Assembly: GCA_964355335.1 (NCBI GenBank) | Contig: CAYHDB010000001.1 | Coordinates: 23,387-87,386 of the forward strand | Direction of reading: 5' to 3' | Length of the DNA: 64,000 bases | Origin: an uncultured Candidatus Saccharibacteria bacterium | GTDB taxonomy: Bacteria; Patescibacteriota; Minisyncoccia; Phycocordibacterales; SIBU01 | Shown here: piece after piece, positions 1-64,000 of the stretch | Layout: the number at the start of each line of letters is the position of its first letter | Numbering within the stretch: position 1 is the first letter of the stretch | Made by a program: the position numbers and the translations under genes | Notes under the pieces: generated by a model | Told to the model about the DNA's origin: nothing | The model's database searches: none | Seen by the model: the letters and a program-made list of their open reading frames with translations, nothing else

Positions 1-237
1 TGTCTGCGATACGTCAATTATTGTACATTTCCCAGCTTCTTTCTTGGCAGAAGTGAGATATCTTCCGTCGGTAATAAGATACTGCTTATTCTTTGTGATA
101 AGTAGGTGTGAATCTGAACCCGTAAACCCCGTCAAATATCTTGTCGCAGGTTGTCCTGATTTTTCGTGATTGGGTAGCCAAAAAACATCAGCCTTGTTGG
201 CCGGAAGGAGTTTTCTGATTTTTTGCAATCGGAGACT
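1..237 (-). CDS. Xaa-Pro aminopeptidase (M24 family), N-terminal part only; the rest lies beyond the window edge.
   Basis: Minus-strand translation from the ATG at 237 gives MSLRLQKIRKLLPANKADVFWLPNHEKS...YLTGFTGSDSHLLITKNKQYLITDGRYLTSA. This is the typical creatinase/prolidase N-terminal motif (YLTGFTGS, DGRY). Confidence 0.6.
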
Positions 238-252
238 CATTAGAATAATTCT

Positions 253-340
253 TGGCGGAGGGGGTGAGATTCGAACTCACGGTGCCTTTCGGCACACCGC
301 ATTTCAAGTGCGGCACGTTAGACCACTCTGACACCCCTCC
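253..340 (-). tRNA. tRNA-Ser (anticodon TGA)
   Basis: Reverse complement: GGAGGGG acceptor, anticodon stem CCGCA/TGCGG with loop CTTGAAA, long variable arm TGTGCCGAAAGGCAC, T-arm GTGAG-TTCGAAT-CTCAC, encoded CCA. Confidence 0.85.
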
Positions 341-444
341 CTGTTATCTTTCGCCATAATAGCAAAAAAAGCTTGATTTGCAATAATATTATTATAGATA
401 TCTCGCCACAGAGATTGCAGGTCAAAATGTTGGTTTGAAAATCA

Positions 445-702
445 TTAAACCATCATTCGAAGCATTTCAAGTTCGGAGGCGATAAGAGCCTCGGTGTTTT
501 CTCCGTCCGAAGACATTTTCTGAGAAAGATTATCGAAAAAAGTGGAAGAAGCCTCCTTATCGGTAGCGACAAGCGCAAGAAGCTGGCTCAAATCTTTTTC
601 GGAATGGCGCGTCAGTACTTGTCGGATTCGCTCCTTGTCCTCGCTTGAGCAAGTCGCGAACTCCAAAAGAGTGAAAAGTTTTCCAAGAATTTCGTTTTTC
701 AT
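445..702 (-). CDS. hypothetical small protein
   Basis: An 85-aa ORF with no recognisable motifs. Confidence 0.35.
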   Translation of the reverse strand: MKNEILGKLFTLLEFATCSSEDKERIRQVLTRHSEKDLSQLLALVATDKEASSTFFDNLSQKMSSDGENTEALIASELEMLRMMV

Positions 703-703
703 A

Positions 704-1516
704 TCAGTCTTTTCTCTCCCTAACCACTAAGGAGTCATCTTGCTTTTTTACAATCACACCGGGGTGAACGTTGATTTTTACTTCCCATAGGCCGTCAGGA
801 TTTTTTTTGCTTGTAGATAGTTCGTAAGAATAGAAAGCGCGAGAGTGGACGGTGCCGATATTTTCGTCAAAAGTTTCGGCAATTGACGCCCCGTTTTTGT
901 TATCGGTAGTTTTTGATTCAAGCGACGAGTCACTTTCAACAGTCGTGCCATAAAATCCACTGGCTCCCTCAAGTCCGTTCTGTAGAGCGCTTTCTGGAGT
1001 AGCTCCGAAACCCTTAAACTCCGTTATTTCACCAGTCGGTTGGATGTCGTAATCCGGGGAAATAGCAGAAAGCGCAAAGGCACTACGCACGGAATCGTTC
1101 ATGGAGGCTACTTCGTTTGTTTGCCCTGAGTGTACGGAAGAAAACGTTCCACCTCGGACTATCACTTTTGAAGAACGTTCCGGAAGATTGCCTCTGGTAT
1201 GTTCATTTACACCGGCCGATTCATTCTTTTTGCCGTTAAAGGAACCTCCCTCATCAGAGGAAAAAATATTGCCGAATACAAGATCACCGACTGCCGATTG
1301 TTCATTTCTCTCCGTTATTTTCTTCAAAAGCTCAATGGCTTTTGCATCCAATTTGGCGGGATTGCTTGAGGTACTGAGTTCATTTGTGGCCATACCTACG
1401 AGCGCTTTGGATTCTGGAAACTCCTCTTTAGAACCACTATCGTGACATGTGATTAAGCTTGCCAGGCTGAAAAGCGCGACATATCGGGCTATTTTTTGTG
1501 ATGCTTTTTTTGTCAT
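704..1516 (-). CDS. Hypothetical lipoprotein. The ORF runs to 1852, but the likely start is the Met preceding a lipobox.
   Basis: The internal sequence MTKKASQKIARYVALFSLASLITC looks like a lipoprotein signal peptide with an L-I-T-C lipobox. The rest is Ser/Thr/Gly-rich with no known domain. The upstream part of the ORF overlaps ruvX on the other strand. Confidence 0.4.
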   Translation of the reverse strand: MTKKASQKIARYVALFSLASLITCHDSGSKEEFPESKALVGMATNELSTSSNPAKLDAKAIELLKKITERNEQSAVGDLVFGNIFSSDEGGSFNGKKNESAGVNEHTRGNLPERSSKVIVRGGTFSSVHSGQTNEVASMNDSVRSAFALSAISPDYDIQPTGEITEFKGFGATPESALQNGLEGASGFYGTTVESDSSLESKTTDNKNGASIAETFDENIGTVHSRAFYSYELSTSKKNPDGLWEVKINVHPGVIVKKQDDSLVVRERKD

Positions 1517-1731
1517 CGAGCCGATTTTTTCTCGGAGTAGTGTCGATAATTGCGAGGCTTCGCTTTCGGCAAGCATTTCAATCCCTTTTTTTGGAGATGT
1601 TTCGGTCTTTGAATAAGCTGTACTTATGTCAGGTATTTCTTTCATATGGTTTAGTATAACAAACGACACTTCGGAGGCAACATGTTCAACGGTTACTTTT
1701 TTTAATGATTGTCGCGTGTATAATGTCTCAT

Positions 1732-2169
1732 ATGCGTTATTTGGGTATTGATTATGGGTCAAAGCGGGTAGGGGTGGCGGTTTCAGATGAGGAAGGGAAG
1801 TTCGCCCTGCCTTTATTGGTGTTGAAAAATGATTCAGAGCTTCTCTCCTCATTAAAAAAGATAATCACTGACAAAGTTGTCGGGACCGTTGTCTTGGGGG
1901 AATCAAAGAACTTTAAAGGCGAGGATAATGTTATTATGTCTGATATCCGAAAGTTTAAGGATGTGTTGGAAAAAGAAATTTGTCTATCAGTGTTTCTTGA
2001 GCCGGAGTTTATGACTTCTTCAGGGGCACATCGTATGAACGAATTTGATAAAGAGCAAAGTAGAAAATCCGGTATTCGTTTACGAAAACCTGTGACTCGC
2101 AATGCTATGCTAGATGCGTCTGCTGCAGCGATTATTTTACAAGCATTTTTGGATAAAAATAAATCATGA
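1732..2169 (+). CDS. ruvX: Holliday junction resolvase-like protein RuvX/YqgF
   Basis: MRYLGIDYGSKRVGVAVSD is the classic YqgF N-terminus. Length about 146 aa. Confidence 0.85.
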   Translation: MRYLGIDYGSKRVGVAVSDEEGKFALPLLVLKNDSELLSSLKKIITDKVVGTVVLGESKNFKGEDNVIMSDIRKFKDVLEKEICLSVFLEPEFMTSSGAHRMNEFDKEQSRKSGIRLRKPVTRNAMLDASAAAIILQAFLDKNKS

Positions 2170-2609
2170 TTTCTTTTGACGATTTTAAAAAGGTGGAAAT
2201 AACGGTGGGGAAAATATTTTCCGCCGAAAAAGTGCAGGAGACGGATAAACTTTTAAAGCTCTCGGTGGACTTTGGTGCGAAGCAAAATCCCTCCACGCTT
2301 CAGAAAGCGGTGCTCCCTTTAGAAAAGGGAGAACAGGTAGATGTCACCACCCCTCAAATCCCCTCCTTAGAAAAGGAGGGGAGGCAAGAAGAAAGAGATG
2401 TTCGCCAGATTGTTTCAGGAATCTCCGCGTACTTCCCAGACCCTGCTGTTTTGGTGGGGAAGAAGTGTATGTTTGTCACAAATCTTGAACCACGTACAAT
2501 TCGCGGACTTGAGAGTAATGGTATGCTTTTTGCTGTATCGACTGAAGACGGTAAGTTTTCGTTGCTTGAACCTCAGGGAGATATTCCGGAGGGAACGAAA
2601 GCTAAGTAA
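2166..2609 (+). CDS. Stand-alone tRNA-binding domain protein (CsaA/Trbp111-like, resembling the MetRS C-terminal domain)
   Basis: KVEITVGKI...MFVTNLEPRTIRGLESNGMLFAV...GDIPEGTKA is an OB-fold tRNA-binding-domain signature. The ATGA overlap with ruvX suggests an operon. Confidence 0.7.
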   Translation: MISFDDFKKVEITVGKIFSAEKVQETDKLLKLSVDFGAKQNPSTLQKAVLPLEKGEQVDVTTPQIPSLEKEGRQEERDVRQIVSGISAYFPDPAVLVGKKCMFVTNLEPRTIRGLESNGMLFAVSTEDGKFSLLEPQGDIPEGTKAK

Positions 2610-2610
2610 T

Positions 2611-2712
2611 TTCTAATCGTCTAATTTCTAATTCACCTAATAAAATGCCAAAATTAGAATTTTTTGAATTAGGAATTTTATTAGAAATTAGGTGAATTAG
2701 GTAATTAGAAGT
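2611..2712. repeat. Intergenic palindromic word repeat, family 1 (ctaatttctaatt / aattagaaattag)
   Basis: taatttctaattcacctaataaaat ... attttattagaaattaggtgaattag is a near-perfect inverted repeat. The same word set recurs at 35507-35627. Confidence 0.8.
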
Positions 2713-2714
2713 TT

Positions 2715-3326
2715 ATGTCCATTTTTGAACTTATCGATCCTCTTTTTTTAGTAAAAACCCTTGGAACTGTCGGCGTCATTGCCATTATTTTTGCCGAGTC
2801 CGGTTTGTTTTTCGGATTCTTCCTTCCCGGGGATTCTTTGTTGTTTACCGCAGGACTTCTCTCTTCTCAAGGATATTTGAGTTTTTGGCCGTTATTGCTC
2901 GGGTCTGTCGTGGCGGCGATTTTGGGTGATTCAGTAGGCTATGCCTTTGGAAAAAAGATAGGGCCGAAGATATTTACGAAAGAGGATTCTTTTTTCTTCA
3001 AAAAAGCATATATTGAGCGAACCAAGATTTTCTACGAGAAGCACGGCAAGAAAACTATTGTACTTGCTCGTTTTGTCCCGATTGTCAGAACATTCGCTCC
3101 GATTCTGGCCGGGGTAGGGGGTATGGAGTACAAGACTTTTCTATCTTTCAATGTAATAGGGGGTGTATGTTGGAGCGCAGGTCTCATCGTATTGGGGTTT
3201 GTGCTGGGGCGCACGATTCCTGATGTTGACCGATATATTTTGCCTATTGTCCTTGCGATAATTGTCATTTCAATGATTCCGAATGTCGTCGAGTTTTTGC
3301 GTTCCCGCAACTCCACAAGTAAATAA
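2715..3326 (+). CDS. DedA/VTT-domain membrane protein
   Basis: ESGLFFGFFLPGDSLLFTAG...VLARFVPIVRTFAPILAG is a DedA family signature. Confidence 0.85.
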   Translation: MSIFELIDPLFLVKTLGTVGVIAIIFAESGLFFGFFLPGDSLLFTAGLLSSQGYLSFWPLLLGSVVAAILGDSVGYAFGKKIGPKIFTKEDSFFFKKAYIERTKIFYEKHGKKTIVLARFVPIVRTFAPILAGVGGMEYKTFLSFNVIGGVCWSAGLIVLGFVLGRTIPDVDRYILPIVLAIIVISMIPNVVEFLRSRNSTSK

Positions 3327-3363
3327 CTTTGGGCATCTACAACCAGCATAGTATAATAACAGT

Positions 3364-4473
3364 ATGATTTTATCGTCACCTCCTGACGTAAAAAAACAAC
3401 CGAAGAATTTCTTTGCGGAATTTTTCCCAGTACCAAAACTTTTGGAAATGCGTCCCGCAGGGCTTGCCATTACAGAGAGGTACGTGCACGCTGTTGAGTT
3501 TACAAAAAAAGGTTCGAGGCTATCCTTGGGCAGATTTGGTGTAAGAAGTATCCCCGAGGGCGTCATCAAAGAAGGATATGTCAATGACAAGCAGGTCGTG
3601 ATAGATTTGCTGATTTCTTTGCGTGCTGAAATCGGAATAGAGTATGTCAGCGTTGCCTTACCGGAAGAAAAGGCTTATTTGTTCAAGACTGAGGTGCCAA
3701 AAATAGCAAAGGACAATATTCGTGAAGCTTTGGAGTTGCGCCTGGAGGAAAATGTGCCGGTGCCCGCAGCCGAAGCCGTTTTTGATTATATGGTTATACC
3801 AAACGAGGCCGAGGGCGAGAGTGTCGATGTGAGCGTTGCGGTATTGCCACTTAAGGTGGTGACTACTTATCTGGACATTATAAAGTCGGCAGGCCTTATT
3901 CCTGTCTCCTTCGGAGTAGAGGCTTCAGCACTTTCTCGGGCGGTAATACCCGATGGAGACCTGGGTACCTTCATGATTGTGAATATCGGAGAAACTAGTA
4001 CCGGTCTTTCGATAATAAGCCGAGGCGCGGTTCAGTTTAGCACCACTGTTCCTATGGGAGGAGATGCGTTGACTCTTGCTTTGCAAAAACATTTTTCAGT
4101 GGGACCTGCTGAGGCAAAGAAAATAAAAGAAGAAAGGGGTTTTGTGAAAAGCAAGGAAAATATGGAGCTTTTCTTTTCCTTGATGAATACGGTTTCAGCT
4201 ATCAAGGACGAGATGAATAAATTGCTTATCTATTGGCAAACGCACAAGGCCGGTCCGGGTGTTGCTGGAGCAGAATTGAAAAAAATCATTCTTTGCGGTA
4301 AAGATGCCAACCTGGCGGGTTTTGACGAGTATCTGTCCGCGACAATGAAGGTGTCGGTTGAGGTCGGAAATGTGTGGAGAAATGCCTTTAATTCAGGAGA
4401 TAAGGTGCCTGCGATATCCTTTGTCGATTCGTTGGATTATGCGAGTGCAATCGGACTTGCGTTGCCGGAGTAA
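3364..4473 (+). CDS. pilM: type IV pilus assembly protein PilM-like (actin-like ATPase fold)
   Basis: The 369-aa product has PilM-like length and composition. It is followed directly by PilN- and PilO-like bitopic proteins. Confidence 0.6.
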   Translation: MILSSPPDVKKQPKNFFAEFFPVPKLLEMRPAGLAITERYVHAVEFTKKGSRLSLGRFGVRSIPEGVIKEGYVNDKQVVIDLLISLRAEIGIEYVSVALPEEKAYLFKTEVPKIAKDNIREALELRLEENVPVPAAEAVFDYMVIPNEAEGESVDVSVAVLPLKVVTTYLDIIKSAGLIPVSFGVEASALSRAVIPDGDLGTFMIVNIGETSTGLSIISRGAVQFSTTVPMGGDALTLALQKHFSVGPAEAKKIKEERGFVKSKENMELFFSLMNTVSAIKDEMNKLLIYWQTHKAGPGVAGAELKKIILCGKDANLAGFDEYLSATMKVSVEVGNVWRNAFNSGDKVPAISFVDSLDYASAIGLALPE

Positions 4474-4486
4474 TTGCAAATAGCAA

Positions 4487-5023
4487 ATGTTTAACCTGCT
4501 TCCAAATCAAGAAAAAAAGTTGAGAGAAAGAGAGTATCGTCTTCGGCTTGTGACGGTCAGCCTTCTTTTGTTCGGTGCTCTAGGTACTATTGCATCCGTT
4601 CTTCTTATCCCGTCTTTTGTAGTGTCGTCACAAAAGGAGAAGTTGGCGATTTTGGAAAATGAGAGTCTCAAAAAGGAGATTGCTTCACGTTCGCAGGACA
4701 ATCTGTCGGAAATCCTTAAGGTTGCCGGCGATCAGGTCAAGGCTCTTGATGTCGGTTCCAGAATCCCGTACGGGTTTGAACTGGTGTCCGATGTGGTCTC
4801 AAGTAAAACATTCAAAATAAAACTTTACGGTATGGATATTTCCAGAAGCGAGGATGCGAAAAGGGTTGTGAAGCTGACCGGGAGAGCGAGCGATCGAGAA
4901 GCCCTACTTTCCTTTGCTAGGATTTTGGAAAAGGGCACTAATTTTTCAAGAGTCGACGTTCCTGTCTCAAATTTTGCTGACGAGTCAAATATTGATTTCT
5001 TCATTTCTTTGAACGTAAAATGA
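4487..5023 (+). CDS. pilN: PilN-like bitopic membrane protein
   Basis: N-terminal short cytoplasmic tail, then a single TM (LVTVSLLLFGALGTIASVLLIPSFVV), then a coiled-coil. Sits between the pilM-like and pilO-like genes. Confidence 0.55.
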   Translation: MFNLLPNQEKKLREREYRLRLVTVSLLLFGALGTIASVLLIPSFVVSSQKEKLAILENESLKKEIASRSQDNLSEILKVAGDQVKALDVGSRIPYGFELVSDVVSSKTFKIKLYGMDISRSEDAKRVVKLTGRASDREALLSFARILEKGTNFSRVDVPVSNFADESNIDFFISLNVK

Positions 5024-5607
5024 AATTTTTTGAAACAAAAACTTCTTCAAGCACAACAGTAAAAGTATTTTACTTGTCTGTTTTTTGGGCGATTTTTATT
5101 ATTGTCATTTACGGTTTTGCTTTTTTGAAATTGGTGGGCCAGAACGAACGAACCTCTATCCTGGTCCTGGATACTGAAAATCTGACAAAAGAGAAGGTTA
5201 CTTTACTTACGCTGAAGGGGCAGGCCGTCGAGACTACGACTGCCAGAAAAAAACTCGCAGATTATTTCATTCCCCGAGATGGTGTGGTCACTTTTTTGAA
5301 TAACATTCAGGATTTGGGTAGAAGTAATAACGTTGAATTGAAAGTTGACTCTGTTCTTGTCGAAGACGAGAGTGGTTCCCCGGAACAATTTGAATATTTG
5401 AAGCTTGCAATAACAGGGTCGGGTACGTGGACTGATGTGTACCGATTTGAATCTCTTGTGGAGCTTATTCCATACAAAGTGATTGTCGATAATGTTCGTT
5501 TTGAGAAAAAACAACCCGAAGGCGATTCTGGCACTACGTCGAAGGGGAAATCCGTCGATGCAGGATGGAGGGTGAAGCTTGAGCTTAGAGTTTTGAAGTT
5601 AAAATAA
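5020..5607 (+). CDS. pilO: PilO-like bitopic membrane protein
   Basis: A single N-terminal TM followed by a periplasmic domain. Shares a 4-nt overlap with pilN. Confidence 0.5.
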   Translation: MKFFETKTSSSTTVKVFYLSVFWAIFIIVIYGFAFLKLVGQNERTSILVLDTENLTKEKVTLLTLKGQAVETTTARKKLADYFIPRDGVVTFLNNIQDLGRSNNVELKVDSVLVEDESGSPEQFEYLKLAITGSGTWTDVYRFESLVELIPYKVIVDNVRFEKKQPEGDSGTTSKGKSVDAGWRVKLELRVLKLK

Positions 5608-5614
5608 AAAATAC

Positions 5615-5944
5615 ATGAAATTTGCAAATCAAATAACCAAATGGTGGAGCGGTGGTGACGGAAGGGGGGCTCGTCGAACACATGAGGAAAGGGTGGTCTT
5701 GCACTGGGGGATACTATTAAGCGCATTTTCCGCTATTTTAATCTTCGTTTTTGCTTCCGGATATTTCATTTTTCGCAATATCGAGAGTGGGGGATTTTCT
5801 TCGGTGGGAATAAAAGCGGGAGCAGAGGAGCAAAGGGTTACGACGGCGCTACTGGAAAAAACCGTGAGTTATTTCGAGACGAAGAGGGTGACGTTTGATC
5901 AGGTGTTGAATGGGCGAGTCAGGTTCGGAGATCCTTCGCTCTGA
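5615..5944 (+). CDS. hypothetical membrane protein
   Basis: A 109-aa product with one TM helix, last gene in the pil cluster. Confidence 0.4.
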   Translation: MKFANQITKWWSGGDGRGARRTHEERVVLHWGILLSAFSAILIFVFASGYFIFRNIESGGFSSVGIKAGAEEQRVTTALLEKTVSYFETKRVTFDQVLNGRVRFGDPSL

Positions 5945-6019
5945 TTTGGAAAAAACTAGACAACTTCCGTTTTTCGCTTTTTTAGTGTAAGTTTATTGTT
6001 CCCGTGTATGGAAATGAAT

Positions 6020-6091
6020 GCCCTCGTAGTTTAATGGATAGAACTGTGGACTTCTAAGCCACTAATGGGTGTTCGATTCACCCCGAGGGCA
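6020..6091 (+). tRNA. tRNA-Arg (anticodon TCT)
   Basis: Acceptor GCCCTCG/CGAGGGC, anticodon loop CTTCTAA, T-loop TTCGATT. Confidence 0.85.
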
Positions 6092-6142
6092 CAACATAAA
6101 GCCAGTGTCTAAAGGTTTCCAAAAAACCTTTGAGTTTCTTGT

Positions 6143-6218
6143 TGGTGCGCGCTGAGGGACTTGAACCCCCGACCTTTCGCGTGTAAAGCGATTGCTCTAC
6201 CAACTGAGCTAAGCGCGC
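6143..6218 (-). tRNA. tRNA-Val (anticodon TAC)
   Basis: Reverse complement GCGCGCTTAGCTCAGTTGGTAGAGC...TTTACAC...GGGGGTTCAAGTCCCTCAGCGCGCACC. Anticodon TAC, encoded CC. Confidence 0.85.
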
Positions 6219-6267
6219 GACAAGCTTATTTATACACTAATAAATAAGGGGATTCAAGGTGTGAATA

Positions 6268-6984
6268 ATGAACCGTTGTCAATCATTCTGTATATGTTAC
6301 ACTCTACCTGTGAAAATACCTGAAAAAGAATTGGCGCGATCCTTGCGAAAGCAAGGCAAATCGATAAATCAGATTGTAAGAGAAGCGGGTCTTGTAAAAT
6401 CAAGCGTAAGTTTGTGGGTTCGAGATATTGTTCTTACAAAAAAACAAAAGATGACACTGTCGGAAAAAGGTAGAAGTGTAGAATCTGTAGAAAAAAGAAG
6501 AGTTAATCGTTTGGATAACGAGCAAAGGAAGAGGCAGATTATAATCGATAAAGCAAAAGAGGATTTTACCAATATTTCTCACGAGCAGCTAAAATTGATC
6601 GGGACCATGCTTTATTGGGGGGAGGGAGGTAAAACAGGTAATTGGACGGTTCGCGTGGCCAACAGTGACCCTGTACTTATTAAGGTTATGATGAGATTTT
6701 TTAGGGAGGTTTGTGGGGTCGCGGAACATAAGTTCCGTGTTCACATTCACACGTTTGAGAATGCGGACGTGGATAAGACTGAAAAGTATTGGTCTCAGGT
6801 TAGTGGAATACCTCGAAAGCAATTTTATAAGACATATACAAAGCCAAGTATCGCAGGTTTGCAAAAAAGGAAAACTCTACCGTTTGGGACTGTCGATATT
6901 TATGTGCATAGCACACAGCTCTTCTTAACAATCAAGGGTTGGATTGAGAAAATAAGGGAGTTGATAATTTGGAAAGCGATATAA
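6268..6984 (+). CDS. Hypothetical protein with an N-terminal HTH and a possible LAGLIDADG-like homing-endonuclease-type domain
   Basis: The N-terminus LARSLRKQGKSINQIVREAGLVKSSVSLWVRDI is HTH-like. LIGTMLYWGEGGKTGNW resembles the LAGLIDADG motif (LAGFIDGDG). The gene lies next to two tRNA genes. Confidence 0.35.
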   Translation: MNRCQSFCICYTLPVKIPEKELARSLRKQGKSINQIVREAGLVKSSVSLWVRDIVLTKKQKMTLSEKGRSVESVEKRRVNRLDNEQRKRQIIIDKAKEDFTNISHEQLKLIGTMLYWGEGGKTGNWTVRVANSDPVLIKVMMRFFREVCGVAEHKFRVHIHTFENADVDKTEKYWSQVSGIPRKQFYKTYTKPSIAGLQKRKTLPFGTVDIYVHSTQLFLTIKGWIEKIRELIIWKAI

Positions 6985-7035
6985 GAAATCATCTAGTTTC
7001 TGTATGTTCACCTTTTGCTATATAATAGTGTCGCT

Positions 7036-7332
7036 ATGTTACGTCAACTTGAATGTATTATATCTGGCCGAGTCCAAGGGATGATGTACCGAGATTTTGC
7101 TAAACGAAAGGCAAGAGGTTTGGACCTGGTCGGTATCGTGGAAAATCTGCCGGACGGAACTGTTCACGTGATAGCTCAGGGAGGTGAAGTGGAGTTGGAA
7201 CATTATCTGGGTCTGCTGAAGAGAGGCAGTATATTTTCTCGAGTGGATGCTATAGATGAGAATTGGACAAACGCAGAGCAGGCGTACAATGATTTTCAGA
7301 TTAAGTATCGCGACTTGTCTGACCGACTTTAA
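7036..7332 (+). CDS. acyP: acylphosphatase
   Basis: ISGRVQGMMYRDFA...GIVENLPDGTVHVIAQG is the acylphosphatase signature. Confidence 0.8.
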   Translation: MLRQLECIISGRVQGMMYRDFAKRKARGLDLVGIVENLPDGTVHVIAQGGEVELEHYLGLLKRGSIFSRVDAIDENWTNAEQAYNDFQIKYRDLSDRL

Positions 7333-7336
7333 AATT

Positions 7337-8005
7337 ATGACTCCAAAATGCATAGGTATAATCATGGACGGTAATCGCCGGTGGGCGAAATCCAGAAGCT
7401 TGCCGACTTTGGAAGGACATAGACGTGGGTACGAAAAGCTAAAGGAAGTTTTTCGTTGGGCGAAAGATGCTGAATTGACCCATGTTATTGTCTATGCACT
7501 TTCTACAGAGAATTGGAATAGATCAAAAGAAGAAGTTTCATATTTGTTGGATTTGTTTCGCATGGTACTGACAGCCGAGCTTGAGACATTTAAAAAAGAA
7601 GGAGGAAAAATAATCTGCATAGGTCAGAGGGATAGATTCCCTGAAGATATTCAGAAAATGATGGACAAAGCTGAGCAGGAGACCGCCTTATTCCAAGGTC
7701 CGACTTTGGTACTGGCTCTTTCTTATGGAGGAAGAGCGGAAATCGTTGCTGCGGCCAATAAAGCAATGGTCAATGGTGTAATAACCGAAAAATCTTTCTC
7801 CGATTCATTGTGGACGAATGGCATTCCTGACCCGGATTTGATAATACGAACAGGAGGGGAGATGAGGCTTTCAGGGTTTCTTCCTTGGCAGTCGGTGTAC
7901 AGTGAATTATTTTTTACTAAAACACTGTGGCCGGATTTTGACGAAGTGGAGTTTAAGAAAATGATGTCGGATTTTTCCGAGCGTGACCGGAGAAACGGTA
8001 AATGA
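7337..8005 (+). CDS. uppS: isoprenyl transferase / undecaprenyl diphosphate synthase
   Basis: HIGIIMDGNRRWA...VYALSTENWNRS...IRTGGEMRLSGFLPWQS are the UPPS motifs. Confidence 0.9.
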   Translation: MTPKCIGIIMDGNRRWAKSRSLPTLEGHRRGYEKLKEVFRWAKDAELTHVIVYALSTENWNRSKEEVSYLLDLFRMVLTAELETFKKEGGKIICIGQRDRFPEDIQKMMDKAEQETALFQGPTLVLALSYGGRAEIVAAANKAMVNGVITEKSFSDSLWTNGIPDPDLIIRTGGEMRLSGFLPWQSVYSELFFTKTLWPDFDEVEFKKMMSDFSERDRRNGK

Positions 8006-8080
8006 CCAATCACCAATAACTGAATTACTGAATAACCATAGTTGCATTCGTGGTCATTCAGTTATAAGTTATTCAGTAAT
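8006..8080. repeat. Palindromic word repeat, family 2 (ctgaattac / ttattcagtaa)
   Basis: ctgaattactgaataacc...cattcagttataagttattcagtaa. The same word set recurs at 47447-47548 and 60095-60186. Confidence 0.8.
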
Positions 8081-8908
8081 ATGTTATCAGTTCCAGTATT
8101 GTACGAAGATAGTGATGTTTTGGCTGTAAACAAGCCTGCCGGTCTTATCGTACATTCTGACGGTAAGACAAAGGAACCAGCGCTGACGGATTGGATTTTG
8201 GAGAATTATCCCGATATCAAGGGGGTTGGAGAACCCATGAGAATAGAATCAAGAATAAAGAATCAAGAATCAGGAATAAAAAACAAATCAGATTCTTCTC
8301 CAGATCTTGATTCTAGATTCGTGATTCGTGATTCTACCCAGATCGATCGACCAGGAATCGTACATCGCTTGGACCGAGAGACATCCGGCGTTTTGGTGAT
8401 TGCAAAAAATCAAAAGGCTTTTGAGGTTCTGAAAAAGCAATTTCAGGAACGGGAGATGGAAAAAACTTATCGGGCGTTTGTGTATGGAGAAATGAAGAAT
8501 GACTCTGGAATTATCGACCGACCAATCGCTCGAAGTACAGGAGATTTTCGAAAATGGACTGCGGAGCGGGGCAAGAGGGGAGAAGAACGTGAGGCGGTGA
8601 CGGAATATAAAGTGCTTGCCCGATATAACGGTTTTTCTTTTCTCGATGTCCATCCTAAAACTGGCAGGACTCATCAAATCCGTGTTCATCTTAAGGCCAT
8701 AAGTCACCCGATTGTATGCGATAAACTTTATGCTTCCAAAAAAGAATGCGCGTTGGGATTTTCTCGTCTTGCTTTGCACGCATTCTCTCTCAAGTTCAAG
8801 CTACCTAGTGGTAAGGAAATGACGGTAGAAGCACCGTATCCGGAGGATTTCAAAAATGCTATAAAAAGTTTCGATTCCAGCCTCTCTGATAGGCGAGTTG
8901 AATCTTAA
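8081..8908 (+). CDS. RluA-family pseudouridine synthase carrying an in-frame repeat-encoded insertion
   Basis: VLAVNKPAGLIVH...GIVHRLDRETSGVLVIAK...HQIRVHL are the RluA motifs. An extra segment of about 32 aa (ESRIKNQESGIKNKSDSSPDLDSRFVIRDSTQID) is encoded by a palindromic gaatcaag/gattc word repeat. Confidence 0.8.
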   Translation: MLSVPVLYEDSDVLAVNKPAGLIVHSDGKTKEPALTDWILENYPDIKGVGEPMRIESRIKNQESGIKNKSDSSPDLDSRFVIRDSTQIDRPGIVHRLDRETSGVLVIAKNQKAFEVLKKQFQEREMEKTYRAFVYGEMKNDSGIIDRPIARSTGDFRKWTAERGKRGEEREAVTEYKVLARYNGFSFLDVHPKTGRTHQIRVHLKAISHPIVCDKLYASKKECALGFSRLALHAFSLKFKLPSGKEMTVEAPYPEDFKNAIKSFDSSLSDRRVES

Positions 8909-8935
8909 ATCTACTTGTGTTAGAGTACTCCCACT

Positions 8936-9376
8936 ATGGCAACAAAGGATTATACTATTGCGCCTATTGATATTGCGACCCGCGCCACTCTCGATGTCCG
9001 AGCAGGGGACACTGTGCGTGTTTGGCAGAAAATCACCGAGCGCTTTATGGAAAAGGACAAGGTCAAGGAGAAGACTCGTTCTCAGGCCTTTGAAGGTCTT
9101 GTTTTGGCCCGAAAGCATGGTTCAGAGCCGGGTGCCACTTTCACTGTCCGTAAGGTCATCGATGGTATCGGTGTAGAGAAGATTTTCCCTTTGTATGCCC
9201 CTTCGTTAGAAAAAGTTGAGATTCTTCGACGTTCGAAGGTTCGCAGAGCAAAGCTTTATCACATCCGCGAGAAGGCAGCCAAGGAAATCCGACGTGAAAT
9301 GAGAAACTCCAGAGCTGTACGAGCAGTAGACGCACCAATCGAAGTTCTCCCTCAGGAAAAGGTTGAAGTTAAATAA
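8936..9376 (+). CDS. rplS: 50S ribosomal protein L19
   Basis: GDTVRVWQKI...TFTVRKV..GIGVEKIFPLYAP...RRAKLYHIR. Confidence 0.9.
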   Translation: MATKDYTIAPIDIATRATLDVRAGDTVRVWQKITERFMEKDKVKEKTRSQAFEGLVLARKHGSEPGATFTVRKVIDGIGVEKIFPLYAPSLEKVEILRRSKVRRAKLYHIREKAAKEIRREMRNSRAVRAVDAPIEVLPQEKVEVK

Positions 9377-9383
9377 AAAAACA

Positions 9384-9417
9384 GAAACCCCTCAAAGCAA
9401 AGCTTTGAGGGGTTTCT
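9384..9417 (+). terminator. Rho-independent terminator after rplS
   Basis: gaaacccctcaaagc-aa-agctttgaggggtttc hairpin. Confidence 0.7.
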
Positions 9418-9459
9418 CCTTGAAATATTTTCAAAATCGGGCATAATGGCAAAACAAAT

Positions 9460-9543
9460 GCGCGGGTGGTGAAATTGGTATACACGTACGCTTGAGGTGC
9501 GTATGCCGTAAGGCGTGGAGGTTCAAGTCCTCTCCCGCGCACA
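9460..9543 (+). tRNA. tRNA-Leu (anticodon GAG)
   Basis: Acceptor GCGCGGG/CCCGCGC, anticodon loop TTGAGGT, long variable arm, T-arm GGAGG-TTCAAGT-CCTCT. Followed by an aaaaatccc-aata-gggattttt hairpin. Confidence 0.8.
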
Positions 9544-9571
9544 AGAAAAAAATCCCAATAGGGATTTTTTC

Positions 9572-9697
9572 TTTGCGCGGAGTCCTCCATAGGAGGACGG
9601 AGAGGACTTGAAGACCTTGAGTATATCGCACGGAACGAAGTGAGTACGATACGAAAGGTGTACAGAATCTGTAAGATTCAAGACTCCTCTCCCGCGC
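9572..9697 (+). pseudogene. tRNA-Leu-derived tRNA-like remnant, ending in a partial copy of the tRNA 3' end plus CCA
   Basis: The segment starts GCGCGGAG (acceptor-like, one mismatch) and ends ttcaagactcctctcccgcgcacca, which copies the tRNA-Leu T-arm and acceptor 3' strand. The interior does not fold as a canonical cloverleaf. Confidence 0.5.
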
Positions 9698-9752
9698 ACC
9701 ATTGTAAGTTTTTTTGATTTGCACTTTGCGTTTTTAGCTTTATACTTTTCGT

Positions 9753-10304
9753 ATGCTCTATACTCGAAAAGGCGATACAGGTACTACCAAGACATTTGGT
9801 TGCGACCAGCGGATTTCCAAAAGTTCGGCTATTGCCGAGGCGCTCGGTTCGCTTGATGAGACGAATTCGTTTTTGGGGTTGTGTAAGGTACACCCAAAAG
9901 CTAAAAACTATAAACTAAAAACTAAAAGCTTTTCCGAAATAGTACACAGTGTTCAGCAAAATCTTTTTATCGTTCAGGCGGAATTGGCTGGCGCGCCAAA
10001 GACTATTTCAAAAGACAAGGTAGTTGAAGTAGAAACCATAATAGACACAATCGAAAAAGAATTGCCACCGATAAAAACCTTTTTTATTTCAGGAGGTACT
10101 GAATTGGCGTCATTGTTTGATTTTGCCCGTACACTTTCTCGTCGTGCTGAGAGGAGGGTAGTGGGTGTGAACGAGGAAAGTAAAATGAAAATCGGTGCCG
10201 ATACACTGGCGTACCTCAATCGTTTGTCCTCGTTGCTTTACGCTCTCGCTAGATTTAGCAACCATAAATGTGCTATAAATGAGGAGCCACCGTCGTACAA
10301 GTAG
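9753..10304 (+). CDS. ATP:cob(I)alamin adenosyltransferase (PduO/MMAB type)
   Basis: MLYTRKGDTGTT...AIAEALGSLDETNSFLG...NRLSSLLYALAR are family motifs. Contains a short repeat-encoded insert KVHPKAKNYKLKTKS. Confidence 0.75.
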   Translation: MLYTRKGDTGTTKTFGCDQRISKSSAIAEALGSLDETNSFLGLCKVHPKAKNYKLKTKSFSEIVHSVQQNLFIVQAELAGAPKTISKDKVVEVETIIDTIEKELPPIKTFFISGGTELASLFDFARTLSRRAERRVVGVNEESKMKIGADTLAYLNRLSSLLYALARFSNHKCAINEEPPSYK

Positions 10305-10319
10305 GTGGCGTAATCATAT

Positions 10320-10393
10320 GGTGACTATGGTGTAGCGGTAGCACGAATCCCTGTGGAGGATTCGGTTCGGGTTCAACTCCCGATAGTCACCCA
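10320..10393 (+). tRNA. tRNA-His (anticodon GTG) with G-1
   Basis: G-1 then GTGACTA...anticodon loop CTGTGGA...T-arm CGGGTTCAACTCCCG...TAGTCAC-C. Confidence 0.85.
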
Positions 10394-10720
10394 AATACGA
10401 CACCCGCGAGAGCGGGCTTTGTCGTATTTGGGTGACTAAGAAAGCCGGCTGACCGGCTTTCGTTCGGGAGTTGAAGACCTTCTCCTTAATTTATGAGTCA
10501 TTCTTATGGCGAATAAATAGGAAAGGTGTACTGCTCCTGTAAGGAGAAACTCCCGATATTTTTGGTGTGACTATCGGGAGTTGAAAGACGGAGGCGCGAA
10601 GCCGACTGTAGCCAGTCGTGGCCGAGTCGGGCCGTCTACAGGTGCCCATCATTGCTAGATGGGCTTCGAGAGTTCTTATGAGCAGAGCGAATTAGAAACT
10701 CGTGACCAACTCCCGATAGT
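10394..10720. repeat. Non-coding region made of strong hairpins and four direct or inverted fragments of the tRNA-His 3' end. Includes a candidate element at 10566-10718 with 17-bp inverted repeats derived from the tRNA 3' end.
   Basis: caactcccgatagtcaccc (10374-10392) is repeated directly at 10700-10718. It occurs inverted as gtgactatcgggagttgaa at 10569-10588, and as shorter fragments at about 10460 and 10545. Hairpins include caaatacgacacccgcgagagcgggctttgtcgtatttg and aaagccggctgaccggcttt. Confidence 0.6.
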
Positions 10721-10762
10721 CACCCTAAATTTGTTAGTTGAACTTGTACACTTTTCCTCCGT

Positions 10763-11116
10763 GTGCTTATATGTCTTTGGAACTTGAAACGAAAGGCAGA
10801 TATGAGCTTCTCTAATCTTGGCAATATACATAAATTGAATGGAGGGACGATGCGGTTTACATTTCAGGAGGTCGCCTACGTGGGAACTATTGGTAGTATT
10901 CAATACGTCCCCCTTGGGCCTGGAGCAGTTAACGTTGAGCTTCTGTCCCTTCAGCCGGTAACACAAGGCCCAGTTGTTCCTGACATTCCTCTCGAGTTTA
11001 CCTTTTCCTTCTTCGCGGCCGAGGTAAAAGACACTGCGCGAGAGTTAATTGTCCACTATCTGTTGGTCCCTCCGGGAGGTTTCGGTGACGTGATTTCCTT
11101 TCGGACCAAAGACTAA
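10763..11116 (+). CDS. hypothetical protein
   Basis: ORF only; start uncertain (possibly the Met at 10802). Confidence 0.3.
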   Translation: MLICLWNLKRKADMSFSNLGNIHKLNGGTMRFTFQEVAYVGTIGSIQYVPLGPGAVNVELLSLQPVTQGPVVPDIPLEFTFSFFAAEVKDTARELIVHYLLVPPGGFGDVISFRTKD

Positions 11117-11210
11117 CCTGTTAGTTCACATTTAAGCCCGCAGAAATGTGCGGCTTTTCTTTTATATAAAACTCAATTCACTCAACCCTGTCCAATAAGT
11201 GACCCAAAAC

Positions 11211-11246
11211 AAAACCCCCGCCCGATTACTATCGGGCGGGGGTTTT
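11211..11246. terminator. bidirectional terminator hairpin between convergent genes
   Basis: aaaacccccgcccgat-tact-atcgggcgggggtttt. Confidence 0.75.
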
Positions 11247-11257
11247 AGGAATTCGAA

Positions 11258-11593
11258 TTACTTAACTGTCTTTACCACAGGGGCTGCTACCTTGTCGTCA
11301 GTGGTCTGAATTATGTAGCTTCTCATCATTCCTGGGCCGTATGTGTAATCACCATTCCCGAATTGCATCATTCTTGAATATCCACCGCGCTGAAAACCGT
11401 ATCCGCTGTCAGCCTCGCCTAGGAAACGCCCAATGGCGATTCCTGTACAGAACACAACAATCAGGATGATTAAACCAAAAATCCATCTGGTAAAGAAGAA
11501 ACTTTTTCCGCAGGCAAAGCCGTGACCGCAGTGCGCTCCGCACTCTGATTCGTGCGAGGAACACTCACCACAACATTTATCTTTTTCGCTCAT
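11258..11593 (-). CDS. Small membrane protein with a Cys/His-rich, putatively metal-binding, N-terminus
   Basis: MSEKDKCCGECSSHESECGAHCGHGFACG followed by a TM helix (IFGLIILIVVFCTGIAIG) and a Gly/Tyr-rich tail. Confidence 0.45.
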   Translation of the reverse strand: MSEKDKCCGECSSHESECGAHCGHGFACGKSFFFTRWIFGLIILIVVFCTGIAIGRFLGEADSGYGFQRGGYSRMMQFGNGDYTYGPGMMRSYIIQTTDDKVAAPVVKTVK

Positions 11594-11658
11594 ATTATGA
11601 AAGTTAATATTAATCAGTCCATTATACAGTTGATTTCAATAATCAAGAAGACTTTAAC

Positions 11659-12141
11659 GTGAATATTTTATATACTTTCCTTGTGGAGAATAAAGAAAAG
11701 AAGAAGGTCGGAGTGGGTTTTGGGGTATTTGTCCTTCGTGACGGTAAAGTCTTATTGGGACAACGACACTCTGACCCGACAAAAGCAGACAGTGAGCTTC
11801 ATGGAGAAGGAACTTGGACAATGCCCGGAGGCAAGCTTGAGTTCGGTGAATCCTTTGAGGACGGTGCAGTCAGAGAGCTTGCCGAGGAGACTGGAATTAT
11901 GATCACTACGAATGATGTGCGAGTGGTCAGTCTGGCCAATGACCGTGTGCCTGACGCACATTTTGTAACTATCGGTTTGTTGTGCGAAGATTCTGTGGGC
12001 GAGCCGAAGGTGATGGAGCCGGACGAGATTACTAGGTGGCAGTGGTTTTCATTGGATGATTTGCCCTCACCACTTTTCTTCCCGAGCAAAGAAGTTATAG
12101 AAAATTATCAAGCAGAACGGTTTTATTTGGGTAATCTTTAA
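11659..12141 (+). CDS. NUDIX hydrolase
   Basis: Nudix box GGKLEFGESFEDGAVRELAEETGI. Confidence 0.85.
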   Translation: MNILYTFLVENKEKKKVGVGFGVFVLRDGKVLLGQRHSDPTKADSELHGEGTWTMPGGKLEFGESFEDGAVRELAEETGIMITTNDVRVVSLANDRVPDAHFVTIGLLCEDSVGEPKVMEPDEITRWQWFSLDDLPSPLFFPSKEVIENYQAERFYLGNL

Positions 12142-12172
12142 TCATAAATCTTAAATCTTTAATCTACCCCTT

Positions 12173-12580
12173 ATGATTCTCCAAGTCGGCGTCAAAGCGT
12201 TTTTGCGAAATAAAGAGGGAAAGTACCTGCTTATCAAACGGTCGCCGGTTAAGTACCCCGAGGTTCCAAATCCTTGGGATATTGTCGGAGGAAGAATTGA
12301 CCCAGGGAGTCCGCTTATTGATAATCTTAGGCGGGAGGTGAGAGAAGAGACAGGTTTAGAGATAACTTCCGAGCCTCGCTTGATTTCAGCGCAGGATATT
12401 CTGCGTATTGCGGATAAACACATTGTCAGACTTTCCTATGTTGCCGATGTTGCCGGGGAGCTTGTTTTGGATATGGTAGAACACACTGAATATAAATGGG
12501 TAACAGTTGAGGAGATAAAAAAACAGGACAAACTGGACATTTATGTCAGAGAAATTGTGGAGAAGGGTCTGGTTAAGTAA
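12173..12580 (+). CDS. NUDIX hydrolase (second paralog)
   Basis: Nudix box GGRIDPGSPLIDNLRREVREETGL. Confidence 0.85.
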   Translation: MILQVGVKAFLRNKEGKYLLIKRSPVKYPEVPNPWDIVGGRIDPGSPLIDNLRREVREETGLEITSEPRLISAQDILRIADKHIVRLSYVADVAGELVLDMVEHTEYKWVTVEEIKKQDKLDIYVREIVEKGLVK

Positions 12581-12596
12581 TTATTTTTTAAATCAA

Positions 12597-13286
12597 ATGC
12601 AGATAAAAATCCTATCTTGGAATATATGGTGCGATAATGACTTCGGACAGGTTAAGAATTTTTTGCTCGAATCTAAAGCCGACATTATCGGATTACAGGA
12701 AATTCTACCAGGAGATAAGAATCGCGATATTGTTTCATTTCTTTCCTCGCTCGGATATGAACACGCCGTTGCTCCGATTGGAGCGACATTTCCAGATGGA
12801 AGGATGATAACGTCAGGTATTTTCAGTAAGTATCCAATACGAGAGAGAAAGGCACACTTGCTTTCCGATGAGAGTCCGAGACAGGCGATTGAGGCCAGTG
12901 TAGATGTTGGAGACTTCAGGTTGACGATATTTTCCTTTCATTTGAAACATACACATCAACAAGATTCGGATTTACAAAATCTGCAGATGGAAAACTTGAT
13001 GCGGGTTTTGCCAAAGAAGAAGGTTGTGGTGATGGGAGATTTCAACTCAACACCTGACATGACGCCAATTAAGAGGATGCGTGAAATATATATTGATACG
13101 GACTCTGCTTCAACTCCAACTCTCAATGTCCCGCTTTTTGATTGCAAGGTTTGCGACCTAAAGGAACTTCCAAATACTCGTTTAGACTACATCTTTACGA
13201 GTAAAGATTTAACAACACATTCGTTCAAAGTTGAACCCCCGCACGGTTCTGATCATCTGCCAATCTCGGTCGTGGTGGAATTGTAG
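12597..13286 (+). CDS. endonuclease/exonuclease/phosphatase (EEP) family protein
   Basis: ILSWNIW...IIGLQE...VVMGDFNSTP...HGSDHLPISVVV. The start is taken at MQIKILSWN to avoid overlapping the upstream gene. Confidence 0.75.
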   Translation: MQIKILSWNIWCDNDFGQVKNFLLESKADIIGLQEILPGDKNRDIVSFLSSLGYEHAVAPIGATFPDGRMITSGIFSKYPIRERKAHLLSDESPRQAIEASVDVGDFRLTIFSFHLKHTHQQDSDLQNLQMENLMRVLPKKKVVVMGDFNSTPDMTPIKRMREIYIDTDSASTPTLNVPLFDCKVCDLKELPNTRLDYIFTSKDLTTHSFKVEPPHGSDHLPISVVVEL

Positions 13287-13336
13287 GTGCGTTTTCAATA
13301 TATTTTGTTTTAGAGACATTTTGCTATACTGGCCTT

Positions 13337-14329
13337 GTGGAAACAGAAATTACAATAGAGGGAAAGTCATTTCACCTTGTAAAACATAGCAAACGAAGCG
13401 ATGTCGGAGTATATAGCTCGGGCGAGCTTTTTGTGAGAGTGGGGGAGATGAGTGTGATAGACGAAATGGTCAAGCTTCACAAAAAGTTTGATGAGTTCGG
13501 TTTTCCTGTGCCGGAAATTGTTGGCCGAGGAGAGATTGCCGGTCAAGGCTATTTTCTGGAGAAATCTTTCGGAGAAAAGTGTTTTAGTTACCTATTCAAA
13601 TATGATATTGAAAAACATGGGCAGATTTCTCCCGAACTTTTCGAAAAGTTTGTGGCGGTATCAGAGAAGTTTGCTAGAGCCCAGATACGTTCTGTTTGGG
13701 ATTCTTCCTTTATAAAAGGTCGTAGTCTGCGGAGAAACGTCGGCGAGAGTACCCGAGTCTGCGAGGGGGAGGGATTTCAAAATCCTCCGTCTCATCAGAA
13801 TGAGCCACCTCCTTTTACAAAGGAGGAATTTTCCGACACTGTATCAGTCGCTGGGTTGGTAAGACCCGAGGACTTAGCAGGGGAGTTGCCGGAACACAGA
13901 GAGAAGATTTTAAAACTTTTCGATGAGTCGGTAAAAGCGATGAGTAGGTTTCCTGTCGTTCTGACTCATGGCGATTTTAATCCACATAACCTGTTTCCTG
14001 ACGGAGTAATTGATTTTGAAAAGCCGTATCATGTTTCTGTTGGGTACGATTTGGTGACTAATATTTTTCACGCGAATTACTTTCCAAGAGGGGATGAATA
14101 TTCGTATTCCAAATTGTATTTTTTCAGTCAGGAACACGAGCGCTTGTATTATGAGCGCATTGATGCTGTTTTTGTTGAGGCCGGTTTGCCGAAGTTGTCC
14201 GATTATAAAAAGCATTTTGAGTACTGTAGGGCTGTTTGGCTGACGGCTCGCAACGAAGCTACGACGGAACCCGGCAAGAAGTTTCAGCAATGGCGTTATG
14301 AACTTTTTAAAAAGAGTTATTTATCCTAA
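13337..14329 (+). CDS. Phosphotransferase (APH/choline-kinase-like) family protein carrying an in-frame hairpin-element insertion
   Basis: VLTHGDFNPHNLFPDGVIDFE is a Brenner-type kinase motif. Nt 13748-13835 encode EGEGFQNPPSHQNEPPPFTKEEFSD and form a three-hairpin element also found at 43655, 51290 and 61340. Confidence 0.6.
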   Translation: METEITIEGKSFHLVKHSKRSDVGVYSSGELFVRVGEMSVIDEMVKLHKKFDEFGFPVPEIVGRGEIAGQGYFLEKSFGEKCFSYLFKYDIEKHGQISPELFEKFVAVSEKFARAQIRSVWDSSFIKGRSLRRNVGESTRVCEGEGFQNPPSHQNEPPPFTKEEFSDTVSVAGLVRPEDLAGELPEHREKILKLFDESVKAMSRFPVVLTHGDFNPHNLFPDGVIDFEKPYHVSVGYDLVTNIFHANYFPRGDEYSYSKLYFFSQEHERLYYERIDAVFVEAGLPKLSDYKKHFEYCRAVWLTARNEATTEPGKKFQQWRYELFKKSYLS

Positions 14330-14331
14330 AT

Positions 14332-14925
14332 ATGAAATCAGATAAACCGAAGATTATTTTGGCCTCAAGCTCACCTAGGAGAAAAGATATAATGGAAAGA
14401 ATGGGCCTTGAGTTTCAAGTGGTGCCGAGCAGTTATGAGGAGGACATGAGCTTGCCAATGTCTCCATCCGAGCTTGTTAAGCATTTGGCTATGGGAAAGG
14501 CGGAAGATATCGCAAGAAGATTTTCAGACGAGCTTGTAGTCGGAGCGGATACGATTGTCGTATTGGGTGATGAAGTGTTGGGCAAGCCTCACACCAAGGA
14601 AATGGCAGAAAAAATGCTGAAGAAATTGAACGGTAAAAAGCATCAGGTGATTACCGGCTTGGCGATAATTCATAAAGACAGCAATACTATAATCAACGAG
14701 GCGATGGCGACATCTGTCTTTTTTAAAGTGTTAAATGATGAACAGATAAGGGATTATATAAATACGGGCGAGCCGTTGGATAAGGCTGGTGCCTATGCCG
14801 TGCAAGGTCTCGGAGGAGCGTTAATAGAAAAGGTGGAAGGGGATTATTGGAATCTGGTAGGTCTTCCCGCTAGTAACTTGGCCGAGCACCTTAAAGGTTT
14901 TGGAATTATCGCAAAAAGTTTGTAA
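14332..14925 (+). CDS. maf: Maf-like nucleoside triphosphate pyrophosphatase
   Basis: IILASSSPRRKDIM...VVGADTIVVL...AGAYAVQGLGGALIEKVEGDYWNLVGLP. Confidence 0.85.
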   Translation: MKSDKPKIILASSSPRRKDIMERMGLEFQVVPSSYEEDMSLPMSPSELVKHLAMGKAEDIARRFSDELVVGADTIVVLGDEVLGKPHTKEMAEKMLKKLNGKKHQVITGLAIIHKDSNTIINEAMATSVFFKVLNDEQIRDYINTGEPLDKAGAYAVQGLGGALIEKVEGDYWNLVGLPASNLAEHLKGFGIIAKSL

Positions 14926-14994
14926 TAAAAGGCCGAGAAGAGGTGTTTTAATAGAGTGCCATTTTAAGATATACTTGTTCGATAACCATATTTT

Positions 14995-15864
14995 ATGATA
15001 CAAAAAATCACGAAAGCTATTATTCCTGTCGCCGGTATGGGTACTCGTTTTTTGCCAGCCACTAAAGCACAGCCCAAAGAGATGCTCCCTGTGGTAGACA
15101 AGCCCACAGTGCAATACCTTGTGGAGGAAGCGGTTGCAGCGGGTATTACAGATATTATCTTTGTAACTGGCCGTGATAAACGTACCATAGAGGATCACTT
15201 TGATGTGGCACCAGGGCTTGAGAGGATGCTTGAAGAAAAAGGGAAGAAAGACGCGGCAAAGCTTGTGCACGACATATCGAATCTTGCTAGGTTCGCGTAC
15301 GTTCGACAAAAATATCCGAAAGGAGATGGCGATGCTATTTTGACCGCCGCACATCTAATCGGTAATGAACCGGTCGCTGTGCTTTTTGGTGATGATCTTG
15401 TTTTGAGTGATACTCCGGCTCTCAAGCAGCTTATGGAGGTGTATGAAAAATATGGAAAATCAGTTGTTGCGCTTGCGGAAGTATCTGACGAAGTGGTCCC
15501 CACAAAGGGAATTGTGAAAGGTGACAGGATTGACGATAAGGTGCTGAGGATAAGAGAGACAATAGAGAAACCTAAATTGGCCGACGCTCCTTCCAATCTC
15601 GCTGTCGTTGGAAAGTATATTATTACCCCAGAAGTTATCGAAGCACTCAAACACGTAAAAGTGAAGGAAGGTGAGGAACTTCGCCTTGCCCACGCCCTAG
15701 ATGCAGAGGCCAGGAAAGGTGATGTGTATGGTGCAAAACTTGAGGGTGAGTGGCTTGATTGCGGAAGTAAAATCGGTTTTCTTAGAGCGACTGTTCGGTA
15801 CGGGCTTTTACACCCTGAAACAAAAAAGGAACTAAGAGAATTTCTGAAGGATTTGAAATTGTAG
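14995..15864 (+). CDS. galU: UTP--glucose-1-phosphate uridylyltransferase
   Basis: KAIIPVAGMGTRFLPATKAQPKEMLPVVDKP...VAVLFGDDLV. Confidence 0.9.
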   Translation: MIQKITKAIIPVAGMGTRFLPATKAQPKEMLPVVDKPTVQYLVEEAVAAGITDIIFVTGRDKRTIEDHFDVAPGLERMLEEKGKKDAAKLVHDISNLARFAYVRQKYPKGDGDAILTAAHLIGNEPVAVLFGDDLVLSDTPALKQLMEVYEKYGKSVVALAEVSDEVVPTKGIVKGDRIDDKVLRIRETIEKPKLADAPSNLAVVGKYIITPEVIEALKHVKVKEGEELRLAHALDAEARKGDVYGAKLEGEWLDCGSKIGFLRATVRYGLLHPETKKELREFLKDLKL

Positions 15865-15870
15865 TATTTT

Positions 15871-16620
15871 ATGAAAATTACAAAGCTCGGACATTGTTGT
15901 TTAATTATAGAAATAACACCCTCCATTTTCGGAAAATCTCCCTTACCAAAGGGAGCACTGCATTCTGGTGCAGGAGGGTTGTTACAACCCCCCAAGGCGG
16001 CCCCCTTTGTTAAGGGGGATAGGGAGAATAAAACTGTACGGATAATGACCGATCCCGGAGCCTGGTCTGTGTCGCAAAATGAGGAGAAGGACATTGATTT
16101 TATTTTTATCACGCACGAACATCAAGATCATTTCCATCTTGATTCACTCAAAATAGTATTGAAAAATAATCCGAAGGCAAAAGTTGTTACCAACCGCGCC
16201 GTGGGGAAGTTGCTCGATACTGAGAAGATTCCACATGAACTTTTGGAGCACGGTGGAGAGGGGGAATACGGCGGAGTGCATATAGAGGGATTTGGAGAAA
16301 ATCACGCGACTGTATATCAGGATTTTGGACAGGTGCAAAATACAGGTTATTTATTTGCCGACAGATTTTTCTACCCCGGTGATGCGTTCTATAATCCGAA
16401 TAAACCAGTCGAGATTCTCGCTCTTCCTGTCGCGGGACCGTGGGTGAAGCTTTCCGAAGCGATTGATTATGCCAAATTGCTCAAACCGAAGGTGTGTTTC
16501 CCGGTACATGACGCTTTGCTTAAGTACAATCTTCCGGCACGGCTGGCTCCTCAAAAATTCCTTCCTCTCTCAGGGATAGAATTCGTAGATCTTCTAGAAG
16601 GTGTCACTAAGGCCTTTTAA
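15871..16620 (+). CDS. MBL-fold metallo-hydrolase with a hairpin-encoded insertion of about 40 aa near the N-terminus
   Basis: MKITKLGHCCLIIEI...FIFITHEHQDHF (HxHxDH). Between IEI and TVRIMTDPG, nt 15915-16040 form the hairpins ctcccttaccaaagggag and cccccttt-gttaa-ggggg. Confidence 0.7.
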   Translation: MKITKLGHCCLIIEITPSIFGKSPLPKGALHSGAGGLLQPPKAAPFVKGDRENKTVRIMTDPGAWSVSQNEEKDIDFIFITHEHQDHFHLDSLKIVLKNNPKAKVVTNRAVGKLLDTEKIPHELLEHGGEGEYGGVHIEGFGENHATVYQDFGQVQNTGYLFADRFFYPGDAFYNPNKPVEILALPVAGPWVKLSEAIDYAKLLKPKVCFPVHDALLKYNLPARLAPQKFLPLSGIEFVDLLEGVTKAF

Positions 16621-16689
16621 AAGGTACTCCCTAATCAGGAGTGCTCTTTACCCAAGTAAAGTTATCCCCATTGACATTTTTTAGCTATT

Positions 16690-16725
16690 TGCTACTCTTT
16701 ACTTGGGTAAAGAGTAGCAAATACG
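16690..16725. promoter_or_regulatory. Perfect palindrome of about 34 bp upstream of the trpR-like gene (candidate operator)
   Basis: tttgctactctttac-ttgg-gtaaagagtagcaaa. A half-copy ctctttacccaagtaaag lies at 16646-16663. Confidence 0.55.
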
Positions 16726-16742
16726 AATTACCCTGTATCGCG

Positions 16743-17060
16743 ATGAAAAAAACGAAAAAATCGAAGAAAACAAAGGCGAAATGGAGCATAAGCGATAGTA
16801 ACGCCTCGGCTCTTTCCCGGGCACTGCTCTCTATGAAGAGTGCTGAGGAGATGGGTATGTTTTTGCGTGATTTGCTGACAGAATCGGAAATTATCGAGTT
16901 TTCAAAGCGTTTTTATACCGCTCGGGCAATCGCTGAGAGCGTTCATTATGCAGGTATTGCGGAGGCTACGGGCTTAAGCTCTCGTACTATCGCTCGAGTA
17001 AAGCATTGGTACAATAATGGTAAGGGGGGTTACAAATTGGCCATTAAACGACAAAAATAG
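16743..17060 (+). CDS. TrpR-like / YerC-YecD family DNA-binding protein
   Basis: LLTESEIIEFSKRFYTARAI...HYAGIAEATGLSSRTIARVKHWYNNGKGGYK matches the YerC/TrpR family C-terminal HTH. Confidence 0.75.
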   Translation: MKKTKKSKKTKAKWSISDSNASALSRALLSMKSAEEMGMFLRDLLTESEIIEFSKRFYTARAIAESVHYAGIAEATGLSSRTIARVKHWYNNGKGGYKLAIKRQK

Positions 17061-17097
17061 AGTATTTTTAAATTGAATAGGAATGGATTGTATTTTT

Positions 17098-17136
17098 TTA
17101 CCCGCTACTCTTTACCCAAGTAAAGAGTAGCGGGTA
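17098..17136. promoter_or_regulatory. Second perfect palindrome, reverse-complement core of the first, between the trpR-like gene and the LOG-family gene
   Basis: cccgctactctttac-ccaa-gtaaagagtagcggg. Confidence 0.55.
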
Positions 17137-17155
17137 CAGAGAATATATAAATGTT

Positions 17156-17734
17156 ATGAAATCAAAAATTAAAAAGCGAATTAGAAACAAAAGATTGCAG
17201 ATTGGAGTCATTGGGCCTGCCGGAAGAGAGGAATATTTGGCAGGCGGTGGTGCATCTGCAGAAACATTAAAGCTTGCTCGAGAGGTCGGGCGTCTTTTGG
17301 CGGAGCAAGGGGTCACCGTGGTAACTGGAGGCAAAAGTGGAATTATGGAGTCGGCAGCGGAAGGTGCTAAAAGTGTCGGAGGAATGACTGTAGGTGTCGT
17401 AAGTGGTGGAAATCGTTTTGTCGCCAATCCATTTATTGACATTGAGATACCAACAGGTGTGTCCGCGTCTGGGTATGACGAGTTTCTTCTTGTGCTTATG
17501 TGTGATGCTTTGATTGTGCTCGGTGGGGGCGCAGGAACTTTGGAGGAGATAACCATCGCATACCGCAATAAAAAACCAATGGTCGTGCTTCAAGGTGTTC
17601 CGGGTTGGGGTAGGAAACTCCTGTCTGAAAGATATCTGGATTCCAGGAAAACAGTTAAATTAGAAAAAGCGTCTACTGCCCCTGAGGCTGTTTCGAAAGT
17701 GATTTCTTTGGCGACAGCGATATTGGTAAAATAA
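17156..17734 (+). CDS. LOG-family protein (TIGR00725-like Rossmann-fold nucleotide-binding / phosphoribohydrolase-like)
   Basis: IGVIGPAG...VVTGGKSGIMESAAEGA...LGGGAGTLEEITIA (GGxxGxMEA and PGGxGTxEE motifs). Confidence 0.7.
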   Translation: MKSKIKKRIRNKRLQIGVIGPAGREEYLAGGGASAETLKLAREVGRLLAEQGVTVVTGGKSGIMESAAEGAKSVGGMTVGVVSGGNRFVANPFIDIEIPTGVSASGYDEFLLVLMCDALIVLGGGAGTLEEITIAYRNKKPMVVLQGVPGWGRKLLSERYLDSRKTVKLEKASTAPEAVSKVISLATAILVK

Positions 17735-17940
17735 AACAATGAAAAAAAATAAATCAAAAGTTAGGGTTTTAAATAACGAAAATCACCATAACCAGCTCTT
17801 GTGGAAAGAGATTGGTTGTGTTTGAGACGGCTCAATTTTTTATACACACATTCAATCCCTTTCCAAAAGGGATTTTTCTTTTTGGGAAATGAAATCGATT
17901 GGTTCATTGACAAAAAAATAACAAACGAAAGGGTGCACAT

Positions 17941-18765
17941 ATGTACACAAATAAATTGGAGATCTCATCACGAGACAATCTGATTATATTAGATGATAGA
18001 AGCGGGGAAGTTCTTCCTTCAGACGAATTTCTGGTAGGCAAGATGAAGGAGGCTGGCTGTGCCAAAGTGTTGCACATACTTATGCAAATGAGATTGGAAA
18101 ATGATTTATACAAAATCATACAGGAAAAGTTTTTTGACCCTAGTTCAGACAAGGTTGGCCTGTGTGTTTTTCCCGGCAGAAGTGCCCATAAAATTCGTGA
18201 GAGAAACGAGGGTCAGAACAATCATTCCGAAAGTGTATTTGGTCGCAGTACTTCTGTGTCTGTCCATGCCTCTCGTCGGTTCGATGCCTTTGGTAATGCC
18301 ATAGTTACTGTCGGAGAGGTCATGCGTGGACGGATTGTTTGTCCAGAAGTAAGGATAATAATCGTGGTTGATGATGTGATTAGCTCAGGGGCAACGTGTA
18401 GGAAGCTGTGTGATCGTAACCGTTATAAGTTTCCGCGCGCTGAGTGGTATGCATGCGGATGCGTATCAAGGCAAGAAAAGATTCCTGGTTATAAAGAAGT
18501 TATTACGCCACTTCTTGTCCCGCTCGATACCCTAGGATTAAAGGTGCCCATCAATTCTCTCAGTACACTTATTGACGGGGAAGATGTTGTGGGCGGTGAA
18601 TATGCGAGAAAACATTGTTTAACCCCGGACATCTTTGTGAAGGCGCTTGCTTCCGTAAGGTCAAGGGATGAATTTTCTCAAAAATCCCAAAGACAGTCGC
18701 AGGCAAACGTGACTTCACTGCTTAATTCCTTGAGTAAAGCAACTATAAACCTATCGCCTTTTTAG
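17941..18765 (+). CDS. Phosphoribosyltransferase (PRTase type I) domain protein with N- and C-terminal regions of unknown function
   Basis: PRPP-binding motif VRIIIVVDDVISSGAT at about residue 148 of 274. No ComF zinc finger. Confidence 0.55.
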   Translation: MYTNKLEISSRDNLIILDDRSGEVLPSDEFLVGKMKEAGCAKVLHILMQMRLENDLYKIIQEKFFDPSSDKVGLCVFPGRSAHKIRERNEGQNNHSESVFGRSTSVSVHASRRFDAFGNAIVTVGEVMRGRIVCPEVRIIIVVDDVISSGATCRKLCDRNRYKFPRAEWYACGCVSRQEKIPGYKEVITPLLVPLDTLGLKVPINSLSTLIDGEDVVGGEYARKHCLTPDIFVKALASVRSRDEFSQKSQRQSQANVTSLLNSLSKATINLSPF

Positions 18766-18849
18766 TGTGCTCGCAAATTAAAGGAAGTATGTACAATGTT
18801 GTCCACCGTAGGATTATTCGGAGATCTAGTCCCGCACCTATCCACTGTC

Positions 18850-18878
18850 GTTTGCAGGCCCAAGATAAAAATCTTGGG
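18850..18878. terminator. convergent terminator hairpin
   Basis: cccaagat-aaaa-atcttgggcttttt. Confidence 0.6.
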
Positions 18879-18882
18879 CTTT

Positions 18883-19365
18883 TTATATTCTATATTCCTG
18901 TATTCTAGGTTTGATTACGTCCAGTGCCCGTCTTAATCCTGAGATTTGTCGTCGTAATGTTTCTACTTGGTTGTTGGTTTTTTTCCAACTGTCGGTATCA
19001 TTTAACCTTTGAAAGCGTGAGACCGACACCTGATGCTGTGACTCTGCTTCCGCAAGCATTTTTTCAGCGCCCGTCATTTCTTGAGAAAGTCGACAAAATT
19101 CCTTTATGTCCGCGATTGCTTCAATGGCAACGCTGACAGGCTTTTCAATGGCAAATGATCCAAAATCTGTTGTGATGTAGCCGTCGAGTGTATTAGCGTC
19201 AAATCTAGGCCTTTCGGGTATTGTCCACGTATCAATCTTGTGACTCGCGAATACCTGACCGTAGATATTTTTATAATTAAACTCAATGTGGACTTGCGGT
19301 TGAAGGGTTTCTTTTTCAGTGTCTTGTTCCGTCAACACTTTCTCATTGCCTAGATTTTCACTCAT
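18883..19365 (-). CDS. hypothetical protein
   Basis: A 160-aa ORF downstream of the ABC efflux operon. No motifs recognised. Confidence 0.4.
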   Translation of the reverse strand: MSENLGNEKVLTEQDTEKETLQPQVHIEFNYKNIYGQVFASHKIDTWTIPERPRFDANTLDGYITTDFGSFAIEKPVSVAIEAIADIKEFCRLSQEMTGAEKMLAEAESQHQVSVSRFQRLNDTDSWKKTNNQVETLRRQISGLRRALDVIKPRIQEYRI

Positions 19366-19388
19366 AGCTGTATTTTATCACTAAAATC

Positions 19389-20627
19389 TTATTCATACCG
19401 TAAGGCTTCCATGGGACTCTTTTGTGAGGCGTGACGTGCAGGGTAGATACCGAAGACTAGACCGATTGAGGCGGAGACCACAATTCCTAAAATAGCACCC
19501 AACCAAGGGAAAGTGAATGGCCAAGAGATTGAGGCGAATCTTGTAAGTGCTTCACCGATTATGAAGGCAAGTCCTACACCTAAAATGATGCCGACTGCAC
19601 CTCCGATAACTGTAAGAACAACAGCTTCAATCAAAAATTGAGTCAAAATATCTTTGTTTGTAGCCCCGATAGATTTTCGAAGTCCGATTTCCTTTGTGCG
19701 TTCCGTGACTGATACAAGCATGATGTTCATGATGCCTACACCTCCGACGAAGAGGGAAATGGACGCCATTGCCACCAGGAAAAAGGTGAGTGCCGTGGTA
19801 ATCGAGCCTAGGCGGTCTGCGAGGTCAGCCTGAGTCTGAACGAAAAAGTCGTCTTTTTCCGGGTCGTCGATGTTGTGAGAATTGCGGAGTGTAATCGTTA
19901 CGTCTTCTGCCACTTGATTTATATTTTTGTCGCTATCGGCTTCGACAATCAGACGATGAAAAAATTTTATTCCGAAAATGTATTCCTGGGCGGTTGTATA
20001 AGGAAGTATTGCGATTTCATCAAAATTGAAAAAGGAAACCTGGCCCTTTTTTGGGAGGACTCCGACGACCCGAAAACTTCTGTTCTTTATGCGTATCTTC
20101 TCTCCGGTGGCATCTCTGCTTCCAAATAATTCTTCTTTTACTTTTGATCCGATTACGACAACCTCAGTACGGCTCCTGACGTCATCGTCGTTGAAGAATT
20201 GTCCACTTTCAGGGATAAGGTCAAACATTTCAGACATAAGCTCCGTCCCTCCGAAAATTGTTAGTCTGTATGTTTCATTTTCATAGATGCTTGTTTCTCC
20301 GCCAAACACCACTGGCATAATTTTAGAAAGGTTTGGGACATTCTGTCTTTTTTTGAGTTCTATAAGATCCTTTTCCTTTAGCGAGTCGCTGAAGATTTGT
20401 GCCGAATCGCTTGGTCCTTTTGGCTCGCGTCCAGGAATGATTGCGATAGTTTTTGAACCAAGGCCTTGTACTTGTGACAAAATAAAGTTCTGAGCACCCT
20501 TGCCAAGAGACATCACTAGGATAATCGCAGTAATGCCGATGACAATGCCAAAAATCGTCAAAAACGAGCGAGTTTTGTTTGTTTTCAACCCTGTGAGGGC
20601 GTTTTTGAAACTGTAATTAATTTTCAT
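19389..20627 (-). CDS. ABC transporter permease, MacB/FtsX family
   Basis: N-terminal TM, a large periplasmic domain, then a C-terminal FtsX-like 3-TM bundle (LVAMASISLFVGGVGIMNIMLVSVTERTKEIGLRKSIGA). Confidence 0.85.
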   Translation of the reverse strand: MKINYSFKNALTGLKTNKTRSFLTIFGIVIGITAIILVMSLGKGAQNFILSQVQGLGSKTIAIIPGREPKGPSDSAQIFSDSLKEKDLIELKKRQNVPNLSKIMPVVFGGETSIYENETYRLTIFGGTELMSEMFDLIPESGQFFNDDDVRSRTEVVVIGSKVKEELFGSRDATGEKIRIKNRSFRVVGVLPKKGQVSFFNFDEIAILPYTTAQEYIFGIKFFHRLIVEADSDKNINQVAEDVTITLRNSHNIDDPEKDDFFVQTQADLADRLGSITTALTFFLVAMASISLFVGGVGIMNIMLVSVTERTKEIGLRKSIGATNKDILTQFLIEAVVLTVIGGAVGIILGVGLAFIIGEALTRFASISWPFTFPWLGAILGIVVSASIGLVFGIYPARHASQKSPMEALRYE

Positions 20628-20628
20628 A

Positions 20629-21345
20629 TTATTTTACAAAGTGTTCATGCGCTTTTCTCCGATTTGTCACCTGCTGGTCGCTGACAATAAGACCATCTTG
20701 CAATCGGATAATTCTCTTGGCGTTTTCTGCAGTATAGGTCTCGTGAGTGATGAGAATAATTGTGTGGCCCGAGTCGTTCAATTTTTGGATAATATCCATT
20801 ACCACCTGTCCCGATTTTGAGTCCAGGTTTCCTGTCGGTTCGTCCGCAAAAATAATCGAAGGTTTTTGAATCAGCGCTCTGGCAATGGCTGCACGTTGGC
20901 GTTCACCCCCGGAAAGTTCGGAGGGCTCGTGTTCAAGTCTGTGTGAAAGCCCGACAGATTCGACAGCTTCTCTGGCAAGTCTATCCCACTGAGATTCGGG
21001 AACCTGGGAGTAGAGAAGGGGAAGTTTTACGTTTTCCAAAACGGTAGTTTTTGCCAGAAGATTGAAGGTTTGGAAGATAAATCCCACTTCTTCGTTGCGA
21101 ATTTTGGCCAGTTCATCGTCGCTGTACTCGGCGACGCTTTTTCCTTTGAACAGATAGATGCCGTTTGTGTGCTTGTCCAAAAACCCCAAGATATGTAGGA
21201 GTGTGGATTTTCCCGAACCGGAGGGGCCCATAATGGCGACAAAGTCCGCAGGCTCGATTTTAAACGACACCTCTTTCAGGGCTGTAGTGGCAAGTCCTTC
21301 GTCGGTGTAGGTTTTGCTTACGTTTTTTATTTCAATCAAAGACAT
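20629..21345 (-). CDS. ABC transporter ATP-binding protein (MacB/LolD-like)
   Basis: Walker A GPSGSGKST, signature LSGGERQRAAIARAL, Walker B IIFADEPTGNLD. Confidence 0.9.
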   Translation of the reverse strand: MSLIEIKNVSKTYTDEGLATTALKEVSFKIEPADFVAIMGPSGSGKSTLLHILGFLDKHTNGIYLFKGKSVAEYSDDELAKIRNEEVGFIFQTFNLLAKTTVLENVKLPLLYSQVPESQWDRLAREAVESVGLSHRLEHEPSELSGGERQRAAIARALIQKPSIIFADEPTGNLDSKSGQVVMDIIQKLNDSGHTIILITHETYTAENAKRIIRLQDGLIVSDQQVTNRRKAHEHFVK

Positions 21346-22893
21346 TTATTTGGTTTGTCCGGATACAATGACTTTCATACCTTCCGTGAGCCCGGAAATT
21401 ATTTCTATTTCTCCGTTGGAGCCTCTGATCCCAACTACCACTTCCGTCTCCAATGTTTTCTCAGGACCGTCGAGTGTCCTCACGAATTTTTTACCATTTT
21501 TTTCGAATACAGCGCGTTGGGGCACGGACAAAGCAGATTCTCTCGTCGCGGTAATTATGGTGGTATTTGCCGTCATTCCTGAACGGATTCGGGAATCGAC
21601 TTTGTCGAACTCCAATGTTGTCTTGTATGTCGGTACTCCGTCGATGACTGTTTCGGCCGGGTCAATCTTGATTACGTGCGCTTGAAACTCCACACCGCTA
21701 CCGTAAGCATCTAAGGTGATTATTGCGCTGTTGCCGATCGCGAGTTTTGCAACGTCAACTTCGGGGATAAATGCTTCAACTTTGAAATTGTCACTTTGTA
21801 CCGAAACAAGTGTACTGTTTGCGGACGATATTTCACCAACCTTTGCGTCTTGCTTTGTAATGATTCCGCCGATAGGGGAGACAATATAGGTTTTTGCAAG
21901 CAGGGCTTCCGCATTCATTACGTTTGCCTCGGCACTTTGTATGTCGGCAAGGGCTCCGGACAATACCTCTGTTGTGGCAGGAGCTTTAGCAAGAGCTAGT
22001 TCGTCCGCGGATGTTTGCACAGTAATTTTCTGAGTCGCAATCGCCTGGATTTGATCGGTGACATTTGTTATTGCGGTATTAATATTTGTTCGCGCTGTGT
22101 TGAGGGCGTCTTTGTCTGTGGCGAGAGTAGCATCGGAAAGATTGATGGCAGAATTGAGAGCCCGATTTGTTTTTATAAGAAAATCGTTGATCGATAAAAG
22201 TTTTTCTTTGGTATTTTTCAAAGCCTCTTCTTTGACACTGTTTATACTCATATCACTTTGCGATATGTTCTTCAGCTCAGTTAGTACGGCTTCTGCCATG
22301 AATCTGCCGCCTTGGGCGTCCAGTACCGCCTGTTGGTCGCTTGAATTAAATGTGAGTTGCGGGTTGCTTGAAAGTGCGTTGCTGAAAAGTATATCGGCTT
22401 GCCTGTGGGTGGCATTGTCGGCTTTGTTGAACGCGTCCAGGATAATGTTTTGAACAGAAGCATAATAGGTGGCCAAATCTGATTTTGCTTTTGCAAGACC
22501 GGATTCTTTTACGCTGATTTCTTCCGGCCTTCCACCTGCCTTTAAGTCATCATAGTGGGCTCCCTTTGATGCCAGTTTGGCCTTGGCGTCCTCGACATTG
22601 GCAAATTCAACCGTATTTTCCTGAGAAATTAACACTTGGCCACGAGTTGCCATATTTCCCACATCCACAAAAATCTTTTTTACTTTTCCTGTTTTTTCAA
22701 ATCCCAATTCGACAGCTTCCTTGGATTTGACAGCTCCGGACACTGTAATCTCTTGAGTAAGGTCTTTGCGTTCAGTGATTGTAGTGGTGAAAGCACCCTT
22801 TCCATTACCCGAACGGAACATATACGCAGTCACGATTAAGGCAACGACGATAATCGAGATGTACACTTTTTTCTTTTTCAATGCTTTAAACAT
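21346..22893 (-). CDS. HlyD/MacA-family periplasmic adaptor subunit with a long coiled-coil hairpin
   Basis: N-terminal TM, a long Ala/Gln-rich coiled coil, and a C-terminal beta-barrel/lipoyl-like segment. Operon context with the ABC ATPase and FtsX permease. Confidence 0.7.
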   Translation of the reverse strand: MFKALKKKKVYISIIVVALIVTAYMFRSGNGKGAFTTTITERKDLTQEITVSGAVKSKEAVELGFEKTGKVKKIFVDVGNMATRGQVLISQENTVEFANVEDAKAKLASKGAHYDDLKAGGRPEEISVKESGLAKAKSDLATYYASVQNIILDAFNKADNATHRQADILFSNALSSNPQLTFNSSDQQAVLDAQGGRFMAEAVLTELKNISQSDMSINSVKEEALKNTKEKLLSINDFLIKTNRALNSAINLSDATLATDKDALNTARTNINTAITNVTDQIQAIATQKITVQTSADELALAKAPATTEVLSGALADIQSAEANVMNAEALLAKTYIVSPIGGIITKQDAKVGEISSANSTLVSVQSDNFKVEAFIPEVDVAKLAIGNSAIITLDAYGSGVEFQAHVIKIDPAETVIDGVPTYKTTLEFDKVDSRIRSGMTANTTIITATRESALSVPQRAVFEKNGKKFVRTLDGPEKTLETEVVVGIRGSNGEIEIISGLTEGMKVIVSGQTK

Positions 22894-22894
22894 G

Positions 22895-23128
22895 TTATTT
22901 TTGTTGATTTTTCTTAATTATTTTTTGAGCTGAGGACAGATATGTAGCGAATTTTTGAAGACTCGACAATTTTGAGAGACCAAGCATATCCGTGCCTTTT
23001 GAAAACACGAGAAGCTTTTCGCCGGTTTTCAAATCTAGGGATTTTCTTATGTTTGCCGGAATTACAACTTGTCCCTTTTCACCCAATGTAGTAATTCCAA
23101 AAGTATGAGGAGTGGATTTTATATTCAT
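22895..23128 (-). CDS. AbrB/MazE/SpoVT-family DNA-binding protein
   Basis: TLGEKGQVVIPANIRKSLDLKTGEKLLVF is a swapped-hairpin beta-barrel motif. First gene of the efflux operon. Confidence 0.7.
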   Translation of the reverse strand: MNIKSTPHTFGITTLGEKGQVVIPANIRKSLDLKTGEKLLVFSKGTDMLGLSKLSSLQKFATYLSSAQKIIKKNQQK

Positions 23129-23250
23129 AAAATGTTTATAAATAAGTACGAAAAGTAGGATATATCATACTTTAACAATATTGAAAGTCAAAAGGTTGTG
23201 TGTGGTATAATCGATTTGTTATGTCAGATGTCGATACAGGCACCCCCAAT

Positions 23251-24123
23251 ATGACAGGTCCGAGAATCCTTGACGGAAGGACTCTTCGTGATGCAGGTAT
23301 TTTGAAGTTGAAAAGTGCGATAGGCCTAAGAGCCGTGGTGCCTACGCTGGTTATCGTTCAAGTGGGAAATCTATCCGAATCAAACGCATATATCGAGCAG
23401 AAGAAAAAGTTTGGGGAAAAAATAGGGGCTACCGTAATTCATCAAAAATTTCCCGATACGGTCGGGGAGGAGGAGTTGGTCAGGGCAATAATGGGATTTA
23501 ACCAATCAGGTGACGTCCACGGAATCATTGTGCAATTGCCAATACCTTCCGGGCTCACAAAACAGACAATTATAGATACGATTGACCCAAGGAAAGATGT
23601 TGATGGTTTGACTACTTCGAACAAGAATTTGTTTGAAGCCGGCGACAGGCGAGCTGTCGTGCCAGCTACCGCAAGGGGCGTATTGTCACTGCTTCGGGGA
23701 TACGGAATAGGGACTGTCGGAAAAAAAGTGACTGTTGTGGGGCGTAGCGCATTGGTGGGTTCCCCGATTGCCACCCTCTTGATCAGGGAAGGGGCTACTG
23801 TGACTGTGTGCCACCGAAGCACTTCCGACATTCCGGAAAAATGTAGGAATGCGGATATACTTGTAATCGCTGTGGGTTCACCTCGTCTTATAACAAAGGA
23901 CTATGTTTCTGTGGGGCAAACCGTTGTTGATGTGGGTATTAACTCTGTGGACGGTGAGAAGCTGGACGAGGAACTTCCTAAGAAGATTTTGGTGGGAGAT
24001 GTGGATTTTGAAACCGTAAAGGGAATCGTCGGGGCCATCTCTCCTGTACCGGGAGGAGTGGGACCTATGACCGTGCTTTCTCTGTACGAAAACCTGTGTG
24101 AAGCCTCGGGGATTAATTTTTAG
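23251..24123 (+). CDS. folD: bifunctional methylenetetrahydrofolate dehydrogenase/cyclohydrolase
   Basis: ILDGRTLR...PTLVIVQVGNLSESNAYI...HGIIVQLPIP...VVGRSALVGSPIA...ILVIAVGSP. Confidence 0.9.
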   Translation: MTGPRILDGRTLRDAGILKLKSAIGLRAVVPTLVIVQVGNLSESNAYIEQKKKFGEKIGATVIHQKFPDTVGEEELVRAIMGFNQSGDVHGIIVQLPIPSGLTKQTIIDTIDPRKDVDGLTTSNKNLFEAGDRRAVVPATARGVLSLLRGYGIGTVGKKVTVVGRSALVGSPIATLLIREGATVTVCHRSTSDIPEKCRNADILVIAVGSPRLITKDYVSVGQTVVDVGINSVDGEKLDEELPKKILVGDVDFETVKGIVGAISPVPGGVGPMTVLSLYENLCEASGINF

Positions 24124-24180
24124 GATAAGGTTTGTTATAATGGTCTCCCAATTTGATTATCAGTTAAATTATTAAAATAT

Positions 24181-24978
24181 ATGAGTCAAGAAGAGAAAAG
24201 TAATTTCATAAGTTACGCGAAGTTGTTGAAGGCAGGAGGTATCGCTCTGGCGCTTCTTTCTTTATTCCTTTTTACCAAGGTTATATCTGAGGTTAAGGGT
24301 TGGAAAAACATCGGAAATGCTGTGCCTCCTCAGACCGTAATCTCTGTATCGGGAAAAGGGGAAGTCATTGTTAAGCCTGACATCGCCAATTTTTCTTTCG
24401 GTGTTCAGGAAGAGTCGTTGACTGTCGATGAAGCTCAGACTTTGGTAGCGAAGAGCGAAAACGAAATCCTGGCTTTCTTGAAAAAGAGCGGAGTTTCCGA
24501 GGATGATATAAAAGTATCCGGATATAATATTTATCCACGTTACGACTATTTGAAATCAGGTTCTTACGGTATTGGTAAGCAGGTTTTGGTAGCCTATGTC
24601 GTAAGCGAATCTGTGGATGTGAAGGTTCGTAAAATAGGGGATGCCGGCAAGCTGATCGGAAGTTTAGGGGAACTTGGCGCGACCAATCTTAGTGGATTGA
24701 CGTTTAGTGTAGACAAACAAGACGAAGTTATGAAGCAAGCACGCGAGAAAGCTATCGCGGATGCGAAGGTGAATGCCAAGAAGCTTGCCAAAGAGCTCGG
24801 GGTATCGCTTGTAAGAATTGTAAACTTTTCAGAGAATGGCGGAGGTTACCCTGCGCCAATGTATTATGGCAAGATGGAGGCCATGAGTGCTTCCAATCAG
24901 GATCGTGCTACTCCAGAATTGCCAAGCGGAACAAGTAAGATTACCTCAAACGTTTCGGTTACTTATGAGATAAGGTAG
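24181..24978 (+). CDS. SIMPL (DUF541) domain protein
   Basis: N-terminal TM, then ISVSGKGEV..KPD...EDDIKVSGYNIYPRYDY...LSGLTFSV are SIMPL family features. Confidence 0.7.
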   Translation: MSQEEKSNFISYAKLLKAGGIALALLSLFLFTKVISEVKGWKNIGNAVPPQTVISVSGKGEVIVKPDIANFSFGVQEESLTVDEAQTLVAKSENEILAFLKKSGVSEDDIKVSGYNIYPRYDYLKSGSYGIGKQVLVAYVVSESVDVKVRKIGDAGKLIGSLGELGATNLSGLTFSVDKQDEVMKQAREKAIADAKVNAKKLAKELGVSLVRIVNFSENGGGYPAPMYYGKMEAMSASNQDRATPELPSGTSKITSNVSVTYEIR

Positions 24979-25016
24979 AACCGAATCTTATAGCAGAGAA
25001 CCAAATTACTGAATGA

Positions 25017-25049
25017 AACCCCGCCTCGACTGCAGTCGAGGCGGGGTTT
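25017..25049 (+). terminator. Rho-independent terminator
   Basis: aaaccccgcctcgactgcagtcgaggcggggttt. Confidence 0.75.
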
Positions 25050-25092
25050 GCTTTTAAACAAATTATGTGTTATAAAACTGCCAGGACAAATT

Positions 25093-25470
25093 ATGAATAT
25101 GAACATCGAACGTTTAGAGGAGATCGCTTCTACTCTTCAGGGTTACCGCATTCAGGTTGGTTTTGAGGCTCTGGTGGCTCTCGAGACTGAATTTGGGCTA
25201 TTTTTTGACGAACAGAAATCTGAGCCATTGGCCCTTGAGGCGTTGCCGGATTACGTCAAGGATTGCGCCCCAGTTGGCGGAGTAGTGGAGGCCGAGCATC
25301 TTCCCAAGTATGCTCAGGCCTGTATCCAGGCACTTACCTTACCGTGCCAGATCGCATCCATAGTGACGGTACTCGAGCTTCGGGAGTTTTTCGAGAGTTC
25401 CTACTACGAGACCTTTCGGGCTATGATAATGGGTTTCTCGGAGGATTTTCCGACCGAGACCAATTATTAA
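25093..25470 (+). CDS. hypothetical protein
   Basis: ORF only; the start at MNMNIERL is assumed. Confidence 0.35.
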   Translation: MNMNIERLEEIASTLQGYRIQVGFEALVALETEFGLFFDEQKSEPLALEALPDYVKDCAPVGGVVEAEHLPKYAQACIQALTLPCQIASIVTVLELREFFESSYYETFRAMIMGFSEDFPTETNY

Positions 25471-25581
25471 GATGTGGATGTTTAGGCAGGCCTGTAAGGC
25501 TTGCCTTTTAATTTGACAAAAACACGCATTAGAGTAGTATATTAGCCAAGCGGCCGAAAGGCCTTTTTTACTAAGAAAACC

Positions 25582-25758
25582 ATGAAATTAAAGGAATATT
25601 TGCAGGAAACAAAGGCGGAATTGGCTCATGTGAGTTGGCCGTCAAGAAAGCAGGCAATCGCTTATACGGTTATTGTTATCTTTTTGTCGTTCGCAGTGGC
25701 TTTTTTTCTAGGAGCTTTTGATTATATCTTTCAGACACTTTTGGCTAAAATTATATAA
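25582..25758 (+). CDS. secE: preprotein translocase subunit SecE (below the ORF-track size cutoff)
   Basis: MKLKEYLQETKAELAHVSWPSRKQAIAYTVIVIFLSFAVAFFLGAFDYIFQTLLAKII is a canonical SecE, placed directly upstream of nusG. Confidence 0.85.
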   Translation: MKLKEYLQETKAELAHVSWPSRKQAIAYTVIVIFLSFAVAFFLGAFDYIFQTLLAKII

Positions 25759-25778
25759 GTATCGATACCGCGAAGCAT

Positions 25779-26324
25779 ATGAGCAAACAAAAAATACAAG
25801 AAGGGCGAAATTGGTACGCGATTCACACCTATGCAGGGTATGAGAATGCTGTTGCCAGAAACCTAAAACAGCGTATTGAATCTTTGGGAATGGAAGACAG
25901 GATTTTTAATGTGCTTGTGCCGACAGAAAAGAAAATAAAGATAAAGGGAGGGAAGCGCGTTGAAGAAGAGGAGAAAATATATCCAGGATACGTATTGGTG
26001 GATATGACCGTTACGGACGATTCTTGGTATGTAGTCCGAAACACTCCGCGAGTCACTGGGTTCGTGGGTTCAGGGGTCTTTCCTGTTCCTCTGGATAAAA
26101 AGGAAGTGGACATACTGTTCGGCAGGATGAACTCAGGTACTGTAAAGCATGCTATCGAGGTGGAAGTCGATGACGCAGTCATTATTACCGACGGGCCATT
26201 CAAGGATTTGGAAGGAAAGGTTGGGGAAGTGGACAGCGAGAGAGGTAAGGTGAAGGTGTTGGTGAGTATGTTCGGACGCGAAACTCCAGTTGAGTTAGAC
26301 TTTTTACAAGTTAAGAAACTATAG
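25779..26324 (+). CDS. nusG: transcription termination/antitermination factor NusG
   Basis: NWYAIHTYAGYENAV...GYVLVDM...PVELDFLQV (KOW). Confidence 0.9.
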   Translation: MSKQKIQEGRNWYAIHTYAGYENAVARNLKQRIESLGMEDRIFNVLVPTEKKIKIKGGKRVEEEEKIYPGYVLVDMTVTDDSWYVVRNTPRVTGFVGSGVFPVPLDKKEVDILFGRMNSGTVKHAIEVEVDDAVIITDGPFKDLEGKVGEVDSERGKVKVLVSMFGRETPVELDFLQVKKL

Positions 26325-26445
26325 TAATATACGAACATACGAATTAACGAAAATACGAAATAATACGAACACCGTATTGACCTCACCGAAGTTTTCGTAT
26401 ATGTTCGTATATCTGTACCCATTCGTATTTTCGTATCAAAAAATT
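26325..26445. repeat. Palindromic word cluster (tacgaa / ttcgtat) between nusG and rplK
   Basis: atacgaacatacgaattaacgaaaatacgaaataatacgaac ... ttcgtatatgttcgtatatctgtacccattcgtattttcgtatc. Confidence 0.7.
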
Positions 26446-26447
26446 TT

Positions 26448-26873
26448 ATGGCAAAAAAAGCAGTAAAAAAATTAAAATTGTTGATTGAAGGAGGAAAGGC
26501 TAACCCAGCACCGCCTATAGGCCCTGCTTTGGGTCAGGCCAAGGTAAACATCGGTGAATTCGTCACCCGTTTTAACGCAGGGACTAAGGATATGAAAGGG
26601 GATATCGTGCCTGTGGAGATATCTGTTTATGAAGACCGTACTTTTGATTTGGTTTTCAGGACCCCTCCGGCAACATCTCTGATTTTGAAGGCTATTGGTA
26701 AGGAAAAAGGGTCAGGTAAGAACGTCACCAGTAAAGCCGGTACAATCACAAAGGCCAAGATTCGTGAAATTGCAGAGAAGAAACTCAAAGATTTGAATGC
26801 GAACACAGTAGAAGCCGCTATGAAGATTATCGAAGGATCCTGTCGCTCGATGGGGGTGGAGGTGAAGGGGTAG
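26448..26873 (+). CDS. rplK: 50S ribosomal protein L11
   Basis: [21 protein letters not shown]...[22 protein letters not shown]. Confidence 0.9.
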
Positions 26874-26908
26874 AAAATAGATTAAGGGTTTTTGATTTAG
26901 GATTAAAC

Positions 26909-26942
26909 AAAAAACCGCTCTGGCATACCAGGCGGTTTTTTG
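26909..26942 (+). terminator. Rho-independent terminator
   Basis: aaaaaccgctctggcataccaggcggttttttg. Confidence 0.75.
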
Positions 26943-26973
26943 TATACATATTTCTTTCGTAACAAGGCAGGGT

Positions 26974-27522
26974 TTACTGATTCTTTAAAAGATTCGCTTC
27001 TGCGGTGCGCAATTGCTCTGTAATGGCCTGACTTCTCAACGCTGCTTCTTTTGCTTTTGCCCGCGCAGCACTCAACGAGGCTAGGACAACAGAGGAAAGA
27101 ATGCCGATGATTGCTATAACAATTAAAACAAGAAGAATTATAAATACCCAACTTCCTGCACCCCCTTTCTGGCCTACAAACACACCCTCCTTGTTTTTGA
27201 TTCCAAGAAATGTGGATTTGCACTTTGGACAACGGTATCTATGTGTTCCGACAAAATATAATAAAGTAATCATTGGTGCAAAGAAAACACAAAGCCAGGC
27301 CAGAAACACAAACAAAGGATTCCGTGCCTTCTCTGCAGGACCGATATTTCCACAGTTTCCACATTTTATTGTGACACCCTCTGCTTTTGTTGAAGTTGGG
27401 ACGAATGGACTGGTGGCAGGATTTGTAGTATTCGTGGAATGGTTCGGTTCTGCCTTTGACCCGCATTTATTGCAGAATTTGGCATCGGATGGAAGCTTGC
27501 TATTGCATTTTTTGCAGTCCAT
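26974..27522 (-). CDS. Zinc-ribbon membrane protein with a C-terminal type-IV-pilin-like hydrophobic helix
   Basis: N-terminal CxxC...CxxC zinc ribbon (MDCKKCNSK..CNKCG) and a second Cys cluster. The C-terminus VFIILLVLIVIAIIGILSSVVLASLSAARAKAKEAAL resembles a pilin N-terminal helix (VIAIIGIL..SL.SARAKA). Confidence 0.55.
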   Translation of the reverse strand: MDCKKCNSKLPSDAKFCNKCGSKAEPNHSTNTTNPATSPFVPTSTKAEGVTIKCGNCGNIGPAEKARNPLFVFLAWLCVFFAPMITLLYFVGTHRYRCPKCKSTFLGIKNKEGVFVGQKGGAGSWVFIILLVLIVIAIIGILSSVVLASLSAARAKAKEAALRSQAITEQLRTAEANLLKNQ

Positions 27523-27544
27523 ATTATAAAAAGTTAATTTTAAC

Positions 27545-28195
27545 TTATTTCCCTTCCATCTTCTTTATCACCGAGAAGTCGCTTTTGAGTTTTCGGATTT
27601 CGCCGTTCATTATAAGGCTTGCTTCTTTGCGCTTTTCACGAGCGACGCCATCGGCAATATCTTTCTTATGATATTTGCTTTTGCGAGCGCTTACCGGTTC
27701 TGAGAGTTCCTCGAAGACCACTTGGCAGACGCGTTCGCCCGGGTAAAGACGAATGCCTTGCGAGTGCGTGTTGTTGCTAATCGGCAGGGTGAGCTGGCCT
27801 TCGTAGCCGGAATCGACAATGCCGGTGAGGTCGAGGGAGAGGCCTTTGCGGTTCGTAGAAGAGCGGGGATAAAGCACCGCCATCAAGTCATTCGGCACTT
27901 TAATCGTTTCAAGTGTGGAGACGAGCACATACTCGTGAGGCAACAATTCAAAATATTGTCCTTCCTCAAGTTCAACAACATCGAAAAATTCGGCGTTACT
28001 TTTGTCGAAGTGGGTGATGTCGAGTGACTCACGGCCGTTCTTGGTCAAGTGCCAGATTTTAGGAACAAGAAAAGTGAAGCCTAGACGAAGATCGACGGCG
28101 TGTTCTTGAAGTTGAAAACTGTCGAGCGCCGGCGAGAAGCCGATGTCGCCTTTTTTAACACGCTCGAGGATTTGTTTTTTGGTGATTACGGACAT
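27545..28195 (-). CDS. dcd: dCTP deaminase (dUTPase-fold)
   Basis: VDLRLG...IVDSGYEGQLTL...GERVCQVVF. Confidence 0.8.
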   Translation of the reverse strand: MSVITKKQILERVKKGDIGFSPALDSFQLQEHAVDLRLGFTFLVPKIWHLTKNGRESLDITHFDKSNAEFFDVVELEEGQYFELLPHEYVLVSTLETIKVPNDLMAVLYPRSSTNRKGLSLDLTGIVDSGYEGQLTLPISNNTHSQGIRLYPGERVCQVVFEELSEPVSARKSKYHKKDIADGVAREKRKEASLIMNGEIRKLKSDFSVIKKMEGK

Positions 28196-28346
28196 ACGTC
28201 AGTTGAAAGTTTATATGGCTACATATAATTGGTTCGTTCGGTTGAAATGGCTTTGCAAGCAAGTCATTTCTCCCTCACTGCCAATTATAAAGTTAGTAAA
28301 GTTTATCAAGTGAGGAAGATACTTCAAGACTATAAGTCAGCTGAAG

Positions 28347-28847
28347 CTATTTTGCAATTCGTGTGTAGATTTCATAAGTGGCGTCGAATGGGTTTTTGTC
28401 GTCCTTGGGCTCAAGTTTAGAAGTTGCCAATTGCCAGTTATCAGCAGAAAGGGAAGGGAAGAAGGCGTCTCCTTCAAGAGTGGTATGGATGAGCGTTCGG
28501 TAGATTTTATCGGTTTTGGGCAGGGCTTCGGCATAGAGCTGTGAACCTCCGATAACAAAAACCTCCTCATCTTTTGGTGCAGTTTGCAGGGACTCGTCGA
28601 GTGAATGAACCACACTGCACCCCGAGGCTCTAAAGTCAGGGTTTCGAGTGACAACGATGTTATTCCGGTCAGGCAAAGGTTTACCGAGCCTTGAAAGAAT
28701 AGACTCATATGTATTTCGCCCCATTATTACCGTGTGACCTTTTGTCACCGTCGCAAAATGCTTCAAATCCCTTGGCATATACCAGGGGATTTTGTTCAGA
28801 TGCCCAATGACGTTATTTTCCGATGTTGCCACGATTAATGAAAGCAT
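28347..28847 (-). CDS. folA: dihydrofolate reductase
   Basis: MLSLIVATSENNVIGHLNKIPWYMPRDLKHFATVTKGHTVIMGRNTYESI...VFVIGGSQLY. Confidence 0.9.
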   Translation of the reverse strand: MLSLIVATSENNVIGHLNKIPWYMPRDLKHFATVTKGHTVIMGRNTYESILSRLGKPLPDRNNIVVTRNPDFRASGCSVVHSLDESLQTAPKDEEVFVIGGSQLYAEALPKTDKIYRTLIHTTLEGDAFFPSLSADNWQLATSKLEPKDDKNPFDATYEIYTRIAK

Positions 28848-28849
28848 AG

Positions 28850-28945
28850 GTAGCGATTCTAATATACGAATTCATACTAATTATACTAATCGAAGCCTGT
28901 ATCCTATTCGTATCATTAGTACCATTAGTATATTGGCATCGATAC
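28850..28945. repeat. Palindromic word cluster (tactaat / attagta) between folA and thyA
   Basis: atacgaattcatactaattatactaatcg...cctattcgtatcattagtaccattagtatattgg. Confidence 0.7.
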
Positions 28946-28948
28946 GTT

Positions 28949-29785
28949 TTACAAAACAATTTTAAGACCCTTGATTGGCTCCAACGGCTGATACTGGCTC
29001 GTCAGATTTTCCACGATTTCTTGCACTAGTTTTACATCCTGTTTTTCCGCACGGTCAAAAGCGTTTTTAGGAAGTGTCAGTGTAATTTTCTTGTGATTAT
29101 TTTTACGCTTCATCAATTCTTCTGCTGCAAAGTAGTGAGTATCATAAACGTGAGCATTGGAAATGGAATGAGAGTAAAAGCCCGGCCTGACACCAAGCTT
29201 TTGGGCCAGAATATATGCTAGGAGCGCAAAACCTGCGACATCGGAAGGAAAGCCTAGGATAACATCATTAGAGCGGACAACGTTGTGAAGGTTGAGACGC
29301 CCACCGATAATGTTTACCGTAAATGTGTAAGGGCAAGGGACATTCTTTTTGATGGCACCCCCCAGACCGTCTTGTGCTGGGTCCCATGTGATGATGACTC
29401 CGTGTCGTGAGCTGGGGTCCTCTTTTAGAAGTCTTATCAAAAGACCAAGTTGGTCACGGCCAAAGTGTTTTCGCCAACGGTAACCGTAGGCGACAGTGAC
29501 AACGTCACCAGGATTGGTAAAAATATCCCAGATTTTGGTGAATTGACGCAAGAATATTTCTGGCTTTCTGGCACCTGTGATGAACCAGACCTGCTCCGCT
29601 ACGAACATAGGAATCGGTATTTTTCGAAGTGTAAGTAAGGGGAAACCATCCTTTTCAAGGTCAACAGTAAAATGAACGCCAGGCAAAGCTTTGGTCTCAT
29701 GTTTGGTACGTTCGTTTACCTCCGCTATCCCTCGGGTCATAATGTCGCGAAGAAGTCCCTGGTATATTTCATCTAGTCTTGTCAT
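28949..29785 (-). CDS. thyA: thymidylate synthase (ThyA type)
   Basis: MTRLDEIYQGLLRDIMTRG...RKIPIPMFVAEQVWFITG...NVPCPYTFTVNI...FPSDVAGFALL. Confidence 0.9.
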   Translation of the reverse strand: MTRLDEIYQGLLRDIMTRGIAEVNERTKHETKALPGVHFTVDLEKDGFPLLTLRKIPIPMFVAEQVWFITGARKPEIFLRQFTKIWDIFTNPGDVVTVAYGYRWRKHFGRDQLGLLIRLLKEDPSSRHGVIITWDPAQDGLGGAIKKNVPCPYTFTVNIIGGRLNLHNVVRSNDVILGFPSDVAGFALLAYILAQKLGVRPGFYSHSISNAHVYDTHYFAAEELMKRKNNHKKITLTLPKNAFDRAEKQDVKLVQEIVENLTSQYQPLEPIKGLKIVL

Positions 29786-29854
29786 GTGTAGATGAATTGT
29801 AGTATAGAGAGCGAACCAAGCCAACAGGCATATGATTTATGATACTATTTCCTC

Positions 29855-30361
29855 ATGAGCGCAATACAGTATCCCTATATTCCACAGGGTAAGACGATAA
29901 AATATGTTTCCGGACAAGACCGCTTTATGCGTGCCGCCGAGGATGCCTGTAAGGAACTGTCGACCGACCGCCAGCATCCTACTGGGGCAGTGTTGGCTCG
30001 CGACGGAGTGGTGATTGCTCGCGCCGCAAATCAATCCGCATTGAAAAATCCTAAACTTTTGGCTCTACACAGGGCGGGTTGGTGTGTCCGGAGATTATTC
30101 AAGATACCTTCGGGCCAAAAATATTGGCTCTGTCCAGGTTGTGCGTCATCGAAGAATCACGCTGAGACATCGGTGGTTCGGTTGGCTAGAAAAAAAGGGG
30201 TTGAAATTGCCGGAGCCGATCTCTATCTTTGGGGGCATTGGTGGTGCTGTGAGCCATGTTGGAACTCTATGATCGAAGCCGGAATCAAAGATGTGTATCT
30301 TTTGGAAGGAAGTGAAAGGTTGTTTAATCCCAAGTTTCCTGAGAATATTGTTGGTAAGTGA
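29855..30361 (+). CDS. dCMP deaminase (cytidine/deoxycytidylate deaminase family)
   Basis: HAETSVV...CEPCWNSMIEAGIKDVY are the zinc-binding HAE and PCxxC motifs. Confidence 0.75.
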   Translation: MSAIQYPYIPQGKTIKYVSGQDRFMRAAEDACKELSTDRQHPTGAVLARDGVVIARAANQSALKNPKLLALHRAGWCVRRLFKIPSGQKYWLCPGCASSKNHAETSVVRLARKKGVEIAGADLYLWGHWWCCEPCWNSMIEAGIKDVYLLEGSERLFNPKFPENIVGK

Positions 30362-30399
30362 TGAGTTTTAAGTTTATGTTACAATTCGAATACTATGGT

Positions 30400-30503
30400 G
30401 TAAGCTCCAAACAGTTGGCAGATTTAAGATTTAAGTAAGTTATCTTTTCCCTGCCTCTAATCTTGCTTAAATCTTACTACTTTAATCTCTAATCTAAAAT
30501 CCG
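30400..30503. repeat. Word repeat, family 3 (taaatct / aatcttaaatc) upstream of glyA
   Basis: gatttaagatttaag...ctctaatcttgcttaaatcttactactttaatctctaatctaaaatcc. Confidence 0.65.
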
Positions 30504-31688
30504 ATGAAGGACAAACAAATCGAAAAATTAATAAAGGCTGAAACTGCTCGGCAGAAGAAAGTAATTAATCTCATTCCATCGGAGAACTATGCCTCTGCAG
30601 ATGTTTTGAAAGCGCTCGGTTCTATTTTTGACAACAAATACGCCGAAGGATATCCGCACAAAAGATATTACGGAGGTCAGACCTACACGGATCAGCTTGA
30701 GGATTTGGCAAAAGAAAGAGCGCTGAAGTTGTTCAAGCTCTCTCCGGAAAAATGGCACGCCAATGTTCAGCCACACTCAGGTTCACCGGCAAACCTCGGC
30801 GTTTATCTTGCCTTGGTGCCACTGGGCGGAAAGATAATGGGTATGACTCTCACGGCTGGGGGCCATCTTACCCATGGACAGAAAGTTTCAATGACAGGAA
30901 AGGCTTGGCAACAAGTCCCGTATGGTGTTGACCCTAAAACAGAAGTGCTCGATTATGACTCGCTGAAGGAATTGGCAATTAAAGAAAAACCAAATCTAAT
31001 TGTGGCTGGATTTACCGCGTACCCTCGGATGATTGATTTCAAAAAGTTTCGCGAAATTGCCGACGCCTCAAGTGCGATGCTTATGGTGGATATGTCACAC
31101 GTTGCGGGATTGGTGGCTGGCGGAGTTTACAACTCACCGTTTGAATATGCGGATGTGGTGACGACGACGACTCACAAAACCTTGCGCGGTCCAAGAAGTG
31201 CCATAATTTTCTCTCGCAAAGACAAGATGCTGGGTGAAAAAGATATCTCGACTTTAATCGATAAGGCGATTTTTCCAGGACTTCAGGGAGGTCCGCACAT
31301 GAGCCAGATAGCCGCTGTCGCAGTCGCTTTGAAAGAAGACGCGACTCCGGCATTCAAAAAATATGCGTCTCAGGTTGTGAAAAATGCTAAAGCCTTTGCT
31401 GATGAGCTGATGAAGCTTGGTTGGCATGTGATTTCCGGAGGCACGGATTCGCATTTGGTTTTGGTAGACACCTGGATGGAGGGTAAAGGTATTTCCGGCA
31501 AAGACGCTGAAGCAAAACTTGAGAAAGAAGGAATAATTTGCAACAAGAACACTATTCCAAGTGAGACCCGAAGTCCTTTTGACCCGTCAGGAATTCGTAT
31601 GGGTACTCCAGCGGAAACTACACGTGGAAAGAAGGAAAAAGATTTCAGAAAAATCGCGCAGATGATTAATGAGATTTTGCGTTCTTGA
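30504..31688 (+). CDS. glyA: serine hydroxymethyltransferase
   Basis: INLIPSENYASADVLKALGS...YPHKRYYGGQ...TTTTHKTLRGPR. Confidence 0.9.
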   Translation: MKDKQIEKLIKAETARQKKVINLIPSENYASADVLKALGSIFDNKYAEGYPHKRYYGGQTYTDQLEDLAKERALKLFKLSPEKWHANVQPHSGSPANLGVYLALVPLGGKIMGMTLTAGGHLTHGQKVSMTGKAWQQVPYGVDPKTEVLDYDSLKELAIKEKPNLIVAGFTAYPRMIDFKKFREIADASSAMLMVDMSHVAGLVAGGVYNSPFEYADVVTTTTHKTLRGPRSAIIFSRKDKMLGEKDISTLIDKAIFPGLQGGPHMSQIAAVAVALKEDATPAFKKYASQVVKNAKAFADELMKLGWHVISGGTDSHLVLVDTWMEGKGISGKDAEAKLEKEGIICNKNTIPSETRSPFDPSGIRMGTPAETTRGKKEKDFRKIAQMINEILRS

Positions 31689-31742
31689 TTATTCCTCTCT
31701 CCTCGATTACTCTTTTAACCAGAGTTCTCAATAGGTACGAAT

Positions 31743-31889
31743 ATGAAGAAATGCACATTACCACCGGCACTCGCCAGGGCCTTTAAGGCGTCTATGGCGG
31801 AGTGGAAAAAGTTGACCCCCAAACAAAAACAGGCGTACTCCGTCATGGTCCCACCTAAATCGAAAAAAAAGAAAGGGAACAGAATATGA
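31743..31889 (+). CDS. small hypothetical protein (48 aa), overlapping by ATGA with a second small ORF at 31886-32098
   Basis: MKKCTLPPALARAFKASMAEWKKLTPKQKQAYSVMVPPKSKKKKGNRI. Weak resemblance to the YdeI/DUF1801-type C-terminus. Confidence 0.3.
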   Translation: MKKCTLPPALARAFKASMAEWKKLTPKQKQAYSVMVPPKSKKKKGNRI

Positions 31890-32122
31890 AGCTACGCTTT
31901 TGGAGTAGAAGTTTGTTTGCGAGATATTTTAAGAGGAAACCCGTGCCACAGTTTATCGGAGTGCACATTTCTGAATTCAACAATGTTTGGAATCAAATTG
32001 CTCTCGAAAAAGCACGACCGAGCTTGAATCCTTTGTGGAAGGTGGACGAAGAAAAAGTCGCTCGTCTTGAGCTCAGGTTAAAGGAGCTTCGCCCTTAGCC
32101 TTCCACTGGAATATTTGTGTTG

Positions 32123-32152
32123 GGCGCGAGAGCTATCTCGCGTCTTTTTCTT
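32123..32152. terminator. terminator-like hairpin, copy 1 of an identical repeat
   Basis: tgggcgcgagagctatctcgcgtcttttt. Confidence 0.6.
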
Positions 32153-32284
32153 GATTTACTTTTAGGGGTAGTGTAATGTTTTTTATGGAGGATGTTGGTC
32201 CCTCTCGCTTTTCTGTCATCCTAGCTTGGGGAAGAAAGAAAGGTTCTTTGCAAACAACAAACAGGCATATCGGAGAAATCCAAA

Positions 32285-32722
32285 ATGAAAGAGACACCCA
32301 AAAAACTAGTCGGTTTACCGCTTCGGCAGTTTGGCTATATTCACGTCACCGGCCTACCAGCTCGTAGAAGTGAAATGCAGTACACAATCCGCCCCTCCGC
32401 AAATGATTTAGGGAAGTGGAACTGGAATAACGGTATGGTGGTTGCCGTCACTGAATCTGGCGAGGTGTGGCTCAGAACAATGTCCGAGATGGGGGTTTCT
32501 GAGAAAGAGGCAATTCTCGATCTTTGCCCTAGAGGCGTTGGTGCGACGGTACCCTGTAGCAATGGGGAAGCTGTGCCGAGTCACATGCTTATGTCGCGGA
32601 ATGTTAATCCTGAATGGGATGGAAGGGGCAAGTATCCGTGGGATATTCCTCAAGGAGAGGAAACGCTGACGGGATTTCTAGAGTTGGCGAGGATGTTCGA
32701 GGCACGAGCCGCAGCCGTTTGA
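32285..32722 (+). CDS. Hypothetical protein, flanked by identical hairpin repeats
   Basis: A 145-aa ORF; the start is not verified. Confidence 0.35.
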   Translation: MKETPKKLVGLPLRQFGYIHVTGLPARRSEMQYTIRPSANDLGKWNWNNGMVVAVTESGEVWLRTMSEMGVSEKEAILDLCPRGVGATVPCSNGEAVPSHMLMSRNVNPEWDGRGKYPWDIPQGEETLTGFLELARMFEARAAAV

Positions 32723-32741
32723 TTATTTTGCCAGTGTTTAG

Positions 32742-32771
32742 TGTGGGCGCGAGAGCTATCTCGCGTCTTTT
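32742..32771. terminator. terminator-like hairpin, copy 2 (identical to 32123-32152)
   Basis: tgggcgcgagagctatctcgcgtctttttt. Confidence 0.6.
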
Positions 32772-32789
32772 TTCTTTGTCGGGTACAAT

Positions 32790-33476
32790 GTGGACATGGC
32801 CAAAAAAGGAAAGTTTATTGTTATAGAAGGCACTGACGGCTCCGGCAAGGCGACGCAGACCAAATTTTTGGCTGAGAAATTGAAATTGCTTGGCGTTCCT
32901 TTTGAGTTGGCGGACTTTCCGCAGTATGGAAAACCCTCTGCATATTTTGCCGAGAGATATCTCCGTGGTGAGTATGGCACAGCCGAAGAAGTTGGACCTT
33001 ATCGAGGGTCGCTTTTTTATGCTGTGGACAGGTATGAAAAATCTTTTGATATTCGTAAATGGCTTGCGGAAGGGAAGACGGTGATAAGTAACCGTTATGT
33101 GTCTGCCAATATGGGACATCAAGCGGGAAAGATAAAAAATAAGGCAAAGCGGGAAAAGTTTTTGAAATGGTTGGAAGAACTTGAGTACGGTATTTTTGGT
33201 ATCCCAAAGCCCGATCTGACAATTTTATTGTATGTCCCTCCAGAAGTCGGCCAGAAATTTGTTGATCAAAAAGGTGAACGTGCCTATACAAAGGGAGCAA
33301 AACGAGATATTCATGAAGCCGACCTTTCTCATTTACAAGATGCAGCCAAGGCTTATCTCGAAGTTGCCAAAAAATATAAATGGAAAGTGATTGATTACAA
33401 GACAAAAGAAGGGATTTTGTCTCTGGATGAAGTACAAGCGCGAATTTGGGAACGGGTTTCGAAGCTGATTAAATAA
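32790..33476 (+). CDS. tmk: thymidylate kinase
   Basis: GKFIVIEGTDGSGKATQ (P-loop)...DRY... Confidence 0.85.
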   Translation: MDMAKKGKFIVIEGTDGSGKATQTKFLAEKLKLLGVPFELADFPQYGKPSAYFAERYLRGEYGTAEEVGPYRGSLFYAVDRYEKSFDIRKWLAEGKTVISNRYVSANMGHQAGKIKNKAKREKFLKWLEELEYGIFGIPKPDLTILLYVPPEVGQKFVDQKGERAYTKGAKRDIHEADLSHLQDAAKAYLEVAKKYKWKVIDYKTKEGILSLDEVQARIWERVSKLIK

Positions 33477-33571
33477 TTTTCAAAAGCATTTCTGAAGATA
33501 TTTTTGTAACAATGGATGAATAATCTGTGTTTTCTTATACGTGGAGTACTCACATAGAAAGTGTCGAAATT

Positions 33572-34537
33572 ATGAATAATAAAAATGAATCGATAGTGTT
33601 GATTGGGGGTGGAGGCGGTGTATATCGTGTCGCTCGCTTTTTGAAGCGTCTTCGAACAAATATCACTACCGTTCAAACTGTTTTTGACCACGGGCGACAC
33701 TCGGGCGAACTTCGCGACGAGAGGGGGATGCTTCCCCCGGGTGATATTCGCCAAGGCATATTGGCACTTGCGGATGATGAGACCGAACCCGTGCTCAGAC
33801 AGCTTATGGCTTTTCGCTTTTCACCAAAAAATGGTTCCTCGCTCGATGATGCGACGGTGGGCAATATTCTTCTGGCTGCTTTGACTGAAATTACAGGAAG
33901 TATAAATGAAGCTATTGGTATCTTAAGTAAATGGTGCGGTGTGAAGGGAAGAGTGCTTCCTGTCAGTCTTGATGACGCGGATTTGTGTGTGAAGCTAAGT
34001 GATGGCGAAGTCATCTGTGGGGAAGGCGATGTGGACTCGCGCTCGGTGTCAGACAACAGGACGATAGTCTCTGCTCATCTACGTCCTGTCGCTAGGATTT
34101 ATGAAGAGGCAGGGGAGGCTATCCGTCGTGCGGACAAGATAGTGCTTTGTCCTGGCGACCTTTATACCTCATTGATTCCAAATGCCCTTGTCGAAGGCTT
34201 CAAGGAGGCATTGGCGGACTCACAAGGCAAGCTGATCTTTGTCGTTAACATCATGACAAAGAAAGCTGAAACCCCAGGGTTTACCGCGTCTCAGTTTGCC
34301 AAGACTGTTCTGTCATACGTGGGGAGAGATAAGTTTGATTGTGTGATTGTGAATAATGCTCCGATTAGACCATACCTTTTGGGGTGTTATCGCAGAGAGA
34401 TGGCCGAACCTGTTAAGGTGGACTTGGATGAACTCAAGGCCGTGGCAAAGGAAGTGATTGTCGAGGATGTTGCCGATCAAACTTCGGAAATTGTACGTCA
34501 CAACGAGAAAATTGCGGAAATTATCGCGCTCATATGA
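33572..34537 (+). CDS. YvcK/UPF0052 family gluconeogenesis-factor-like protein (CofD-like)
   Basis: IVLIGGGGGVYRVARFLK...QTVFDHGRHSGELR are YvcK motifs. Confidence 0.75.
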   Translation: MNNKNESIVLIGGGGGVYRVARFLKRLRTNITTVQTVFDHGRHSGELRDERGMLPPGDIRQGILALADDETEPVLRQLMAFRFSPKNGSSLDDATVGNILLAALTEITGSINEAIGILSKWCGVKGRVLPVSLDDADLCVKLSDGEVICGEGDVDSRSVSDNRTIVSAHLRPVARIYEEAGEAIRRADKIVLCPGDLYTSLIPNALVEGFKEALADSQGKLIFVVNIMTKKAETPGFTASQFAKTVLSYVGRDKFDCVIVNNAPIRPYLLGCYRREMAEPVKVDLDELKAVAKEVIVEDVADQTSEIVRHNEKIAEIIALI

Positions 34538-35010
34538 AAGTCATCATTTTCGACCTAGACGACACGATTCTTGATACGACAGGTACAATTGTTGCTCCGG
34601 ACTATTCTTTAACAAACATAAAGCTCGTCTCAGGAGCAAATGAAGTTCTTTCTCTTCCTGATGTGAAGAATATTCTCGTAAGCTTCGGTGAAGAGGAAAG
34701 ACAAAAAGAAAAGATACGAATCTTAGGCATTGCTTCTTATTTCAGTGAGATATACGTCACAAGAAATAATGACGACAAGTTTGAGGTGTTTAAGTCTCTT
34801 TCAGAGAGATTCAGCGAATTCGCACCGGGAATGTTTGTGGTGGGCAACCGTGTGGATGCCGAGATACGTTTTGGAAACTTGTGTGGCATGACTACTGTCC
34901 TTCTAAGACACGGTAAACATCAGGTGATTGTGCCAAAAGAAAAGGCGGAACATCCTACATACACAATCAATTCACTTTTCGAACTTCCTAAAATAGTTCT
35001 TTCAAAGTAG
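34534..35010 (+). CDS. HAD-superfamily hydrolase
   Basis: MKVIIFDLDDTILDT is HAD motif I (DxD). Confidence 0.7.
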   Translation: MKVIIFDLDDTILDTTGTIVAPDYSLTNIKLVSGANEVLSLPDVKNILVSFGEEERQKEKIRILGIASYFSEIYVTRNNDDKFEVFKSLSERFSEFAPGMFVVGNRVDAEIRFGNLCGMTTVLLRHGKHQVIVPKEKAEHPTYTINSLFELPKIVLSK

Positions 35011-35074
35011 TTTTAATGGTGTGGCAGACACACCATTTTTTGTATGTGAGCATAGAACAAGCTTGTGTTAGAAT

Positions 35075-35506
35075 GTGACAATGCTCACAGTAAAGATAAA
35101 ACGGCTCAATCCCGAGGCGAAATTGCCCAGTTATGCTCATCCGGGAGATGTGGGGCTTGATTTGTATTCACTAGAAGAGATCACAGTTCCACCAGGCGGA
35201 CACCATCGATTTTATAACGGTTTTGCTTTGGAGTTTCCGGAAGGATATGCGGGAATTGTGAAGGATAAAGGTAGTATTTCAAAGGCCGGGTTGCATACGA
35301 TGGGCGGTGTGTTCGACGCTGGTTTTCGTGGGGAATATAATGTACATTTGGTAAACTTAAGCGATAAACCCTATACCTTCGAAAAAGGAGATAAGGTGGC
35401 ACAGTTGGTGATATTGCCTGTTGCTTACGCTGATATGGTTGAAGTCGAGACATTGGCCGATTCGAGTAGAGGAGGAGGGCAGTTTGGGAGTACAGGGAGG
35501 AAGTAG
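35075..35506 (+). CDS. dut: dUTP diphosphatase
   Basis: AHPGDVGLDLYS...GIVKDKGSISKAGL...GVFDAGFRGEY...GDKVAQLVI...SSRGGGQFGSTG. Confidence 0.9.
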   Translation: MTMLTVKIKRLNPEAKLPSYAHPGDVGLDLYSLEEITVPPGGHHRFYNGFALEFPEGYAGIVKDKGSISKAGLHTMGGVFDAGFRGEYNVHLVNLSDKPYTFEKGDKVAQLVILPVAYADMVEVETLADSSRGGGQFGSTGRK

Positions 35507-35627
35507 GAAACAATTTCTAATTACCTAATTCATCTAATTTCTAATGAAATCTCCAATTTTAAGTTTTAGCCGTTTGACCTTTTATTAGGTGAATTAGAAA
35601 TTAGACAATTAGAAATTTTAAACACAA
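35507..35627. repeat. Palindromic word repeat, family 1, second copy
   Basis: atttctaattacctaattcatctaatttctaatg...ttattaggtgaattagaaattagacaattagaaatttt. Confidence 0.8.
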
Positions 35628-37346
35628 ATGGTTACAGATGAAATAAAAAAATTAATACAGGAAAGTTTACACAAATTAGGCATATCTGTTGCCGAGGTTT
35701 CCTTGGAGCATCCTGATGAGATTTCTCACGGGGATTTTTCTACCAATGTAGCACTTGTTTATTCGAAGCAACTCGGAATGAATCCAAGAAAAATTGCGGA
35801 CGAGGTTGTAAAGTTTTTCGAGCAAAATAAACCTGAAGGAGTTGAAAAGGTGGAAGTTGCCGGAGCCGGTTTCATTAATTTTTTTCTTGCCAGCGGATTC
35901 TTTAAGAAAAATGTTGGAGAAGTTCTAAGTCAGGCAGAGGATTTCGGTAAAAACAAGGTTTTGGCTGGGAAAAAAGTGATGGTGGAGTATACTGACCCAA
36001 ATGCTTTTAAGCCTTTTCACATCGGTCATTTGATGGCGAATTCCATAGGAGAATCTGTTTCGAGGTTGGTTGAATTTTCAGGGGCCGGAATTATAAGAAT
36101 GTGTTATCCGAGCGATATAGGACTTCATATTGCTAAGTCTGTATGGGGTTGCTTAAAAAATAAGAAAGAATTTCCAAAAAATTCAGACACATTGATAACG
36201 AAGACGGCTTTTTTAGGGGGAGCTTATGTTGAAGGTACTAGTGCTTACGAAAGCGATCCAGAGGCCAAAATTGCAATAGACAAAATTAACAAAGAGCTTT
36301 TTGAGAAAACTAACCCGGAAGTTTTGAAAGTTTACGATCAAGGCAGATCATGGAGTTTGGAGCATTTCGAAGAGCTATACAAGAGGTTGGGGACAAAATT
36401 TGATGAGTATATTTATGAAAGTGAGGCCGGTCCTGCCGGACTCAAAATAGTACATGATTTTTTAGGCCAAGGAGTTTTTGAAAAAAGCGACGGTGCTATT
36501 GTTTACAGGGGAGATAAACACGGTCTTCATACCAGGGTTTTTGTGAATTCTTTGGGATTTCCTACATATGAAACTAAGGAAATTGGTCTTAACACAAGAA
36601 AATTTAAGGAACACAAACTTGATTTGTCGATAATCGTAACTGCTAACGAACAAAATGAATATTTTAAGGTGGTTTTGTCAGCAATTAGGAATATGTATCC
36701 GGAAATTGCCGAGAAAACTAAACACCTGTCGCACGGAATGCTGCGGCTTGCGTCAGGAAAAATGTCCTCCCGCACTGGCAACGTCATTACGGGAGAGTCG
36801 CTTATTTCCGCGGTGGAGGCAATGGTTCATAAGAAATTGGAAGAAAGGGAGCTCGAAACAAAGGAGAAAAATAAAATCGCGGAGTTGGTTGCGGTAGGTG
36901 CCATTAAATATTCAATTCTCAAACAGGCGATAGGAAGCGATATTATTTATGATTTTGATAAATCGATTTCGTTTGAAGGAGATTCGGGTCCATACCTGCA
37001 GTATTCATATGTCAGAGCGATGTCCGTACTGAAAAAGGCCGAGTCAATGAAGATTAAACCTCATGTAGGGAAGGAGGCTGATACTTTGGAAATATCTTTA
37101 TTTGAACGTTTGCTTACTCGTTTTCCCGAAACCGTCGAGAGAGCTGGGGTGGAGTATGCTCCGCATTATATCGCCACCTACCTTACCGAATTGGCCAGTG
37201 CGTTCAACGGATATTATGCCCAAAATCAGATTGCCAACGCAGAGGATAAGACTTCATCATACAAGGTGGCACTGACAACTGCTTTTGCCACGACAATGAA
37301 GAATGGATTGTGGTTACTGGGTATACAAGTACCCGAGCATATGTAG
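35628..37346 (+). CDS. argS: arginine--tRNA ligase
   Basis: VEYTDPNAFKPFHIGHLMANSIGES (HIGH) and the class I ArgRS anticodon-binding C-terminus (YLQYSYVRA). Confidence 0.9.
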   Translation: MVTDEIKKLIQESLHKLGISVAEVSLEHPDEISHGDFSTNVALVYSKQLGMNPRKIADEVVKFFEQNKPEGVEKVEVAGAGFINFFLASGFFKKNVGEVLSQAEDFGKNKVLAGKKVMVEYTDPNAFKPFHIGHLMANSIGESVSRLVEFSGAGIIRMCYPSDIGLHIAKSVWGCLKNKKEFPKNSDTLITKTAFLGGAYVEGTSAYESDPEAKIAIDKINKELFEKTNPEVLKVYDQGRSWSLEHFEELYKRLGTKFDEYIYESEAGPAGLKIVHDFLGQGVFEKSDGAIVYRGDKHGLHTRVFVNSLGFPTYETKEIGLNTRKFKEHKLDLSIIVTANEQNEYFKVVLSAIRNMYPEIAEKTKHLSHGMLRLASGKMSSRTGNVITGESLISAVEAMVHKKLEERELETKEKNKIAELVAVGAIKYSILKQAIGSDIIYDFDKSISFEGDSGPYLQYSYVRAMSVLKKAESMKIKPHVGKEADTLEISLFERLLTRFPETVERAGVEYAPHYIATYLTELASAFNGYYAQNQIANAEDKTSSYKVALTTAFATTMKNGLWLLGIQVPEHM

Positions 37347-37361
37347 TATTATTGTCAGCAT

Positions 37362-38669
37362 ATGATAAATAACGAACTCCTTAAATTTGTTCAAGAACAA
37401 CTTGCTCACAATGTTCCAAGAGAACAAATTATCGCTATTTTGAAGCCAGGAGGTTGGAGCGAGGCGGATGTGGTAGAGGCGTTACAGGCACTACAATCTT
37501 CTTCCGTGCCACTTCTAAAGACCTTACTTGTTTCCCCGGCCGGTAAGAAAAGAACGTTGATAATTTCTGTCATCGCCTTTTTCCTTGTTATTGCCGGAGT
37601 CGCCGTCTGGTTCTATTCCAGCAAGGTCAAGACACCAGCTCTCTCGACAGAAAGTCAGACAATATCTGTTCCAGCAACACCCTCCGTGGCTTCATCTACT
37701 CCAGTTTTGCCATTCGATTCTGACCTCACTGTTGTGTGGATGAAGGTTCCTGATGAGCAGAATAGCGCTTCAGCGATAATCGCGGCAAGGCAGACTATTT
37801 CTAAAGATGATTCGGCCTTCCTGTCAAAATATTTTGGAAAAGGATATATCGTTAAAGACCTTCCTGTTCTCGCGTCGGCAAATACTGTCACTTCTCGTAA
37901 TATGGGAGCACTGAAGGCTTTTGATTTGTCTTCCACTACGCCATATTTCCAATGTTCTGCAATTATGACACCTGAACAGTGCAATTATCAGTCTGTCAGT
38001 AATATCGGGCGACTCCTGCTTCTCCGTTCGTATGTTTTGGAAAAGGCAGGCAAAATACCAGAGGCGCTTTCTGTGACCACAAGTATTATTGATTTTGGAC
38101 AAAAGGTCACAAGGGAGGTGGATGATGTCATACCTTTGCTTGTCGGATGGACTTTACAAAAAGACGGTTATCAAAGGATTGTCTTGCTCAACCCAAAGCT
38201 TTCAAAACCTTTTTCTATTTCTGCCGACGAAAAGGCTAGTCGCATAAACATTCTGCGTGAGGAACACAAAAAAGTTTTCAAGTTTATTTATACAAGAGAG
38301 ACAGAAGGTTTGGAATATATGGCTGATAAAAATAAGGTACCGTCATTTCCGCAAACTGCGGAGGACGTTGCAACCGTCGATGAATATAGGAAGTCAATCG
38401 CTTTGGGAAAATTTAATTTGGAAGAAACTAAAAAGTATTTTTACGATTCTTACAAAATCGCGATTGGAAACGTCGATGTTGCTTGTGGTGGCCCGATGGT
38501 AAAAGCCCCCTATGATTTCAGTGCCGAAGTGAATACCGCGACCACCACTAGTAATCAGTCTGCGGTGGAAAATTATGTTGGCAAAATTTTGTACTGGGTG
38601 ACCTACCCAGGATTCGACGGTTTGAATGCAAAGCGGTGCGAAGTTGAGGCACTTATAAATAAGCTCTGA
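37362..38669 (+). CDS. hypothetical membrane-anchored protein
   Basis: A 435-aa product with a single TM helix near residue 70. No known domain. Confidence 0.4.
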   Translation: MINNELLKFVQEQLAHNVPREQIIAILKPGGWSEADVVEALQALQSSSVPLLKTLLVSPAGKKRTLIISVIAFFLVIAGVAVWFYSSKVKTPALSTESQTISVPATPSVASSTPVLPFDSDLTVVWMKVPDEQNSASAIIAARQTISKDDSAFLSKYFGKGYIVKDLPVLASANTVTSRNMGALKAFDLSSTTPYFQCSAIMTPEQCNYQSVSNIGRLLLLRSYVLEKAGKIPEALSVTTSIIDFGQKVTREVDDVIPLLVGWTLQKDGYQRIVLLNPKLSKPFSISADEKASRINILREEHKKVFKFIYTRETEGLEYMADKNKVPSFPQTAEDVATVDEYRKSIALGKFNLEETKKYFYDSYKIAIGNVDVACGGPMVKAPYDFSAEVNTATTTSNQSAVENYVGKILYWVTYPGFDGLNAKRCEVEALINKL

Positions 38670-38735
38670 TTTGTTGACTTATATTGTGCTGGGTGTAGTT
38701 TGTAGGGAGTTTAACCAAGAAAGGGAAAAATAACT

Positions 38736-39095
38736 GTGAACATTCTGGATGTCCTGTCGATGACGAACCCCTCTGTCACCTCGAAAGAGTTGTACAAAGG
38801 GCTTATGAATATGTCGGAAGGTGAGTATCGCGAAACATATACAAGGATGCTGGCTCAGGCAAGGAAGTTTATCGAAAGTGACGACGGTGACTTTTCTGCT
38901 CGGTTGGATTCTGGTGATGCCGCCATCTACGCATCATTTTGTGGCAAGCTTTCCGAAGCTTTTGACTTGCTTCAAGCCTATAAAGGCATGGCGAAAGGGG
39001 TACGGGCCAGTTTACTGTCCGAAGTTATGACGTGGTGTCAGTTCCTGAGCCAGGCCCGAGGCTTAGTTGAAGTAATGCTTACTTCTCGGACTTAA
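38736..39095 (+). CDS. hypothetical protein
   Basis: A 119-aa ORF. Confidence 0.35.
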   Translation: MNILDVLSMTNPSVTSKELYKGLMNMSEGEYRETYTRMLAQARKFIESDDGDFSARLDSGDAAIYASFCGKLSEAFDLLQAYKGMAKGVRASLLSEVMTWCQFLSQARGLVEVMLTSRT

Positions 39096-39148
39096 TTTCA
39101 AAAATGCTTCAACGATGCTAGAATAGCCATATTCTAGCTTTTTTATAT

Positions 39149-42100
39149 ATGTCCGAAGAAAATATCAAGAAAAGTCCAATAGCCGATAGGGAAGAGTTGA
39201 TTTTGAAGACCTGGCAGGATAACCAGATTTTCAAAAAAACTCTCGAAAAGCCGTCACCAAAAGGCGAGTTTGTTTTTTACGAAGGTCCTCCCACGGCGAA
39301 CGGAAAACCCGGGATTCATCACCTCGAAGCACGAGCTTTCAAAGATGCTATCCCTCGATACAAGACGATGCAGGGTTTCCATGTACGCAGAAAAGGTGGA
39401 TGGGATACACACGGATTGCCTGTGGAACTGGCGGTGGAAAAAGAGCTTGGATTGAAATCAAAAAAAGACATTGAAGATTATGGTGTCGCGAAGTTTAACC
39501 AGAAATGTAAGGAAAGTGTTTGGACGTACGTGGATTTATGGAAAAAGTTCACGGAACGTATTGGTTTTTGGGTTGATTTGAACAATCCTTACGTCACCTA
39601 TTCGGCAAACTATGTCGAATCATTGTGGTCAATCCTTAAACGTGCCGACGAGAAGAAACTTTTGTATAAGGATTACAAGGTTGTGCCATGGTGTCCGAGA
39701 TGTGGAACAGCGCTTTCAAGTCACGAATTGGCACAGGGGTATGAGACAGTTAAAGATTTATCTTTAACTGTCAGATTCAGGATTCAGGATTCAAGATTCA
39801 CGAAGGGGGAGAATACCTATCTATTGGCGTGGACTACCACGCCGTGGACGTTACCTGGGAATGTCGGGCTTGCTGTTGGAGCAAAAATTAAATATGTAAA
39901 AGTGAAAGTGGGGGCGGAGGTTATTATTTTGGCTAAGGAACGCACAGAAAGTGTTTTGAAAGGGAAGGAATATAAAATTCTCGAGGAGTTCACGGGAGAA
40001 AAGCTTGTGGGTTTGGAATACGAGCCTCTTTACACATTTTTGAGAGATAGTTTGACCAAAAATCCCTCCACGAATAAGAATTCGGTGCTCCCTTTAGGAA
40101 AGGGAGAATTAAGAGACGAGGCGGGAAAACTGAAAAATGCGTTTAAAGTCTACGGAGCGGATTTTGTGACCACCACCGACGGTACGGGTATAGTGCATAC
40201 AGCCGTGATGTATGGAACAGACGACTTTGAGTTGGGTACAAAAGTCGGGTTGCCAAAATACCATTTGGTAAATGAAGATGGAACATTCAAGAAAGAAACC
40301 GGATTTTTGTCAGGAAAGTTTGTGAAGGACGAGGAAACGGCTGTCGATATCATCAAGGATTTGGCGCACCGGGGATTGCTTTTTGCCAAGGAAAAATACG
40401 AGCACAGCTATCCTTTCTGTTGGCGCTGTCATACCCCGCTTATCTACTACGCGAGGGATTCATGGTATTTAGCCATGAGCAAGTTGCGTAATGTGCTGGT
40501 CAAGGAAAACAAGAAAATCAATTGGGAGCCTGCTCATATTAAAGACGGGCGTTTTGGAGAATGGCTACGTGAGATAAAGGATTGGGCAATTTCTCGTGAA
40601 CGTTACTGGGGGACACCACTACCTGTGTGGAACTGTGAATCCTGTGGAAAAAAAGAGGTGTTGGGCTCGTATGCCGAAGTCATGTCGCGTACTGGTGGAG
40701 TTCTGACCAAGATTATCCTTGTCCGTCACGGTGAAAGCGAGAAGAATATAAAGAATGTTTTCTCTTGTGTTTTCGAAGGCTATCCTTTGACAAAATTGGG
40801 AGAATCGCAGGCTCGCAATGGAGTGAAGCTTCTCGGAAAGGAAAAGGTGTCTGCAATATACGCCTCGCCTGTCTTTCGCACAAAGCAAACCGCTGGAATA
40901 TACGCGAAGAAGCTGAAGAAAGAAGTGGTGGTGGACAATCGTCTGCGAGAGGTGGACAGTGGTGTTTGGGATGAAAAGCGTTTTGACGATGAGTGGGTGC
41001 TCAAGGAACAGAAAGCATACAAGAATCTTTCGCATGAAGGTTTTTATGTGGCGCCTAGAGGAAGTACGGGAGAAAGCTGGAAGCAAGTGGAGGATAGGGC
41101 AACGGATTTTTTCAAAGAAATTATAAAGAAACATAAGGGGGAGACGGTAGTTATCGTTTCTCACGAAGGACCCTTGGCGTTTTTGATGAGATACATTCAG
41201 GACGTTCCGATTGATGATATGAAAAGTATTTTCAGAAAGGGTTTGGTCAATGGCTTTGCTGTACCGAAGCTTGTATATATCGACAATTCAACGGAGAAGG
41301 AGTTTAATCCTCACCGCCCGAGGATTGATGAAGTAGAGTTCCCTTGTAAGTGTGGAGGAAGAATGAAACGAGTAAAAGAGGTCGTGGATGTATGGTTTGA
41401 TTCCGGCGCGATGCCTTTTGCTCAGGACCACTATCCTTTCGAGAACAAGGCAATTGTTGAAAAGGAAAGATTTCCCGCCGATTATATCTCAGAGGCGATA
41501 GACCAGACTCGCGGGTGGTTCTACACACTTCATGCGATAGGGAATATCTTAGGTAAAGGATTTGCCTACAAAAATGTTATTTGTCTTGGCCATATTTTGG
41601 ATGCACAGGGTAAGAAGATGTCGAAGTCTATCGGAAATGTCGTGGATCCATGGCAGATGATAAACAAGTACGGCTCTGACGCTCTTCGCCTTTGGATGTA
41701 CTCGGTGAACCAGCCAGGGGAATCGAAGAACTTTGACGAGAAGACCGTGGACGAGATTGTAAAGAAATATTTCAATCTTGCCTCGAACGTTCTCGCTTTC
41801 TACCAGCTGTATTCTTCTTCTGCGGTCAATGGTCAAATGTCACATGTCAAAAGCTCTCATGTTCTGGACATTTGGATAATTGCTAGATTAAATCAGCTTA
41901 TTGGTGAGGTGACGAGCGGGCTGGATAATTACAAATTGCTTGAACCGACTCGCGCAATCAGAGATTTTATCGCTGATCTTTCACAGTGGTATCTTCGACG
42001 TTCACGCGAGCGAATTAAAAATGGTGGGCAAGATGGAGAAGAGGCTCTGGCTACATTACGGTTTGTGCTTTGTGAGTTATCCAAACTTATGGCTCCTATG

Positions 42101-42697
42101 GCGCCATTCTTTGCCGAATTTTTATACAAGGAGATTGGGGGAGAAAAAGAAAGTGTCCATTTGGAAGAATGGCCGGAGGTAAAAGTAAAAACTAAAAGCG
42201 AAAAACTTAAAATATTGGAAGAAATGGAAGAGGTGAGGAGAGTAGTGTCGCTTGCTTTGGAGCAACGTGCTAAGGCCAACATAAAAGTTCGTCAGCCCCT
42301 TTCTTCTCTTAAGCTTAAATCTAAAATCATAAATCTTAAATCCGGAGTGTCTGATTTGATAAAAGATGAAGTAAATGTAAAAGAAATAATTTTTGATTCA
42401 ACAATTCAGAATGAAGTGGAATTAGACACGACTATTACTCCGGAATTAAAGGAGGAGGGGGATGTTCGAGAGCTTGTCCGGGCAATTCAGGATCTGCGCA
42501 AAACTTCGGGATTTAACGCAATCGATGTTGTTAATCTTACTGTCGAGACTGATGAGAAAGGAAAAAAGTTTATAGAGAAGTATCTGAATGAATTGATGAA
42601 GGCTACACAACTGAAGAAAATTGCTCACGGCCCATCTCTAGATGGAGGGGAAGTCTTGATGGATGGATTTTCTCTAAAAATCTCGGTTTCGAAATAG
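39149..42697 (+). CDS. ileS: Isoleucine--tRNA ligase with an embedded histidine-phosphatase (PGAM-like) domain
   Basis: IleRS motifs: PPTANGKPGIHH (HIGH), WCPRCGTAL, KKMSKSIGN (KMSKS), and zinc-knuckle halves WNCESCG / CKCGG..VVDVWFDSG. Between the halves, at about nt 40690-41310, lies RHGESEKN...SAIYASPVFRTKQTA...VVIVSHEGPLAFLM, a branch-1 histidine-phosphatase signature. Confidence 0.85.
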   Translation: MSEENIKKSPIADREELILKTWQDNQIFKKTLEKPSPKGEFVFYEGPPTANGKPGIHHLEARAFKDAIPRYKTMQGFHVRRKGGWDTHGLPVELAVEKELGLKSKKDIEDYGVAKFNQKCKESVWTYVDLWKKFTERIGFWVDLNNPYVTYSANYVESLWSILKRADEKKLLYKDYKVVPWCPRCGTALSSHELAQGYETVKDLSLTVRFRIQDSRFTKGENTYLLAWTTTPWTLPGNVGLAVGAKIKYVKVKVGAEVIILAKERTESVLKGKEYKILEEFTGEKLVGLEYEPLYTFLRDSLTKNPSTNKNSVLPLGKGELRDEAGKLKNAFKVYGADFVTTTDGTGIVHTAVMYGTDDFELGTKVGLPKYHLVNEDGTFKKETGFLSGKFVKDEETAVDIIKDLAHRGLLFAKEKYEHSYPFCWRCHTPLIYYARDSWYLAMSKLRNVLVKENKKINWEPAHIKDGRFGEWLREIKDWAISRERYWGTPLPVWNCESCGKKEVLGSYAEVMSRTGGVLTKIILVRHGESEKNIKNVFSCVFEGYPLTKLGESQARNGVKLLGKEKVSAIYASPVFRTKQTAGIYAKKLKKEVVVDNRLREVDSGVWDEKRFDDEWVLKEQKAYKNLSHEGFYVAPRGSTGESWKQVEDRATDFFKEIIKKHKGETVVIVSHEGPLAFLMRYIQDVPIDDMKSIFRKGLVNGFAVPKLVYIDNSTEKEFNPHRPRIDEVEFPCKCGGRMKRVKEVVDVWFDSGAMPFAQDHYPFENKAIVEKERFPADYISEAIDQTRGWFYTLHAIGNILGKGFAYKNVICLGHILDAQGKKMSKSIGNVVDPWQMINKYGSDALRLWMYSVNQPGESKNFDEKTVDEIVKKYFNLASNVLAFYQLYSSSAVNGQMSHVKSSHVLDIWIIARLNQLIGEVTSGLDNYKLLEPTRAIRDFIADLSQWYLRRSRERIKNGGQDGEEALATLRFVLCELSKLMAPMAPFFAEFLYKEIGGEKESVHLEEWPEVKVKTKSEKLKILEEMEEVRRVVSLALEQRAKANIKVRQPLSSLKLKSKIINLKSGVSDLIKDEVNVKEIIFDSTIQNEVELDTTITPELKEEGDVRELVRAIQDLRKTSGFNAIDVVNLTVETDEKGKKFIEKYLNELMKATQLKKIAHGPSLDGGEVLMDGFSLKISVSK

Positions 42698-42964
42698 TTT
42701 CCTCGACAAATAGTGGTGGGGATAAGCGGTTGCGCAAAAACTTGCAAGTTTTTTACGTGGGTGTATATTTTGAAATGGTGTGTTTGGAGCTCTTTGTCAG
42801 GATGTTGAAAAATGGCTGCAGGTTTGGGTTTGGAGGCTTTCTCTTGTTCCAAACCTGCAGCTAGTCCGGGTTGGCTGTTGGACTTCGTCTCCCGACCGAG
42901 TGGTGGGGAATACAGGAGGGCAGAAACCCAAAACAACACCCACCTATGGTGGGAGAAAGGTACA

Positions 42965-43450
42965 ATGAACAAAATCAAATGGCGCCTCAGTGGCGCGTTT
43001 GTTGCGATCGCCTTTTTGGCGCTCGCGTTCGGCCTGGAGTCGCCGGCGCTCGCGGATCCGGGAGGGGGTCAGACAACTCTGACTGAAAATAGCCTGCTTA
43101 TTCCGGCGCCTCCGCCCCTGGCCAAGATCGTCCCGGCCACCGCGTTCAACATTGTCTCGCCCCCTACAGCCTTGGTGGCGGACAACAGCAACGCAAATAT
43201 CAACTCGAACGTGTCGCCTAGTTTTGCGAGCGTTAACTCCAAAGACGCCGAAAATATCAAGGCAACCTCATCTCCGGCCGCGATTCTGGAGAATGCTAAC
43301 ACTGCGTCGCGAAACGGGCCGACCCTGAATTCCGTCGGCATAAATAGTCTTGCGACCGTCAATACCTTGCTACCGGCACCCACGAAAGGAGTTTGCTCCG
43401 GCACGGAACTTGCCACGGCCAGCAATTTGGGCGCGAATAAAAGTGTATAA
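42965..43450 (+). CDS. secreted low-complexity (Ala/Asn/Ser/Thr/Pro-rich) protein
   Basis: Signal peptide MNKIKWRLSGAFVAIAFLALAFGLESPALA. A good SD (gagaaagg) precedes the ATG at 42965. Locally more GC-rich than the flanks. Confidence 0.5.
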   Translation: MNKIKWRLSGAFVAIAFLALAFGLESPALADPGGGQTTLTENSLLIPAPPPLAKIVPATAFNIVSPPTALVADNSNANINSNVSPSFASVNSKDAENIKATSSPAAILENANTASRNGPTLNSVGINSLATVNTLLPAPTKGVCSGTELATASNLGANKSV

Positions 43451-43654
43451 GTCGCCTTTTCGGAGAACGACGCACGGGTGAGCGTGGAATCACCTTTTCA
43501 GCATCCTGAGTACACCGGTTTTTTGTGTATGTAGAATTAACCTTACGTTTTTCTCGCCCCTCCGTGTTTGCTTACGCGGAGGGGTTCAGTGTTTCAATAT
43601 TTTTAGTATACTGTAATTTCGGCAATCTTAATTCCTCCTTTGAAAAAGGAGGTG

Positions 43655-43765
43655 CCGTCCACAGGTGCACATCATCTGCCGATGTGCCCGAGTCATCGAG
43701 GCGGAGGATTTCAAAATCCCTCGTCTCATAAGAATGAGCCACTCCCTTTTGAAAAGGGAGAATAA
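43655..43765. repeat. Modular three-hairpin element, family 4, copy B
   Basis: ggcggaggatttcaaaatccctc + gtctcataagaatgagcc + actcccttttgaaaagggagaa. Confidence 0.7.
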
Positions 43766-43780
43766 TAGATTTGTATTTTT

Positions 43781-44338
43781 ATGACCAAAAGAGTATTTCT
43801 TATCCATGGTTGGGATGGAAAACCCGATAACCATTGGTTTCCTTGGCTTACCTGGGAGCTAAAGGCTCGTGGTTTTGAGGTGCATTCATTGACCATGCCT
43901 CATGCGGACACACCAAAGGTTTCAGAATGGATTGCTGAAATGAAAAATATTGTCGGGCACCCAAACAAAGACACATTTTTTGTCGGTCATTCTCTTGGCT
44001 GTATCGCAATTGTTCGATATCTCGCACAACTACCTAAGACTGCTCGAGTGGGCGGGTGCGTGTTTGTAGCAGGATTTTCAAGTGATTTGGGTATCCCTGA
44101 GATTTCTGAATTTGTTTCTTTGCCTTTCGATATGGAAAAAGTCAAAAGTCACTGCTCGAAGTTTGTGAATATATTTTCTGATAATGATGAGTATGTTCCG
44201 ATGGTGAAAAGTTTGGAGTTTCAAAAAGCCCTTGGCGCGAAAGGTACTCTCGAAAGAGGAAAGGGGCATTTTACGAAAAGTCAGGGAGTCGACGCTTTAC
44301 CTTCAGTTTTTAAAGTCCTTATGGATATGGGCAGTTAA
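43781..44338 (+). CDS. alpha/beta-hydrolase (YdeN/RBBP9-like serine hydrolase)
   Basis: VFLIHGW...FFVGHSLGC (GxSxG)... Confidence 0.75.
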   Translation: MTKRVFLIHGWDGKPDNHWFPWLTWELKARGFEVHSLTMPHADTPKVSEWIAEMKNIVGHPNKDTFFVGHSLGCIAIVRYLAQLPKTARVGGCVFVAGFSSDLGIPEISEFVSLPFDMEKVKSHCSKFVNIFSDNDEYVPMVKSLEFQKALGAKGTLERGKGHFTKSQGVDALPSVFKVLMDMGS

Positions 44339-44444
44339 TCCTGCTACATAGGAATTGCCTTGTGATGCGGTGCTTGTGTCTGGAGACTAATTTTGTTAGC
44401 CTTTCATTGGAATTGAAACTAAACCCTTAACATGAGGAAGTCCT

Positions 44445-44705
44445 ATGAAAGTACGTTTTGTCGTTAATCGGAATGCCGGTTCAGTTGTTGTTGAACCTTG
44501 TGACCCAGACGCGACGCTCGAAAGGTCTCGAGTTGGCCAGGACATTTTGTCCAGCGAGACATTCGTCGCGGCCATTTCGACGCAGGAGTTTACACCCCAT
44601 CAACTTTCCGACCAGAATTTTCTCGATGCTCTTGCCGAGGCATTTGCTCTTGGCCAAAAATTCGAGCAAGAAGTGAGACGTGAGCGGGTAACAGCATTCG
44701 ATTGA
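44445..44705 (+). CDS. hypothetical protein
   Basis: An 86-aa ORF. Confidence 0.3.
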   Translation: MKVRFVVNRNAGSVVVEPCDPDATLERSRVGQDILSSETFVAAISTQEFTPHQLSDQNFLDALAEAFALGQKFEQEVRRERVTAFD

Positions 44706-44855
44706 AAAGTATCAATACTCCGCCAGCACAGGCCGGCGGTCCGCCCGTATCGAACCGGAATTCGTTCCATTCGTGCGGGTTTTTTTATGATAAAATATCT
44801 CTTGCGGCGTAATTTCCTTTAATTTTGAGTTTTGCGCTTTAAACTTTAAACTCTC

Positions 44856-45449
44856 ATGTCCCACCATCTCTATCACACCCCCGGATTTATCCTCGGAAGC
44901 CATGTTTCAGGAGAAGCAAACAAAGTGTTTCGTATTTTCACCAGGGATTTGGGTTTGGTGCGTGCTACGGCTCAGGGAGTGAGATATCTGAAATCCAAAC
45001 TCCGCTACAGTCTCCAAGATTTTTCATATGTCGACTTGTCGCTAGTTCGTGGACAGGAAGTCTGGAGGATTACTGGAGCGGTCAAGAAAGACGATTTGTT
45101 TAGTGTTTTTCGAGAGGATTTCACTATGTTAGCTGTTTTTGGCCGTGTATTTTCTTTGCTTGAAAGATTGTTATCAGGAGAAGAAAAGAATGAGCGTCTG
45201 TGGCAATATCTCGAAGAAGCGGTTTTGTTTGCGATTTCCAAAAAGCGTTCAGCCGAGCTTGTCCGCAATTTTGAGTACATCCTGGTCCTGAGGATTCTCG
45301 GCAGTTTGGGATATCTGGGACAGTCTCCGGAGACCTTCACTTTTGTCGAGTCACCGTATTGGAGCGAAGAACTTTTGATAGGTCTGAATGAGGCTATTCC
45401 TCTTGTAGTAGGTGAAATAAACAAATCGTTAAGAGAAACCCAATTGTAA
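44856..45449 (+). CDS. recO: DNA repair protein RecO
   Basis: HTPGFILGSHVSGEANKVFRIFTRDLGLVRATAQGVRYLKSKLRYSLQDFSYVDLSLVRG is a RecO N-terminal OB-fold pattern. Confidence 0.6.
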   Translation: MSHHLYHTPGFILGSHVSGEANKVFRIFTRDLGLVRATAQGVRYLKSKLRYSLQDFSYVDLSLVRGQEVWRITGAVKKDDLFSVFREDFTMLAVFGRVFSLLERLLSGEEKNERLWQYLEEAVLFAISKKRSAELVRNFEYILVLRILGSLGYLGQSPETFTFVESPYWSEELLIGLNEAIPLVVGEINKSLRETQL

Positions 45450-45490
45450 GCGTGTTATAATGTTGTTCTGGTATATTTGACCTTATTCTA

Positions 45491-47446
45491 ATGAAATCCG
45501 ACGATCTCCCAAATTTGAAGAAATTAGATGATTCCGATGACCCGATGAACTCTCTCGAGGAGCGTCTCTATTCTCGCGAGAATAATTTTTCTGCTGTTAC
45601 TTCAAGCCAGTCACGTCTTAAGAAGCACGACCTAGGTGTTCGAAAGGATTGGGGCAACGAAGCCCCCGGTTTTAAAAAAGTTTTTCAGGATAATACACCA
45701 CATATGCCATTTCTTAAAAAATTATTTATTTTTTCGGTAATTTTTTTCCTTATTTCTGTATCTGTTGCAGGTTACGTTTTTTTTGCCGGTGGTAATGTTA
45801 TATCTTCAAGCAATGTGGACATAAGCATCACTGGACCTGTATCCGTTGCCGGGGGAGAGATTCTTCCGCTTGAAATAAAAGTGACCAACCAAAACAATGC
45901 TGACCTTGAAGCTGCAGACTTGGTAATCGATTATCCCGAGGGCACGAGGCAGGCTGAGGATATGACCGTGACATTGAAGCGTTACCGAGAAGATTTGGGC
46001 ACAATCATCAAGGGGGGGAGTGTCACGAAGAAAGTTCAAGCCGTTCTATTCGGCCAAGAAGGAGACGTGAAGGATTTGAATATTTCGGTTGAATACCGCG
46101 TGAAAGGTTCGAACGCCATCTTGCCCAAGAAAAAAGTATACAGTGTCGCGTTGAGTTCTTCCCCTGTGACTATGACAGTTACTTCCGTTAAGGAGCTGAA
46201 CGCCAATCAAGAGGCCGAGTTCACGGTGACAGTTGTCTCCAATGCAAGTGCGGTTATTCAGAAGCTCTCATTGGCAGCTGATTATCCGTTCGGGTTTACT
46301 TTTTCAGGTTCAGATCCGAAGCCGTCGTGGAGTAATAGTTATTGGAGGCTAGGTGATTTGAAACCCGGAGTAAAACGTGTAGTGAAAGTGAGAGGTTCGA
46401 TAGCCGGACAAGACAATGAAGACCGTGTGTTTAAGTTCTCGGTTGGAACGGAAAGCGCTACAAACGACAGCGCGATAGGAACAAATTTTCTTACCGCGAC
46501 TCAGACAGTTGCCATAAAGAAGCCGTTTATCGGTACTACTTTTGCCCTAGATGGAGATACGGATGAAATCTACGCGGTACGTGCAGGAAGAACTCTTCGG
46601 GCCGATTTGGGACTTACAAACAACATTGGCGCGAAGATGACGGATATTAAAGTTGCCGTAAAAATTACTGGAAGTATTTTTGACCAGTCATCGGTTTCTC
46701 TTTCAAACGGTTTTTACAGATCATTTGATAAAACAATCATTTGGGACCAGACATTGAAGTCGCAGTTGGCTGTGCTTAATCCGGATGACCAGATTGCACT
46801 AAGTTTTTCGCTTGGTATTTTGCCTGAATCCGAGCTCAGATCCATAAATAGTCCGGAGATGACTTTGGTCGCTACTATTACAGGGAAGCGGTTGAGTGAG
46901 GCCGGACTTTCTCAGGAGGTTTCATCCAGTGTCGTCAGAAAAGTTCGGGTGCCTTCAAGTATCGGTATTTCTACACGTTCGCTGTATTATTCCGGACCTT
47001 TTGTAAATACAGGGCCGATCCCGCCAAAGGCCGACAACGATACGAGCTATACGATTGTCTGGTCACTGACGAACGGGTCTACCGATTTGTCCAATGTCAA
47101 AGTCACCGCCACCTTGCCATCGTATGTAAAGTGGCTGGCCGTCTCAGCGCCAAATTCCGAAAAGATATTGTACAATCCTGTTGGAGGGCAGGTGGTGTGG
47201 GACGTAGGAGATTTGTCAGCCGGAACGGGTTTTTCAAGTTCACCAAGAGAAGTCAGTTTCCAAGTTTCTCTCACTCCGAGTATCAATCAGGTGAAGACCG
47301 CTCCGATTTTGATAACGGAGGCCACAGCTAAAGGCGAGGACAACTTTGCTGACCAGACTGTGACGACAATATCAAGGGAGGCACTTACGACAGAGCTGGG
47401 TACGGATATAAGTTGGAAAATCGGACAGGGGAGTGTGGTGAGGTAA
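45491..47446 (+). CDS. large hypothetical membrane-anchored protein with repeated beta-sandwich-like segments
   Basis: A 651-aa product with a TM at about residue 75 (LFIFSVIFFLISVSVAGYVFF), then a Ser/Thr/Val-rich extracellular region. Confidence 0.45.
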   Translation: MKSDDLPNLKKLDDSDDPMNSLEERLYSRENNFSAVTSSQSRLKKHDLGVRKDWGNEAPGFKKVFQDNTPHMPFLKKLFIFSVIFFLISVSVAGYVFFAGGNVISSSNVDISITGPVSVAGGEILPLEIKVTNQNNADLEAADLVIDYPEGTRQAEDMTVTLKRYREDLGTIIKGGSVTKKVQAVLFGQEGDVKDLNISVEYRVKGSNAILPKKKVYSVALSSSPVTMTVTSVKELNANQEAEFTVTVVSNASAVIQKLSLAADYPFGFTFSGSDPKPSWSNSYWRLGDLKPGVKRVVKVRGSIAGQDNEDRVFKFSVGTESATNDSAIGTNFLTATQTVAIKKPFIGTTFALDGDTDEIYAVRAGRTLRADLGLTNNIGAKMTDIKVAVKITGSIFDQSSVSLSNGFYRSFDKTIIWDQTLKSQLAVLNPDDQIALSFSLGILPESELRSINSPEMTLVATITGKRLSEAGLSQEVSSSVVRKVRVPSSIGISTRSLYYSGPFVNTGPIPPKADNDTSYTIVWSLTNGSTDLSNVKVTATLPSYVKWLAVSAPNSEKILYNPVGGQVVWDVGDLSAGTGFSSSPREVSFQVSLTPSINQVKTAPILITEATAKGEDNFADQTVTTISREALTTELGTDISWKIGQGSVVR

Positions 47447-47548
47447 CTGAATTACAGATTACTTATAACTAAATGACTGAATTACAGACCCCTTTTTATT
47501 TTTGTCATTCAGTGATAGGTTATTCAGTAATAAGTTGTAAGTTGAAGG
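47447..47548. repeat. Palindromic word repeat, family 2, second copy
   Basis: ctgaattacagattacttataactaaatgactgaattacag...cattcagtgataggttattcagtaataagttg. Confidence 0.8.
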
Positions 47549-47583
47549 GGCAGAGATTATAGAAATGGATAACGCTATGTGCA

Positions 47584-48987
47584 ATGAATAAATCAAAATC
47601 CGAAAGTAGCGACATTATGGAAAAGTTGGTTTCGCTCTGTAAGCGACGCGGGTTTGTCTATCAAGGTTCCGAAATTTATGGTGGACTCGCGGGTCTCTAC
47701 GATTTTGGACCGTATGGCGTTGAACTTTTAAATAATATAAAGGCTTCTTGGTGGAAAGAAAATGTACACAAGAGGGAAAATTATGTTGGACTTGATTCCG
47801 CAATGTTTAAAGACCCTCGAGTTTGGGAAGCATCGGGGCACACCAAAGGTTTTTCCGATCCACTTTCCGAGTGTAGGAAGTGCAATACCAGAATTAGAGT
47901 TGATAAAGAACTCGAAAAGATTGGCGTCGTTGCGGATGAGAAGATGACGGAAGTCGAACTCAACACTCTTTTCACAGACAACAAATCCAAAATTAAATGC
48001 ATAAAATGCGGAAGTAAAGATTTTACGCCTGTTCGAGCTTTCAACCTCCTCGTTAAATCTAATCTGGGCGATTTTACCAATGCGGGAGAAAGTCCTGTGT
48101 ATTTGCCGGGTGAAGCTTGCCAGGGAATATATTTGAATTATAAAAATATAATCGATACGACACGGGTGAAGATACCCTTCGGCGTCGCACAGATTGGCAA
48201 GGCGTTTAGAAACGAAATATCACCACGGAATTTTCTTTTTCGAGTTAGGGAATTTGAACAGGCCGATACACAGTTTTTTGTTCGACCTAACGAAAATAAA
48301 GACGCGTACGAAAATATAAAAAAAGAGCGCTGGGCTTGGTATCTCAGTTTGGGGATACGGGAACAGAATCTAAAATGGAAGCAACATGAGAATTTAGTTT
48401 TTTATGCTTCTGATGCGTGGGATATCCTCTATAATTTCCCAACATATGGCTTCGATGAAGTTGAAGGAGTTCACGATCGTACCAACTATGATTTAACTCA
48501 GCATATGAAATATTCTGGTGTAGATTTGAATTATACCGATCCTCAAACGGGGGAGAAATTTATTCCGTGGATTTTGGAAACTTCAATGGGTCTTGGAAGG
48601 GTGTTTTTGGCGGTAATGTCAGATGCTTATTTTGAAGACGAAATTGGTGGTGAGACTCGAGTTGTATTGAAACTTGCAAAGCATCTGGCTCCAGTAAAGG
48701 TGGCGGTCTTTCCGCTTCTCAAAAACAAACCTCATCTCGTAGAAAAGGCGAGGGAGGTCTACAAAATGTTGAAGAAAGAAATGACTTGTGAATTTGACGA
48801 CAACGGTAACATCGGCAAACGCTATCGCCGTCAGGATGAAATTGGCACCCCGTATTGCGTGACGGTTGATTTTGACACCGTGGAAAAAGACCAATCGGTC
48901 ACCGTCCGCGACCGCGATACGGGAAAGCAGGATCGTGTTGCTCTACAGGAGCTTGCGGAATTTCTAAAAACCAGATTAATCGCGTGA
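47584..48987 (+). CDS. glyQS: glycine--tRNA ligase (dimeric class II type)
   Basis: MEKLVSLCKRRGFVYQGSEIYGGLAGLYDFGPYG and class II motifs. The start may be the internal Met at 47617. Confidence 0.9.
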   Translation: MNKSKSESSDIMEKLVSLCKRRGFVYQGSEIYGGLAGLYDFGPYGVELLNNIKASWWKENVHKRENYVGLDSAMFKDPRVWEASGHTKGFSDPLSECRKCNTRIRVDKELEKIGVVADEKMTEVELNTLFTDNKSKIKCIKCGSKDFTPVRAFNLLVKSNLGDFTNAGESPVYLPGEACQGIYLNYKNIIDTTRVKIPFGVAQIGKAFRNEISPRNFLFRVREFEQADTQFFVRPNENKDAYENIKKERWAWYLSLGIREQNLKWKQHENLVFYASDAWDILYNFPTYGFDEVEGVHDRTNYDLTQHMKYSGVDLNYTDPQTGEKFIPWILETSMGLGRVFLAVMSDAYFEDEIGGETRVVLKLAKHLAPVKVAVFPLLKNKPHLVEKAREVYKMLKKEMTCEFDDNGNIGKRYRRQDEIGTPYCVTVDFDTVEKDQSVTVRDRDTGKQDRVALQELAEFLKTRLIA

Positions 48988-49011
48988 TGTAAGTGTCTGC
49001 TTGTCTATTCT

Positions 49012-50403
49012 ATGAAGATGCACCAATCGTTCGATGTACCTCCACTTTCCGATGAGATCGGCGACTATGAGGCTGAAGTGGCGGAGGGAATCGAAGAAAA
49101 GAAAGGCGGTGAATCTCTGCCGGATCACCGAGCCGGTGAGCCTGAAGGTCTTCCTGTTGAGGGAGAATTCAATCCTACTCTCGAACTTGAAAAAGTCCGA
49201 GCTCTTAGAGGTGTAGAGAGGCAGAATGCCTTGCGTGTCTTTAAGGAAAAACTGACAGCTCAGAAAGAGGGAATAGCACTCATGCAAGAGCGCATTATTT
49301 CCGAGATCAGAAAGGGCCCCGATCTCTCCGAAGAAGCCATCATGACTTTTGTCGAGCCGTTCAAAAAACAATATGGCTTGACTCACGAACAGGTATCGGC
49401 GACAAGAGACGTTGTGCGTGCGTTTCATGAGAAGCACGATGCCGTAAAAGAAATGCGGGAATCATATCCCGATGATGCCCATTTATTTGAGTCTCTCTTC
49501 GGTAAAGCTCCTCTTGGCAGGGTTGAAATCATTGCTGGTCCGATAACGCTTTACACCCGCTGTTATGACGAGAGAGATTATGCATATATTTACAGGCAAA
49601 AATTTTTAAAACGCGACGAGGTTACTCAAGAAGACATCCTCGATGCTGATAAAAGTGGTGGCGTGAGCCTGGGGACAGCCCGACAGCAAGAGTTGAGAGG
49701 GTGCCTTATTGCTGAGAACGTAAAAGGGGTACCAGACGAGACAACGCATATACATGAAGAGCAACACGCTGTAAAACGTCTCTTTCAAAGTGCGATACAG
49801 GACGATGTTCCGGAGGTTTCCGTGCTTGAAAGATGGTCGCGTGGCGAACCATTGTCGGGTAATGAAGACATCAAAAAGCGTCCTTTCCAAAACAAGTCAA
49901 AGGAGGTCCCGCTTCTCCCTGTCTTAGAAGCGAAAGATGATACCGAGCGGGCAAGCTCGCTTCTCCGGTGGTTGCGTTACAAAAGGGAATCAATTGAGGA
50001 AAGTGCCAGGGATGAAATTTTCGCGTATCTTAAAACTATTCCACTGAGGACATTCAAAAACCCGGTGCTCAAGGAGGAGCCCGCCAAATTTTCACGGAAC
50101 GAAGATAATGTATATAAGACCCTCACTCGATCGGAAAAGGATGGAGGTTTGTATGATTACTACGCAGATACAAAACCGGAACTCATGAAGATGCTTCTTT
50201 CCGAGTTGGGGTCGGAAAAAACAGAGTTGGTACAGAAGTCTATGGAAAAAGTATTTGTCACCGAGTATCGTACTCTTATCCGTGATGGAATAGATACCTT
50301 TTTGACTTTGCGAAGAAGGGGAAATTCAGTTGAAAAAACTATCGGCTTACTTGTGAATGAGCCTTTGCGTAAATGGCCAAAAGTTGTTGACCGACTAGGT
50401 TAA
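49012..50403 (+). CDS. hypothetical protein
   Basis: A 463-aa acidic protein with no recognised motifs. Confidence 0.4.
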   Translation: MKMHQSFDVPPLSDEIGDYEAEVAEGIEEKKGGESLPDHRAGEPEGLPVEGEFNPTLELEKVRALRGVERQNALRVFKEKLTAQKEGIALMQERIISEIRKGPDLSEEAIMTFVEPFKKQYGLTHEQVSATRDVVRAFHEKHDAVKEMRESYPDDAHLFESLFGKAPLGRVEIIAGPITLYTRCYDERDYAYIYRQKFLKRDEVTQEDILDADKSGGVSLGTARQQELRGCLIAENVKGVPDETTHIHEEQHAVKRLFQSAIQDDVPEVSVLERWSRGEPLSGNEDIKKRPFQNKSKEVPLLPVLEAKDDTERASSLLRWLRYKRESIEESARDEIFAYLKTIPLRTFKNPVLKEEPAKFSRNEDNVYKTLTRSEKDGGLYDYYADTKPELMKMLLSELGSEKTELVQKSMEKVFVTEYRTLIRDGIDTFLTLRRRGNSVEKTIGLLVNEPLRKWPKVVDRLG

Positions 50404-50684
50404 AAGTTCACAGTTTGTATGCGGAAAGGCAAAGGCGGGATAGATAAGTCTGCCTTTGTCGTAACGTCGTATAGGGATTTGACATCTTTTTTCAAAGATG
50501 TAGCATAAGCTTTATGTACAGGAGAACAACTTCAGTCGTCTCAGTCATTCTTCTAAGCTTTTCCAGAGCTGATTTTTGAGATTGTCTGACAACAATACGA
50601 TCCCAAGAATAAGCTCTGGAAACACTCCAGAGTTTCTTCTTTGCCAAATGTGCGGTGAAGAAGTATCGGTGATAAATTAGTTCG

Positions 50685-51155
50685 TTGAAAACCCCAAAGG
50701 AAGTTATGAGGAAATATTTGAGGATCTTATGGCCTGAACCCCTGAAATTCAATGTGTTCGGACCATTTCCTGTTCACTACAGAGGAGAATCCGATGGCGC
50801 TCTGATTTTACGGAAATATCGGATTGCTTGTCCCAACAGTGCTTTGCGAACGTTCGTGGTCGGAAGTGATTTCGTTTCTCAGGTGCAATGCGATTTTCAC
50901 TTGGTGGGAGAGAAGATTCCCGGCATTGGGGCCAGGAGTGTCAAATCTCTGAAACCTGTGTCTCCGAGACATCTTCTGATTTTTGCGCTCAAACACATTA
51001 AAGTTTGTCGAGAGCATTGCATCGTCATTCCCGAAGTGTTCCAGGGTTGCCCTGTGGCGCTTGTACCCCAAGGCGACACCTTTTTGCTCTGTGCTCCTCG
51101 TGTTGATGTCCTTATGCCGGCAAACCCCAAAGTACTCGTGCAGAACGGGGTATAA
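50685..51155 (+). CDS. hypothetical ORF of doubtful coding status
   Basis: Longest ORF in an otherwise unassignable 1-kb region. Overlapping antisense ORFs exist. No motifs. Confidence 0.2.
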   Translation: MKTPKEVMRKYLRILWPEPLKFNVFGPFPVHYRGESDGALILRKYRIACPNSALRTFVVGSDFVSQVQCDFHLVGEKIPGIGARSVKSLKPVSPRHLLIFALKHIKVCREHCIVIPEVFQGCPVALVPQGDTFLLCAPRVDVLMPANPKVLVQNGV

Positions 51156-51289
51156 TTTGTTCTTTCGTTCCGCGTTAGTCCGTCAATATTCAGACGGACT
51201 TTTCTTTTGCCTTTATTCTCTGTCGTTGGTATCATTCGAAGGCAACTTTATTCTCCCTTTGATAAAGGGAGCCCGCCCGTACCGAAACG

Positions 51290-51412
51290 GCACCTGCCCG
51301 ACTACATTCAGGCGGGCGTTCGGGCGGGTACCGCATTCTGACGCGGGGGAGGGATTTAAATCCTCCGTTTTATCAAACTAAAACACCTCCTTTTATAAAG
51401 GAGGAATCAGAC
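51290..51412. repeat. Modular three-hairpin element, family 4, copy C, ending in an SD sequence for the M16 peptidase gene
   Basis: gcccgactacattcaggcgggc + gggggagggatttaaatcctcc + gttttatcaaactaaaac + cacctccttttataaaggaggaa, 9 nt before the ATG at 51417. Confidence 0.7.
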
Positions 51413-51416
51413 CCTT

Positions 51417-52685
51417 ATGAAATATAATAAAAAAATTCTAAAAAATGGTGTCCGCTTCATTACCATCCCAATGCCGGATAGTCCGACGGCCACATTTATG
51501 GTGTTGGTAGAAGCAGGTTCAAAATATGAGACGAAAAATCTTTCGGGAGTTTCGCATTTTCTTGAACATATGGTTTTTAAAGGGACGAGTAAACGGCCCC
51601 GCCCAATCGATATCTCTCTTGAGCTCGATGCTTTGGGTGCCCAATACAACGCCTTCACCAGTCAGGAATACACAGGCTATTATGCGAAGGCTCATAAAGA
51701 TAAGACTTCCACTATCATAGATATTATTTCCGATATGTATTTAAATCCGAGTCTTCCAGAAGCCGAACTTGCCAAGGAGAAAGGAGTAATTATTCAGGAG
51801 ATAAATATGTATGAAGACGAGCCGATGCGTCACGTGCAAGATTTATTTATGGAACTTTTGTACGGAACTCAGCCTGCCGGATGGAATATTGCGGGCTCTA
51901 AAGAAAGTGTGACTGATCTGATGCGTGAACATGTATTTAAATACCGCGAGAGTCACTACGTGGGGGAGGCGACAGTGGTGATTGTTTCGGGAGCATTTGA
52001 TGAAGCGAAAATTGAGAAACAAGTCAATTCGCTTTTCAAATCAATGCCGGTTTCCAGAAAGCCGGTTAAGGAAGCTGTTGCTGAAAATCAGAAAGCTCCA
52101 GCTTCGGTCATTTCTTTCAAGCAGACTGATCAAGCGCATCTTGTGCTCGGTGTTCGTGCTTTCAGTACCTATGATGCCAAAGCCCCTATTTTGCGGGTAC
52201 TGAGCGCGGTATTGAGCGGGGGAATGAGCTCGAGACTTTTTGTAAAAATGCGTGATGAACTCGGGTTATGCTACTACGTTTCTGCCAGCCCCGATTTGTA
52301 TACCGACCACGGAGTCTTTCAGGTTTGTGCAGGAGTCGATACGGCAAAGGTTCCGGTTGCTATCGAGGCAATCTTAGCCGAATTGAAATCTCTGGTATCT
52401 AAGCCAGTTCCGAAAGAAGAATTGCGCAAAGCAAAGGATTTTCTCATAGGTAATCTCTATCTTGGTCTGGAATCTTCGGATGAACTTGCGCAGTTTGTCG
52501 GTTTCCAAGAGGTGTTACGCAAGCCATTGAAAAAGGCTGAGCAAGTCGTGAAGGAAATCGAGGCGGTCACGGTTGCCGATATTCAAAAACTTGCAGGTGA
52601 GCTTTTCACGTCAGACAAATTAAATCTCGCCCTAATCGGGCCGTTTAAGGATAAAAAAGAGTTTTCGGATTTGCTGAAACTTTAG
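51417..52685 (+). CDS. M16-family zinc peptidase (insulinase-like)
   Basis: GVSHFLEHMVFKGT is the inverted zinc-binding HxxEH motif. Confidence 0.85.
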   Translation: MKYNKKILKNGVRFITIPMPDSPTATFMVLVEAGSKYETKNLSGVSHFLEHMVFKGTSKRPRPIDISLELDALGAQYNAFTSQEYTGYYAKAHKDKTSTIIDIISDMYLNPSLPEAELAKEKGVIIQEINMYEDEPMRHVQDLFMELLYGTQPAGWNIAGSKESVTDLMREHVFKYRESHYVGEATVVIVSGAFDEAKIEKQVNSLFKSMPVSRKPVKEAVAENQKAPASVISFKQTDQAHLVLGVRAFSTYDAKAPILRVLSAVLSGGMSSRLFVKMRDELGLCYYVSASPDLYTDHGVFQVCAGVDTAKVPVAIEAILAELKSLVSKPVPKEELRKAKDFLIGNLYLGLESSDELAQFVGFQEVLRKPLKKAEQVVKEIEAVTVADIQKLAGELFTSDKLNLALIGPFKDKKEFSDLLKL

Positions 52686-52721
52686 CTTCACGGGACCATT
52701 TTTTGGTGCTAACATAGCGGG

Positions 52722-53843
52722 ATGGATGGTCCAAACAAAGAAATACATATTACGGTCAAGTCCGGCTCAATAATCCGAGGGATTTTTCTTGTGATTCTTT
52801 TTGTCTTTTTGTTTTATATTCGGGATTTGTTGTTGGTTGTGCTTGCGTCTGTTGTTATCGCATCATCAATGGAGCCGTTCACAAGATGGTTCGCTAAGTA
52901 TCGAATCGGTAGGTTGCCGGCAGTATTGAGTATCTATTTGGCTGTTGCCGGAATTATTTTTGGTATATTTTATTTTTTCCTGCCAGTGCTTCTAAACGAT
53001 GCGTCTAATTTTCTTTCGACAGCGCCGAGATATCTAGAGTCCATTTCCATCTGGGACCCATTGCAAAAAGATTCAGTGGCAGAGTCACAGATGGCCGTCC
53101 AAACATTGTCGGAGAATATTACTCAATCAAAGCAGGCTGTGGCTGAGTTCAAATCCAGCACCTCACTTTCAAGTATTATTTCCAATGTCAGAGTCGCAAT
53201 CTCAAGTGTGTCCCAAGGGTTTATCGAAACTCTGAGTTTGATATTCGGAGGTGTGCTTAGTTCCATTCTTATTCTCGTTCTTTCTTTTTATCTTGCCGTA
53301 CAGGAAGACGGAGTTTCCGCATTTTTACAATTTGTAACACCGGCTAAGCATGAAAAATATATTATTGGCCTGTGGAAGAGGGTACAACACAAGATTGGAC
53401 TTTGGATGCAAGGGCAGTTGATTTTGGCTGTGGTCATAGGTCTTTTTGTCTATCTTGTACTGATGATTTTCGGCCCGGCACTTCATGTGGGCAATCCGAT
53501 GTTGCTCGCCTCGCTTGCTGCCGTGCTTGAGATTATCCCTCTTTTCGGACCGATAATCGCGGCCATCCCCGCAATTTCCGCCTCATATATCGATGGGAGC
53601 ATCGGTACGGCTCTTGCTGTGGCAGGTATCTATCTCATCATTCACCAATTGGAAAATAACCTTATTTATCCGCTTGTTGTGAAAAAAATCGTCGGGATTC
53701 CTCCGATTTTGGTAATACTGGCTTTGATAGTTGGGTTTAAGCTTGCAGGTTTTTTGGGATTGCTGTTGTCGGTCCCCGTTGCAACTATGATTATGGAATA
53801 TTTCAACGACTTGCAGAAGAGTAAGGCAGGGGCAAATATATAA
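52722..53843 (+). CDS. AI-2E family transporter (PerM/UPF0118)
   Basis: Multi-TM protein with the typical AI-2E topology and C-terminal motif (GLLGLLLSVPVA). Confidence 0.75.
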   Translation: MDGPNKEIHITVKSGSIIRGIFLVILFVFLFYIRDLLLVVLASVVIASSMEPFTRWFAKYRIGRLPAVLSIYLAVAGIIFGIFYFFLPVLLNDASNFLSTAPRYLESISIWDPLQKDSVAESQMAVQTLSENITQSKQAVAEFKSSTSLSSIISNVRVAISSVSQGFIETLSLIFGGVLSSILILVLSFYLAVQEDGVSAFLQFVTPAKHEKYIIGLWKRVQHKIGLWMQGQLILAVVIGLFVYLVLMIFGPALHVGNPMLLASLAAVLEIIPLFGPIIAAIPAISASYIDGSIGTALAVAGIYLIIHQLENNLIYPLVVKKIVGIPPILVILALIVGFKLAGFLGLLLSVPVATMIMEYFNDLQKSKAGANI

Positions 53844-53844
53844 C

Positions 53845-55305
53845 ATGAAGTCATTCTATATAACTACTACAATTCCATACGTAAACGCTGACCCCCATAT
53901 CGGGTTTGCACTTGAAATTGTGCAGGCCGATATAATTGCTCGATATAAAAAGTTGACGGGTTTTGATGTGTTTTTCAACACAGGTACGGACGAACATGGA
54001 GTGAAAGTCTATCGTAAGGCCGTGGAGCAAGGTATTACACCACAGGCATATACCGACGAGTACGCGGAGAAATATAAGAAACTTTTACCCAAATTGGGAA
54101 TTTGCGAGGATGTTAATTTCATTCGCACTACCGATAAACATCATGTGCATTCGGCCCAGGAGTTCTGGAAGAAATGTTTTGATGCGGGTGATATTTACAA
54201 AAAGAATTACAAAATTAAGTATTGTGTGGGTTGCGAGCTTGAAAAAACCGATTCTGAATTGTCAGAAGGGAAGTGTGCTATACATCCAAATTTGGAACTG
54301 GAAATTATCGAGGAGGAAAATTACTTTTTCAAGCTGTCGAAGTATACAGAAAAACTTTCGAAGCTTTTTGAGTCAGGTGAGTTTGTTGTTCCCGATTTTA
54401 GGTTAAATGAAATCAGATCGCTTATAAAGGAAAAAGGTCTCGAGGATTTCAGTGTGTCGCGGTTAAAGGACAAAATGCCTTGGGGTGTTCCTGTACCAAA
54501 TGACGATAAACACGTGATGTATGTGTGGTTTGATGCGTTTGTGAACTATATTTCGGCTATTGGTTGGCCCACCGACATGGAGAAGTTTAATAAATGGTGG
54601 CCTGTGGTCCAATTTGCCGGCAAGGACCAAGTCCGTCAGCAAGCGGTGATGTGGCAAGCAATGCTTATGTCTGTCGGCATCGCGCCCTCAAAGCAGATTG
54701 TCATACATGGTTTTATCACAAGCGGAGGAGAAAAAATGTCGAAGTCCTTGGGTAATGTCGTGGACCCGATTGCGATTGTGAACGAATATGGCACTGACGC
54801 TTTGCGTTATTATTTGGCGCGACACATTCATCCTTTTGAGGACAGTGATTTTACGATGGAGAAGTTTAAGGAGGTTTACAATGCAAACTTGGCAAATGGG
54901 TTAGGTAATTTGGTGAGCAGAATACTTAAGATGTCATCAGCGAACGGAATATCCTACGGTGACATATTGAAGTGGGATATTGAATTTGAAATGGACATCA
55001 CCTCCGAAATGAAATTTAAAAGGCGTTTTGGCGATGCTTTGGAAACTTATAACATTCAAGAAGCTACGAATTGTATTTGGGAGAAAATCTCAGGGCTTGA
55101 TCTGCGTATACAACAAGAACAGCCATTCAAGCTTATTAAAGATAATCTGACGAAAGGCTCGCAGAGCATTATGTTTCTGTTAATGGAATTAAATGGAATT
55201 GTCGCATTGCTCAAGCCTTTTATGCCGGAAACTGCTGAAAAAATCAATCAATTGTTGCAGGAAAACAAAATGCCGGATGCCCCGTTGTTTCCCAGAAAAG
55301 ATTAA
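53845..55305 (+). CDS. metG: methionine--tRNA ligase (short form, no C-terminal tRNA-binding domain)
   Basis: FYITTTIPYVNADPHIGFALE (HIGH-like), KMSKSLGNVVDP (KMSKS). Length 486 aa. Confidence 0.9.
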   Translation: MKSFYITTTIPYVNADPHIGFALEIVQADIIARYKKLTGFDVFFNTGTDEHGVKVYRKAVEQGITPQAYTDEYAEKYKKLLPKLGICEDVNFIRTTDKHHVHSAQEFWKKCFDAGDIYKKNYKIKYCVGCELEKTDSELSEGKCAIHPNLELEIIEEENYFFKLSKYTEKLSKLFESGEFVVPDFRLNEIRSLIKEKGLEDFSVSRLKDKMPWGVPVPNDDKHVMYVWFDAFVNYISAIGWPTDMEKFNKWWPVVQFAGKDQVRQQAVMWQAMLMSVGIAPSKQIVIHGFITSGGEKMSKSLGNVVDPIAIVNEYGTDALRYYLARHIHPFEDSDFTMEKFKEVYNANLANGLGNLVSRILKMSSANGISYGDILKWDIEFEMDITSEMKFKRRFGDALETYNIQEATNCIWEKISGLDLRIQQEQPFKLIKDNLTKGSQSIMFLLMELNGIVALLKPFMPETAEKINQLLQENKMPDAPLFPRKD

Positions 55306-55310
55306 CAAAT

Positions 55311-55341
55311 AAAAAAACTCCCGAATCTGATTGATTTGGGA
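55311..55341 (+). terminator. Rho-independent terminator
   Basis: aaaaaactcccgaatctgattgatttgggag. Confidence 0.55.
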
Positions 55342-55349
55342 GCGGGCCT

Positions 55350-55841
55350 TTAGGAAAACACTTTGGGTACTATGGCGGGAATCTTGAAATGGCCGCCTTT
55401 TTGAGCGGTGGCTTGCATTTCCTGAACCGCCATCTGACAGTAGGAGGTCAAATGCGCACCTACCGAAACGCAGATTGCGTGATCTTCTGGAGCGGGCGCG
55501 CCGCTTCCTCCGATTGGTATGCCACGATAGTACACACCGCCTTGGAAGATGACATCCTCTTCAACAAGCAGGGCAGGTTCGCTTGTCAGGAGGTCGATCG
55601 TGTCCATTTTTGTGCGTCTGGACACAGTAGCCTTTAGCATGGCGATTTCGTCGTAGGGTTTCGGGTATTCAGTCACCGGGCCAGCGATAGGTGCATTGAA
55701 AAACACGTCACCTTCTTCGTGGGGATTCAAGACAACAAGGTGGAAGTATTTCCGGTTGTAGAGTGCCAATGTGGCCTGGATTCCAGGTGTGAGCGCATCG
55801 ACAATGAGGTGCACAATTCTTGCGTCTAGGATTCCATTCAT
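55350..55841 (-). CDS. GlcG/HbpS-like (DUF336) protein
   Basis: GGVYYRGIPIGGSGAPAPEDHAIC resembles the DUF336 GG...GAIGVSG..D motif. The start is taken at MNGILDARIV. Confidence 0.5.
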   Translation of the reverse strand: MNGILDARIVHLIVDALTPGIQATLALYNRKYFHLVVLNPHEEGDVFFNAPIAGPVTEYPKPYDEIAMLKATVSRRTKMDTIDLLTSEPALLVEEDVIFQGGVYYRGIPIGGSGAPAPEDHAICVSVGAHLTSYCQMAVQEMQATAQKGGHFKIPAIVPKVFS

Positions 55842-55979
55842 AATTTTTCTGTGATTTCCCTTGTCAGGGGTTGTTTCGTTTCGAGGTTCATTCGACAGTA
55901 CTGCCGATGATTTAATCACAAAAGAAGTTTTCGTCAAGTTATTACTGTTTCGCCTTCTGTGATACTCTGTCCGCATTAT

Positions 55980-57260
55980 ATGGATAAAAGTTTTTTACGT
56001 TTCAAGACAGCCGTTGAATATATAGACAGTCTGGGAAACCTGCCTTTGTTTGACGACTATATGTCTGGCACCGCCAAGCCTCACCCGGAAATATTTCTCA
56101 AAAGAATGAGATATTTTTTGGATTTGCTTGGAAATCCGGAGAGAGGTTTTAAGTTTGTTCATATTACCGGCACCTCTGGAAAGGGAACTGTGGCAACAAT
56201 GGTTCACAACGGTCTGGTGGCTTCCGGAAAATCCTGTGGTCTTTTCACCTCGCCTTATGTGGTAAGTCCTCTGGAGAAAATTCAGGTAAATGATTTGTAT
56301 ATTTCTCCTGACGAGTTTGCAGATATTTTCGAGGAGATAAAACCTTTCATCGATAAGGCATATATTTCAGGTGAGTTCGGTCGTCCGTCATATTTTGAAA
56401 TCTACCTTGCAATGGCTTTTGCCTATTTCAAGAAAAAAAAATGCGAGTGGGCAGTGCTTGAAGTCGGCTGTGGGGGAAGGTATGACGCCACCAATATTAT
56501 CCCGGCTCCAGTGGCTAGCGCCATCACTTGTATTGATTATGACCACATTGAGATTTTGGGTAAAACGTTGAATAAGATAGCTTTGGACAAGGCGGGAATA
56601 ATTAAGAAAGGCTCAACGTTTTTTACTGCCGAACCGCGCCAACCATTGAGAAAGATGTTTAGAGAGGTTTGTCTCAAGGAAGGTGCTTCATGTGAGGAGG
56701 TTTCTCCGAAGGTGGGCGACGATTCCAACGCGGTACTTGCGGAAACAATTTTGCGGTCCATCGGTGTTTCAGATGTTTTTATTCAACAAGGCTTAGGTTA
56801 CACAAAATTACCTGCGCGGTTTGAGATAATGCAGAAGAAACCGCTAGTAATAATTGATGGTGCGCATAATCGTTCCAAGGTCGCACATACAGTTGCGTTG
56901 CTTAGGAAACAAAAATATAAAAAGCTGTTTTTAATTCTTGCGATTGCAAACAACAAAGACAGTGAGGACATTCTTACGCAAATCGTACCGCTTGCCGATA
57001 AAGTTTTTCTTACCAGATTTCTTTCTATGGATAGAAAGCCTGCACCTCCTGCTCGTTTAATGACGGAGCTAAAGCCCCATCTTAAACCCGGAGCCACTGT
57101 GGAGATTCTCCTCGATCCGACGGATGCATATGATAAGGCTAGGGTAAAATCCGAAAATGAAGATTGTATTTTGGTCACAGGCTCTTTTTATCTTGCGGGT
57201 GAATTGCGCAAGAAATGGTATCCCGAGGAGGTGGTCGCCCAAAGGCGAAAAAGTTTCTAG
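55980..57260 (+). CDS. folC: folylpolyglutamate synthase / dihydrofolate synthase (Mur ligase family)
   Basis: HITGTSGKGTVATM is a Mur ligase P-loop, followed by IDGAHN. Confidence 0.85.
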   Translation: MDKSFLRFKTAVEYIDSLGNLPLFDDYMSGTAKPHPEIFLKRMRYFLDLLGNPERGFKFVHITGTSGKGTVATMVHNGLVASGKSCGLFTSPYVVSPLEKIQVNDLYISPDEFADIFEEIKPFIDKAYISGEFGRPSYFEIYLAMAFAYFKKKKCEWAVLEVGCGGRYDATNIIPAPVASAITCIDYDHIEILGKTLNKIALDKAGIIKKGSTFFTAEPRQPLRKMFREVCLKEGASCEEVSPKVGDDSNAVLAETILRSIGVSDVFIQQGLGYTKLPARFEIMQKKPLVIIDGAHNRSKVAHTVALLRKQKYKKLFLILAIANNKDSEDILTQIVPLADKVFLTRFLSMDRKPAPPARLMTELKPHLKPGATVEILLDPTDAYDKARVKSENEDCILVTGSFYLAGELRKKWYPEEVVAQRRKSF

Positions 57261-57290
57261 GGTCGAGGGTCGTGATATAATTTCTCAATC

Positions 57291-58130
57291 ATGTTTGATT
57301 ACATAGACGTACATTCCCACGTCAATTTTGTTGCTTTTGACGCTGATAGAGAGGAGACGATAAAACGTGCTTTGGACAACGGTGTTTATGTGATAAATGT
57401 TGGGACCCAAGTAGATACTTCAAAGAAGGCCATAGAAATGGCGGAAAAATACGAAAAGGGTGTTTATGCCATTATTGGTCTTCATCCTGTTCATACCGAC
57501 AAATCTTTTCATGATGAAAAGGAGCTAGGAGAAGGCGGAAAGGAGTTCACGAGTCGAGGAGAAGTGTTTGACGAAAAAGCTTATCTAGATATGGCTAAGC
57601 ACCCGAAAGTTGTCGGTATAGGGGAGTGTGGTTTGGATTACTACCGGTTGGAACTTGAAAGTGAAAGAAAACAACGCGAGGCTTTTTCTACGCAAATTAA
57701 TGTTGCAAATGAATCAGGAAAACCTCTAATGCTTCATGTAAGAAATGGTTCAGACAAATCCGCATACCGCGATGCGCTGGCGATTTTAAAGTCTGAAGCC
57801 AAGGTGAAGGGCGACTTTCATTTCTTTGCCGGAAATTGGGATGAGGCGAAAGAGATTTTGGATGCCGGGTTTAATCTTTCATTTACCGGTGTTATCACTT
57901 TTGCCAGAAATTATGACGAGGTGGTGAAAAATGTCCCTCTAAACAGGATTATGTCGGAGACAGATTGTCCCTATGTGACCCCGGCACCATTTAGGGGAAA
58001 GAGAAATGAGCCAATGCATGTGAGGGAAGTGGTAAAAAAGATAGCTGAGATAAGGGGAGAAAATTTTGAAATCGTCAGGAGACAACTTGTGCAAAATGCC
58101 AAGGATTTTTTCAGTCTTTCTTCCGAATAA
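57291..58130 (+). CDS. tatD: TatD-family metal-dependent hydrolase
   Basis: IDVHSHVNF...GECGLDYY...MLHVRN...ETDCPY. Confidence 0.85.
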   Translation: MFDYIDVHSHVNFVAFDADREETIKRALDNGVYVINVGTQVDTSKKAIEMAEKYEKGVYAIIGLHPVHTDKSFHDEKELGEGGKEFTSRGEVFDEKAYLDMAKHPKVVGIGECGLDYYRLELESERKQREAFSTQINVANESGKPLMLHVRNGSDKSAYRDALAILKSEAKVKGDFHFFAGNWDEAKEILDAGFNLSFTGVITFARNYDEVVKNVPLNRIMSETDCPYVTPAPFRGKRNEPMHVREVVKKIAEIRGENFEIVRRQLVQNAKDFFSLSSE

Positions 58131-58207
58131 ACTGTTTTTAGCTCTAAATTAGGAATAATCTATTTATTAGTGTCAAACCCTTGATTTGGCTGTGGCACCG
58201 TGTTAGT

Positions 58208-58708
58208 ATGCTCCTCATGACTTTAAACGATAGTAATGAACAGGCAGAGAACCGTATTTACGAAATCGGTTTTCATCTTGTGTCTTCCATACCGGAAGAG
58301 AAGCTTTCTGCGGAAGTAACGATTATTAAAGACGTGTTGGAGAAGAATGGTGCGGTATTTATCTCGGAAGAGTTTCCTAAGTTGAGACCTCTCTCGTACA
58401 TGATGACCAAGGTAATTGGTCCTCGCCATCTCCGATTCGATACGGCTTATTTTGGTTGGGTTAAGTTTGAAATGGATCCTGCATCCATCGATACCGCAAA
58501 GAAGATTTTGGAGAGAAATGACAACGTCCTTCGATTTTTGATAGTAAAGACGGTTCGTGAAAGTACTCTTGCTGTCATCAAGCCACCGACATTCCGCACA
58601 GAGGAGAAGCCTATTCCCGGAATTGATGTTGTAAAAGACGCCCCAGTGAAAAGCCCAATGTCAGAAGCTGAGATGGATAAGACAATTGACTCACTTATAG
58701 TAGAATAA
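58208..58708 (+). CDS. rpsF: 30S ribosomal protein S6
   Basis: YEIGFHLVSS...RFLIVKT, in the rpsF-ssb-rpsR operon context. Confidence 0.8.
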   Translation: MLLMTLNDSNEQAENRIYEIGFHLVSSIPEEKLSAEVTIIKDVLEKNGAVFISEEFPKLRPLSYMMTKVIGPRHLRFDTAYFGWVKFEMDPASIDTAKKILERNDNVLRFLIVKTVRESTLAVIKPPTFRTEEKPIPGIDVVKDAPVKSPMSEAEMDKTIDSLIVE

Positions 58709-58712
58709 AAGC

Positions 58713-59174
58713 ATGTATCTCAATAAAGCAATTATCATAGGAAATTTGACACGCGACCCGGAAATGCGGGCGCTTCCATCCGGGATACAAGTTTGCAGTT
58801 TCAGTGTAGCGACTAATCGAGTTTTTAAAGATAAAGAGGGCAATAAGAAAGAGCAGGCAGATTTTCACAACATAGTGGTATTCGGAAGACAAGCGGAAAC
58901 AGCGGGACAGTATTTGAAGAAAGGACAGTCAGTGTTGATAGAAGGTAGAATACAGACAAGAAGTTGGGATGATAAATCAAACGGAGAGAAGAAGTATCGA
59001 ACAGAAATTGTCGCCGATCGAGTGCAGTTTGGTCCTAAGGCTGGGGCAGGTGGGGGAAGTGGAGCTTTTAGTGGTCCGAAGTCAGAATCCAAAGCTTCTT
59101 CAGGTCCCGCAGAGCCGGCTGGAGGTATCGAGTATCCAACAGACGAAATTAACCCGGAAGATATACCTTTTTAA
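58713..59174 (+). CDS. ssb: single-stranded DNA-binding protein
   Basis: [19 protein letters not shown]...[12 protein letters not shown]...acidic tail ending DIPF. Confidence 0.9.
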
Positions 59175-59185
59175 ACATTAATTAT

Positions 59186-59389
59186 ATGACAAAACAGTGT
59201 TACTTTTCACAAAATAATATCAAGTTTATAGACTACAAGGATGTAGAGCTTCTTAAGAAGTTCCTTAATCCTCACTCTCGTATGCTTTCTCGTAAGAAGA
59301 CAGGCGTAACTGCCAAGAACCAGCGTAAGCTTGCCGAGGCGGTCAAACGTGCGCGGTTTATGGGACTCTTGCCATTCGTTTCTCGATAA
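59186..59389 (+). CDS. rpsR: 30S ribosomal protein S18
   Basis: [13 protein letters not shown]...[27 protein letters not shown]. Confidence 0.9.
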
Positions 59390-59395
59390 TTTAAA

Positions 59396-59432
59396 ACAAA
59401 AAACTCCCGAGGATAATCCTCGGGAGTTTTTT
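59396..59432 (+). terminator. Rho-independent terminator
   Basis: aaaaaactcccgaggataatcctcgggagttttttg. Confidence 0.8.
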
Positions 59433-59464
59433 GTTATTTAAATCTTTAATCTTAAATCTGCCAA

Positions 59465-60034
59465 CTAGTTCACCCTCTCCACATACTCTCCAGTTTCCGT
59501 ATTGATACGGATCATTTCTCCTTGATTGATGAACATCGGGACGTTTACTGTCGCTCCGGTTTCGAGTGTGACGGTCTTTGTCCCGCCCTGAACTGTGTTG
59601 CCTTTGACGGCATCCACCGCCTCAGTCACTTTGAGCTCAACCTTGACTGGGAGTTTGAAACCGACATGGCGTTCCTGAAAAGACAGGATTTTCACTACCG
59701 TGTTTGGTTTTAGAAATTTCCCTTGTGGTCCGACAAGTTCTTCTTTCATGGCATAGCGTTTTGTTGGGTCAGCAGGGTCTGAGAACCAGAACTCGCCACG
59801 ATTGCTGTAAAGGAATTTTGCGTCTCGTGAGTCAATCTCCGCTTCCTCCACCTTTTCTGATACGTGAAAAGAGATTTCTTTCACCGAGCCGGTAATAAGG
59901 TTCTTCAATTTGGTGGCGTTGACGGGTTTTCGCTGTTGTTTGCGGAAAACGTGGGACGTCAAAACTTCATATGGCTCGTTCTCGTAAATGATGTACTTTC
60001 GCTCTTTTACTTCGTTGTATTCCAATAGAGACAT
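59465..60034 (-). CDS. efp: elongation factor P
   Basis: KLKNLITGSVKEISF...KVEEAEIDSRDAKFLYSNRGEFWF...VTLETGATVNVPMFINQGEMIRINTETGEYVERV. Confidence 0.85.
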   Translation of the reverse strand: MSLLEYNEVKERKYIIYENEPYEVLTSHVFRKQQRKPVNATKLKNLITGSVKEISFHVSEKVEEAEIDSRDAKFLYSNRGEFWFSDPADPTKRYAMKEELVGPQGKFLKPNTVVKILSFQERHVGFKLPVKVELKVTEAVDAVKGNTVQGGTKTVTLETGATVNVPMFINQGEMIRINTETGEYVERVN

Positions 60035-60094
60035 GGGTTTATAACACCTAAACAATAATAGGGGACATTCTAGCCGAGAGAAGGCCGAAAGGCA

Positions 60095-60186
60095 AATCTA
60101 AAATTACGGAATGACAAATTACTTATAACTGAATAACCGATAACATAAAGAAAAAGTAATTCAGTGATTCAGTTGTCAGTCATAAG
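60095..60186. repeat. Palindromic word repeat, family 2, third copy
   Basis: atgacaaattacttataactgaataaccg...gtaattcagtgattcagttgtcagtcataagttattcag. Confidence 0.8.
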
Positions 60187-61308
60187 TTATTCAGCGCCAT
60201 CTTCACCGGCACTTTCACCTGCGCCAGCGTTGCCTGATGTGTCGCCATCTTTTAGACGTTTCTTGATTTCTTTGAGTACCTCGTCAGCAACTTTTTTGTT
60301 TTCCTTTAGGAATTGGCGGGTAGCATCATAGCCACGGCCCAATTTGACGGTTTCTCCCTTTATCCCTTTTTCACCCTTTTCTCCCTTTTTATCTACCGGT
60401 ACATACTCATATGACTGGCCAACTTTTTTTACAAGGCCCATTTTTTCTCCGAGAGCAATGATTTCACCTTCACGGGAAATACCCTCGTTGTACATAAGGT
60501 CGAACTCTGTTTGCTTGAACGGAGCGGCCACTTTGTTCTTGACCACTTTCACACGGATGCGTCCTCCCATAATTTCTTCACCTTTTTTGATTTGAGCAAT
60601 TCGGCGGATATCGAGACGTACAGATGTGTAGAACTTAAGGGCTTTGCCCCCTGGAGTTGTCTCAGGGTTTCCAAACATCACACCGATTTGCATACGGATT
60701 TGGTTGATGAAGATGACGATGGTCTTCGACTTGGCGACAATGGCCGTGAGCTTTCGAAGAGCCTGCGACATAAGGCGTGCCTGCTTTCCGACGTGGGACT
60801 GTCCCATATCGCCCTCAATCTCGTCCTTGGGGGTCAGGGCTGCCACTGAGTCGATAACTATCACGTCTATCTTTCCGCTTCTTACAAGCGATTCTACGAT
60901 TTCCAGCGCCTGCTCTCCTGTGTCCGGTTGGGATATGAGAAGCTCGTCAATTTTTACTCCAAGTCGTTTGGAATATTCTGGGTCCATTGCGTGTTCGGCA
61001 TCAATGAAAGCGCAAATACCGCCTTTCTTTTGTGCCTCTGCAATGACATGAAGACAGAGAGTTGTTTTGCCAGATGATTCAGGTCCGAATATTTCGATGA
61101 TGCGTCCGCGGGGGAGACCTCCGACACCGAGTGCTGAGTCGAGACCGATCGAGCCAGTCGAGACAGCATTGATATCCACGTGAGGCTTCTCTCCGAGCTT
61201 CATTATCGAGTCCTCGCCGAATTTTGTTTTGATGGCGTTTAAAGTGTCCTCAATGCTTGAGCTTGTTGTCTTCAATTCTTTTTCCTTTTTTGGTTTTCCG
61301 AAGGCCAT
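60187..61308 (-). CDS. recA: recombinase RecA
   Basis: [17 protein letters not shown] (Walker A), [17 protein letters not shown]. Has a Gly/Glu-rich C-terminal extension. Confidence 0.95.
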
Positions 61309-61339
61309 AAAATTAGTTTTTAAAGTTAATAAAGTTTCA

Positions 61340-61483
61340 TTTATAATTCTCCCTTTCCTAAAGGGAGGGGACCGCTTGCGGTGAGGGATTTAAATCCTCT
61401 GTCCTCGCCCGCCAAAGTTTTGTTTTGCAAAATTTAGGCGGGCGAGCCGATTCGGCCACCTCCTTTAGGAAGGAGGAACATGA
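61340..61483. repeat. Modular hairpin element, family 4, copy D, upstream of recA
   Basis: cctttcctaaagggagggg + ggtgagggatttaaatcctct + cgcccgccaaag...ttaggcgggcg + cacctcctttaggaaggaggaa. Confidence 0.7.
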
Positions 61484-61488
61484 CACTG

Positions 61489-61824
61489 TTACGTTGATAA
61501 TTTTTTATATCTTTTTAATTTGCCGTAGAGCCAGCCTAGAAGAGCGCCAATTAAAAAGTATGCGAGTGCCGTTATTAAAATTAAGGATATTCCTTCACGG
61601 AAGATTTCTTGAAAACTTGGTACTGAATCTCTCATTCCCAAAAACATTGTAAATGGGGAGAAGGATACAATTATTAGGCCAAATAAGTCACCAAAAAATT
61701 TTCCAAGGTGGGGATCTTTCACAGTCCCGCTTATCATTAATAGAATGAGAATGCTTGCAAGAAAACTCAATACTGAAAATAGTACGGCTCCTCTCATCCA
61801 GTATGGCCACGATTCTTTGTTCAT
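61489..61824 (-). CDS. hypothetical multi-TM membrane protein
   Basis: A 111-aa product with three predicted TM helices. Confidence 0.45.
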   Translation of the reverse strand: MNKESWPYWMRGAVLFSVLSFLASILILLMISGTVKDPHLGKFFGDLFGLIIVSFSPFTMFLGMRDSVPSFQEIFREGISLILITALAYFLIGALLGWLYGKLKRYKKLST

Positions 61825-61833
61825 TTTCTTTAA

Positions 61834-62226
61834 TTAATTTGTTAGTGGGGTAGAACTCGCTGAGGTGTTTCCCCCTTGTTTTTTGTACACCAACTCCAAC
61901 GTCTTTTGTGTTTTCTTTCCGAACCTGTCCTCCGCCTTAATCGTAAGTATATTATAGCCAGGGAGGAGGAGCAATTTCTCACTAAAAACACCCTTTTTGT
62001 CGACGAATATAGCCCCATCGTTTAGGGTTATAAAGGCGATATTTTCTGCTGTACCCTCAATTATTACCGGGTTTTCGGTTACGAGAGACCCATTTACGGG
62101 TGAGGTAATGGTAATTTCAGGACCATGCAAATATTGCCTTGACTGAATATATGCATATATTCCTATTGTCAGAGCAATTAAGATTGCAATCGCTAGCCCG
62201 AGGAATAATTTTGCGTTACGTTCCAT
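61834..62226 (-). CDS. hypothetical membrane-anchored protein
   Basis: N-terminal TM (LFLGLAIAILIALTIGIYAYI), then a beta-rich domain. Confidence 0.45.
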   Translation of the reverse strand: MERNAKLFLGLAIAILIALTIGIYAYIQSRQYLHGPEITITSPVNGSLVTENPVIIEGTAENIAFITLNDGAIFVDKKGVFSEKLLLLPGYNILTIKAEDRFGKKTQKTLELVYKKQGGNTSASSTPLTN

Positions 62227-62254
62227 TTAAGTAGTTCGGTGGGGGAAGAGTAGC

Positions 62255-64000
62255 CTATGGCTGAGGTTGCACAGGCTCTTCTTGTTCTGGCTGGGCTTCG
62301 ATTTCGCTTCCACCGCCCATTACCTCACGAGGTTTCGCTCCGTCAGCGGGTCCGATAACTCCGCGTTCTTCCAGCACGTCCATGAGCCGAGCCGCTCGGG
62401 CGTATCCGACACGAAGCTTGCGCTGAATGTAGGAAGTTGAAGCCTTCCCAGCCTTCATTACCTCGTCTTTGGCTTGTTCATAAAGGTCGTCATCTATTTC
62501 CTCGTCATCTCCAAAGCTTGATTCAAAAATCGCATTTTTATCTGCCACGGCTTCCGGTGTCAGATTCAATTCTGATGGAATACCACCGTCGTAATTTTCT
62601 CTGAGATAATTTACGACTTTTTTGAGTTCGGATTCGCTTATGTATGCGGATTGAATACGCTGTGGCTTAGACATCTCACTTCCAAGGAAGAGCATGTCTC
62701 CTGCACCTAATAGTTTTTCCGCACCTCCGGTATCAAGAATCGTGCGGGAGTCTATTTGGGACGATACCTGCAAGGCGATTCTTCCAGGGATGTTTGCCTT
62801 GATGAGACCTGTAATGACGTTTACCGAAGGTCTTTGCGTACTAAGAATGAGGTGAATACCGACGGCGCGACTCATTTGGGCTAGTCTGACGATTGCGGAT
62901 TCAAGTTCGCGGGGATAGGTGGACATAATATCCGCAAGTTCGTCGATGACGATCACGATATAAGGCATAAGTTCCGGGATTTTGCCGTCAGCCTCGCGTT
63001 CCTCCGGAGATTTTTTCTCGAGTTTCTTAAGTTCAGGTTCCAATACCGTCTTGTGGTACGACTCTATGTCACGAACCGATTCGGATTCCAGTATGTCGTA
63101 GCGTCTATCCATTTCCTTAGCCGCCCATTTGAGCGCAAGGATGGCCTTCTTGGCTTCCGTTATTACGGGCGTGAGTAGGTGGGGGATTTTGTTATAAAGA
63201 GTAAGTTCGACTCGCTTCGGGTCAATCATTATGAACTTAAGGTTTTCTACTGAGTTCCTGAACAAAAGGGATGTGATGATTGTGTGAATGGTCACTGATT
63301 TTCCTGAGCCTGTAGTACCGGCAATAAGAAGGTGAGGCATTTTCGCAAGGTTGGCAAAATGTGATTTGCCAGAAATGCCTTTGCCAAGTGATACGAGAAG
63401 GGGTTTTTCTGAACTCTGATATTCTTCCGCAGATAGGAGCGTCGCAAGTCCGACAGTGGATTTGGTCGTGTTCGGTATTTCGATGCCCACAAGTGATTTT
63501 CCCGGGATAGGAGCTTCAATACGAAGCGGGTGGGCAGCAAGTGCCAGTGATAGATCGTTTTGAAGTGCGACGATTCTGGATAGTTTGACTCCCTCGGCCG
63601 GCTTTAAAGCATAGCGCGTGACTGACGGTCCGATGGATATCTCATCCATCTCTACGTTGATACCGAAATTGGCGAGCGTTCTTTTGATTATATTCTTGTT
63701 GGCGTTGATATCCCCGACAACAGGTTTCCCCTTGTCTCTCTCAAGAAGAGTGAGTGGGGGAGGAGTGAAGGCTTTCCCGATGTTTTTAAAAGAAAAAGGT
63801 TGAGTTTTTTTGTTGATTGCGAGTGCGTCAATTTCGTTTGCCTGGATAGGTAAGGCCTTAGTTTTTTCTGATTTTTGAGATTCCTTTTTGTCGTTGCTCT
63901 TTTCTTTTTCCTCTTCACTTTCTTCGTCGGCTTCCTCGGACGTGTCCTCCTGCACATCATATTCTTTCTCGTCCTCAGAGTCGGATGTTTTTTCCTTTCC
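62255..64000 (-). CDS. ftsK: DNA translocase FtsK/SpoIIIE (C-terminal motor and gamma domain; the N-terminus lies beyond the window)
   Basis: LLIAGTTGSGKSVTIHTII (Walker A), IVIVIDELADIM (Walker B), and the winged-helix gamma domain YEQAKDEVMKAGKASTSYIQRKLRVGYARAARLMDVLEERGVIGPADG. The reading frame stays open to nt 64000. Confidence 0.9.
   Translation of the reverse strand, partial: GKEKTSDSEDEKEYDVQEDTSEEADEESEEEKEKSNDKKESQKSEKTKALPIQANEIDALAINKKTQPFSFKNIGKAFTPPPLTLLERDKGKPVVGDINANKNIIKRTLANFGINVEMDEISIGPSVTRYALKPAEGVKLSRIVALQNDLSLALAAHPLRIEAPIPGKSLVGIEIPNTTKSTVGLATLLSAEEYQSSEKPLLVSLGKGISGKSHFANLAKMPHLLIAGTTGSGKSVTIHTIITSLLFRNSVENLKFIMIDPKRVELTLYNKIPHLLTPVITEAKKAILALKWAAKEMDRRYDILESESVRDIESYHKTVLEPELKKLEKKSPEEREADGKIPELMPYIVIVIDELADIMSTYPRELESAIVRLAQMSRAVGIHLILSTQRPSVNVITGLIKANIPGRIALQVSSQIDSRTILDTGGAEKLLGAGDMLFLGSEMSKPQRIQSAYISESELKKVVNYLRENYDGGIPSELNLTPEAVADKNAIFESSFGDDEEIDDDLYEQAKDEVMKAGKASTSYIQRKLRVGYARAARLMDVLEERGVIGPADGAKPREVMGGGSEIEAQPEQEEPVQPQP

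Follow-up and report, generated by a model that had tools for sequence, protein, structure and literature searches.

Gene order and features of the locus

The locus lies in a 64-kb window, by which we mean the whole stretch of DNA analysed here. It holds three genes, hisR-like, TIGR00725/LOG-like and PRTase-like, together with palindromes and a leader region. The features are as follows.

16646-16661, unstranded: predicted operator A, short HisR-type box CTTTAC-CCAA-GTAAAG, its centre 51 bp upstream of the centre of operator B
16671-16698, + strand: putative regulator promoter, TTGACA (16671-16676), 16-nt spacer, TACTCT (16693-16698)
16686-16723, unstranded: predicted operator B, presumed auto-operator, perfect 38-bp palindrome TATTTGCTACTCTTTAC-TTGG-GTAAAGAGTAGCAAATA with the HisR-type core ctCTTTAcTTGGgTAAAGag
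16743-17060, + strand: hisR-like gene, YerC/YecD-type TrpR-family repressor, 105 aa (TIGR02531, PF01371)
17099-17136, unstranded: predicted operator C, perfect 38-bp palindrome TACCCGCTACTCTTTAC-CCAA-GTAAAGAGTAGCGGGTA, 20 nt upstream of the LOG-like start codon
17156-17734, + strand: TIGR00725 / SLOG-cluster-4 (LOG-like) protein, 192 aa (TIGR00725, PF18306)
17739-17825, + strand: leader ORF MKKNKSKVRVLNNENHHNQLLWKEIGCV plus stop, 28 codons, starting 4 nt past the LOG-like stop codon
17796-17871, + strand: antiterminator, 5' arm 17802-17821 pairing with 3' arm 17846-17865, outer extension 17796-17800 / 17867-17871 (folding and covariation)
17854-17884, + strand: intrinsic terminator AATCCCTTT-CCA-AAAGGGATT plus T-run, stem 17854-17874, conserved in the alignment
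17941-18765, + strand: type I PRTase-fold protein of a distinct Patescibacteria family, 274 aa (profile, AlphaFold2 model, fold search)
18856-18891, + strand: terminator-like hairpin with T-run at the operon end (terminator scan)

The order hisR-like, TIGR00725/LOG-like, leader, PRTase-like is found again in about 30 of 36 Patescibacteria species. The three-gene neighbourhood, whose conservation the sequence-only reading had named as a check, is thus kept across related genomes. The circuit extends from Gracilibacteria through Paceibacteria and Saccharibacteria-labelled genomes. The context of the locus is housekeeping and its phylum-wide inheritance looks vertical. In relatives, metabolic genes replace the genes of the module or are fused with them: HAD and nucleoside phosphorylase genes take the place of the LOG-like gene in 6 loci, and HAD::PRT fusions (PRTase::HAD) occur alongside a uridine-phosphorylase-like enzyme. 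Across loci, the target genes are LOG-like, PRTase-like, uridine-phosphorylase-like, HAD, GNAT and AspA-like. The sole his-related neighbour is hisS, which adjoins the module in 2 loci; within the 64-kb window neither hisS nor prs was found.

In the literature on TIGR00725, LDcluster4, HisR or attenuators in Patescibacteria we found no description of the module. A metagenome scan with the unspecific pattern TGGTTGTGN{15,45}CCCCTTC yielded at least 120 stretches. Among the stretches listed, none fitted the leader profile or coded for the three proteins found here, and 2 carried unlinked LOG-like matches only.

A HisR-type regulator and its predicted operators

The 105-aa regulator reaches 55.5 bits against TIGR02531 YerC/YecD (cut-off 42.2), which confirms its earlier assignment as TrpR/YerC-like, and 50.9 bits against PF01371 (cut-off 27, E 1.7e-13). 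Its best PDB matches, 3frw and 3g1c, are the E. eligens HisR of PMC9413887. By these family matches the regulator is of the histidine-repressor type, a point missed in the sequence-only reading. Its N-terminal tail is Lys-rich and a C-terminal His-run extension is absent. Many relatives have a His run at the end of their repressor ORF, where it feeds another attenuator; we found no description in the literature of a repressor's own coding tail used as attenuator leader.

Some observations count against histidine specificity. Two acidic helix-2 residues that are conserved among Firmicutes HisR differ (FLRD and RFYTA here versus FFED and RFEVA). Moreover, HisR-family paralogues can switch specificity, as seen for hisR2 adjoining a tyrosine decarboxylase gene (PMC9413887). 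Genes for histidine biosynthesis or transport are absent from the operon, which counts against the histidine model, and genes for histidine biosynthesis and/or uptake were not found as targets.

The palindromes reported to bracket the trpR-like gene are real: two perfect 38-bp palindromes and a shorter copy flank it. In both B and C, two arms of 17 nt with perfect complementarity surround a 4-nt centre. The long arms are thus perfect as described, while their coordinates had been off by 2-4 nt and their supposed identity holds for the inner 12 nt only (GCTACTCTTTAC), the centre of C being inverted (CCAA). What had been taken for a half-site at 16646 is in fact the full short palindrome A. In the relative L004 the two upstream boxes are also 51 bp apart.

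Within the 64-kb window GCTACTCTTTAC occurs without mismatch only at these sites, and CTTTA-N6-TAAAG is present in exactly three copies, all at this locus. The HisR operator is a 20-bp palindrome, cacTTTA-N6-TAAAgtg, which is located close to regulated promoters and in many cases ahead of hisR itself (PMC9413887). All three boxes in the window read ctCTTTA-N6-TAAAGag, those upstream of the regulator gene in related loci tACTTTA-N6-TAAAGTa. The core of the window boxes matches the HisR consensus cacTTTAnnnnnnTAAAgtg (PMC9413887), and the boxes keep their position in other genomes. Based on consensus match and kept position, the palindromes very probably serve the adjacent TrpR-family protein as operators, as had been proposed. 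Operator C sits where many relatives have their first His attenuator.

The putative regulator promoter has a matching layout in L004 (TTGACA-16-TACACT) and L001 (TTGACT-17-TAACTT). Its hexamers are weak and a consensus promoter scan did not call a promoter for the regulator gene. The inferred -10 hexamer falls inside the left arm of operator B.

The 17-nt perfect arms reach far past a 20-bp operator, which counts against a model of operators only. They could instead be mainly nucleic-acid hairpins: stem-loops stabilising or processing the regulator mRNA, cruciforms in the DNA, or inverted repeats bounding an invertible or mobile segment with the regulator gene inside. Such a role would account for arms much longer than an operator needs, for outer arms that differ among sites and genomes while complementarity stays perfect, for predicted RNA folds of -22.8 and -29 kcal/mol, and for B and C being inverted copies of each other, asymmetric centre included. 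However, the long arms are confined to the clade of the window (window, L001/L006, L004), and elsewhere ordinary 18-20-bp boxes with the same core are found. Moreover, B overlaps the inferred -10 hexamer and hence would not be transcribed in full, a T-run is absent after both hairpins, no recombinase or transposase lies nearby, and the box core matches a validated operator consensus. We therefore hold the hairpin explanation to be very unlikely. An invertible or mobile segment bounded by a 50-nt inverted repeat was rejected as well: the similarity outside the palindromes is AT-rich and weak, and a recombinase is absent nearby.

The LOG-like and PRTase-like proteins

The LOG-like protein passes TIGR00725 marginally (108.1 bits, cut-off 106.9), in agreement with the proposed LOG-family (TIGR00725) identity, and PF18306 at 123.8 bits (cut-off 26.3, E 5.8e-36). 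Its translation contains the motifs GGKSGIMESA and GGGAGTLEE. PDB relatives are 1rcu, 6y01, 2iz5 and LOG enzymes, and orthologues across Patescibacteria are 55-67% identical. TIGR00725 is a family long classed as 'hypothetical equivalog'. We know of no member with a demonstrated enzymatic activity; characterised ones bind molybdenum cofactor. Based on the family motifs and the HAD/phosphorylase replacement in 6 loci, the LOG-like protein is presumed to be a nucleoside-5'-monophosphate N-glycosidase.

The PRTase-like protein had been described as a PRPP-binding loop embedded in unknown N- and C-terminal regions. Its AlphaFold2 model (pLDDT 91) instead shows a complete type I PRTase fold. The PRPP-binding loop IIIVVDDVISSGAT is present, with the type I pattern of four hydrophobic and two acidic residues followed by an xxTGxT-like stretch. 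Across 55 sequences D144, V146, I147, S148, G150 and T152 do not vary. The motifs FPGxGA, AKRxWxPG, VVDDVISSGxT and KVPINSLSTL are conserved. Pfam matches are weak (PF15609 at E 0.016; PF00156 at 12.9 bits versus 26.3), an NCBIfam match is absent, and a sequence search of the PDB gave nothing significant. The fold is equidistant from known PRTases, with ~10% identity to all structural matches, and the protein could be assigned to none of the characterised subfamilies (APRT, HGPRT, UPRT, OPRT, PyrR, ComF). Of 1.84 billion representatives the family profile finds only 287, and ordinary PRTases lie outside its reach. From the narrow profile and the equidistant fold, the protein is not simply a standard adenine, hypoxanthine or orotate PRTase whose start was miscalled. 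As judged from profile and model, the protein defines a new, sharply bounded PRTase family. PyrR is among its Foldseek matches; a PyrR-like RNA-binding role is not favoured because the switch carries a translated His leader (see below).

A conflict module had also been suggested. This would be a toxin-antitoxin system like ShosTA/PsyrTA, in which the PRTase acts as toxin, the SLOG/DprA-like protein as antitoxin, and the regulator as their dedicated repressor. At the superfamily level the domain pairing is equal, as ShosT carries a PRTase domain and ShosA is DprA-like (PMC12961424). In addition, PADLOC shows a weak and partial match between the LOG-like protein and PsyrA (27.6 bits, residues 33-83, 51 residues). 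Against this, the PADLOC models for ShosT/PsyrT have no match to the PRTase-like protein, and ShosT is missing from the fold matches. The housekeeping context, the vertical-looking inheritance and the metabolic genes that act as substitutes or fusion partners argue in the same direction. The suggestion is thus unsupported and we regard it as scarcely credible. The competence pair ComFC/DprA was rejected too: DprA models score under their cut-offs and a ComF match is absent.

A leader-peptide attenuator and the proposed histidine circuit

The spacer ahead of the PRTase gene (17735-17940), described before as ~200 nt of non-coding sequence, actually carries a leader ORF and an attenuator. The leader has tandem His codons CAC CAT at 17784-17789 and stops with TGA at 17823-17825. 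Homologous leaders contain 1-4 His in all 26 species, at least 2 of them consecutive in 22. HH is present in 22/26 leaders of the second attenuator and 13/16 of the first, as compared to a chance level of ~0.8%. The window leader with only two His codons and the four of 26 species with a single or split His count against the histidine reading. Asn, Asp and Tyr codons flank the His runs, which raises queuosine sensing as an aside.

Just downstream of the His codons two helices compete. The antiterminator has a minimum free energy of -29.9 kcal/mol (z -4.5), and 17806-17810 is an alternative pairing partner for segment 1 (17796-17800). In the alignment 17 antiterminator pairs are 92.5% paired, with 72 double-change cells versus 24 in shuffles. 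The 5' arm of the terminator is nested in the 3' arm of the antiterminator; here 92.6% of cells are paired, with 30 double-change cells versus 9.8 in shuffles. Slid controls for helix pairing reach 43-77%. Taken together, the two helices are mutually exclusive and covary across 26 species, a short ORF with consecutive His codons lies just upstream of the switch, and the terminator precedes the regulated gene. Judged from leader and covariation, the spacer is a classical ribosome-mediated His-codon leader-peptide attenuator. In an Rfam scan of the whole window tRNAs alone pass the gathering threshold, and a permissive scan of 16600-18000 found nothing beyond chance matches of the hairpins to miRNAs and CRISPR repeats. 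The attenuator hence lies outside the catalogued families.

The HisR-type regulator combined with the His-codon attenuator ties the module to histidine supply. The view of genes under a dedicated repressor is incomplete in that it missed the attenuator. We consider it likely that the locus is a histidine-limitation-induced operon in which two control layers, HisR-type repressor and leader attenuator, govern a LOG-like and PRTase module. The model builds on observed sequence elements, conservation, covariation and gene linkage, from which we infer what the ligand is, in which direction regulation works and which reactions the enzymes carry out.

In the first layer, a repressor dimer would bind the CTTTA-N6-TAAAG boxes. 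Two of them, A and B, overlap the putative regulator promoter, and the third, C, immediately precedes the LOG-like gene. As in characterised HisR, repression would occur when the co-repressor is abundant. This is presumably histidine, to which the His-codon attenuators in the same operon lend indirect support. In the second layer, ribosomes ending the LOG-like gene would re-initiate 4 nt downstream on the 28-codon leader. With plentiful His-tRNA they would proceed to the UGA stop at 17823, where they occlude segment 2; the terminator (17854-17884) could then form and the PRTase gene would remain untranscribed. Stalling at the two His codons (17784-17789) would allow segment 2 to pair with segment 3, so that the antiterminator forms and read-through into the PRTase gene follows.

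As to the chemistry, the LOG-like enzyme may convert a nucleoside 5'-monophosphate to base and ribose-5-phosphate, and the PRTase an acceptor and PRPP to a ribotide, resulting in a putative conversion module for nucleotides, bases and ribose phosphates. Both enzymes acting on the same base would be a futile cycle, which counts against the model. Patescibacteria are generally viewed as amino-acid auxotrophs, and this counts against a clear logic for histidine control.

The same regulatory architecture could respond to another signal. The TrpR-family protein would then sense a nucleobase, nucleoside or other metabolite, and the module would serve plain nucleotide salvage: the PRTase would be a divergent uracil/purine PRTase, with the LOG-like enzyme, or the HAD and phosphorylase pair, supplying base and ribose phosphate. 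We regard this as rather unlikely, as nothing but the His codons is invariant in the coding sequence of the two attenuator copies (more than 40 leaders, any reading frame), hisS is co-located twice, and the PRTase family profile misses ordinary PRTases.

Going beyond the histidine-limitation model, we tentatively suggest that TIGR00725/LOG-like with the new PRTase (or PRTase::HAD with the uridine-phosphorylase-like enzyme) might be an unrecognised Patescibacteria route answering or relieving histidine shortage. It might be a histidine- or imidazole-linked ribotide path, or a starvation remodelling of nucleotide and PRPP pools that replaces the stringent response, in many lineages under a repressor whose tail is the attenuator leader.

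Patescibacteria represent a large portion of bacterial diversity with tiny genomes and almost uncharacterised regulation. The circuit appears as a textbook-grade repressor plus leader-peptide attenuator in this group, readable from sequence alone. If the histidine model is true, presumed auxotrophs monitor histidine, and probably the charging of His-tRNA, and answer with two enzymes. The module would provide a first physiological context for TIGR00725, and the substrates of this protein and of the new PRTase family become directly testable. The 3' coding end of a regulator serving as attenuator leader would be a new variation on the attenuation theme.

Compared to the HisR (B. subtilis YerC) regulons of Firmicutes, Actinobacteria and Synergistetes (PMC9413887), whose study did not cover Patescibacteria, the locus shares the small TrpR-family YerC/YecD protein, the 20-bp palindromic operator with TTTA-N6-TAAA core, and a site ahead of the regulator's own gene, which implies autoregulation. 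In contrast, targets there are his biosynthesis and histidine transport, while here they are TIGR00725/LOG-like and a novel PRTase. The operators, 20 bp there, are extended to 38-bp perfect palindromes in the clade of the window, and many Patescibacteria relatives differ by the His-run tail of the repressor ORF serving as attenuator leader.

With LOG and PpnN nucleosidases and TIGR00725 relatives (T. maritima 1rcu; Moco carrier proteins 2iz5 and 6y01) the LOG-like protein shares the Rossmann-like SLOG fold and the motifs GGxxGxM and GGGxGTxxE. Like PpnN, it would switch on upon amino-acid starvation, in this case by the proposed transcriptional induction through repressor and attenuator, whereas PpnN is controlled allosterically via ppGpp. 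ShosTA / PsyrTA and ComFC/DprA likewise partner a PRTase-fold protein with a SLOG-superfamily protein. For ShosTA / PsyrTA closeness in sequence and fold ends at the superfamily and the gene order is opposite; the module differs further by its single-domain PRTase, housekeeping locus, vertical conservation, metabolic control and the metabolic genes substituting or fusing.

The attenuator resembles those of E. coli hisL (his operon) and trpL in its short ORF with tandem codons of one amino acid, its four RNA segments with alternative 1:2, 2:3 and 3:4 helices, and its intrinsic terminator with U-run. Unlike the E. coli leaders, it is operon-internal and either translationally coupled to the upstream gene or led by the regulator ORF; hisL has seven His codons, Patescibacteria leaders two to four. 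Moreover, unlike in his and trp, none of the controlled genes is known to take part in synthesis of the amino acid that is sensed. As with trpL and TrpR, a TrpR-family repressor and attenuation are joined on one operon, such that the locus would follow the build of the E. coli trp paradigm with histidine as the key.

Predicted operator sites and the regulator gene

The palindromes and the three genes named in the sequence-only reading were confirmed, with slightly corrected coordinates for the palindromic sites (A, B and C):

16646-16661, site A, CTTTAC-CCAA-GTAAAG
16686-16723, site B, perfect arms of 17 nt, centre TTGG
16743-17060, + strand, hisR-like gene (TrpR family), 105 aa; TIGR02531 YerC/YecD, 55.5 bits vs. 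a cut-off of 42.2
17099-17136, site C, perfect arms of 17 nt, centre CCAA
17156-17734, + strand, LOG-like gene, 192 aa; TIGR00725, 108.1 bits vs. a cut-off of 106.9; PF18306, E 5.8e-36
17941-18765, + strand, PRTase-like gene, 274 aa; weak PRTase matches only

The nearest solved structures to the regulator are the HisR-type proteins 3frw and 3g1c. The locus is surrounded by genes for a MacB-type ABC transporter, FolD, SecE-NusG-L11 and a dCTP deaminase. The MBL-fold gene at 15871-16620 encodes 249 aa vs. 213 aa for the syntenic gene of L001, a related locus in another genome. Its ~36 extra residues (SIFGKSPLPKGALHSGAGGLLQPPKAAPFVKGD, 15920-16030) correspond to G+C-rich DNA with several short hairpins, which looks like an in-frame insertion. 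Between the PRTase-like and transporter genes, a 160-aa ORF is located on the - strand (18883-19365). It has no significant match in Pfam, NCBIfam or PADLOC and is absent at that position from the syntenic loci L001 and L004.

The inner 12 nt per arm (GCTACTCTTTAC) are common to B and C; the outer 5 nt differ. Within the 64-kb window mismatch-free copies of this 12-mer are confined to these sites, and the core CTTTA-N6-TAAAG occurs exactly three times, all at this locus. B. subtilis YerC has been identified as the histidine repressor HisR, a member of the TrpR family. Its binding was validated in vitro and is stimulated by histidine, and autoregulation applies to about half of the hisR genes (PMC9413887). 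The sites of the window read ctCTTTA-N6-TAAAGag. Among related loci, gathered via the PRTase-like protein, nearly all carry boxes tACTTTA-N6-TAAAGTa directly upstream of the TrpR-like gene, usually two of them 18 bp apart. The HisR-type core and the same boxes elsewhere support the earlier proposal that the TrpR-like protein uses the palindromes as operators, and we regard them as predicted operators of HisR type. A putative regulator promoter (TTGACA-16 nt-TACTCT) would have its -10 hexamer within the left arm of site B. It was not called by a consensus scan of the window; the promoter-like layout is also present in L004 and L001.

Arms extending 9-13 nt beyond the TTTA/TAAA core are seen only in the clade of the window (window, L001/L006 and L004). 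A purely structural role of the long palindromes is unlikely because core motif and position are those of HisR operators, but the extended arms may have an additional hairpin function. Perfect symmetry over 32-40 bp is likewise restricted to this clade (window 16686-16723 and 17099-17136; L001 5212-5243; L004 4694-4733). The outer arms vary between sites and genomes, yet are complementary in every case. Symmetry beyond the expected footprint of the protein suggests selection for it or a mechanism maintaining it.

HisR-type boxes were also observed just past the terminator of the PRTase-like gene (L001 6855-6880; L005 6683-6717; L010 6561-6588; L014 6703-6730; L017 6718-6758; L029 6541-6575; L011 6653-6687); the window has none after this gene. 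They often form a tandem pair; some are perfectly palindromic over up to 28 bp. Downstream, most loci show convergent genes only (Pterin_4a, EamA, AspRS); in L011 the boxes precede a uridine-phosphorylase-like gene. Such boxes might be left over from a lost downstream gene, or act as looping partners or roadblocks.

Predicted histidine-codon attenuators

The ~200 nt before the PRTase-like gene had been read as non-coding, which does not hold: the spacer contains a leader ORF and a His attenuator.

17739-17825, leader ORF, MKKNKSKVRVLNNENHHNQLLWKEIGCV and stop; starts 4 nt past the LOG-like stop codon
17802-17821 paired with 17846-17865, antiterminator (segments 2:3)
17823-17825, leader stop codon, just 3' of segment 2
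17854-17874 and T-run, terminator (segments 3:4)

In the aligned LOG-to-PRTase spacers from the window and from L001 and L004, some stretches are more conserved than the flanking proteins, and in each spacer a short ORF contains two His codons side by side. An equivalent leader was found in 26 of 26 species examined; in other loci its start overlaps or abuts the LOG-like stop codon. Two to four consecutive His are present in 22 of the 26 leaders, single or split His in four. The distance from His run to stop is 9-12 codons in most leaders and 5 in a minority. HH would occur by chance in ~0.8% of 25-residue peptides of leader composition. The nucleotides 3' of the His codons are conserved with a reading frame differing by lineage (WKEIGCV, ARRGWL, IERG). 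It is thus the His codons and the RNA that are under selection, and not the peptide.

RNAalifold predicts a segment 2:3 helix of 17 bp, 12 pairs of which show compensatory changes. It has 92.5% of cells paired vs. 80% in shuffles (slid controls 43-56%) and both-side changes in 72 cells vs. 24. The alternative fold, a small 1:2 hairpin plus the 3:4 terminator, reaches 92.6% (slid controls 54-77%) with 30 double-change cells vs. 9.8. The whole leader of the window folds at -29.9 kcal/mol (z -4.5). Judged from this geometry, classical attenuation would apply: a ribosome stalling at the His codons (17784-17789) would leave segment 2 available for pairing and allow read-through, and one reaching the leader stop codon would cover segment 2 and cause termination. 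An effector other than histidine is conceivable for the repressor, though the His codons point to histidine independently.

In 42 attenuator leaders (window 17739-17825 and L001-L041) Asn/Asp/Tyr occupy 25 of 84 positions flanking the His run vs. a background of 12.5% (nominal p 2e-5, relatedness ignored). Together with His these have NAY codons, read by queuosine-modified tRNAs. This excess may come from AT-rich codon usage or form an additional sensing feature.

Covariance model R1, built from the 26 leaders, recovers every LOG-to-PRTase junction and, in ~17 loci, gives weaker matches between the TrpR-like gene and the gene after it. There the TrpR-like ORF bears a C-terminal extension that enters the switch with a His run at its end (e.g. 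tails KRLNHHHGLSLYGKRLC, NRLAHHHNSSSFGKGLRSAS and KRISHHHKSSSF, each before the stop). A Gracilibacteria locus shows the same arrangement (SKLSSHHHSPVE), and in loci where the regulator gene is missing a separate leader ORF takes its place, e.g. MRKDLNKIYHHHTSFIFRKEVLLW and stop. The regulator of the window stops right after the conserved domain (AIKRQK and stop), and operator C occupies the equivalent place; in this clade the first attenuator appears to have been replaced by an operator.

Gene content and possible function

The order TrpR-like, LOG-like, PRTase-like on one strand is conserved in 26 of 36 species-level genomes of our scan. A TrpR-like gene was not detected in four further loci, which carry just the LOG-like and PRTase-like pair. 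All the genomes are Patescibacteria, although names on some records are mislabelled. The LOG-like gene was not found in six loci. Five of these carry a PNP_UDP_1 gene (uridine-phosphorylase-like; TIGR01718 194 bits, under cut-off) between regulator and PRTase gene, and two of the six also a HAD-IA hydrolase gene. In L011 the PNP_UDP_1 gene follows the PRTase gene. Genes for a GNAT and an aspartoacylase-like deacylase are inserted in three to four loci, prs lies upstream of the module in L035, and in L037 the PRTase gene is followed by hisS. In Gracilibacteria locus L162 (1280-2599) the operon order is TrpR-like (His-run tail), PNP_UDP_1, HAD::PRT, hisS.

A miscalled start in an ordinary PRTase does not explain the PRTase-like protein. 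Its family has an invariant PRPP loop, and R112, N160, W169, the NSLSTL motif and Y221 are likewise invariant. Instead of a loop embedded in unrecognised sequence the protein represents a distinct PRTase family, probably active, whose profile matched no more than 287 representatives out of 1.84 billion proteins. All ten long members tested are fusions, either HAD::PRT (P0142, P0148, P0155, P0181, P0191, P0197) or PRT::HAD (P0184, P0194, P0202, P0203). Such recurrent fusion points to dephosphorylation of the PRTase product.

Support for the regulatory interpretation is good; the enzymology is inferred. The LOG-like enzyme would convert NMP to base and ribose-5-phosphate, HAD phosphatase plus nucleoside phosphorylase NMP to base and ribose-1-phosphate. 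The two would be chemically equivalent ways of stripping a ribotide. A ShosTA/PsyrTA-like conflict system shares the pairing at superfamily level and nothing more (PMC12961424). This reading is highly improbable; it is opposed by gene context, by the substitutions and fusions, and by the mode of control. The module might serve a ribotide route linked to histidine or imidazole, or it might remodel nucleotide and PRPP pools upon starvation. The latter would be comparable to PpnN, which is activated by ppGpp.

Taken together, the sequence data describe a predicted phylum-wide, doubly histidine-sensing operon, a finding more interesting than as first stated. It represents a new arrangement of known regulatory principles, with two enzymes under its control.

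Follow-up and report, generated by a model that had tools for sequence, protein, structure and literature searches.

Few enzymes are as conserved as the aminoacyl-tRNA synthetases, and new catalytic domains inside the catalytic core of a bacterial synthetase are, to our knowledge, rare. In class Ia synthetases, a connective-peptide loop of the Rossmann fold houses an entire hydrolytic domain, the CP1 editing domain; it is universal in isoleucyl-, valyl- and leucyl-tRNA synthetases (IleRS, ValRS and LeuRS) and works on the product of the enzyme itself. Among curated families, NCBIfam NF040702 (ileS_w_GNAT) offers a precedent for an IleRS with an additional enzymatic domain. The IleRS described below has no GNAT match in Pfam and misses the cut-off of that family (311 bits vs 1999).

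The host segment of interest is known in the literature as the CP3 subdomain, and the zinc motif of Thermus thermophilus IleRS has been described (PMC7191050). In T. thermophilus IleRS and Priestia megaterium IleRS2 the two halves of CP3 are spanned by approximately 13-40 residues, and no domain occupies the position between them in any solved IleRS structure. In the ileS gene analysed here, by contrast, approximately 190 extra residues at this position form a second enzyme, a branch-1 histidine phosphatase. The features of the gene are listed below, with positions given in the window, the 64-kb stretch of DNA that was analysed.

39149..42697, + strand: ileS, type-2 isoleucyl-tRNA synthetase (single open reading frame including the stop codon, 1182 aa)
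39311..39322, + strand: class I signature in the non-canonical GXHH form (G55-I-H-H58), read from the sequence
40625..40699, + strand: N-terminal half of CP3, with zinc-ligand pair 1 (C496-x-x-C499) and the LGSYAEV helix, from the 8c8w alignment
40700..41272, + strand: nested branch-1 histidine phosphatase (aa 518-708), from PF00300, the AF2 fold and residue conservation
41273..41383, + strand: C-terminal half of CP3, with the HRPxIDEV segment and zinc-ligand pair 2 (C733-x-C735), from the 8c8w alignment
41615..41629, + strand: KMSKS loop (K823-S827), read from the sequence and invariant or near-invariant in the homologue alignment
41867..42694, + strand: anticodon-binding domain followed by the type-2 C-terminal domains (DUF5915), from Pfam

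Judged from its sequence, ileS appears to be the housekeeping type-2 isoleucyl-tRNA synthetase in a Paceibacteria (Taylorbacteria-like) bacterium within the candidate phyla radiation (CPR). The whole product scores 886.7 bits on the TIGR00392 ileS model (NCBIfam cut-off 621.4), and its Pfam domains run in the order tRNA-synt_1 in two stretches, His_Phos_1, Anticodon_1 (PF08264, aa 907-1052) and DUF5915 (PF19302, aa 1090-1182). Its best PDB matches are the IleRS2 structure 8c8w and T. thermophilus 1ile, and the full-length AF2 model (pLDDT 90.1, pTM 0.83) matches 1ile in Foldseek with a TM(target) of 0.90. Two blocks of the CP1 editing domain, WTTTPWT at aa 228-234 and GTGIVHTAVMYGTDD at aa 345-359, do not vary in the homologue alignment; a small palindromic repeat element sits in frame within the CP1 loop. 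The initial annotation had credited the gene with all IleRS hallmarks. KMSKS, CP1 and the anticodon-binding region are indeed present, but the first class I motif is the GIHH variant rather than HIGH. The GXHH form is functional in IleRS2 and tied to mupirocin hyper-resistance (PMC10485003), and 8c8w is itself a GVHH mutant. The model for the acquired mupirocin-resistant enzymes MupA/MupB is missed (778-798 bits, cut-off 1900), and the likeness of ileS to them reflects only common type-2 ancestry. Judged from open reading frame sizes, there is no second IleRS within the 64-kb window.

The phosphatase was originally described as an in-frame domain insertion between the zinc-knuckle halves of a complete IleRS, which is borne out by Pfam, TIGR00392, the 8c8w alignment and the presence of the catalytic histidines. 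Query residues 504-710 align to chain residues 467-481 of 8c8w, which gives the net insertion of approximately 190 aa. The motifs quoted in that description all lie where it had placed them, both around the first knuckle half and in the insert (WNCESCG, aa 494-500; RHGES, 526-530; ASPVFRTKQTA, 572-582; VSHEG, 670-674) and downstream of it (CKCGGRMKRV, 733-742; VVDVWFDSG, 745-753), including the NPHRPRIDEVEF segment (aa 720-731) that follows the first CxxC. The first estimate of the insert (approximately 40690-41310) was right as to location and is refined here to 40700-41272. Across 133 full-length homologues, the first zinc pair is retained in 118 (C496) and 120 (C499), and the second in 119 (C733) and 118 (C735); H722 and D727 are near-invariant.

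The insert might instead be an artefact or a selfish element (an assembly chimera, a frameshift joining two genes, or an intein-like or homing insertion). DUF559 domains, which are restriction-endonuclease-like, do occur inside the IleRS of a few relatives, and the palindromic repeat in the CP1 loop also speaks for this reading. However, the reading frame is uninterrupted, and IleRS with a nested phosphatase turns up again in hundreds of assemblies of related uncultured bacteria (well over 150 of them independent), with identities of 25-100%, which excludes a frameshift or chimera and agrees with the earlier view that neighbouring genes have not been fused. Between the CP3 halves Pfam gives only His_Phos_1, with no Hint or endonuclease domain, and the insert aligns along its entire length with free-standing phosphatases. 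Its GC content (0.43-0.49) is the same as that of the rest of the gene. Since intein and endonuclease motifs are lacking, the composition is native and purifying selection is strong (dN/dS 0.055), the selfish insertion that had been raised at the outset is unlikely, and an artefactual or selfish origin as a whole is given next to no probability. Editing, regulation and an antibiotic-related substrate, suggested at the same time, stay candidate roles.

The PF00300 (His_Phos_1) match (aa 522-693; E=1.6e-38) scores 132.8 bits, the gathering threshold being 21.7, and spans profile positions 1-168 of 194, and the insert modelled alone by AF2 reaches a pLDDT of 96.2 and a pTM of 0.92. Foldseek matches it with probability 1.0 and a TM of 0.78 to PhoE 1h2e, GpgP 4qih and PspA 4ij6; small-molecule phosphatases (PhoE, PspA, GpgP and CobC) are its nearest neighbours among solved folds, and open phosphatases of the SixA/Sts type are absent from the top Foldseek matches. 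The catalytic set comprises R526, H527 (the nucleophile), N533, R577, E601, R650 and H672. These residues are retained in 98-100% of 324 embedded copies, H527 and H672 included, and are invariant or nearly so across the 133 full-length homologues; the pattern RHNREERH occurs in essentially every embedded copy, whatever the insertion site. The HMM and catalytic-histidine checks proposed for the domain came out in its favour.

The insert and the synthetase body are under equally strong purifying selection, with dN/dS values of 0.055 and 0.066, respectively, in a comparison with a syntenic relative. Over long range the insert diverges faster, with identities of 25-30% vs 56-60% for the body. On the strength of its residues, the insert is apparently catalytically active. 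A non-catalytic module, which would sense a ligand, mediate dimerisation or stand in structurally for the CP3 helices and so regulate IleRS without turnover, is highly improbable. Such a role would suit a family whose members often dimerise, the tandem copies that are seen both embedded and free-standing, and the location in a variable structural subdomain, but it does not account for a whole catalytic constellation that is near-invariant while the rest of the domain drifts, nor for the retention of the proton-donor Glu, which binding alone would not need.

The insert misses every NCBIfam equivalog cut-off and so cannot be assigned to a known substrate specificity. The models missed are those for dPGM (NF038349, 100.8 vs 225; TIGR01258, 46 vs 81.7; NF010713, 41.7 vs 305), the phosphoserine phosphatase PspA (NF045917, 85 vs 350) and the alpha-ribazole phosphatase CobC (TIGR03162, 88.2 vs 162.9). 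The best NCBIfam sub-family match is the archaeal-type dPGM (dPGM_arch), followed by the bifunctional RNase H/acid phosphatase PRK07238 (97.5 bits), and the sequence is PhoE-like (ExxxGxxxGK). Embedded copies have a median net charge of approximately -2 and a pI of approximately 6.3, equal to those of free-standing relatives, and no position is conserved solely in the embedded copies (324 compared). Several 'free' matches of approximately 200 aa lie on contigs shorter than 1.1 kb and may be IleRS fragments; they were not used as closest free-standing relatives.

Comparison with related genomes, another of the proposed checks, found the phosphatase in 120/120 best full-length homologues (55-100% identity; Taylorbacteria, Nomurabacteria and Paceibacteria) and in at least 25 divergent fragments, and all 22 named genome loci, Peregrinibacteria included, have it inside the IleRS open reading frame. 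Most of a second set of 120 Gracilibacteria/Peregrinibacteria relatives also carry it. The nested-phosphatase IleRS has a wide vertical distribution across the CPR. Neighbour-joining trees, built for the phosphatase copies and for the IleRS body, are both star-like with poor rooting; the state of the insertion site is clade-structured, and the trees do not tell single from multiple origins. The initial annotation knew of no established phosphatase insertion at this synthetase position, and within the searchable literature neither such an insertion nor a report of the phosphatase-bearing architecture was found. Phosphatase-bearing proteins are plentiful in public databases under automatic IleRS annotations, and no curated family for a His_Phos insertion in IleRS was found.

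The phosphatase occupies three IleRS loops among CPR relatives: CP3, the loop between WFDSG and DQTRGWF, and the loop before the anticodon-binding domain. The site-B/C variants were located from their flanks, MAFFT having stacked homologous phosphatase copies on each other. Related CPR IleRSs carry one to four copies. GNAT, P-loop kinase, Ser_hydrolase or DUF559 domains are added in some of them, within the same loops; the P-loop kinases embedded beside His_Phos are of the AAA_33/Zeta type, and the GNAT-bearing IleRSs, found among Gracilibacteria/Peregrinibacteria relatives, usually have His_Phos as well. In one related IleRS, tandem HAD phosphatases with intact DxDGV motifs replace His_Phos. 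Three loops, variable copy number, companion domains and a HAD replacement in CPR IleRS are newly observed in this analysis. Two candidates were set aside. P0265, considered as a non-CPR case (neighbours POR, DAHP synthase and an SLH protein), was dropped, the named relatives being Gracilibacteria, Peregrinibacteria and Peribacteria; in P0107 an IleRS is joined to the C-terminal half of Epimerase_2 with overlapping matches, which suggests a chimera or a mis-called fragment and not a further type of insert.

Because unrelated domains occupy the same loops in some relatives, these loops may just be permissive to insertion, and chance history rather than selection may explain the link to IleRS. 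In its strongest form, this reading holds that the embedded domain is the cell's sole copy of a needed metabolic phosphatase or mutase, frozen by accident in a permissive loop and unrelated to charging. Phosphoglycerate mutase (PGM) is a candidate, as it seems to be absent in several shallow Parcubacteria clades (PMC7304191). The fold class of metabolic small-molecule phosphatases, the dPGM_arch match, the absence of embedded-specific residues or a conserved interface, the unrelated enzymes in the same loops and the lack of any other His_Phos gene within the 64-kb window all point this way. Nevertheless, the dPGM, PspA and CobC cut-offs are missed widely, and neither the RR motif nor the K100 equivalent, the substrate residues of the dPGM type, is evident in the sequence, which resembles PhoE. 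Furthermore, relocation among three sites, multiplication to four copies and substitution by HAD are hard to explain as accident alone. We regard the sole-copy reading as unlikely.

A different role is suggested by the host, which binds tRNA; among the best 150 representatives of the insert, all long hosts are IleRSs. The phosphatase might heal or detoxify tRNA, freeing the acceptor end of tRNA-Ile, or a cleaved tRNA, of a 3'- or 2'-phosphate, a cyclic phosphate or a pyrophosphate so that it can be charged, and in some relatives it would cooperate with embedded P-loop kinase, GNAT or esterase modules. Kinase and HAD are the domain pair of T4 polynucleotide kinase-phosphatase, and AAA_33/Zeta-type kinases accompany His_Phos in some relatives while HAD domains stand in for it in one; the PRK07238 match points the same way. 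However, the fold belongs to the capped small-substrate class and not to the open SixA/Sts type, embedded copies are not basic, and no embedded-specific conserved surface was found. Contact of CP3 with tRNA is not described in the literature found, and healing would leave the restriction to IleRS unexplained. Such healing is very unlikely. The broader view of the CPR IleRS as a multi-enzyme hub, whose embedded modules act on tRNA-Ile or Ile-tRNA ends or on IleRS-directed inhibitors, is given a slightly better, though still low, chance. If it were true, tRNA repair, detoxification or quality control would have a previously unknown layer inside the synthetase, and the ileS phosphatase would either make the 3' end chargeable again or break down a phosphorylated IleRS poison.

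The reading preferred here is that ileS encodes two enzymes on one chain, a type-2 IleRS and a nested, active small-molecule phosphatase, and that the tethering itself is selected; we consider this probable. The IleRS body, with its GXHH and KMSKS motifs and its CP1 and anticodon-binding domains, would charge tRNA-Ile in the usual way. The phosphatase lobe would be an autonomous fold of the PhoE/PspA/CobC class held on short linkers between the two helices of the peripheral CP3 subdomain, hydrolysing a phosphomonoester via a phospho-His527 intermediate, with the phosphate held by R526, N533, R577 and H672 and with E601 as the predicted proton donor. Embedded copies have neither a specific conserved surface nor a basic charge, so the most likely reading of the insert is a small-molecule phosphatase that is autonomous but tethered to IleRS, and we infer that it acts on a small phosphoester and not on tRNA or protein. 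Selection on the physical link is likewise inferred, since in related lineages IleRS never lacks a phosphatase module altogether, and since the module has moved among three loops, multiplied to up to four copies and once been replaced by tandem HAD phosphatases. As a working guess, the benefit would be that a general nucleotide or sugar-phosphate phosphatase is co-localised or co-expressed with IleRS; a structurally coupled hand-off between the active sites is not favoured.

In a very large portion of the bacterial tree, an essential synthetase bears another enzyme that is apparently active. A functional tether would suggest that some unrecognised requirement is tied to isoleucine charging, or that there is an unrecognised metabolic role, in minimal-genome organisms. 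If the domain is a passenger, an essential gene has served as a safe harbour for other enzymes, and per-protein annotation would miss enzymes hidden in synthetases when CPR metabolism is reconstructed, such as the 'missing' phosphoglycerate mutase.

Among known systems, T. thermophilus IleRS (1ILE) and P. megaterium IleRS2 (8C8U-8C8W) have the same domain order as the host, CP1, KMSKS, anticodon-binding domain and type-2 C-terminus, and share the CP3 CxxC...CxC zinc ligands (E approximately 1e-240; TM(target) 0.78-0.90). The insert in turn shares its fold with PhoE/YhfR (1H2E, 1EBB), PspA (4IJ5/4IJ6), the glucosyl-3-phosphoglycerate phosphatase Rv2419c (4QIH) and CobC (6NRU, 6E4B), at Foldseek probability 1.0 and TM 0.72-0.79, over approximately 200 aa and with identical catalytic residues; these enzymes are free-standing, whereas the insert is nested inside another enzyme. 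Covalent union of His_Phos_1 with a second enzyme is known from 6-phosphofructo-2-kinase/fructose-2,6-bisphosphatase, and in PRK07238 the domain is joined, as here, to an unrelated catalytic domain. Both are end-to-end fusions, whereas the present phosphatase is nested in a loop of the catalytic core of an aminoacyl-tRNA synthetase. Like CP1, it is a whole nested hydrolytic domain; unlike CP1, it is confined to one lineage, has an unrelated fold and need not be linked to aminoacylation.

The ileS gene is a single unbroken open reading frame (39149..42697, + strand) encoding a type-2 isoleucyl-tRNA synthetase (IleRS) of 1182 aa. All sequence motifs quoted in the initial annotation were found at their positions in this frame, and its reading of a phosphatase within IleRS was confirmed by Pfam His_Phos_1 and NCBIfam ileS matches on the one ORF. 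The protein belongs to TIGR00392 ileS (886.7 bits; cut-off, 621.4), and His_Phos_1 (PF00300; aa 522-693, E=1.6e-38) splits the class I synthetase core in two, followed C-terminally by the anticodon-binding domain and then the type-2 C-terminal domain DUF5915 (Pfam). Of the solved enzymes, IleRS2 of Priestia megaterium (8c8w) is the closest, and residues 504-710 stand opposite only 467-481 of its chain, giving a net insertion of about 190 residues. The GC content of the insert equals that of the remainder of ileS. Two features of the gene are used below:

40700-41272, + strand: histidine phosphatase domain, aa 518-708 (boundaries set by the authors)
39311-39322, + strand: class I signature motif in the non-canonical GXHH form (GIHH), aa 55-58, read from the sequence

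The GXHH form is reported to give IleRS2 mupirocin hyper-resistance (PMC10485003), and both HXGH and G/AXHH forms are present among insert-bearing loci.

The "zinc knuckle" that holds the insert is known in the literature as the CP3 subdomain, a connective peptide at the periphery that bridges CP2 and the Rossmann fold's second half (PMC7191050). In the full-length AlphaFold model (pLDDT 90.1, pTM 0.83), strands 493-496 and 502-504 and helix 508-515 precede the phosphatase, and helix 725-728 and strands 730-732 and 738-741 follow it; thus, it lies between the two CP3 helices. Modelled alone, the insert also folds (pLDDT 96.2, pTM 0.92). Compared with solved IleRS2, the IleRS body of the model gave TM(target) values of 0.90 to 1ILE (Thermus thermophilus) and 0.78-0.79 to 8C8V/8C8W. 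The zinc cysteines (C496, C499, C733 and C735) are conserved in approximately 118-120 of 133 homologues; several insert-bearing genome loci lack the first pair, so the insert is independent of the zinc site.

A query spanning the junction recovered at least 25 distinct proteins combining PF00133 and PF00300 at 31-51% identity. PF00300 was present in all 120 of the best full-length matches (55-100% identity, 1090-1257 aa), whose named organisms are Taylorbacteria, Nomurabacteria, Paceibacterota or Parcubacteria. Furthermore, when one genome was scanned for each species, 22 loci emerged, and in 22/22 the phosphatase is enclosed in a long IleRS ORF, between PLPVW and WFDS. Their titles name Paceibacteria, Minisyncoccia, Yanofskybacteria, Spechtbacterales, Peregrinibacteria/Peribacteria and some Saccharibacteria-labelled MAGs; organism labels throughout come from MAG titles, and some of them (Gammaproteobacteria, Sedimentisphaerales, possibly Saccharibacteria) may reflect mis-binning. 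In the closest relative, a Taylorbacteria MAG (85-87% identity), gene order around ileS is identical. The embedded phosphatase is a real trait, and an artefact or a selfish element, as had been considered earlier, is effectively excluded.

The branch-1 catalytic set of the insert comprises R526, H527 (nucleophile), N533, R577, E601 (proton donor), E642, R650 and H672. In an alignment of 133 full-length homologues, each of these is conserved in 132-133. The pattern RHNREERH occurs in essentially all embedded copies examined, whatever the site, and across 324 embedded copies the catalytic residues are conserved in 98-100%, including H527 and H672, the RHG histidine and the partner whose conservation had been in question. 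These residues persist even where the insert drifts to 25-30% identity in proteins that are 56-60% identical overall. Against the syntenic relative (L023), dN/dS was 0.055 for the insert and 0.066 for the IleRS body, a comparison internal to one gene pair with dS near saturation (~1.3-1.4). The architecture, conserved chemistry and fold class are shown, and the catalytic residues, dN/dS and predicted fold indicate that the embedded phosphatase is likely to be active. A non-catalytic role for the domain is unlikely, given that the proton donor is invariant.

Structurally, the insert most resembles small-molecule phosphatases that are compact (about 200 aa), namely PhoE/YhfR, glucosyl-3-phosphoglycerate phosphatase, PspA phosphoserine phosphatase, a riboflavin-pathway phosphatase and CobC, and it aligns end to end with both PspA and PhoE. 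True mutases appear further down and superpose with poor rmsd, and no SixA/Sts-type protein phosphatase is among the top matches. The insert scores below all NCBIfam equivalog thresholds for dPGM, PspA, CobC and GpmB; therefore, no specific substrate can be assigned to it. Phosphoglycerate mutase has been reported to be apparently absent from several Parcubacteria clades (PMC7304191), and it is possible that the domain is this missing enzyme or another metabolic enzyme that purely hitch-hikes on the synthetase. However, its scores below the dPGM cut-offs and its PhoE-like motifs weaken this possibility.

An exhaustive search with the insert alone found that all long hosts among the best 150 representatives are IleRSs, some carrying two or four phosphatase copies. 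Reading of the flanks revealed three separate insertion points:

Site A: within CP3 (e.g., in this IleRS)
Site B: after WF(D/E)SG..HYPF and before FPAxFIAEGxDQTRGWF (homologues P0265, P0295 and P0370)
Site C: between the post-KMSKS helix and the start of the anticodon-binding domain (P0265 and P0245)

The CxxC...CxxC knuckle of P0265 is intact and unbroken. Site C corresponds to a low-confidence loop at 889-904 of this IleRS.

Table. Site states among 120 relatives of P0265 (named organisms: Gracilibacteria, Peregrinibacteria and Peribacteria).
C only: 44/120
A only: 40/120
B: 5/120
BC: 4/120
AC: 3/120
ABC: 2/120
AB: 1/120
Partly unassigned (?C, ??, ?): 8/120
None: 13/120

Tandem site-A copies occur in two Peregrinibacteria/Peribacteria loci. 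On the IleRS-body tree, which is star-like and so was not used to count origins, site state is clade-structured: the C-dominant clade contains the mixed states, and a few members that lack the insert are nested within. The best relatives of extra copies are usually site-A copies of other IleRSs (35-43% identity), and by sequence the extra copies are consistent with intragenic duplication. Free-standing relatives of the insert with two tandem, catalytically complete His_Phos_1 domains (405-450 aa; P0249, P0270, P0282 and similar proteins) mirror the tandem embedded arrangement.

In some of the P0265 relatives, other domains occupy the same loops. GNAT acetyltransferases were found in IleRS insertion loops of approximately 16 of the 120 P0265 relatives, and some relatives carry P-loop kinases of AAA_33/AAA_18/Zeta_toxin type or DUF559 (restriction-endonuclease-like) domains, including one DUF559/REase inside CP1. 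P0458 lacks a histidine phosphatase; its site B is occupied instead by a tandem pair of HAD-superfamily phosphatase domains, both with the DxDGV motif intact. Nested-domain IleRSs reach 1859 aa (P0398, P0409, P0410, P0458, P0459, P0475 and others). In Gracilibacteria/Peregrinibacteria relatives, IleRS seems to serve generally as a platform on which domains accrete. P0107 (508 aa) was considered as another insertion type; it combines an IleRS core with the C-terminal half of a UDP-GlcNAc 2-epimerase, the two matches overlapping, and is probably a chimeric or mis-called fragment.

One relative, P0448, carries a Ser_hydrolase domain (PF06821) at site B (aa 562-734) plus His_Phos at site C. A PF06821 gene also immediately follows ileS in the window, and the same holds for close relatives and one distant locus:

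43781-44338: window
11677-12234: syntenic relative L023
6497-7051: locus L018

This adjacency and the P0448 embedding may be a Rosetta-stone hint of an IleRS-esterase functional link.

The remaining neighbourhood is of housekeeping type, including RecO, CofD and two synthetase genes, and no other His_Phos gene was found in the 64-kb window:

35628-37346: ArgRS, upstream of ileS
47584-48987: class II synthetase (tRNA-synt_2b + HGTP_anticodon), downstream

A two-hairpin repeat element of ~51-55 nt (CAAAATCCCTC..CACGnnTnAGAAnnCGGTG..CTCCCTTTnnnAAAGGGAG) was also observed, with six occurrences of its core hairpin across the window where chance predicts 0.05:

40059-40109: long copy, inside ileS
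43713-43763: long copy
2291-2345: long copy, inside ORF 2166..2609
17855, 51253 and 61349: hairpin core

The ileS copy is in frame in a low-confidence CP1 loop (aa ~304-321) and coincides exactly with 12 + 6 extra codons relative to the 85%-identical relative. The repeat looks like a miniature palindromic element able to insert into coding sequence. After the ileS stop codon and ahead of the Ser_hydrolase gene comes a GC-rich stretch of ~900 bp (42750-43650; 52-59% vs ~43%) that is missing from L023 and may be a lineage-specific insertion; its ORF 42812..43450 (212 aa) has no Pfam match, and an internal Met gives a signal-peptide-like start (MNKIKWRLSGAFVAIAFLALAFG). Upstream of ileS, ~420 bp (38670-39148) has no counterpart in the syntenic relative, where only 58 bp separate a 435-aa ORF from ileS; ORF 38736..39095 (119 aa) in this stretch is likewise without a Pfam match.

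The best explanation is a protein with two enzymes on one chain, in which a predicted small-molecule phosphomonoesterase, acting via phospho-His527, would be kept tethered to an IleRS that functions normally. No conserved position is peculiar to the embedded copies; wherever a residue is conserved in at least 75% of them, it is the majority residue among free-standing relatives too (42-100%, with P574 lowest at 42%). In charge, the embedded copies resemble free ones, being neutral to slightly acidic (median net charge -2, pI ~6.3), and the pI of 9.4 of the present insert is no family feature. Thus, the domain appears to be an autonomous lobe and not a co-evolved part of the synthetase, and its charge argues against a general RNA-binding role. 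A link to IleRS beyond accident is suggested by the exclusive IleRS host range, the retention of one or more phosphatase modules through changes of position, and copy multiplication together with the HAD substitute. The kinase and HAD companion domains hint at tRNA-end healing or detoxification, although the capped fold argues against such a role, as does the absence of basic charge and of any specific conserved surface.

Full-text literature searches returned nothing relevant on IleRS with an embedded histidine phosphatase, PGM or GNAT, or on CPR synthetase insertions, so the initial statement that no such insertion was established holds within the searchable literature; two recent papers on IleRS structure and evolution do not mention the embedded phosphatase. 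The sequences were already public and the domain matches precomputed, and the novelty lies in recognising and describing the architecture. Unlike this IleRS, none of the solved IleRSs has any domain at the CP3 insertion position in structure comparison. The architecture is that of a synthetase with an accessory domain, and a curated NCBIfam family, 'ileS_w_GNAT', matches the GNAT-bearing relatives of P0265.

Follow-up and report, generated by a model that had tools for sequence, protein, structure and literature searches.

The 64-kb window (the whole stretch of DNA that was analyzed, from a Candidatus Taylorbacteria genome) contains seven loci, and possibly an eighth, of one family of hairpin repeats, more than the earlier note had listed (Table 1). 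Four of them lie in frame inside genes, encoding a tRNA-binding protein (E1), an APH-like kinase (E2), an MBL-fold hydrolase (E3) and isoleucyl-tRNA synthetase (IleRS; E4). The three intergenic copies described previously (B, C and D) were all present, and each folded as a chain of hairpins, with single-stranded DNA folding z-scores of −5.2, −6.8 and −6.4, respectively, which were equalled by none of 200 shuffles. Copies B and C both begin earlier than had been reported, each with an extra terminal hairpin (43634 and 51253). The hairpin sequences quoted for these copies were correct, except for the final arm of copy B, which reads AAAGGGAG instead of AAAGGAGG. The "fourth copy inside a CDS" exists and corresponds to E2, but there are four such coding-sequence loci rather than one.

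Table 1. Loci of the repeat family in the window and their component parts.
Locus	Position	Strand	Context	Parts
E1	2285..2382	+	Two units, in frame within tRNA_bind gene (2166..2609)	Unit 1: AAATCCCTCC 2285-2294; spacer hairpin CGCTTcagaAAGCG 2296-2309; hairpin CTCCCTTTagaAAAGGGAG 2313-2331. Unit 2 (compact): ACCACCCCTC 2346-2355; hairpin TCCCCTCCTTagaaAAGGAGGGGA 2359-2382
E2	13704..13826	+	Complete two-unit element, in frame within APH-like gene (13337..14329)	Decayed left hairpin 13704-13722; GAGGGATTT 13769-13777; AAATCCTCC 13780-13788; spacer hairpin CTCATcagaATGAG 13791-13804; hairpin CCTCCTTTtacAAAGGAGG 13808-13826
E3	15919..16018	+	In frame, close to N-terminus of MBL-fold gene (15871..16620)	CCCTCC; spacer hairpin ATTTTcggAAAAT; hairpin CTCCCTTaccaAAGGGAG 15938-15955; spacer hairpin; mirror strand GGAGGGTT 15973-15980; CCCCCC; hairpin CCCCCTTtgttAAGGGGG 16001-16018
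E4	40060..40109	+	One unit (51 nt, 17 codons), in frame within IleRS gene (39149..42697)	AAATCCCTCC; spacer hairpin CGAATaagaATTCG; hairpin CTCCCTTTaggAAAGGGAG 40088-40106; AAT
E5 (copy B, extended)	43634..43760	+	Intergenic, 20 nt before serine hydrolase ATG (43781)	Left half: left hairpin CCTCCTTTgaaAAAGGAGG 43634-43652; variable hairpin 43667-43687; GGAGGATTT 43703-43711. Right half: AAATCCCTC 43714-43722; spacer hairpin CTCATaagaATGAG 43725-43738; right hairpin CTCCCTTTtgaAAAGGGAG 43742-43760
E6 (copy C, extended)	51253..51404	+	Intergenic, 12 nt before M16 peptidase ATG (51417)	Left half: left hairpin CTCCCTTTgatAAAGGGAG 51253-51271; long GC-rich hairpin 51272-51328; GGAGGGATTT 51348-51357. 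Right half: AAATCCTCC 51358-51366; spacer hairpin GTTTTAtcaaacTAAAAC 51367-51384; right hairpin CCTCCTTTtatAAAGGAGG 51386-51404
E7 (copy D)	61349..61476	+	Between 111-aa gene stop and recA start, both genes on − strand	Left half: left hairpin CTCCCTTTcctAAAGGGAG 61349-61367; spacer hairpin 61371-61382; GAGGGATTT 61383-61391. Right half: AAATCCTCT 61392-61400; long hairpin CTCGCCCGCC..GGCGGGCGAG 61405-61446; small hairpin; right hairpin CCTCCTTtaggAAGGAGG 61459-61476
Possible eighth locus	17854..17889	+	Weak solitary unit, intergenic	Hairpin AATCCCTTTccaAAAGGGATT, then mirror-like TGGGAAA

A covariance model of the repeat unit scored the units of E1, E4, E5 and E6 at 59, 62, 66 and 59 bits, respectively. 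E2 scored 64 bits on the + strand, with its left unit at 16 bits on the − strand, E3 scored 28 bits on the − strand, and E7 scored 47 bits on the − strand and 20 bits on the + strand. The solitary hairpin at 17854..17889 scored 16 bits (E ≈ 0.006) and could equally be explained as a terminator-like hairpin. The model yielded no further loci in the window. Pyrimidine/purine hairpins are far in excess of chance in this DNA, with about 13 found in the 64 kb against about 0.1 expected, and perfect ones numbering 13 against 0–1 per shuffle in 20 shuffles. The pattern CYYCCYTT-NNN-AAAGGRRG with at most two mismatches had 30 matches (1.4 expected), and the 47-nt unit pattern had five exact matches (0.00 expected).

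The repeat unit consists, in order, of a C/T arm, a loop, a complementary A/G arm, a small variable spacer hairpin and a third segment. The arms are a homopyrimidine tract and its complementary homopurine tract, separated by a loop of 3–4 nt (CTCCCTTT..AAAGGGAG or CCTCCTTT..AAAGGAGG). The third segment (GAGGGATTT or GGAGGATTT) mirrors the purine arm; it does not repeat that arm directly, nor is it the reverse complement. As a sequence pattern, such a mirror-related segment is characteristic of an intrastrand triplex motif, of the kind represented by the E. coli BoxC, PIT and TMECO elements (Hoyne and Maher 2000, as cited in Holder et al. 2015, NAR 43:10126, PMC4666352). One strand reads pyrimidine-purine-purine, the order of a purine-motif (class II) triplex (G.G-C, A.A-T, T.A-T), and the opposite strand reads the matching pyrimidine-motif order. 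Between the hairpin and the third strand, most units have a spacer hairpin of 15–19 nt, and the left halves of E5 and E6 have 46–77 nt; these distances exceed the loops of only 1–6 nt in the published definition of the motif (PMC4666352).

A full element consists of two units arranged head to head, with halves of different type (CTCCC and CCTCC) and third strands that face each other, mimicking a central hairpin. What had been taken for a conserved first hairpin is this pair of opposed third strands; its arms are imperfectly complementary to each other, and each matches its own adjoining hairpin by the triplex rule. In E5 and E6 the two types occur in swapped order, and the central arms are swapped accordingly. 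The same was seen beyond the window: among the matches listed in a genome scan, two-unit elements gave 46 strand readouts (many elements contributing one for each strand), of which 37 were heterotypic, with imperfectly complementary central arms and the rule exact on both sides, and four combinations of types occurred, from different phyla.

The scan covered mostly metagenome-assembled genomes (MAGs), and its unit counts refer to the matches listed and are lower bounds. The two variable positions of third strand and purine arm were matched in 110 of the 122 unique units listed (CC-GG in 66, CT-GA in 24 and TC-AG in 20), making the mirror rule nearly as strict as Watson–Crick pairing within the hairpin itself (115 of 122). 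Among the listed units with a hairpin and a downstream G-block, 171 of 183 showed the mirror relation; where the cores were asymmetric and hence informative, 44 of 49 were mirror and two were direct. In an alignment of 30 Patescibacteria units, the parallel third-strand rule was obeyed in 120 of 120 cells and 14 of the 30 sequences switched both sides, although covariation within Patescibacteria is essentially two-state (CTCCC vs CCTCC), so that independent events are fewer than these counts suggest; independent support came mostly from other phyla with other cores. None of 500 shuffles of this alignment matched the observed percentage paired, both-side changes or covariation score, and slid controls dropped to 50–75%. 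The spacer hairpin had both-side changes at all seven of its pairs and 59 distinct stem arms, with a mean MFE of −4.35 kcal/mol, compared to −1.83 kcal/mol in shuffles (Wilcoxon p = 4e-10). Stems of the repeats do show compensatory changes.

Inside genes, the elements are accommodated without loss of the reading frame. E1 splits the Pfam tRNA_bind match and occupies a loop that ranges from 5 to about 90 aa in 120 homologues. The AlphaFold model of this protein had a pLDDT of 47–50 at residues 41–70 and about 87–94 elsewhere; the OB fold is otherwise predicted with confidence, and the insert is a loop of low confidence that is apparently disordered. The frame remains open through E2, and in the E3 gene the Pfam domain match begins only at residue 55, past the insert. 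The E3 units are oriented opposite to those of E1 and E4. In verified genes elsewhere, sense in-frame inserts were found in UvrD/AddA, QueA, AroA, PrmC, Lgt and a glycosyltransferase, and antisense ones in MurG, UvrA and an MmeI-type enzyme.

The copies vary between relatives. E4 is missing from the 85%-identical orthologue, and from 28 of 29 aligned IleRS orthologues in all (including a DNA alignment), while an orthologue of 63% identity carries a near-identical unit at the same site. DNA comparison showed that E5, like E4, is missing from the 85%-identical relative L003; from the gene map, the relative's spacer before the M16 gene is 77 nt, compared to 261 nt here, leaving no room for E6. 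The left half of E7 shares its subfamily with an element that lies within a UvrD/AddA-type gene in another Taylorbacteria genome (L087). Spacer sequence is shared between E2 and E5, and likewise between E1 and E4. More than 117 genome stretches, spanning many phyla, carry the unit, which often lies in frame within conserved genes and occurs in both orientations. The analysis revealed neither a mobilising enzyme nor a target-site duplication, and no exact insertion boundary. The proposal of a distinctive family of structured, modular and possibly mobile repeats was upheld.

The earlier note had preferred to see in these copies an element that sequesters the Shine–Dalgarno (SD) sequence, either an RNA thermometer or a riboswitch platform, of the downstream hydrolase, M16 peptidase and recA genes. 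A stable hairpin indeed pairs AAAGGAGG with CCTCCTTT, just as an AGGAGG-like purine run pairs with a CCUCCU-like run in thermometers (ROSE, fourU) and riboswitch platforms, and E6 ends 12 nt upstream of an ATG. However, in the three intergenic copies the purine arm and the start codon are 12, 20 and about 40 nt apart: in copy C, GGAGG ends at 51404 and the ATG is at 51417, giving 12 nt instead of the 9 nt claimed; in copy B the spacing of about 20 nt was accurate; and copy D does lie upstream of recA, its nearest arm ending about 40 nt from the ATG at 61308. SD sequences are scarcely used in this genome: an SD-like 4-mer is missing within 25 nt upstream of 53 of the 62 predicted genes in the window, and the only upstream GGAGG among them is that of copy C. 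Seven of the 13–14 hairpins bearing AGGAGG or AGGGAG lie within coding sequences, and the same purine/pyrimidine hairpin is found at the distal end of every element, facing away from the gene. In the relative at 85% identity, copy B is missing before the orthologous gene and copy C is excluded by gene spacing. SD sequestration also leaves unexplained the three-part symmetry (hairpin plus mirror strand) of which the "anti-SD/SD" pairing forms one side. There is no conserved core resembling a ligand-binding site, and no Rfam family matches the elements. The likeness to thermometers and riboswitch platforms is one of composition, and position, conservation and genomic context all differ. Unsupported by position, SD use, relatives and in-gene copies, SD sequestration is almost certainly not the explanation, and we infer that AGGAGG is the purine arm, a by-product with no part in translation initiation.

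We also considered the possibility that the elements are conventional MITEs, i.e., non-autonomous transposons whose ends are inverted repeats (ATTCYCCYTTT ... AAAGGRGGAAT) and whose movement depends on a transposase supplied in trans from elsewhere; the internal symmetry would then represent the binding sites of that transposase. Full elements do have inverted ends, copies are present or absent between relatives, copies of one genome have spacer sequence in common (E2/E5; E1/E4), and one subfamily occurs at different loci in different Taylorbacteria. On the other hand, a Pfam scan of the 17 ORFs adjoining or containing elements showed no transposase-like domain, E5, E6 and E7 show no visible direct target-site duplication, and single units without inverted ends exist (E1, E4). 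A dimer binding to inverted repeats would not yield a mirror relation, and the same architecture occurs across phyla with different cores (GGGGG, GAGGG, GGAGG, GGGAG) that all keep the mirror rule, a pattern more easily reconciled with a structural constraint than with a protein site of specific sequence. MITEs are a rather unlikely explanation. (The MITE proposal concerns the mode of movement and is partly compatible with a triplex-motif explanation.) An element acting in the transcript, either in mRNA stabilisation or termination, like REP/BIME, or as a pyrimidine-motif RNA triple helix (U.A-U, C+.G-C) with a protective or regulatory effect on the message, is improbable. The sense strand of E1, E2, E4, E5 and E6 reads pyrimidine third strand, spacer hairpin, hairpin, so that an RNA triplex is possible in principle, and pyrimidine-type intrastrand triplexes can form in RNA (Holder et al., PMC4666352). 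The hairpin stems covary, and co-directional genes flank the intergenic copies. Yet five consecutive C+.G-C triplets are disfavoured at neutral pH, both orientations relative to transcription occur inside verified genes (E3 vs E1/E4, and the sense and antisense cases elsewhere), and a terminator or processing site within IleRS, UvrA or MurG would be expected to be harmful. The hairpins of copies B, C and D lack a following T-run, and the lack of an Rfam match counts against an RNA element as well. The encoded peptides (NPSxxxxxVLPLEKGE, SPFxKGG and similar) might be selected as a useful surface feature of the host proteins, with the DNA symmetry secondary, consistent with the preserved reading frames and the many inserts accumulated in one loop of the tRNA-binding protein. 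This is very improbable: three of the seven loci lie between genes, the inserts use at least two reading frames and both orientations, and the loop predicted for the insert has low confidence and is apparently disordered. Conservation is seen in the nucleotide symmetry (mirror, hairpin and compensatory spacer changes), whereas the peptide encoded by the spacer part varies freely.

Among known repeats, the closest parallels in architecture are BoxC, PIT and TMECO, which are likewise short and interspersed, with a pyrimidine block, a loop, a complementary purine block and a mirror-symmetric second purine-type block (class II purine motif); they too have palindromic double versions and ties to variable loci, and no associated transposase is known. 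The TMECO core is CCCTCNCCC/GGGNGAGGG, compared to CYYCCYTT/AAAGGRRG/GRRGGATTT here, and its second "loop" is 3 nt, whereas here it is usually a structured spacer hairpin of 15–19 nt. Unlike TMECO, full elements here have heterotypic halves, the hosts belong to many phyla, including Patescibacteria, and the family often resides in frame within genes, while TMECO is reported as always intergenic (PMC4666352). The TMECO pattern had no matches in the 64-kb window; at locus L030, a TMECO-consensus motif and a unit of this family are 155 nt apart. REP/BIME, REPIN and pneumococcal BOX elements are also interspersed, hairpin-forming, modular or mosaic repeats, with variable numbers of modules between conserved ends. 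Unlike the present family, REPs are linked to RAYT transposases, and REP and BOX elements lie outside genes and lack a mirror third strand. REPs are marked by a GTAG or CGTC tag (PMC3733652); neither tag flanks the hairpins of copies B, C and D. Like the present family, the Rickettsia palindromic elements (RPE) are short palindromic repeats in a reduced genome, found both between genes and in frame within essential protein-coding genes, where they add a peptide at a tolerated surface loop. To our knowledge, RPE are palindromes of about 100–150 bp, restricted to Rickettsia, for which neither mirror nor triplex symmetry has been described. By description, the units here differ from the RPE, reportedly described by Ogata et al. 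in 2000, in being about 50 nt long, modular and spread across phyla.

The symmetry with its covariation, the modularity, the presence and absence between relatives, the in-frame residence in both orientations and the wide phyletic spread are established here. Judging from these sequence features, the elements are probably copies of a structured DNA repeat built on an intrastrand triplex motif, and we read them as a repeat that is spreading. When the DNA becomes single-stranded during replication, transcription or repair, a unit would fold into its hairpin, with the third strand in the groove. Stable intrastrand triplexes are reported for TMECO/BoxC oligonucleotides in vitro, as is an unusual degree of rearrangement at TMECO loci between E. 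coli strains (Holder et al. 2015, PMC4666352); earlier work, as cited there, reported that these elements block DNA polymerase in vitro and found no effect of the E. coli elements in vivo. By analogy with BoxC/TMECO, folded units here may impede polymerases and promote rearrangement. The repeat would multiply or be copied into new sites by some mechanism, and copies would persist only where they are harmless, in intergenic spacers or, if their length is a multiple of three, in the surface loops of proteins.

The window has a GC content of ≈44% and carries the majority of its genes on the + strand. The nearest named relatives of its IleRS (39149..42697) are Taylorbacteria proteins, and the window was assigned to a Candidatus Taylorbacteria genome (Parcubacteria/Patescibacteria). 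The three intergenic repeat copies B, C and D described in an earlier note (here E5, E6 and E7) were confirmed in the sequence, each forming a chain of hairpins when folded. Folded as single-stranded DNA, they gave z = -5.2, -6.8 and -6.4, respectively, and 0/200 shuffles were equally good. Their limits needed correction, since the left terminal hairpin of E5 and E6 had been overlooked, and the single member thought to lie inside a coding sequence turned out to be one of four, found by a scan for perfect hairpins and by motif searches.

The seven repeat loci of the window, with their hosts or downstream genes
Locus	Span	Location	Host assignment
E1	2285-2382	in tRNA_bind protein gene	Pfam
E2	13704-13826	in APH-like kinase gene	Pfam
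E3	15919-16018	in MBL-fold hydrolase gene	Pfam
E4	40060-40109	in IleRS gene	Pfam
E5 (copy B)	43634-43760	intergenic, upstream of serine hydrolase gene	
E6 (copy C)	51253-51404	intergenic, upstream of M16 peptidase gene	
E7 (copy D)	61349-61476	intergenic, upstream of recA	

The repeat family exceeds chance by far in the window. Perfect pyrimidine/purine hairpins with arms of 7–10 bp and loops of 3–4 nt occur 13 times, against 0–1 in shuffles; the hairpin pattern matched 30 times (1.4 expected), and a 47-nt unit pattern had five exact matches where 0.00 were expected. A covariance model of the unit, a search suggested in the earlier note, was built from 30 units and run on both strands of the window; it recovered the same loci, with no other notable match.

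A unit of constant length, which reads AAATCCyyy, 19 nt, and then CyyCCyTT-nnn-AAAGGrrG, is common to five copies. The pyrimidine block and its Watson-Crick complementary purine block are paired in 100% of the cells in 30 aligned units. The 19-nt spacer is a small hairpin of its own, with compensatory stem changes between copies (CTCAT/ATGAG, CGAAT/ATTCG, CGCTT/AAGCG and GTTTTA/TAAAAC). Compensatory base changes, in whose absence the earlier note would have seen a recent repeat, are thus present: across the 30 aligned units, all seven pairs of the spacer hairpin (7/7) have changed on both sides. Among the matches listed from other genomes, the spacers of 122 units fold better than their own shuffles (p = 4e-10) and use 59 distinct stem arms.

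The first block of the unit follows the hairpin: first block AAATCCCTC accompanies AAAGGGAG, and first block AAATCCTCC accompanies AAAGGAGG. Read along the opposite strand, the unit runs from a hairpin, CTCCCTTT..AAAGGGAG, through the spacer hairpin to GAGGGATTT, a final block that mirrors the purine arm and is neither its copy nor its reverse complement. The purine-motif strand of the E4 unit (the reverse complement of window 40058–40109), for example, is ATTCTCCCTTTCCTAAAGGGAGCACCGAATTCTTATTCGTGGAGGGATTTTT. Judged from the sequence, this order is that of a putative intrastrand purine-motif triplex (G.G-C, A.A-T, T.A-T), with the complementary strand in the pyrimidine-motif arrangement.

A full element consists of two units placed head to head, and its ends are the terminal inverted repeats ATTCYCCYTTT ... 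AAAGGRGGAAT; the single units at E1 and E4 are without one end. What the earlier note described as a conserved first hairpin, GGAGGGATTT/AAATCCTCC, consists of two third strands that face each other. The first loop is 3–4 nt long, and the second connector is usually a spacer hairpin of 15–19 nt, and for the left half of E5 and of E6 it measures 46–77 nt; a compact connector of 3 nt is found only in the second unit of E1.

The mirror arrangement was tested in the window and in other genomes. A mirror third block (G/A/T, antiparallel to the purine block) lies within 45 nt of 10 of the 13 window hairpins. Among the matches listed, 110 of the 122 distinct units taken from other genomes follow the rule, close to the 115 of 122 that keep Watson-Crick pairing in the hairpin, and a mirror block is present in 171 of 183 units whose definition made no use of the rule. 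Forty-nine of these 183 have an asymmetric core, able to separate a mirror from a direct repeat, and they divide into 44 mirror and 2 direct. In the 30-unit alignment, 120/120 cells fit, with 14 of the 30 sequences switched on both sides, compared to 50–75% in slid controls.

Two-unit elements gave the strongest evidence. In 37 of 46 strand readouts (many elements being entered once per strand), the halves are unlike and the central arms are imperfectly complementary, and each central arm fits its own adjacent hairpin exactly; these readouts include four type combinations, in different phyla. E5 and E6 likewise have the two unit types in reversed order, with the central arms reversed to match. 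Mirror symmetry thus overrides Watson-Crick complementarity, which argues for a triplex-type interaction; the constraint would be hard to explain otherwise. Such a structure would be expected to fold in vivo, where it may affect replication or recombination.

The earlier note had taken the AGGAGG of the purine arm for a functional Shine-Dalgarno (SD) sequence, sequestered in the last hairpin as in an RNA thermometer or the platform of a riboswitch. This reading has in its favor the position of E6, where GGAGG lies 12 nt before the ATG of the M16 gene, the only such occurrence upstream of a start among 62 genes. The purine arm is 20 nt from the start codon of the hydrolase at E5 and ~40 nt from that of recA at E7, however, and all three gaps exceed the ~5–10 nt of a functional SD. 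SD-like 4-mers are absent from the 25 nt upstream of 53 of the 62 predicted genes, and the leaders are A/T-rich. Seven purine-arm hairpins lie within coding sequences, and conservation of the elements is lacking at the hydrolase gene (as seen in L003, the genome with the 85%-identical IleRS) and, by gene spacing, at the M16 gene. SD sequestration was rejected on SD usage, spacing and non-conservation; the purine arm resembles an SD only incidentally. The earlier note was right that the elements are real, but wrong in its main interpretation, and if this holds, AGGAGG hairpins 5' of genes in such genomes should not be taken as SD switches.

Known RNA and DNA elements fared no better. At the gathering score, Rfam returned only tRNAs from the window, and under permissive settings the top match for copy C scored 17 bits, with the threshold at 37. 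The candidates rejected were a hammerhead-like core (no CUGAUGA), CRISPR repeats (no array), an origin from a tRNA T-arm (unsuitable loop), a G-quadruplex (just three G-runs per strand) and REP/REPIN elements (every terminal hairpin is flanked by ATT/AAT, with no GTAG or CGTC tag).

Two other palindromic repeats were seen in the window. Two near-identical, perfect 38-bp palindromes (16686–16723 and 17099–17136), with 17-bp stems and the core GCTACTCTTTAC, lie 413 bp apart and flank the end of the ORF at 16641..17060. Their loops, ttgg and ccaa, make them inverted copies of one another, with no relation to the triplex-motif family. An 18-nt hairpin, CGCGAGAgctaTCTCGCG, occurs at 32125–32142 and 32748–32765, 623 bp apart.

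When 185,579 species genomes were scanned for the unit pattern, at least 117 stretches matched, where ~3 chance matches would be expected by our estimate for equal base frequencies. Among the matches listed, the hosts include Patescibacteria (Taylor-, Nomura-, Lipton-, Jackson-, Shapiro- and Moranbacteria, Saccharibacteria and Gracilibacteria), Gammaproteobacteria (Acinetobacter, Lysobacter, Pseudoxanthomonas, Methylococcaceae and Competibacteraceae), and Oscillospiraceae, Spirochaetota, Verrucomicrobia, Nitrospirae, Omnitrophota and others. The core varies by lineage (GGGGG, GGGAG, GGAGG or GAGGG), and the architecture is constant. IMG/VR yielded only 12 matches, and so gave no indication that phages are the chief carriers. 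A spacer of the form xyz-TCGC-nnn-GCTC-z'y'x', in which the outer 3 bp covary, is common to many non-Patescibacteria units (stretches L019, L027, L038, L055, L057, L063, L064, L107, L115 and L117). On the purine strand these spacers read GAGC-nnn-GCGA inside, a hairpin with tandem G.A mismatches, and GCGAAGC-like mini-hairpin sequences are often included.

The reading frame is open across all four in-gene copies. The E1 insert fills a loop of the tRNA-binding protein between LSVDFG and RDIRQIVSGI, which in 120 homologues (P0121–P0240) varies from 5 to ~90 residues and is crowded with element-derived peptides in both orientations. This EMAP/CsaA-like Parcubacterial protein (gene 2166–2609) carries tandem and nested element-derived peptides, such as the three TPFAKGE in homologue P0185, and its surface loop is an insertion hot spot. 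In the AlphaFold model, the OB fold is confident and the insert is a low-confidence loop (residues 41–70, pLDDT 47–50). An example of a predicted insert-spanning peptide is NPSTLQKAVLPLEKGE.

Verified genes elsewhere hold units in frame in the sense orientation (UvrD/AddA, QueA, AroA, PrmC, Lgt and the genes of a glycosyltransferase, of an M56 peptidase and of a pyridine nucleotide-disulphide oxidoreductase) and in the antisense orientation (MurG, UvrA and an MmeI-type enzyme). In-frame palindromic insertion with the gene intact is thus seen in the four window genes and in at least 10 verified genes of other genomes. In the window, the unit in E3 is oriented opposite to those in E1 and E4, and the occurrence of units in either orientation makes a function in sense RNA less likely. 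The IleRS also has a His_Phos_1 domain inserted mid-enzyme (residues 522–693), common to all of the best 120 Parcubacteria/Patescibacteria IleRS matches.

Comparison with related genomes revealed gain and loss of the elements. The 17-codon insert E4 is absent from the 85%-identical IleRS and, overall, from 28 of 29 aligned orthologues. A near-identical unit occupies the same codon position in the 63%-identical IleRS of stretch L121 (1501–5061, residues ~304–324); its conserved blocks and hairpin loop are identical to those of E4, and the spacer stem alone differs. Since orthologues closer than that of L121 are without the unit, the shared position suggests either repeated insertion at a single site or transfer. 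E5 is absent from L003, whose ileS–hydrolase spacer is 179 nt. The spacer upstream of the M16 gene is 261 nt here, including the 152-nt E6, and 77 nt in L003 by the gene map, too short for E6, which is probably missing there as well. An element within a UvrD/AddA-type gene of another Taylorbacteria genome corresponds to the left half of E7.

No direct repeat suggestive of a target-site duplication was evident at the flanks of E5, E6 or E7, and the divergence within the filled/empty IleRS pair for E4 was too high to fix the insertion boundaries. A Pfam scan of 17 ORFs near the elements found no transposase domain. Two ORFs, 42812–43450 (212 aa) and 49012–50403 (463 aa), matched nothing in Pfam, and the gene map of L003 shows no counterpart of either. 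The 212-aa ORF, immediately upstream of E5, was considered as a transposase and rejected; it is GC-rich, has a signal-peptide-like N-terminus, and is probably an unrelated strain-specific gene.

The BoxC/PIT/TMECO repeats of E. coli were recognized decades ago, and to our knowledge neither their function nor the way they spread has been established. Motifs for intrastrand triplexes abound in prokaryotes, and BoxC/PIT/TMECO is a class II motif, CCCTCNCCC-N3-6-GGGNGAGGG-N3-GGGNGAGGG, that forms a stable triplex in vitro, is always intergenic, has no tie to mobile elements already known and marks loci with unusual rearrangement (Holder et al. 2015, PMC4666352). In symmetry the present family agrees with this motif, but in sequence it differs, and membership in TMECO/BoxC proper was rejected, as the exact consensus has 0 matches in the window; among 133 loci it has one, L030. 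At that locus, in a Hyphomicrobiales MAG, 155 nt separate the motif from a unit of the present family (2531–2563 and 2718–2762), suggesting that different triplex-motif families can cluster. Both loops are 1–6 nt in the ITxF definition and the second TMECO loop is 3 nt, whereas the present family has a structured spacer hairpin at this position, too long a connector for most units to be caught by the published ITxF search. The present family further differs from TMECO in its heterotypic double units, its many phyla and its frequent location inside genes.

Rickettsia palindromic elements (RPE) reside in frame inside protein-coding genes. The resemblance of the present family to RPE in this respect is functional only, the host here being Patescibacteria, and membership is not claimed. 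A literature search, with most subscription journals outside its coverage, found no account of these features or of such Patescibacteria repeats; searches on the nucleotide blocks, the encoded peptides and Patescibacteria repeats gave nothing specific, and one directly relevant paper (PMC4666352).

Taken together, the best explanation of the elements is a family of DNA repeats built on a triplex motif, which would be a BoxC/PIT variant that behaves like RPE and whose members spread and are tolerated in spacers and protein loops. A broader reading is possible, although we hold it to be rather unlikely: a pan-bacterial, structure-defined mobile DNA, in which the conserved entity is a foldable triple-helix unit (hairpin, spacer hairpin and mirror strand) instead of a sequence or an enzyme, and which spreads within and between phyla and routinely enters essential genes in frame. 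If this were true, copies would be made by a structure-specific copying or insertion mechanism, or with a host factor that recognizes triplex DNA, and the three-way covariation would be comparative-genomic evidence of in vivo selection on triplex formation. If the favored explanation holds, the symmetry of BoxC/PIT/TMECO extends to a far wider family, in which the third strand covaries about as strictly as the Watson-Crick partners, and selection on non-B DNA folding becomes testable through sequence comparison. By their in-frame location in core genes (IleRS, UvrA, MurG, AroA, QueA and the tRNA-binding protein, in Patescibacteria and other phyla), the repeats would also make protein loops vary and give rise to artefacts in annotation and alignment, much as RPE do but probably far more widely.
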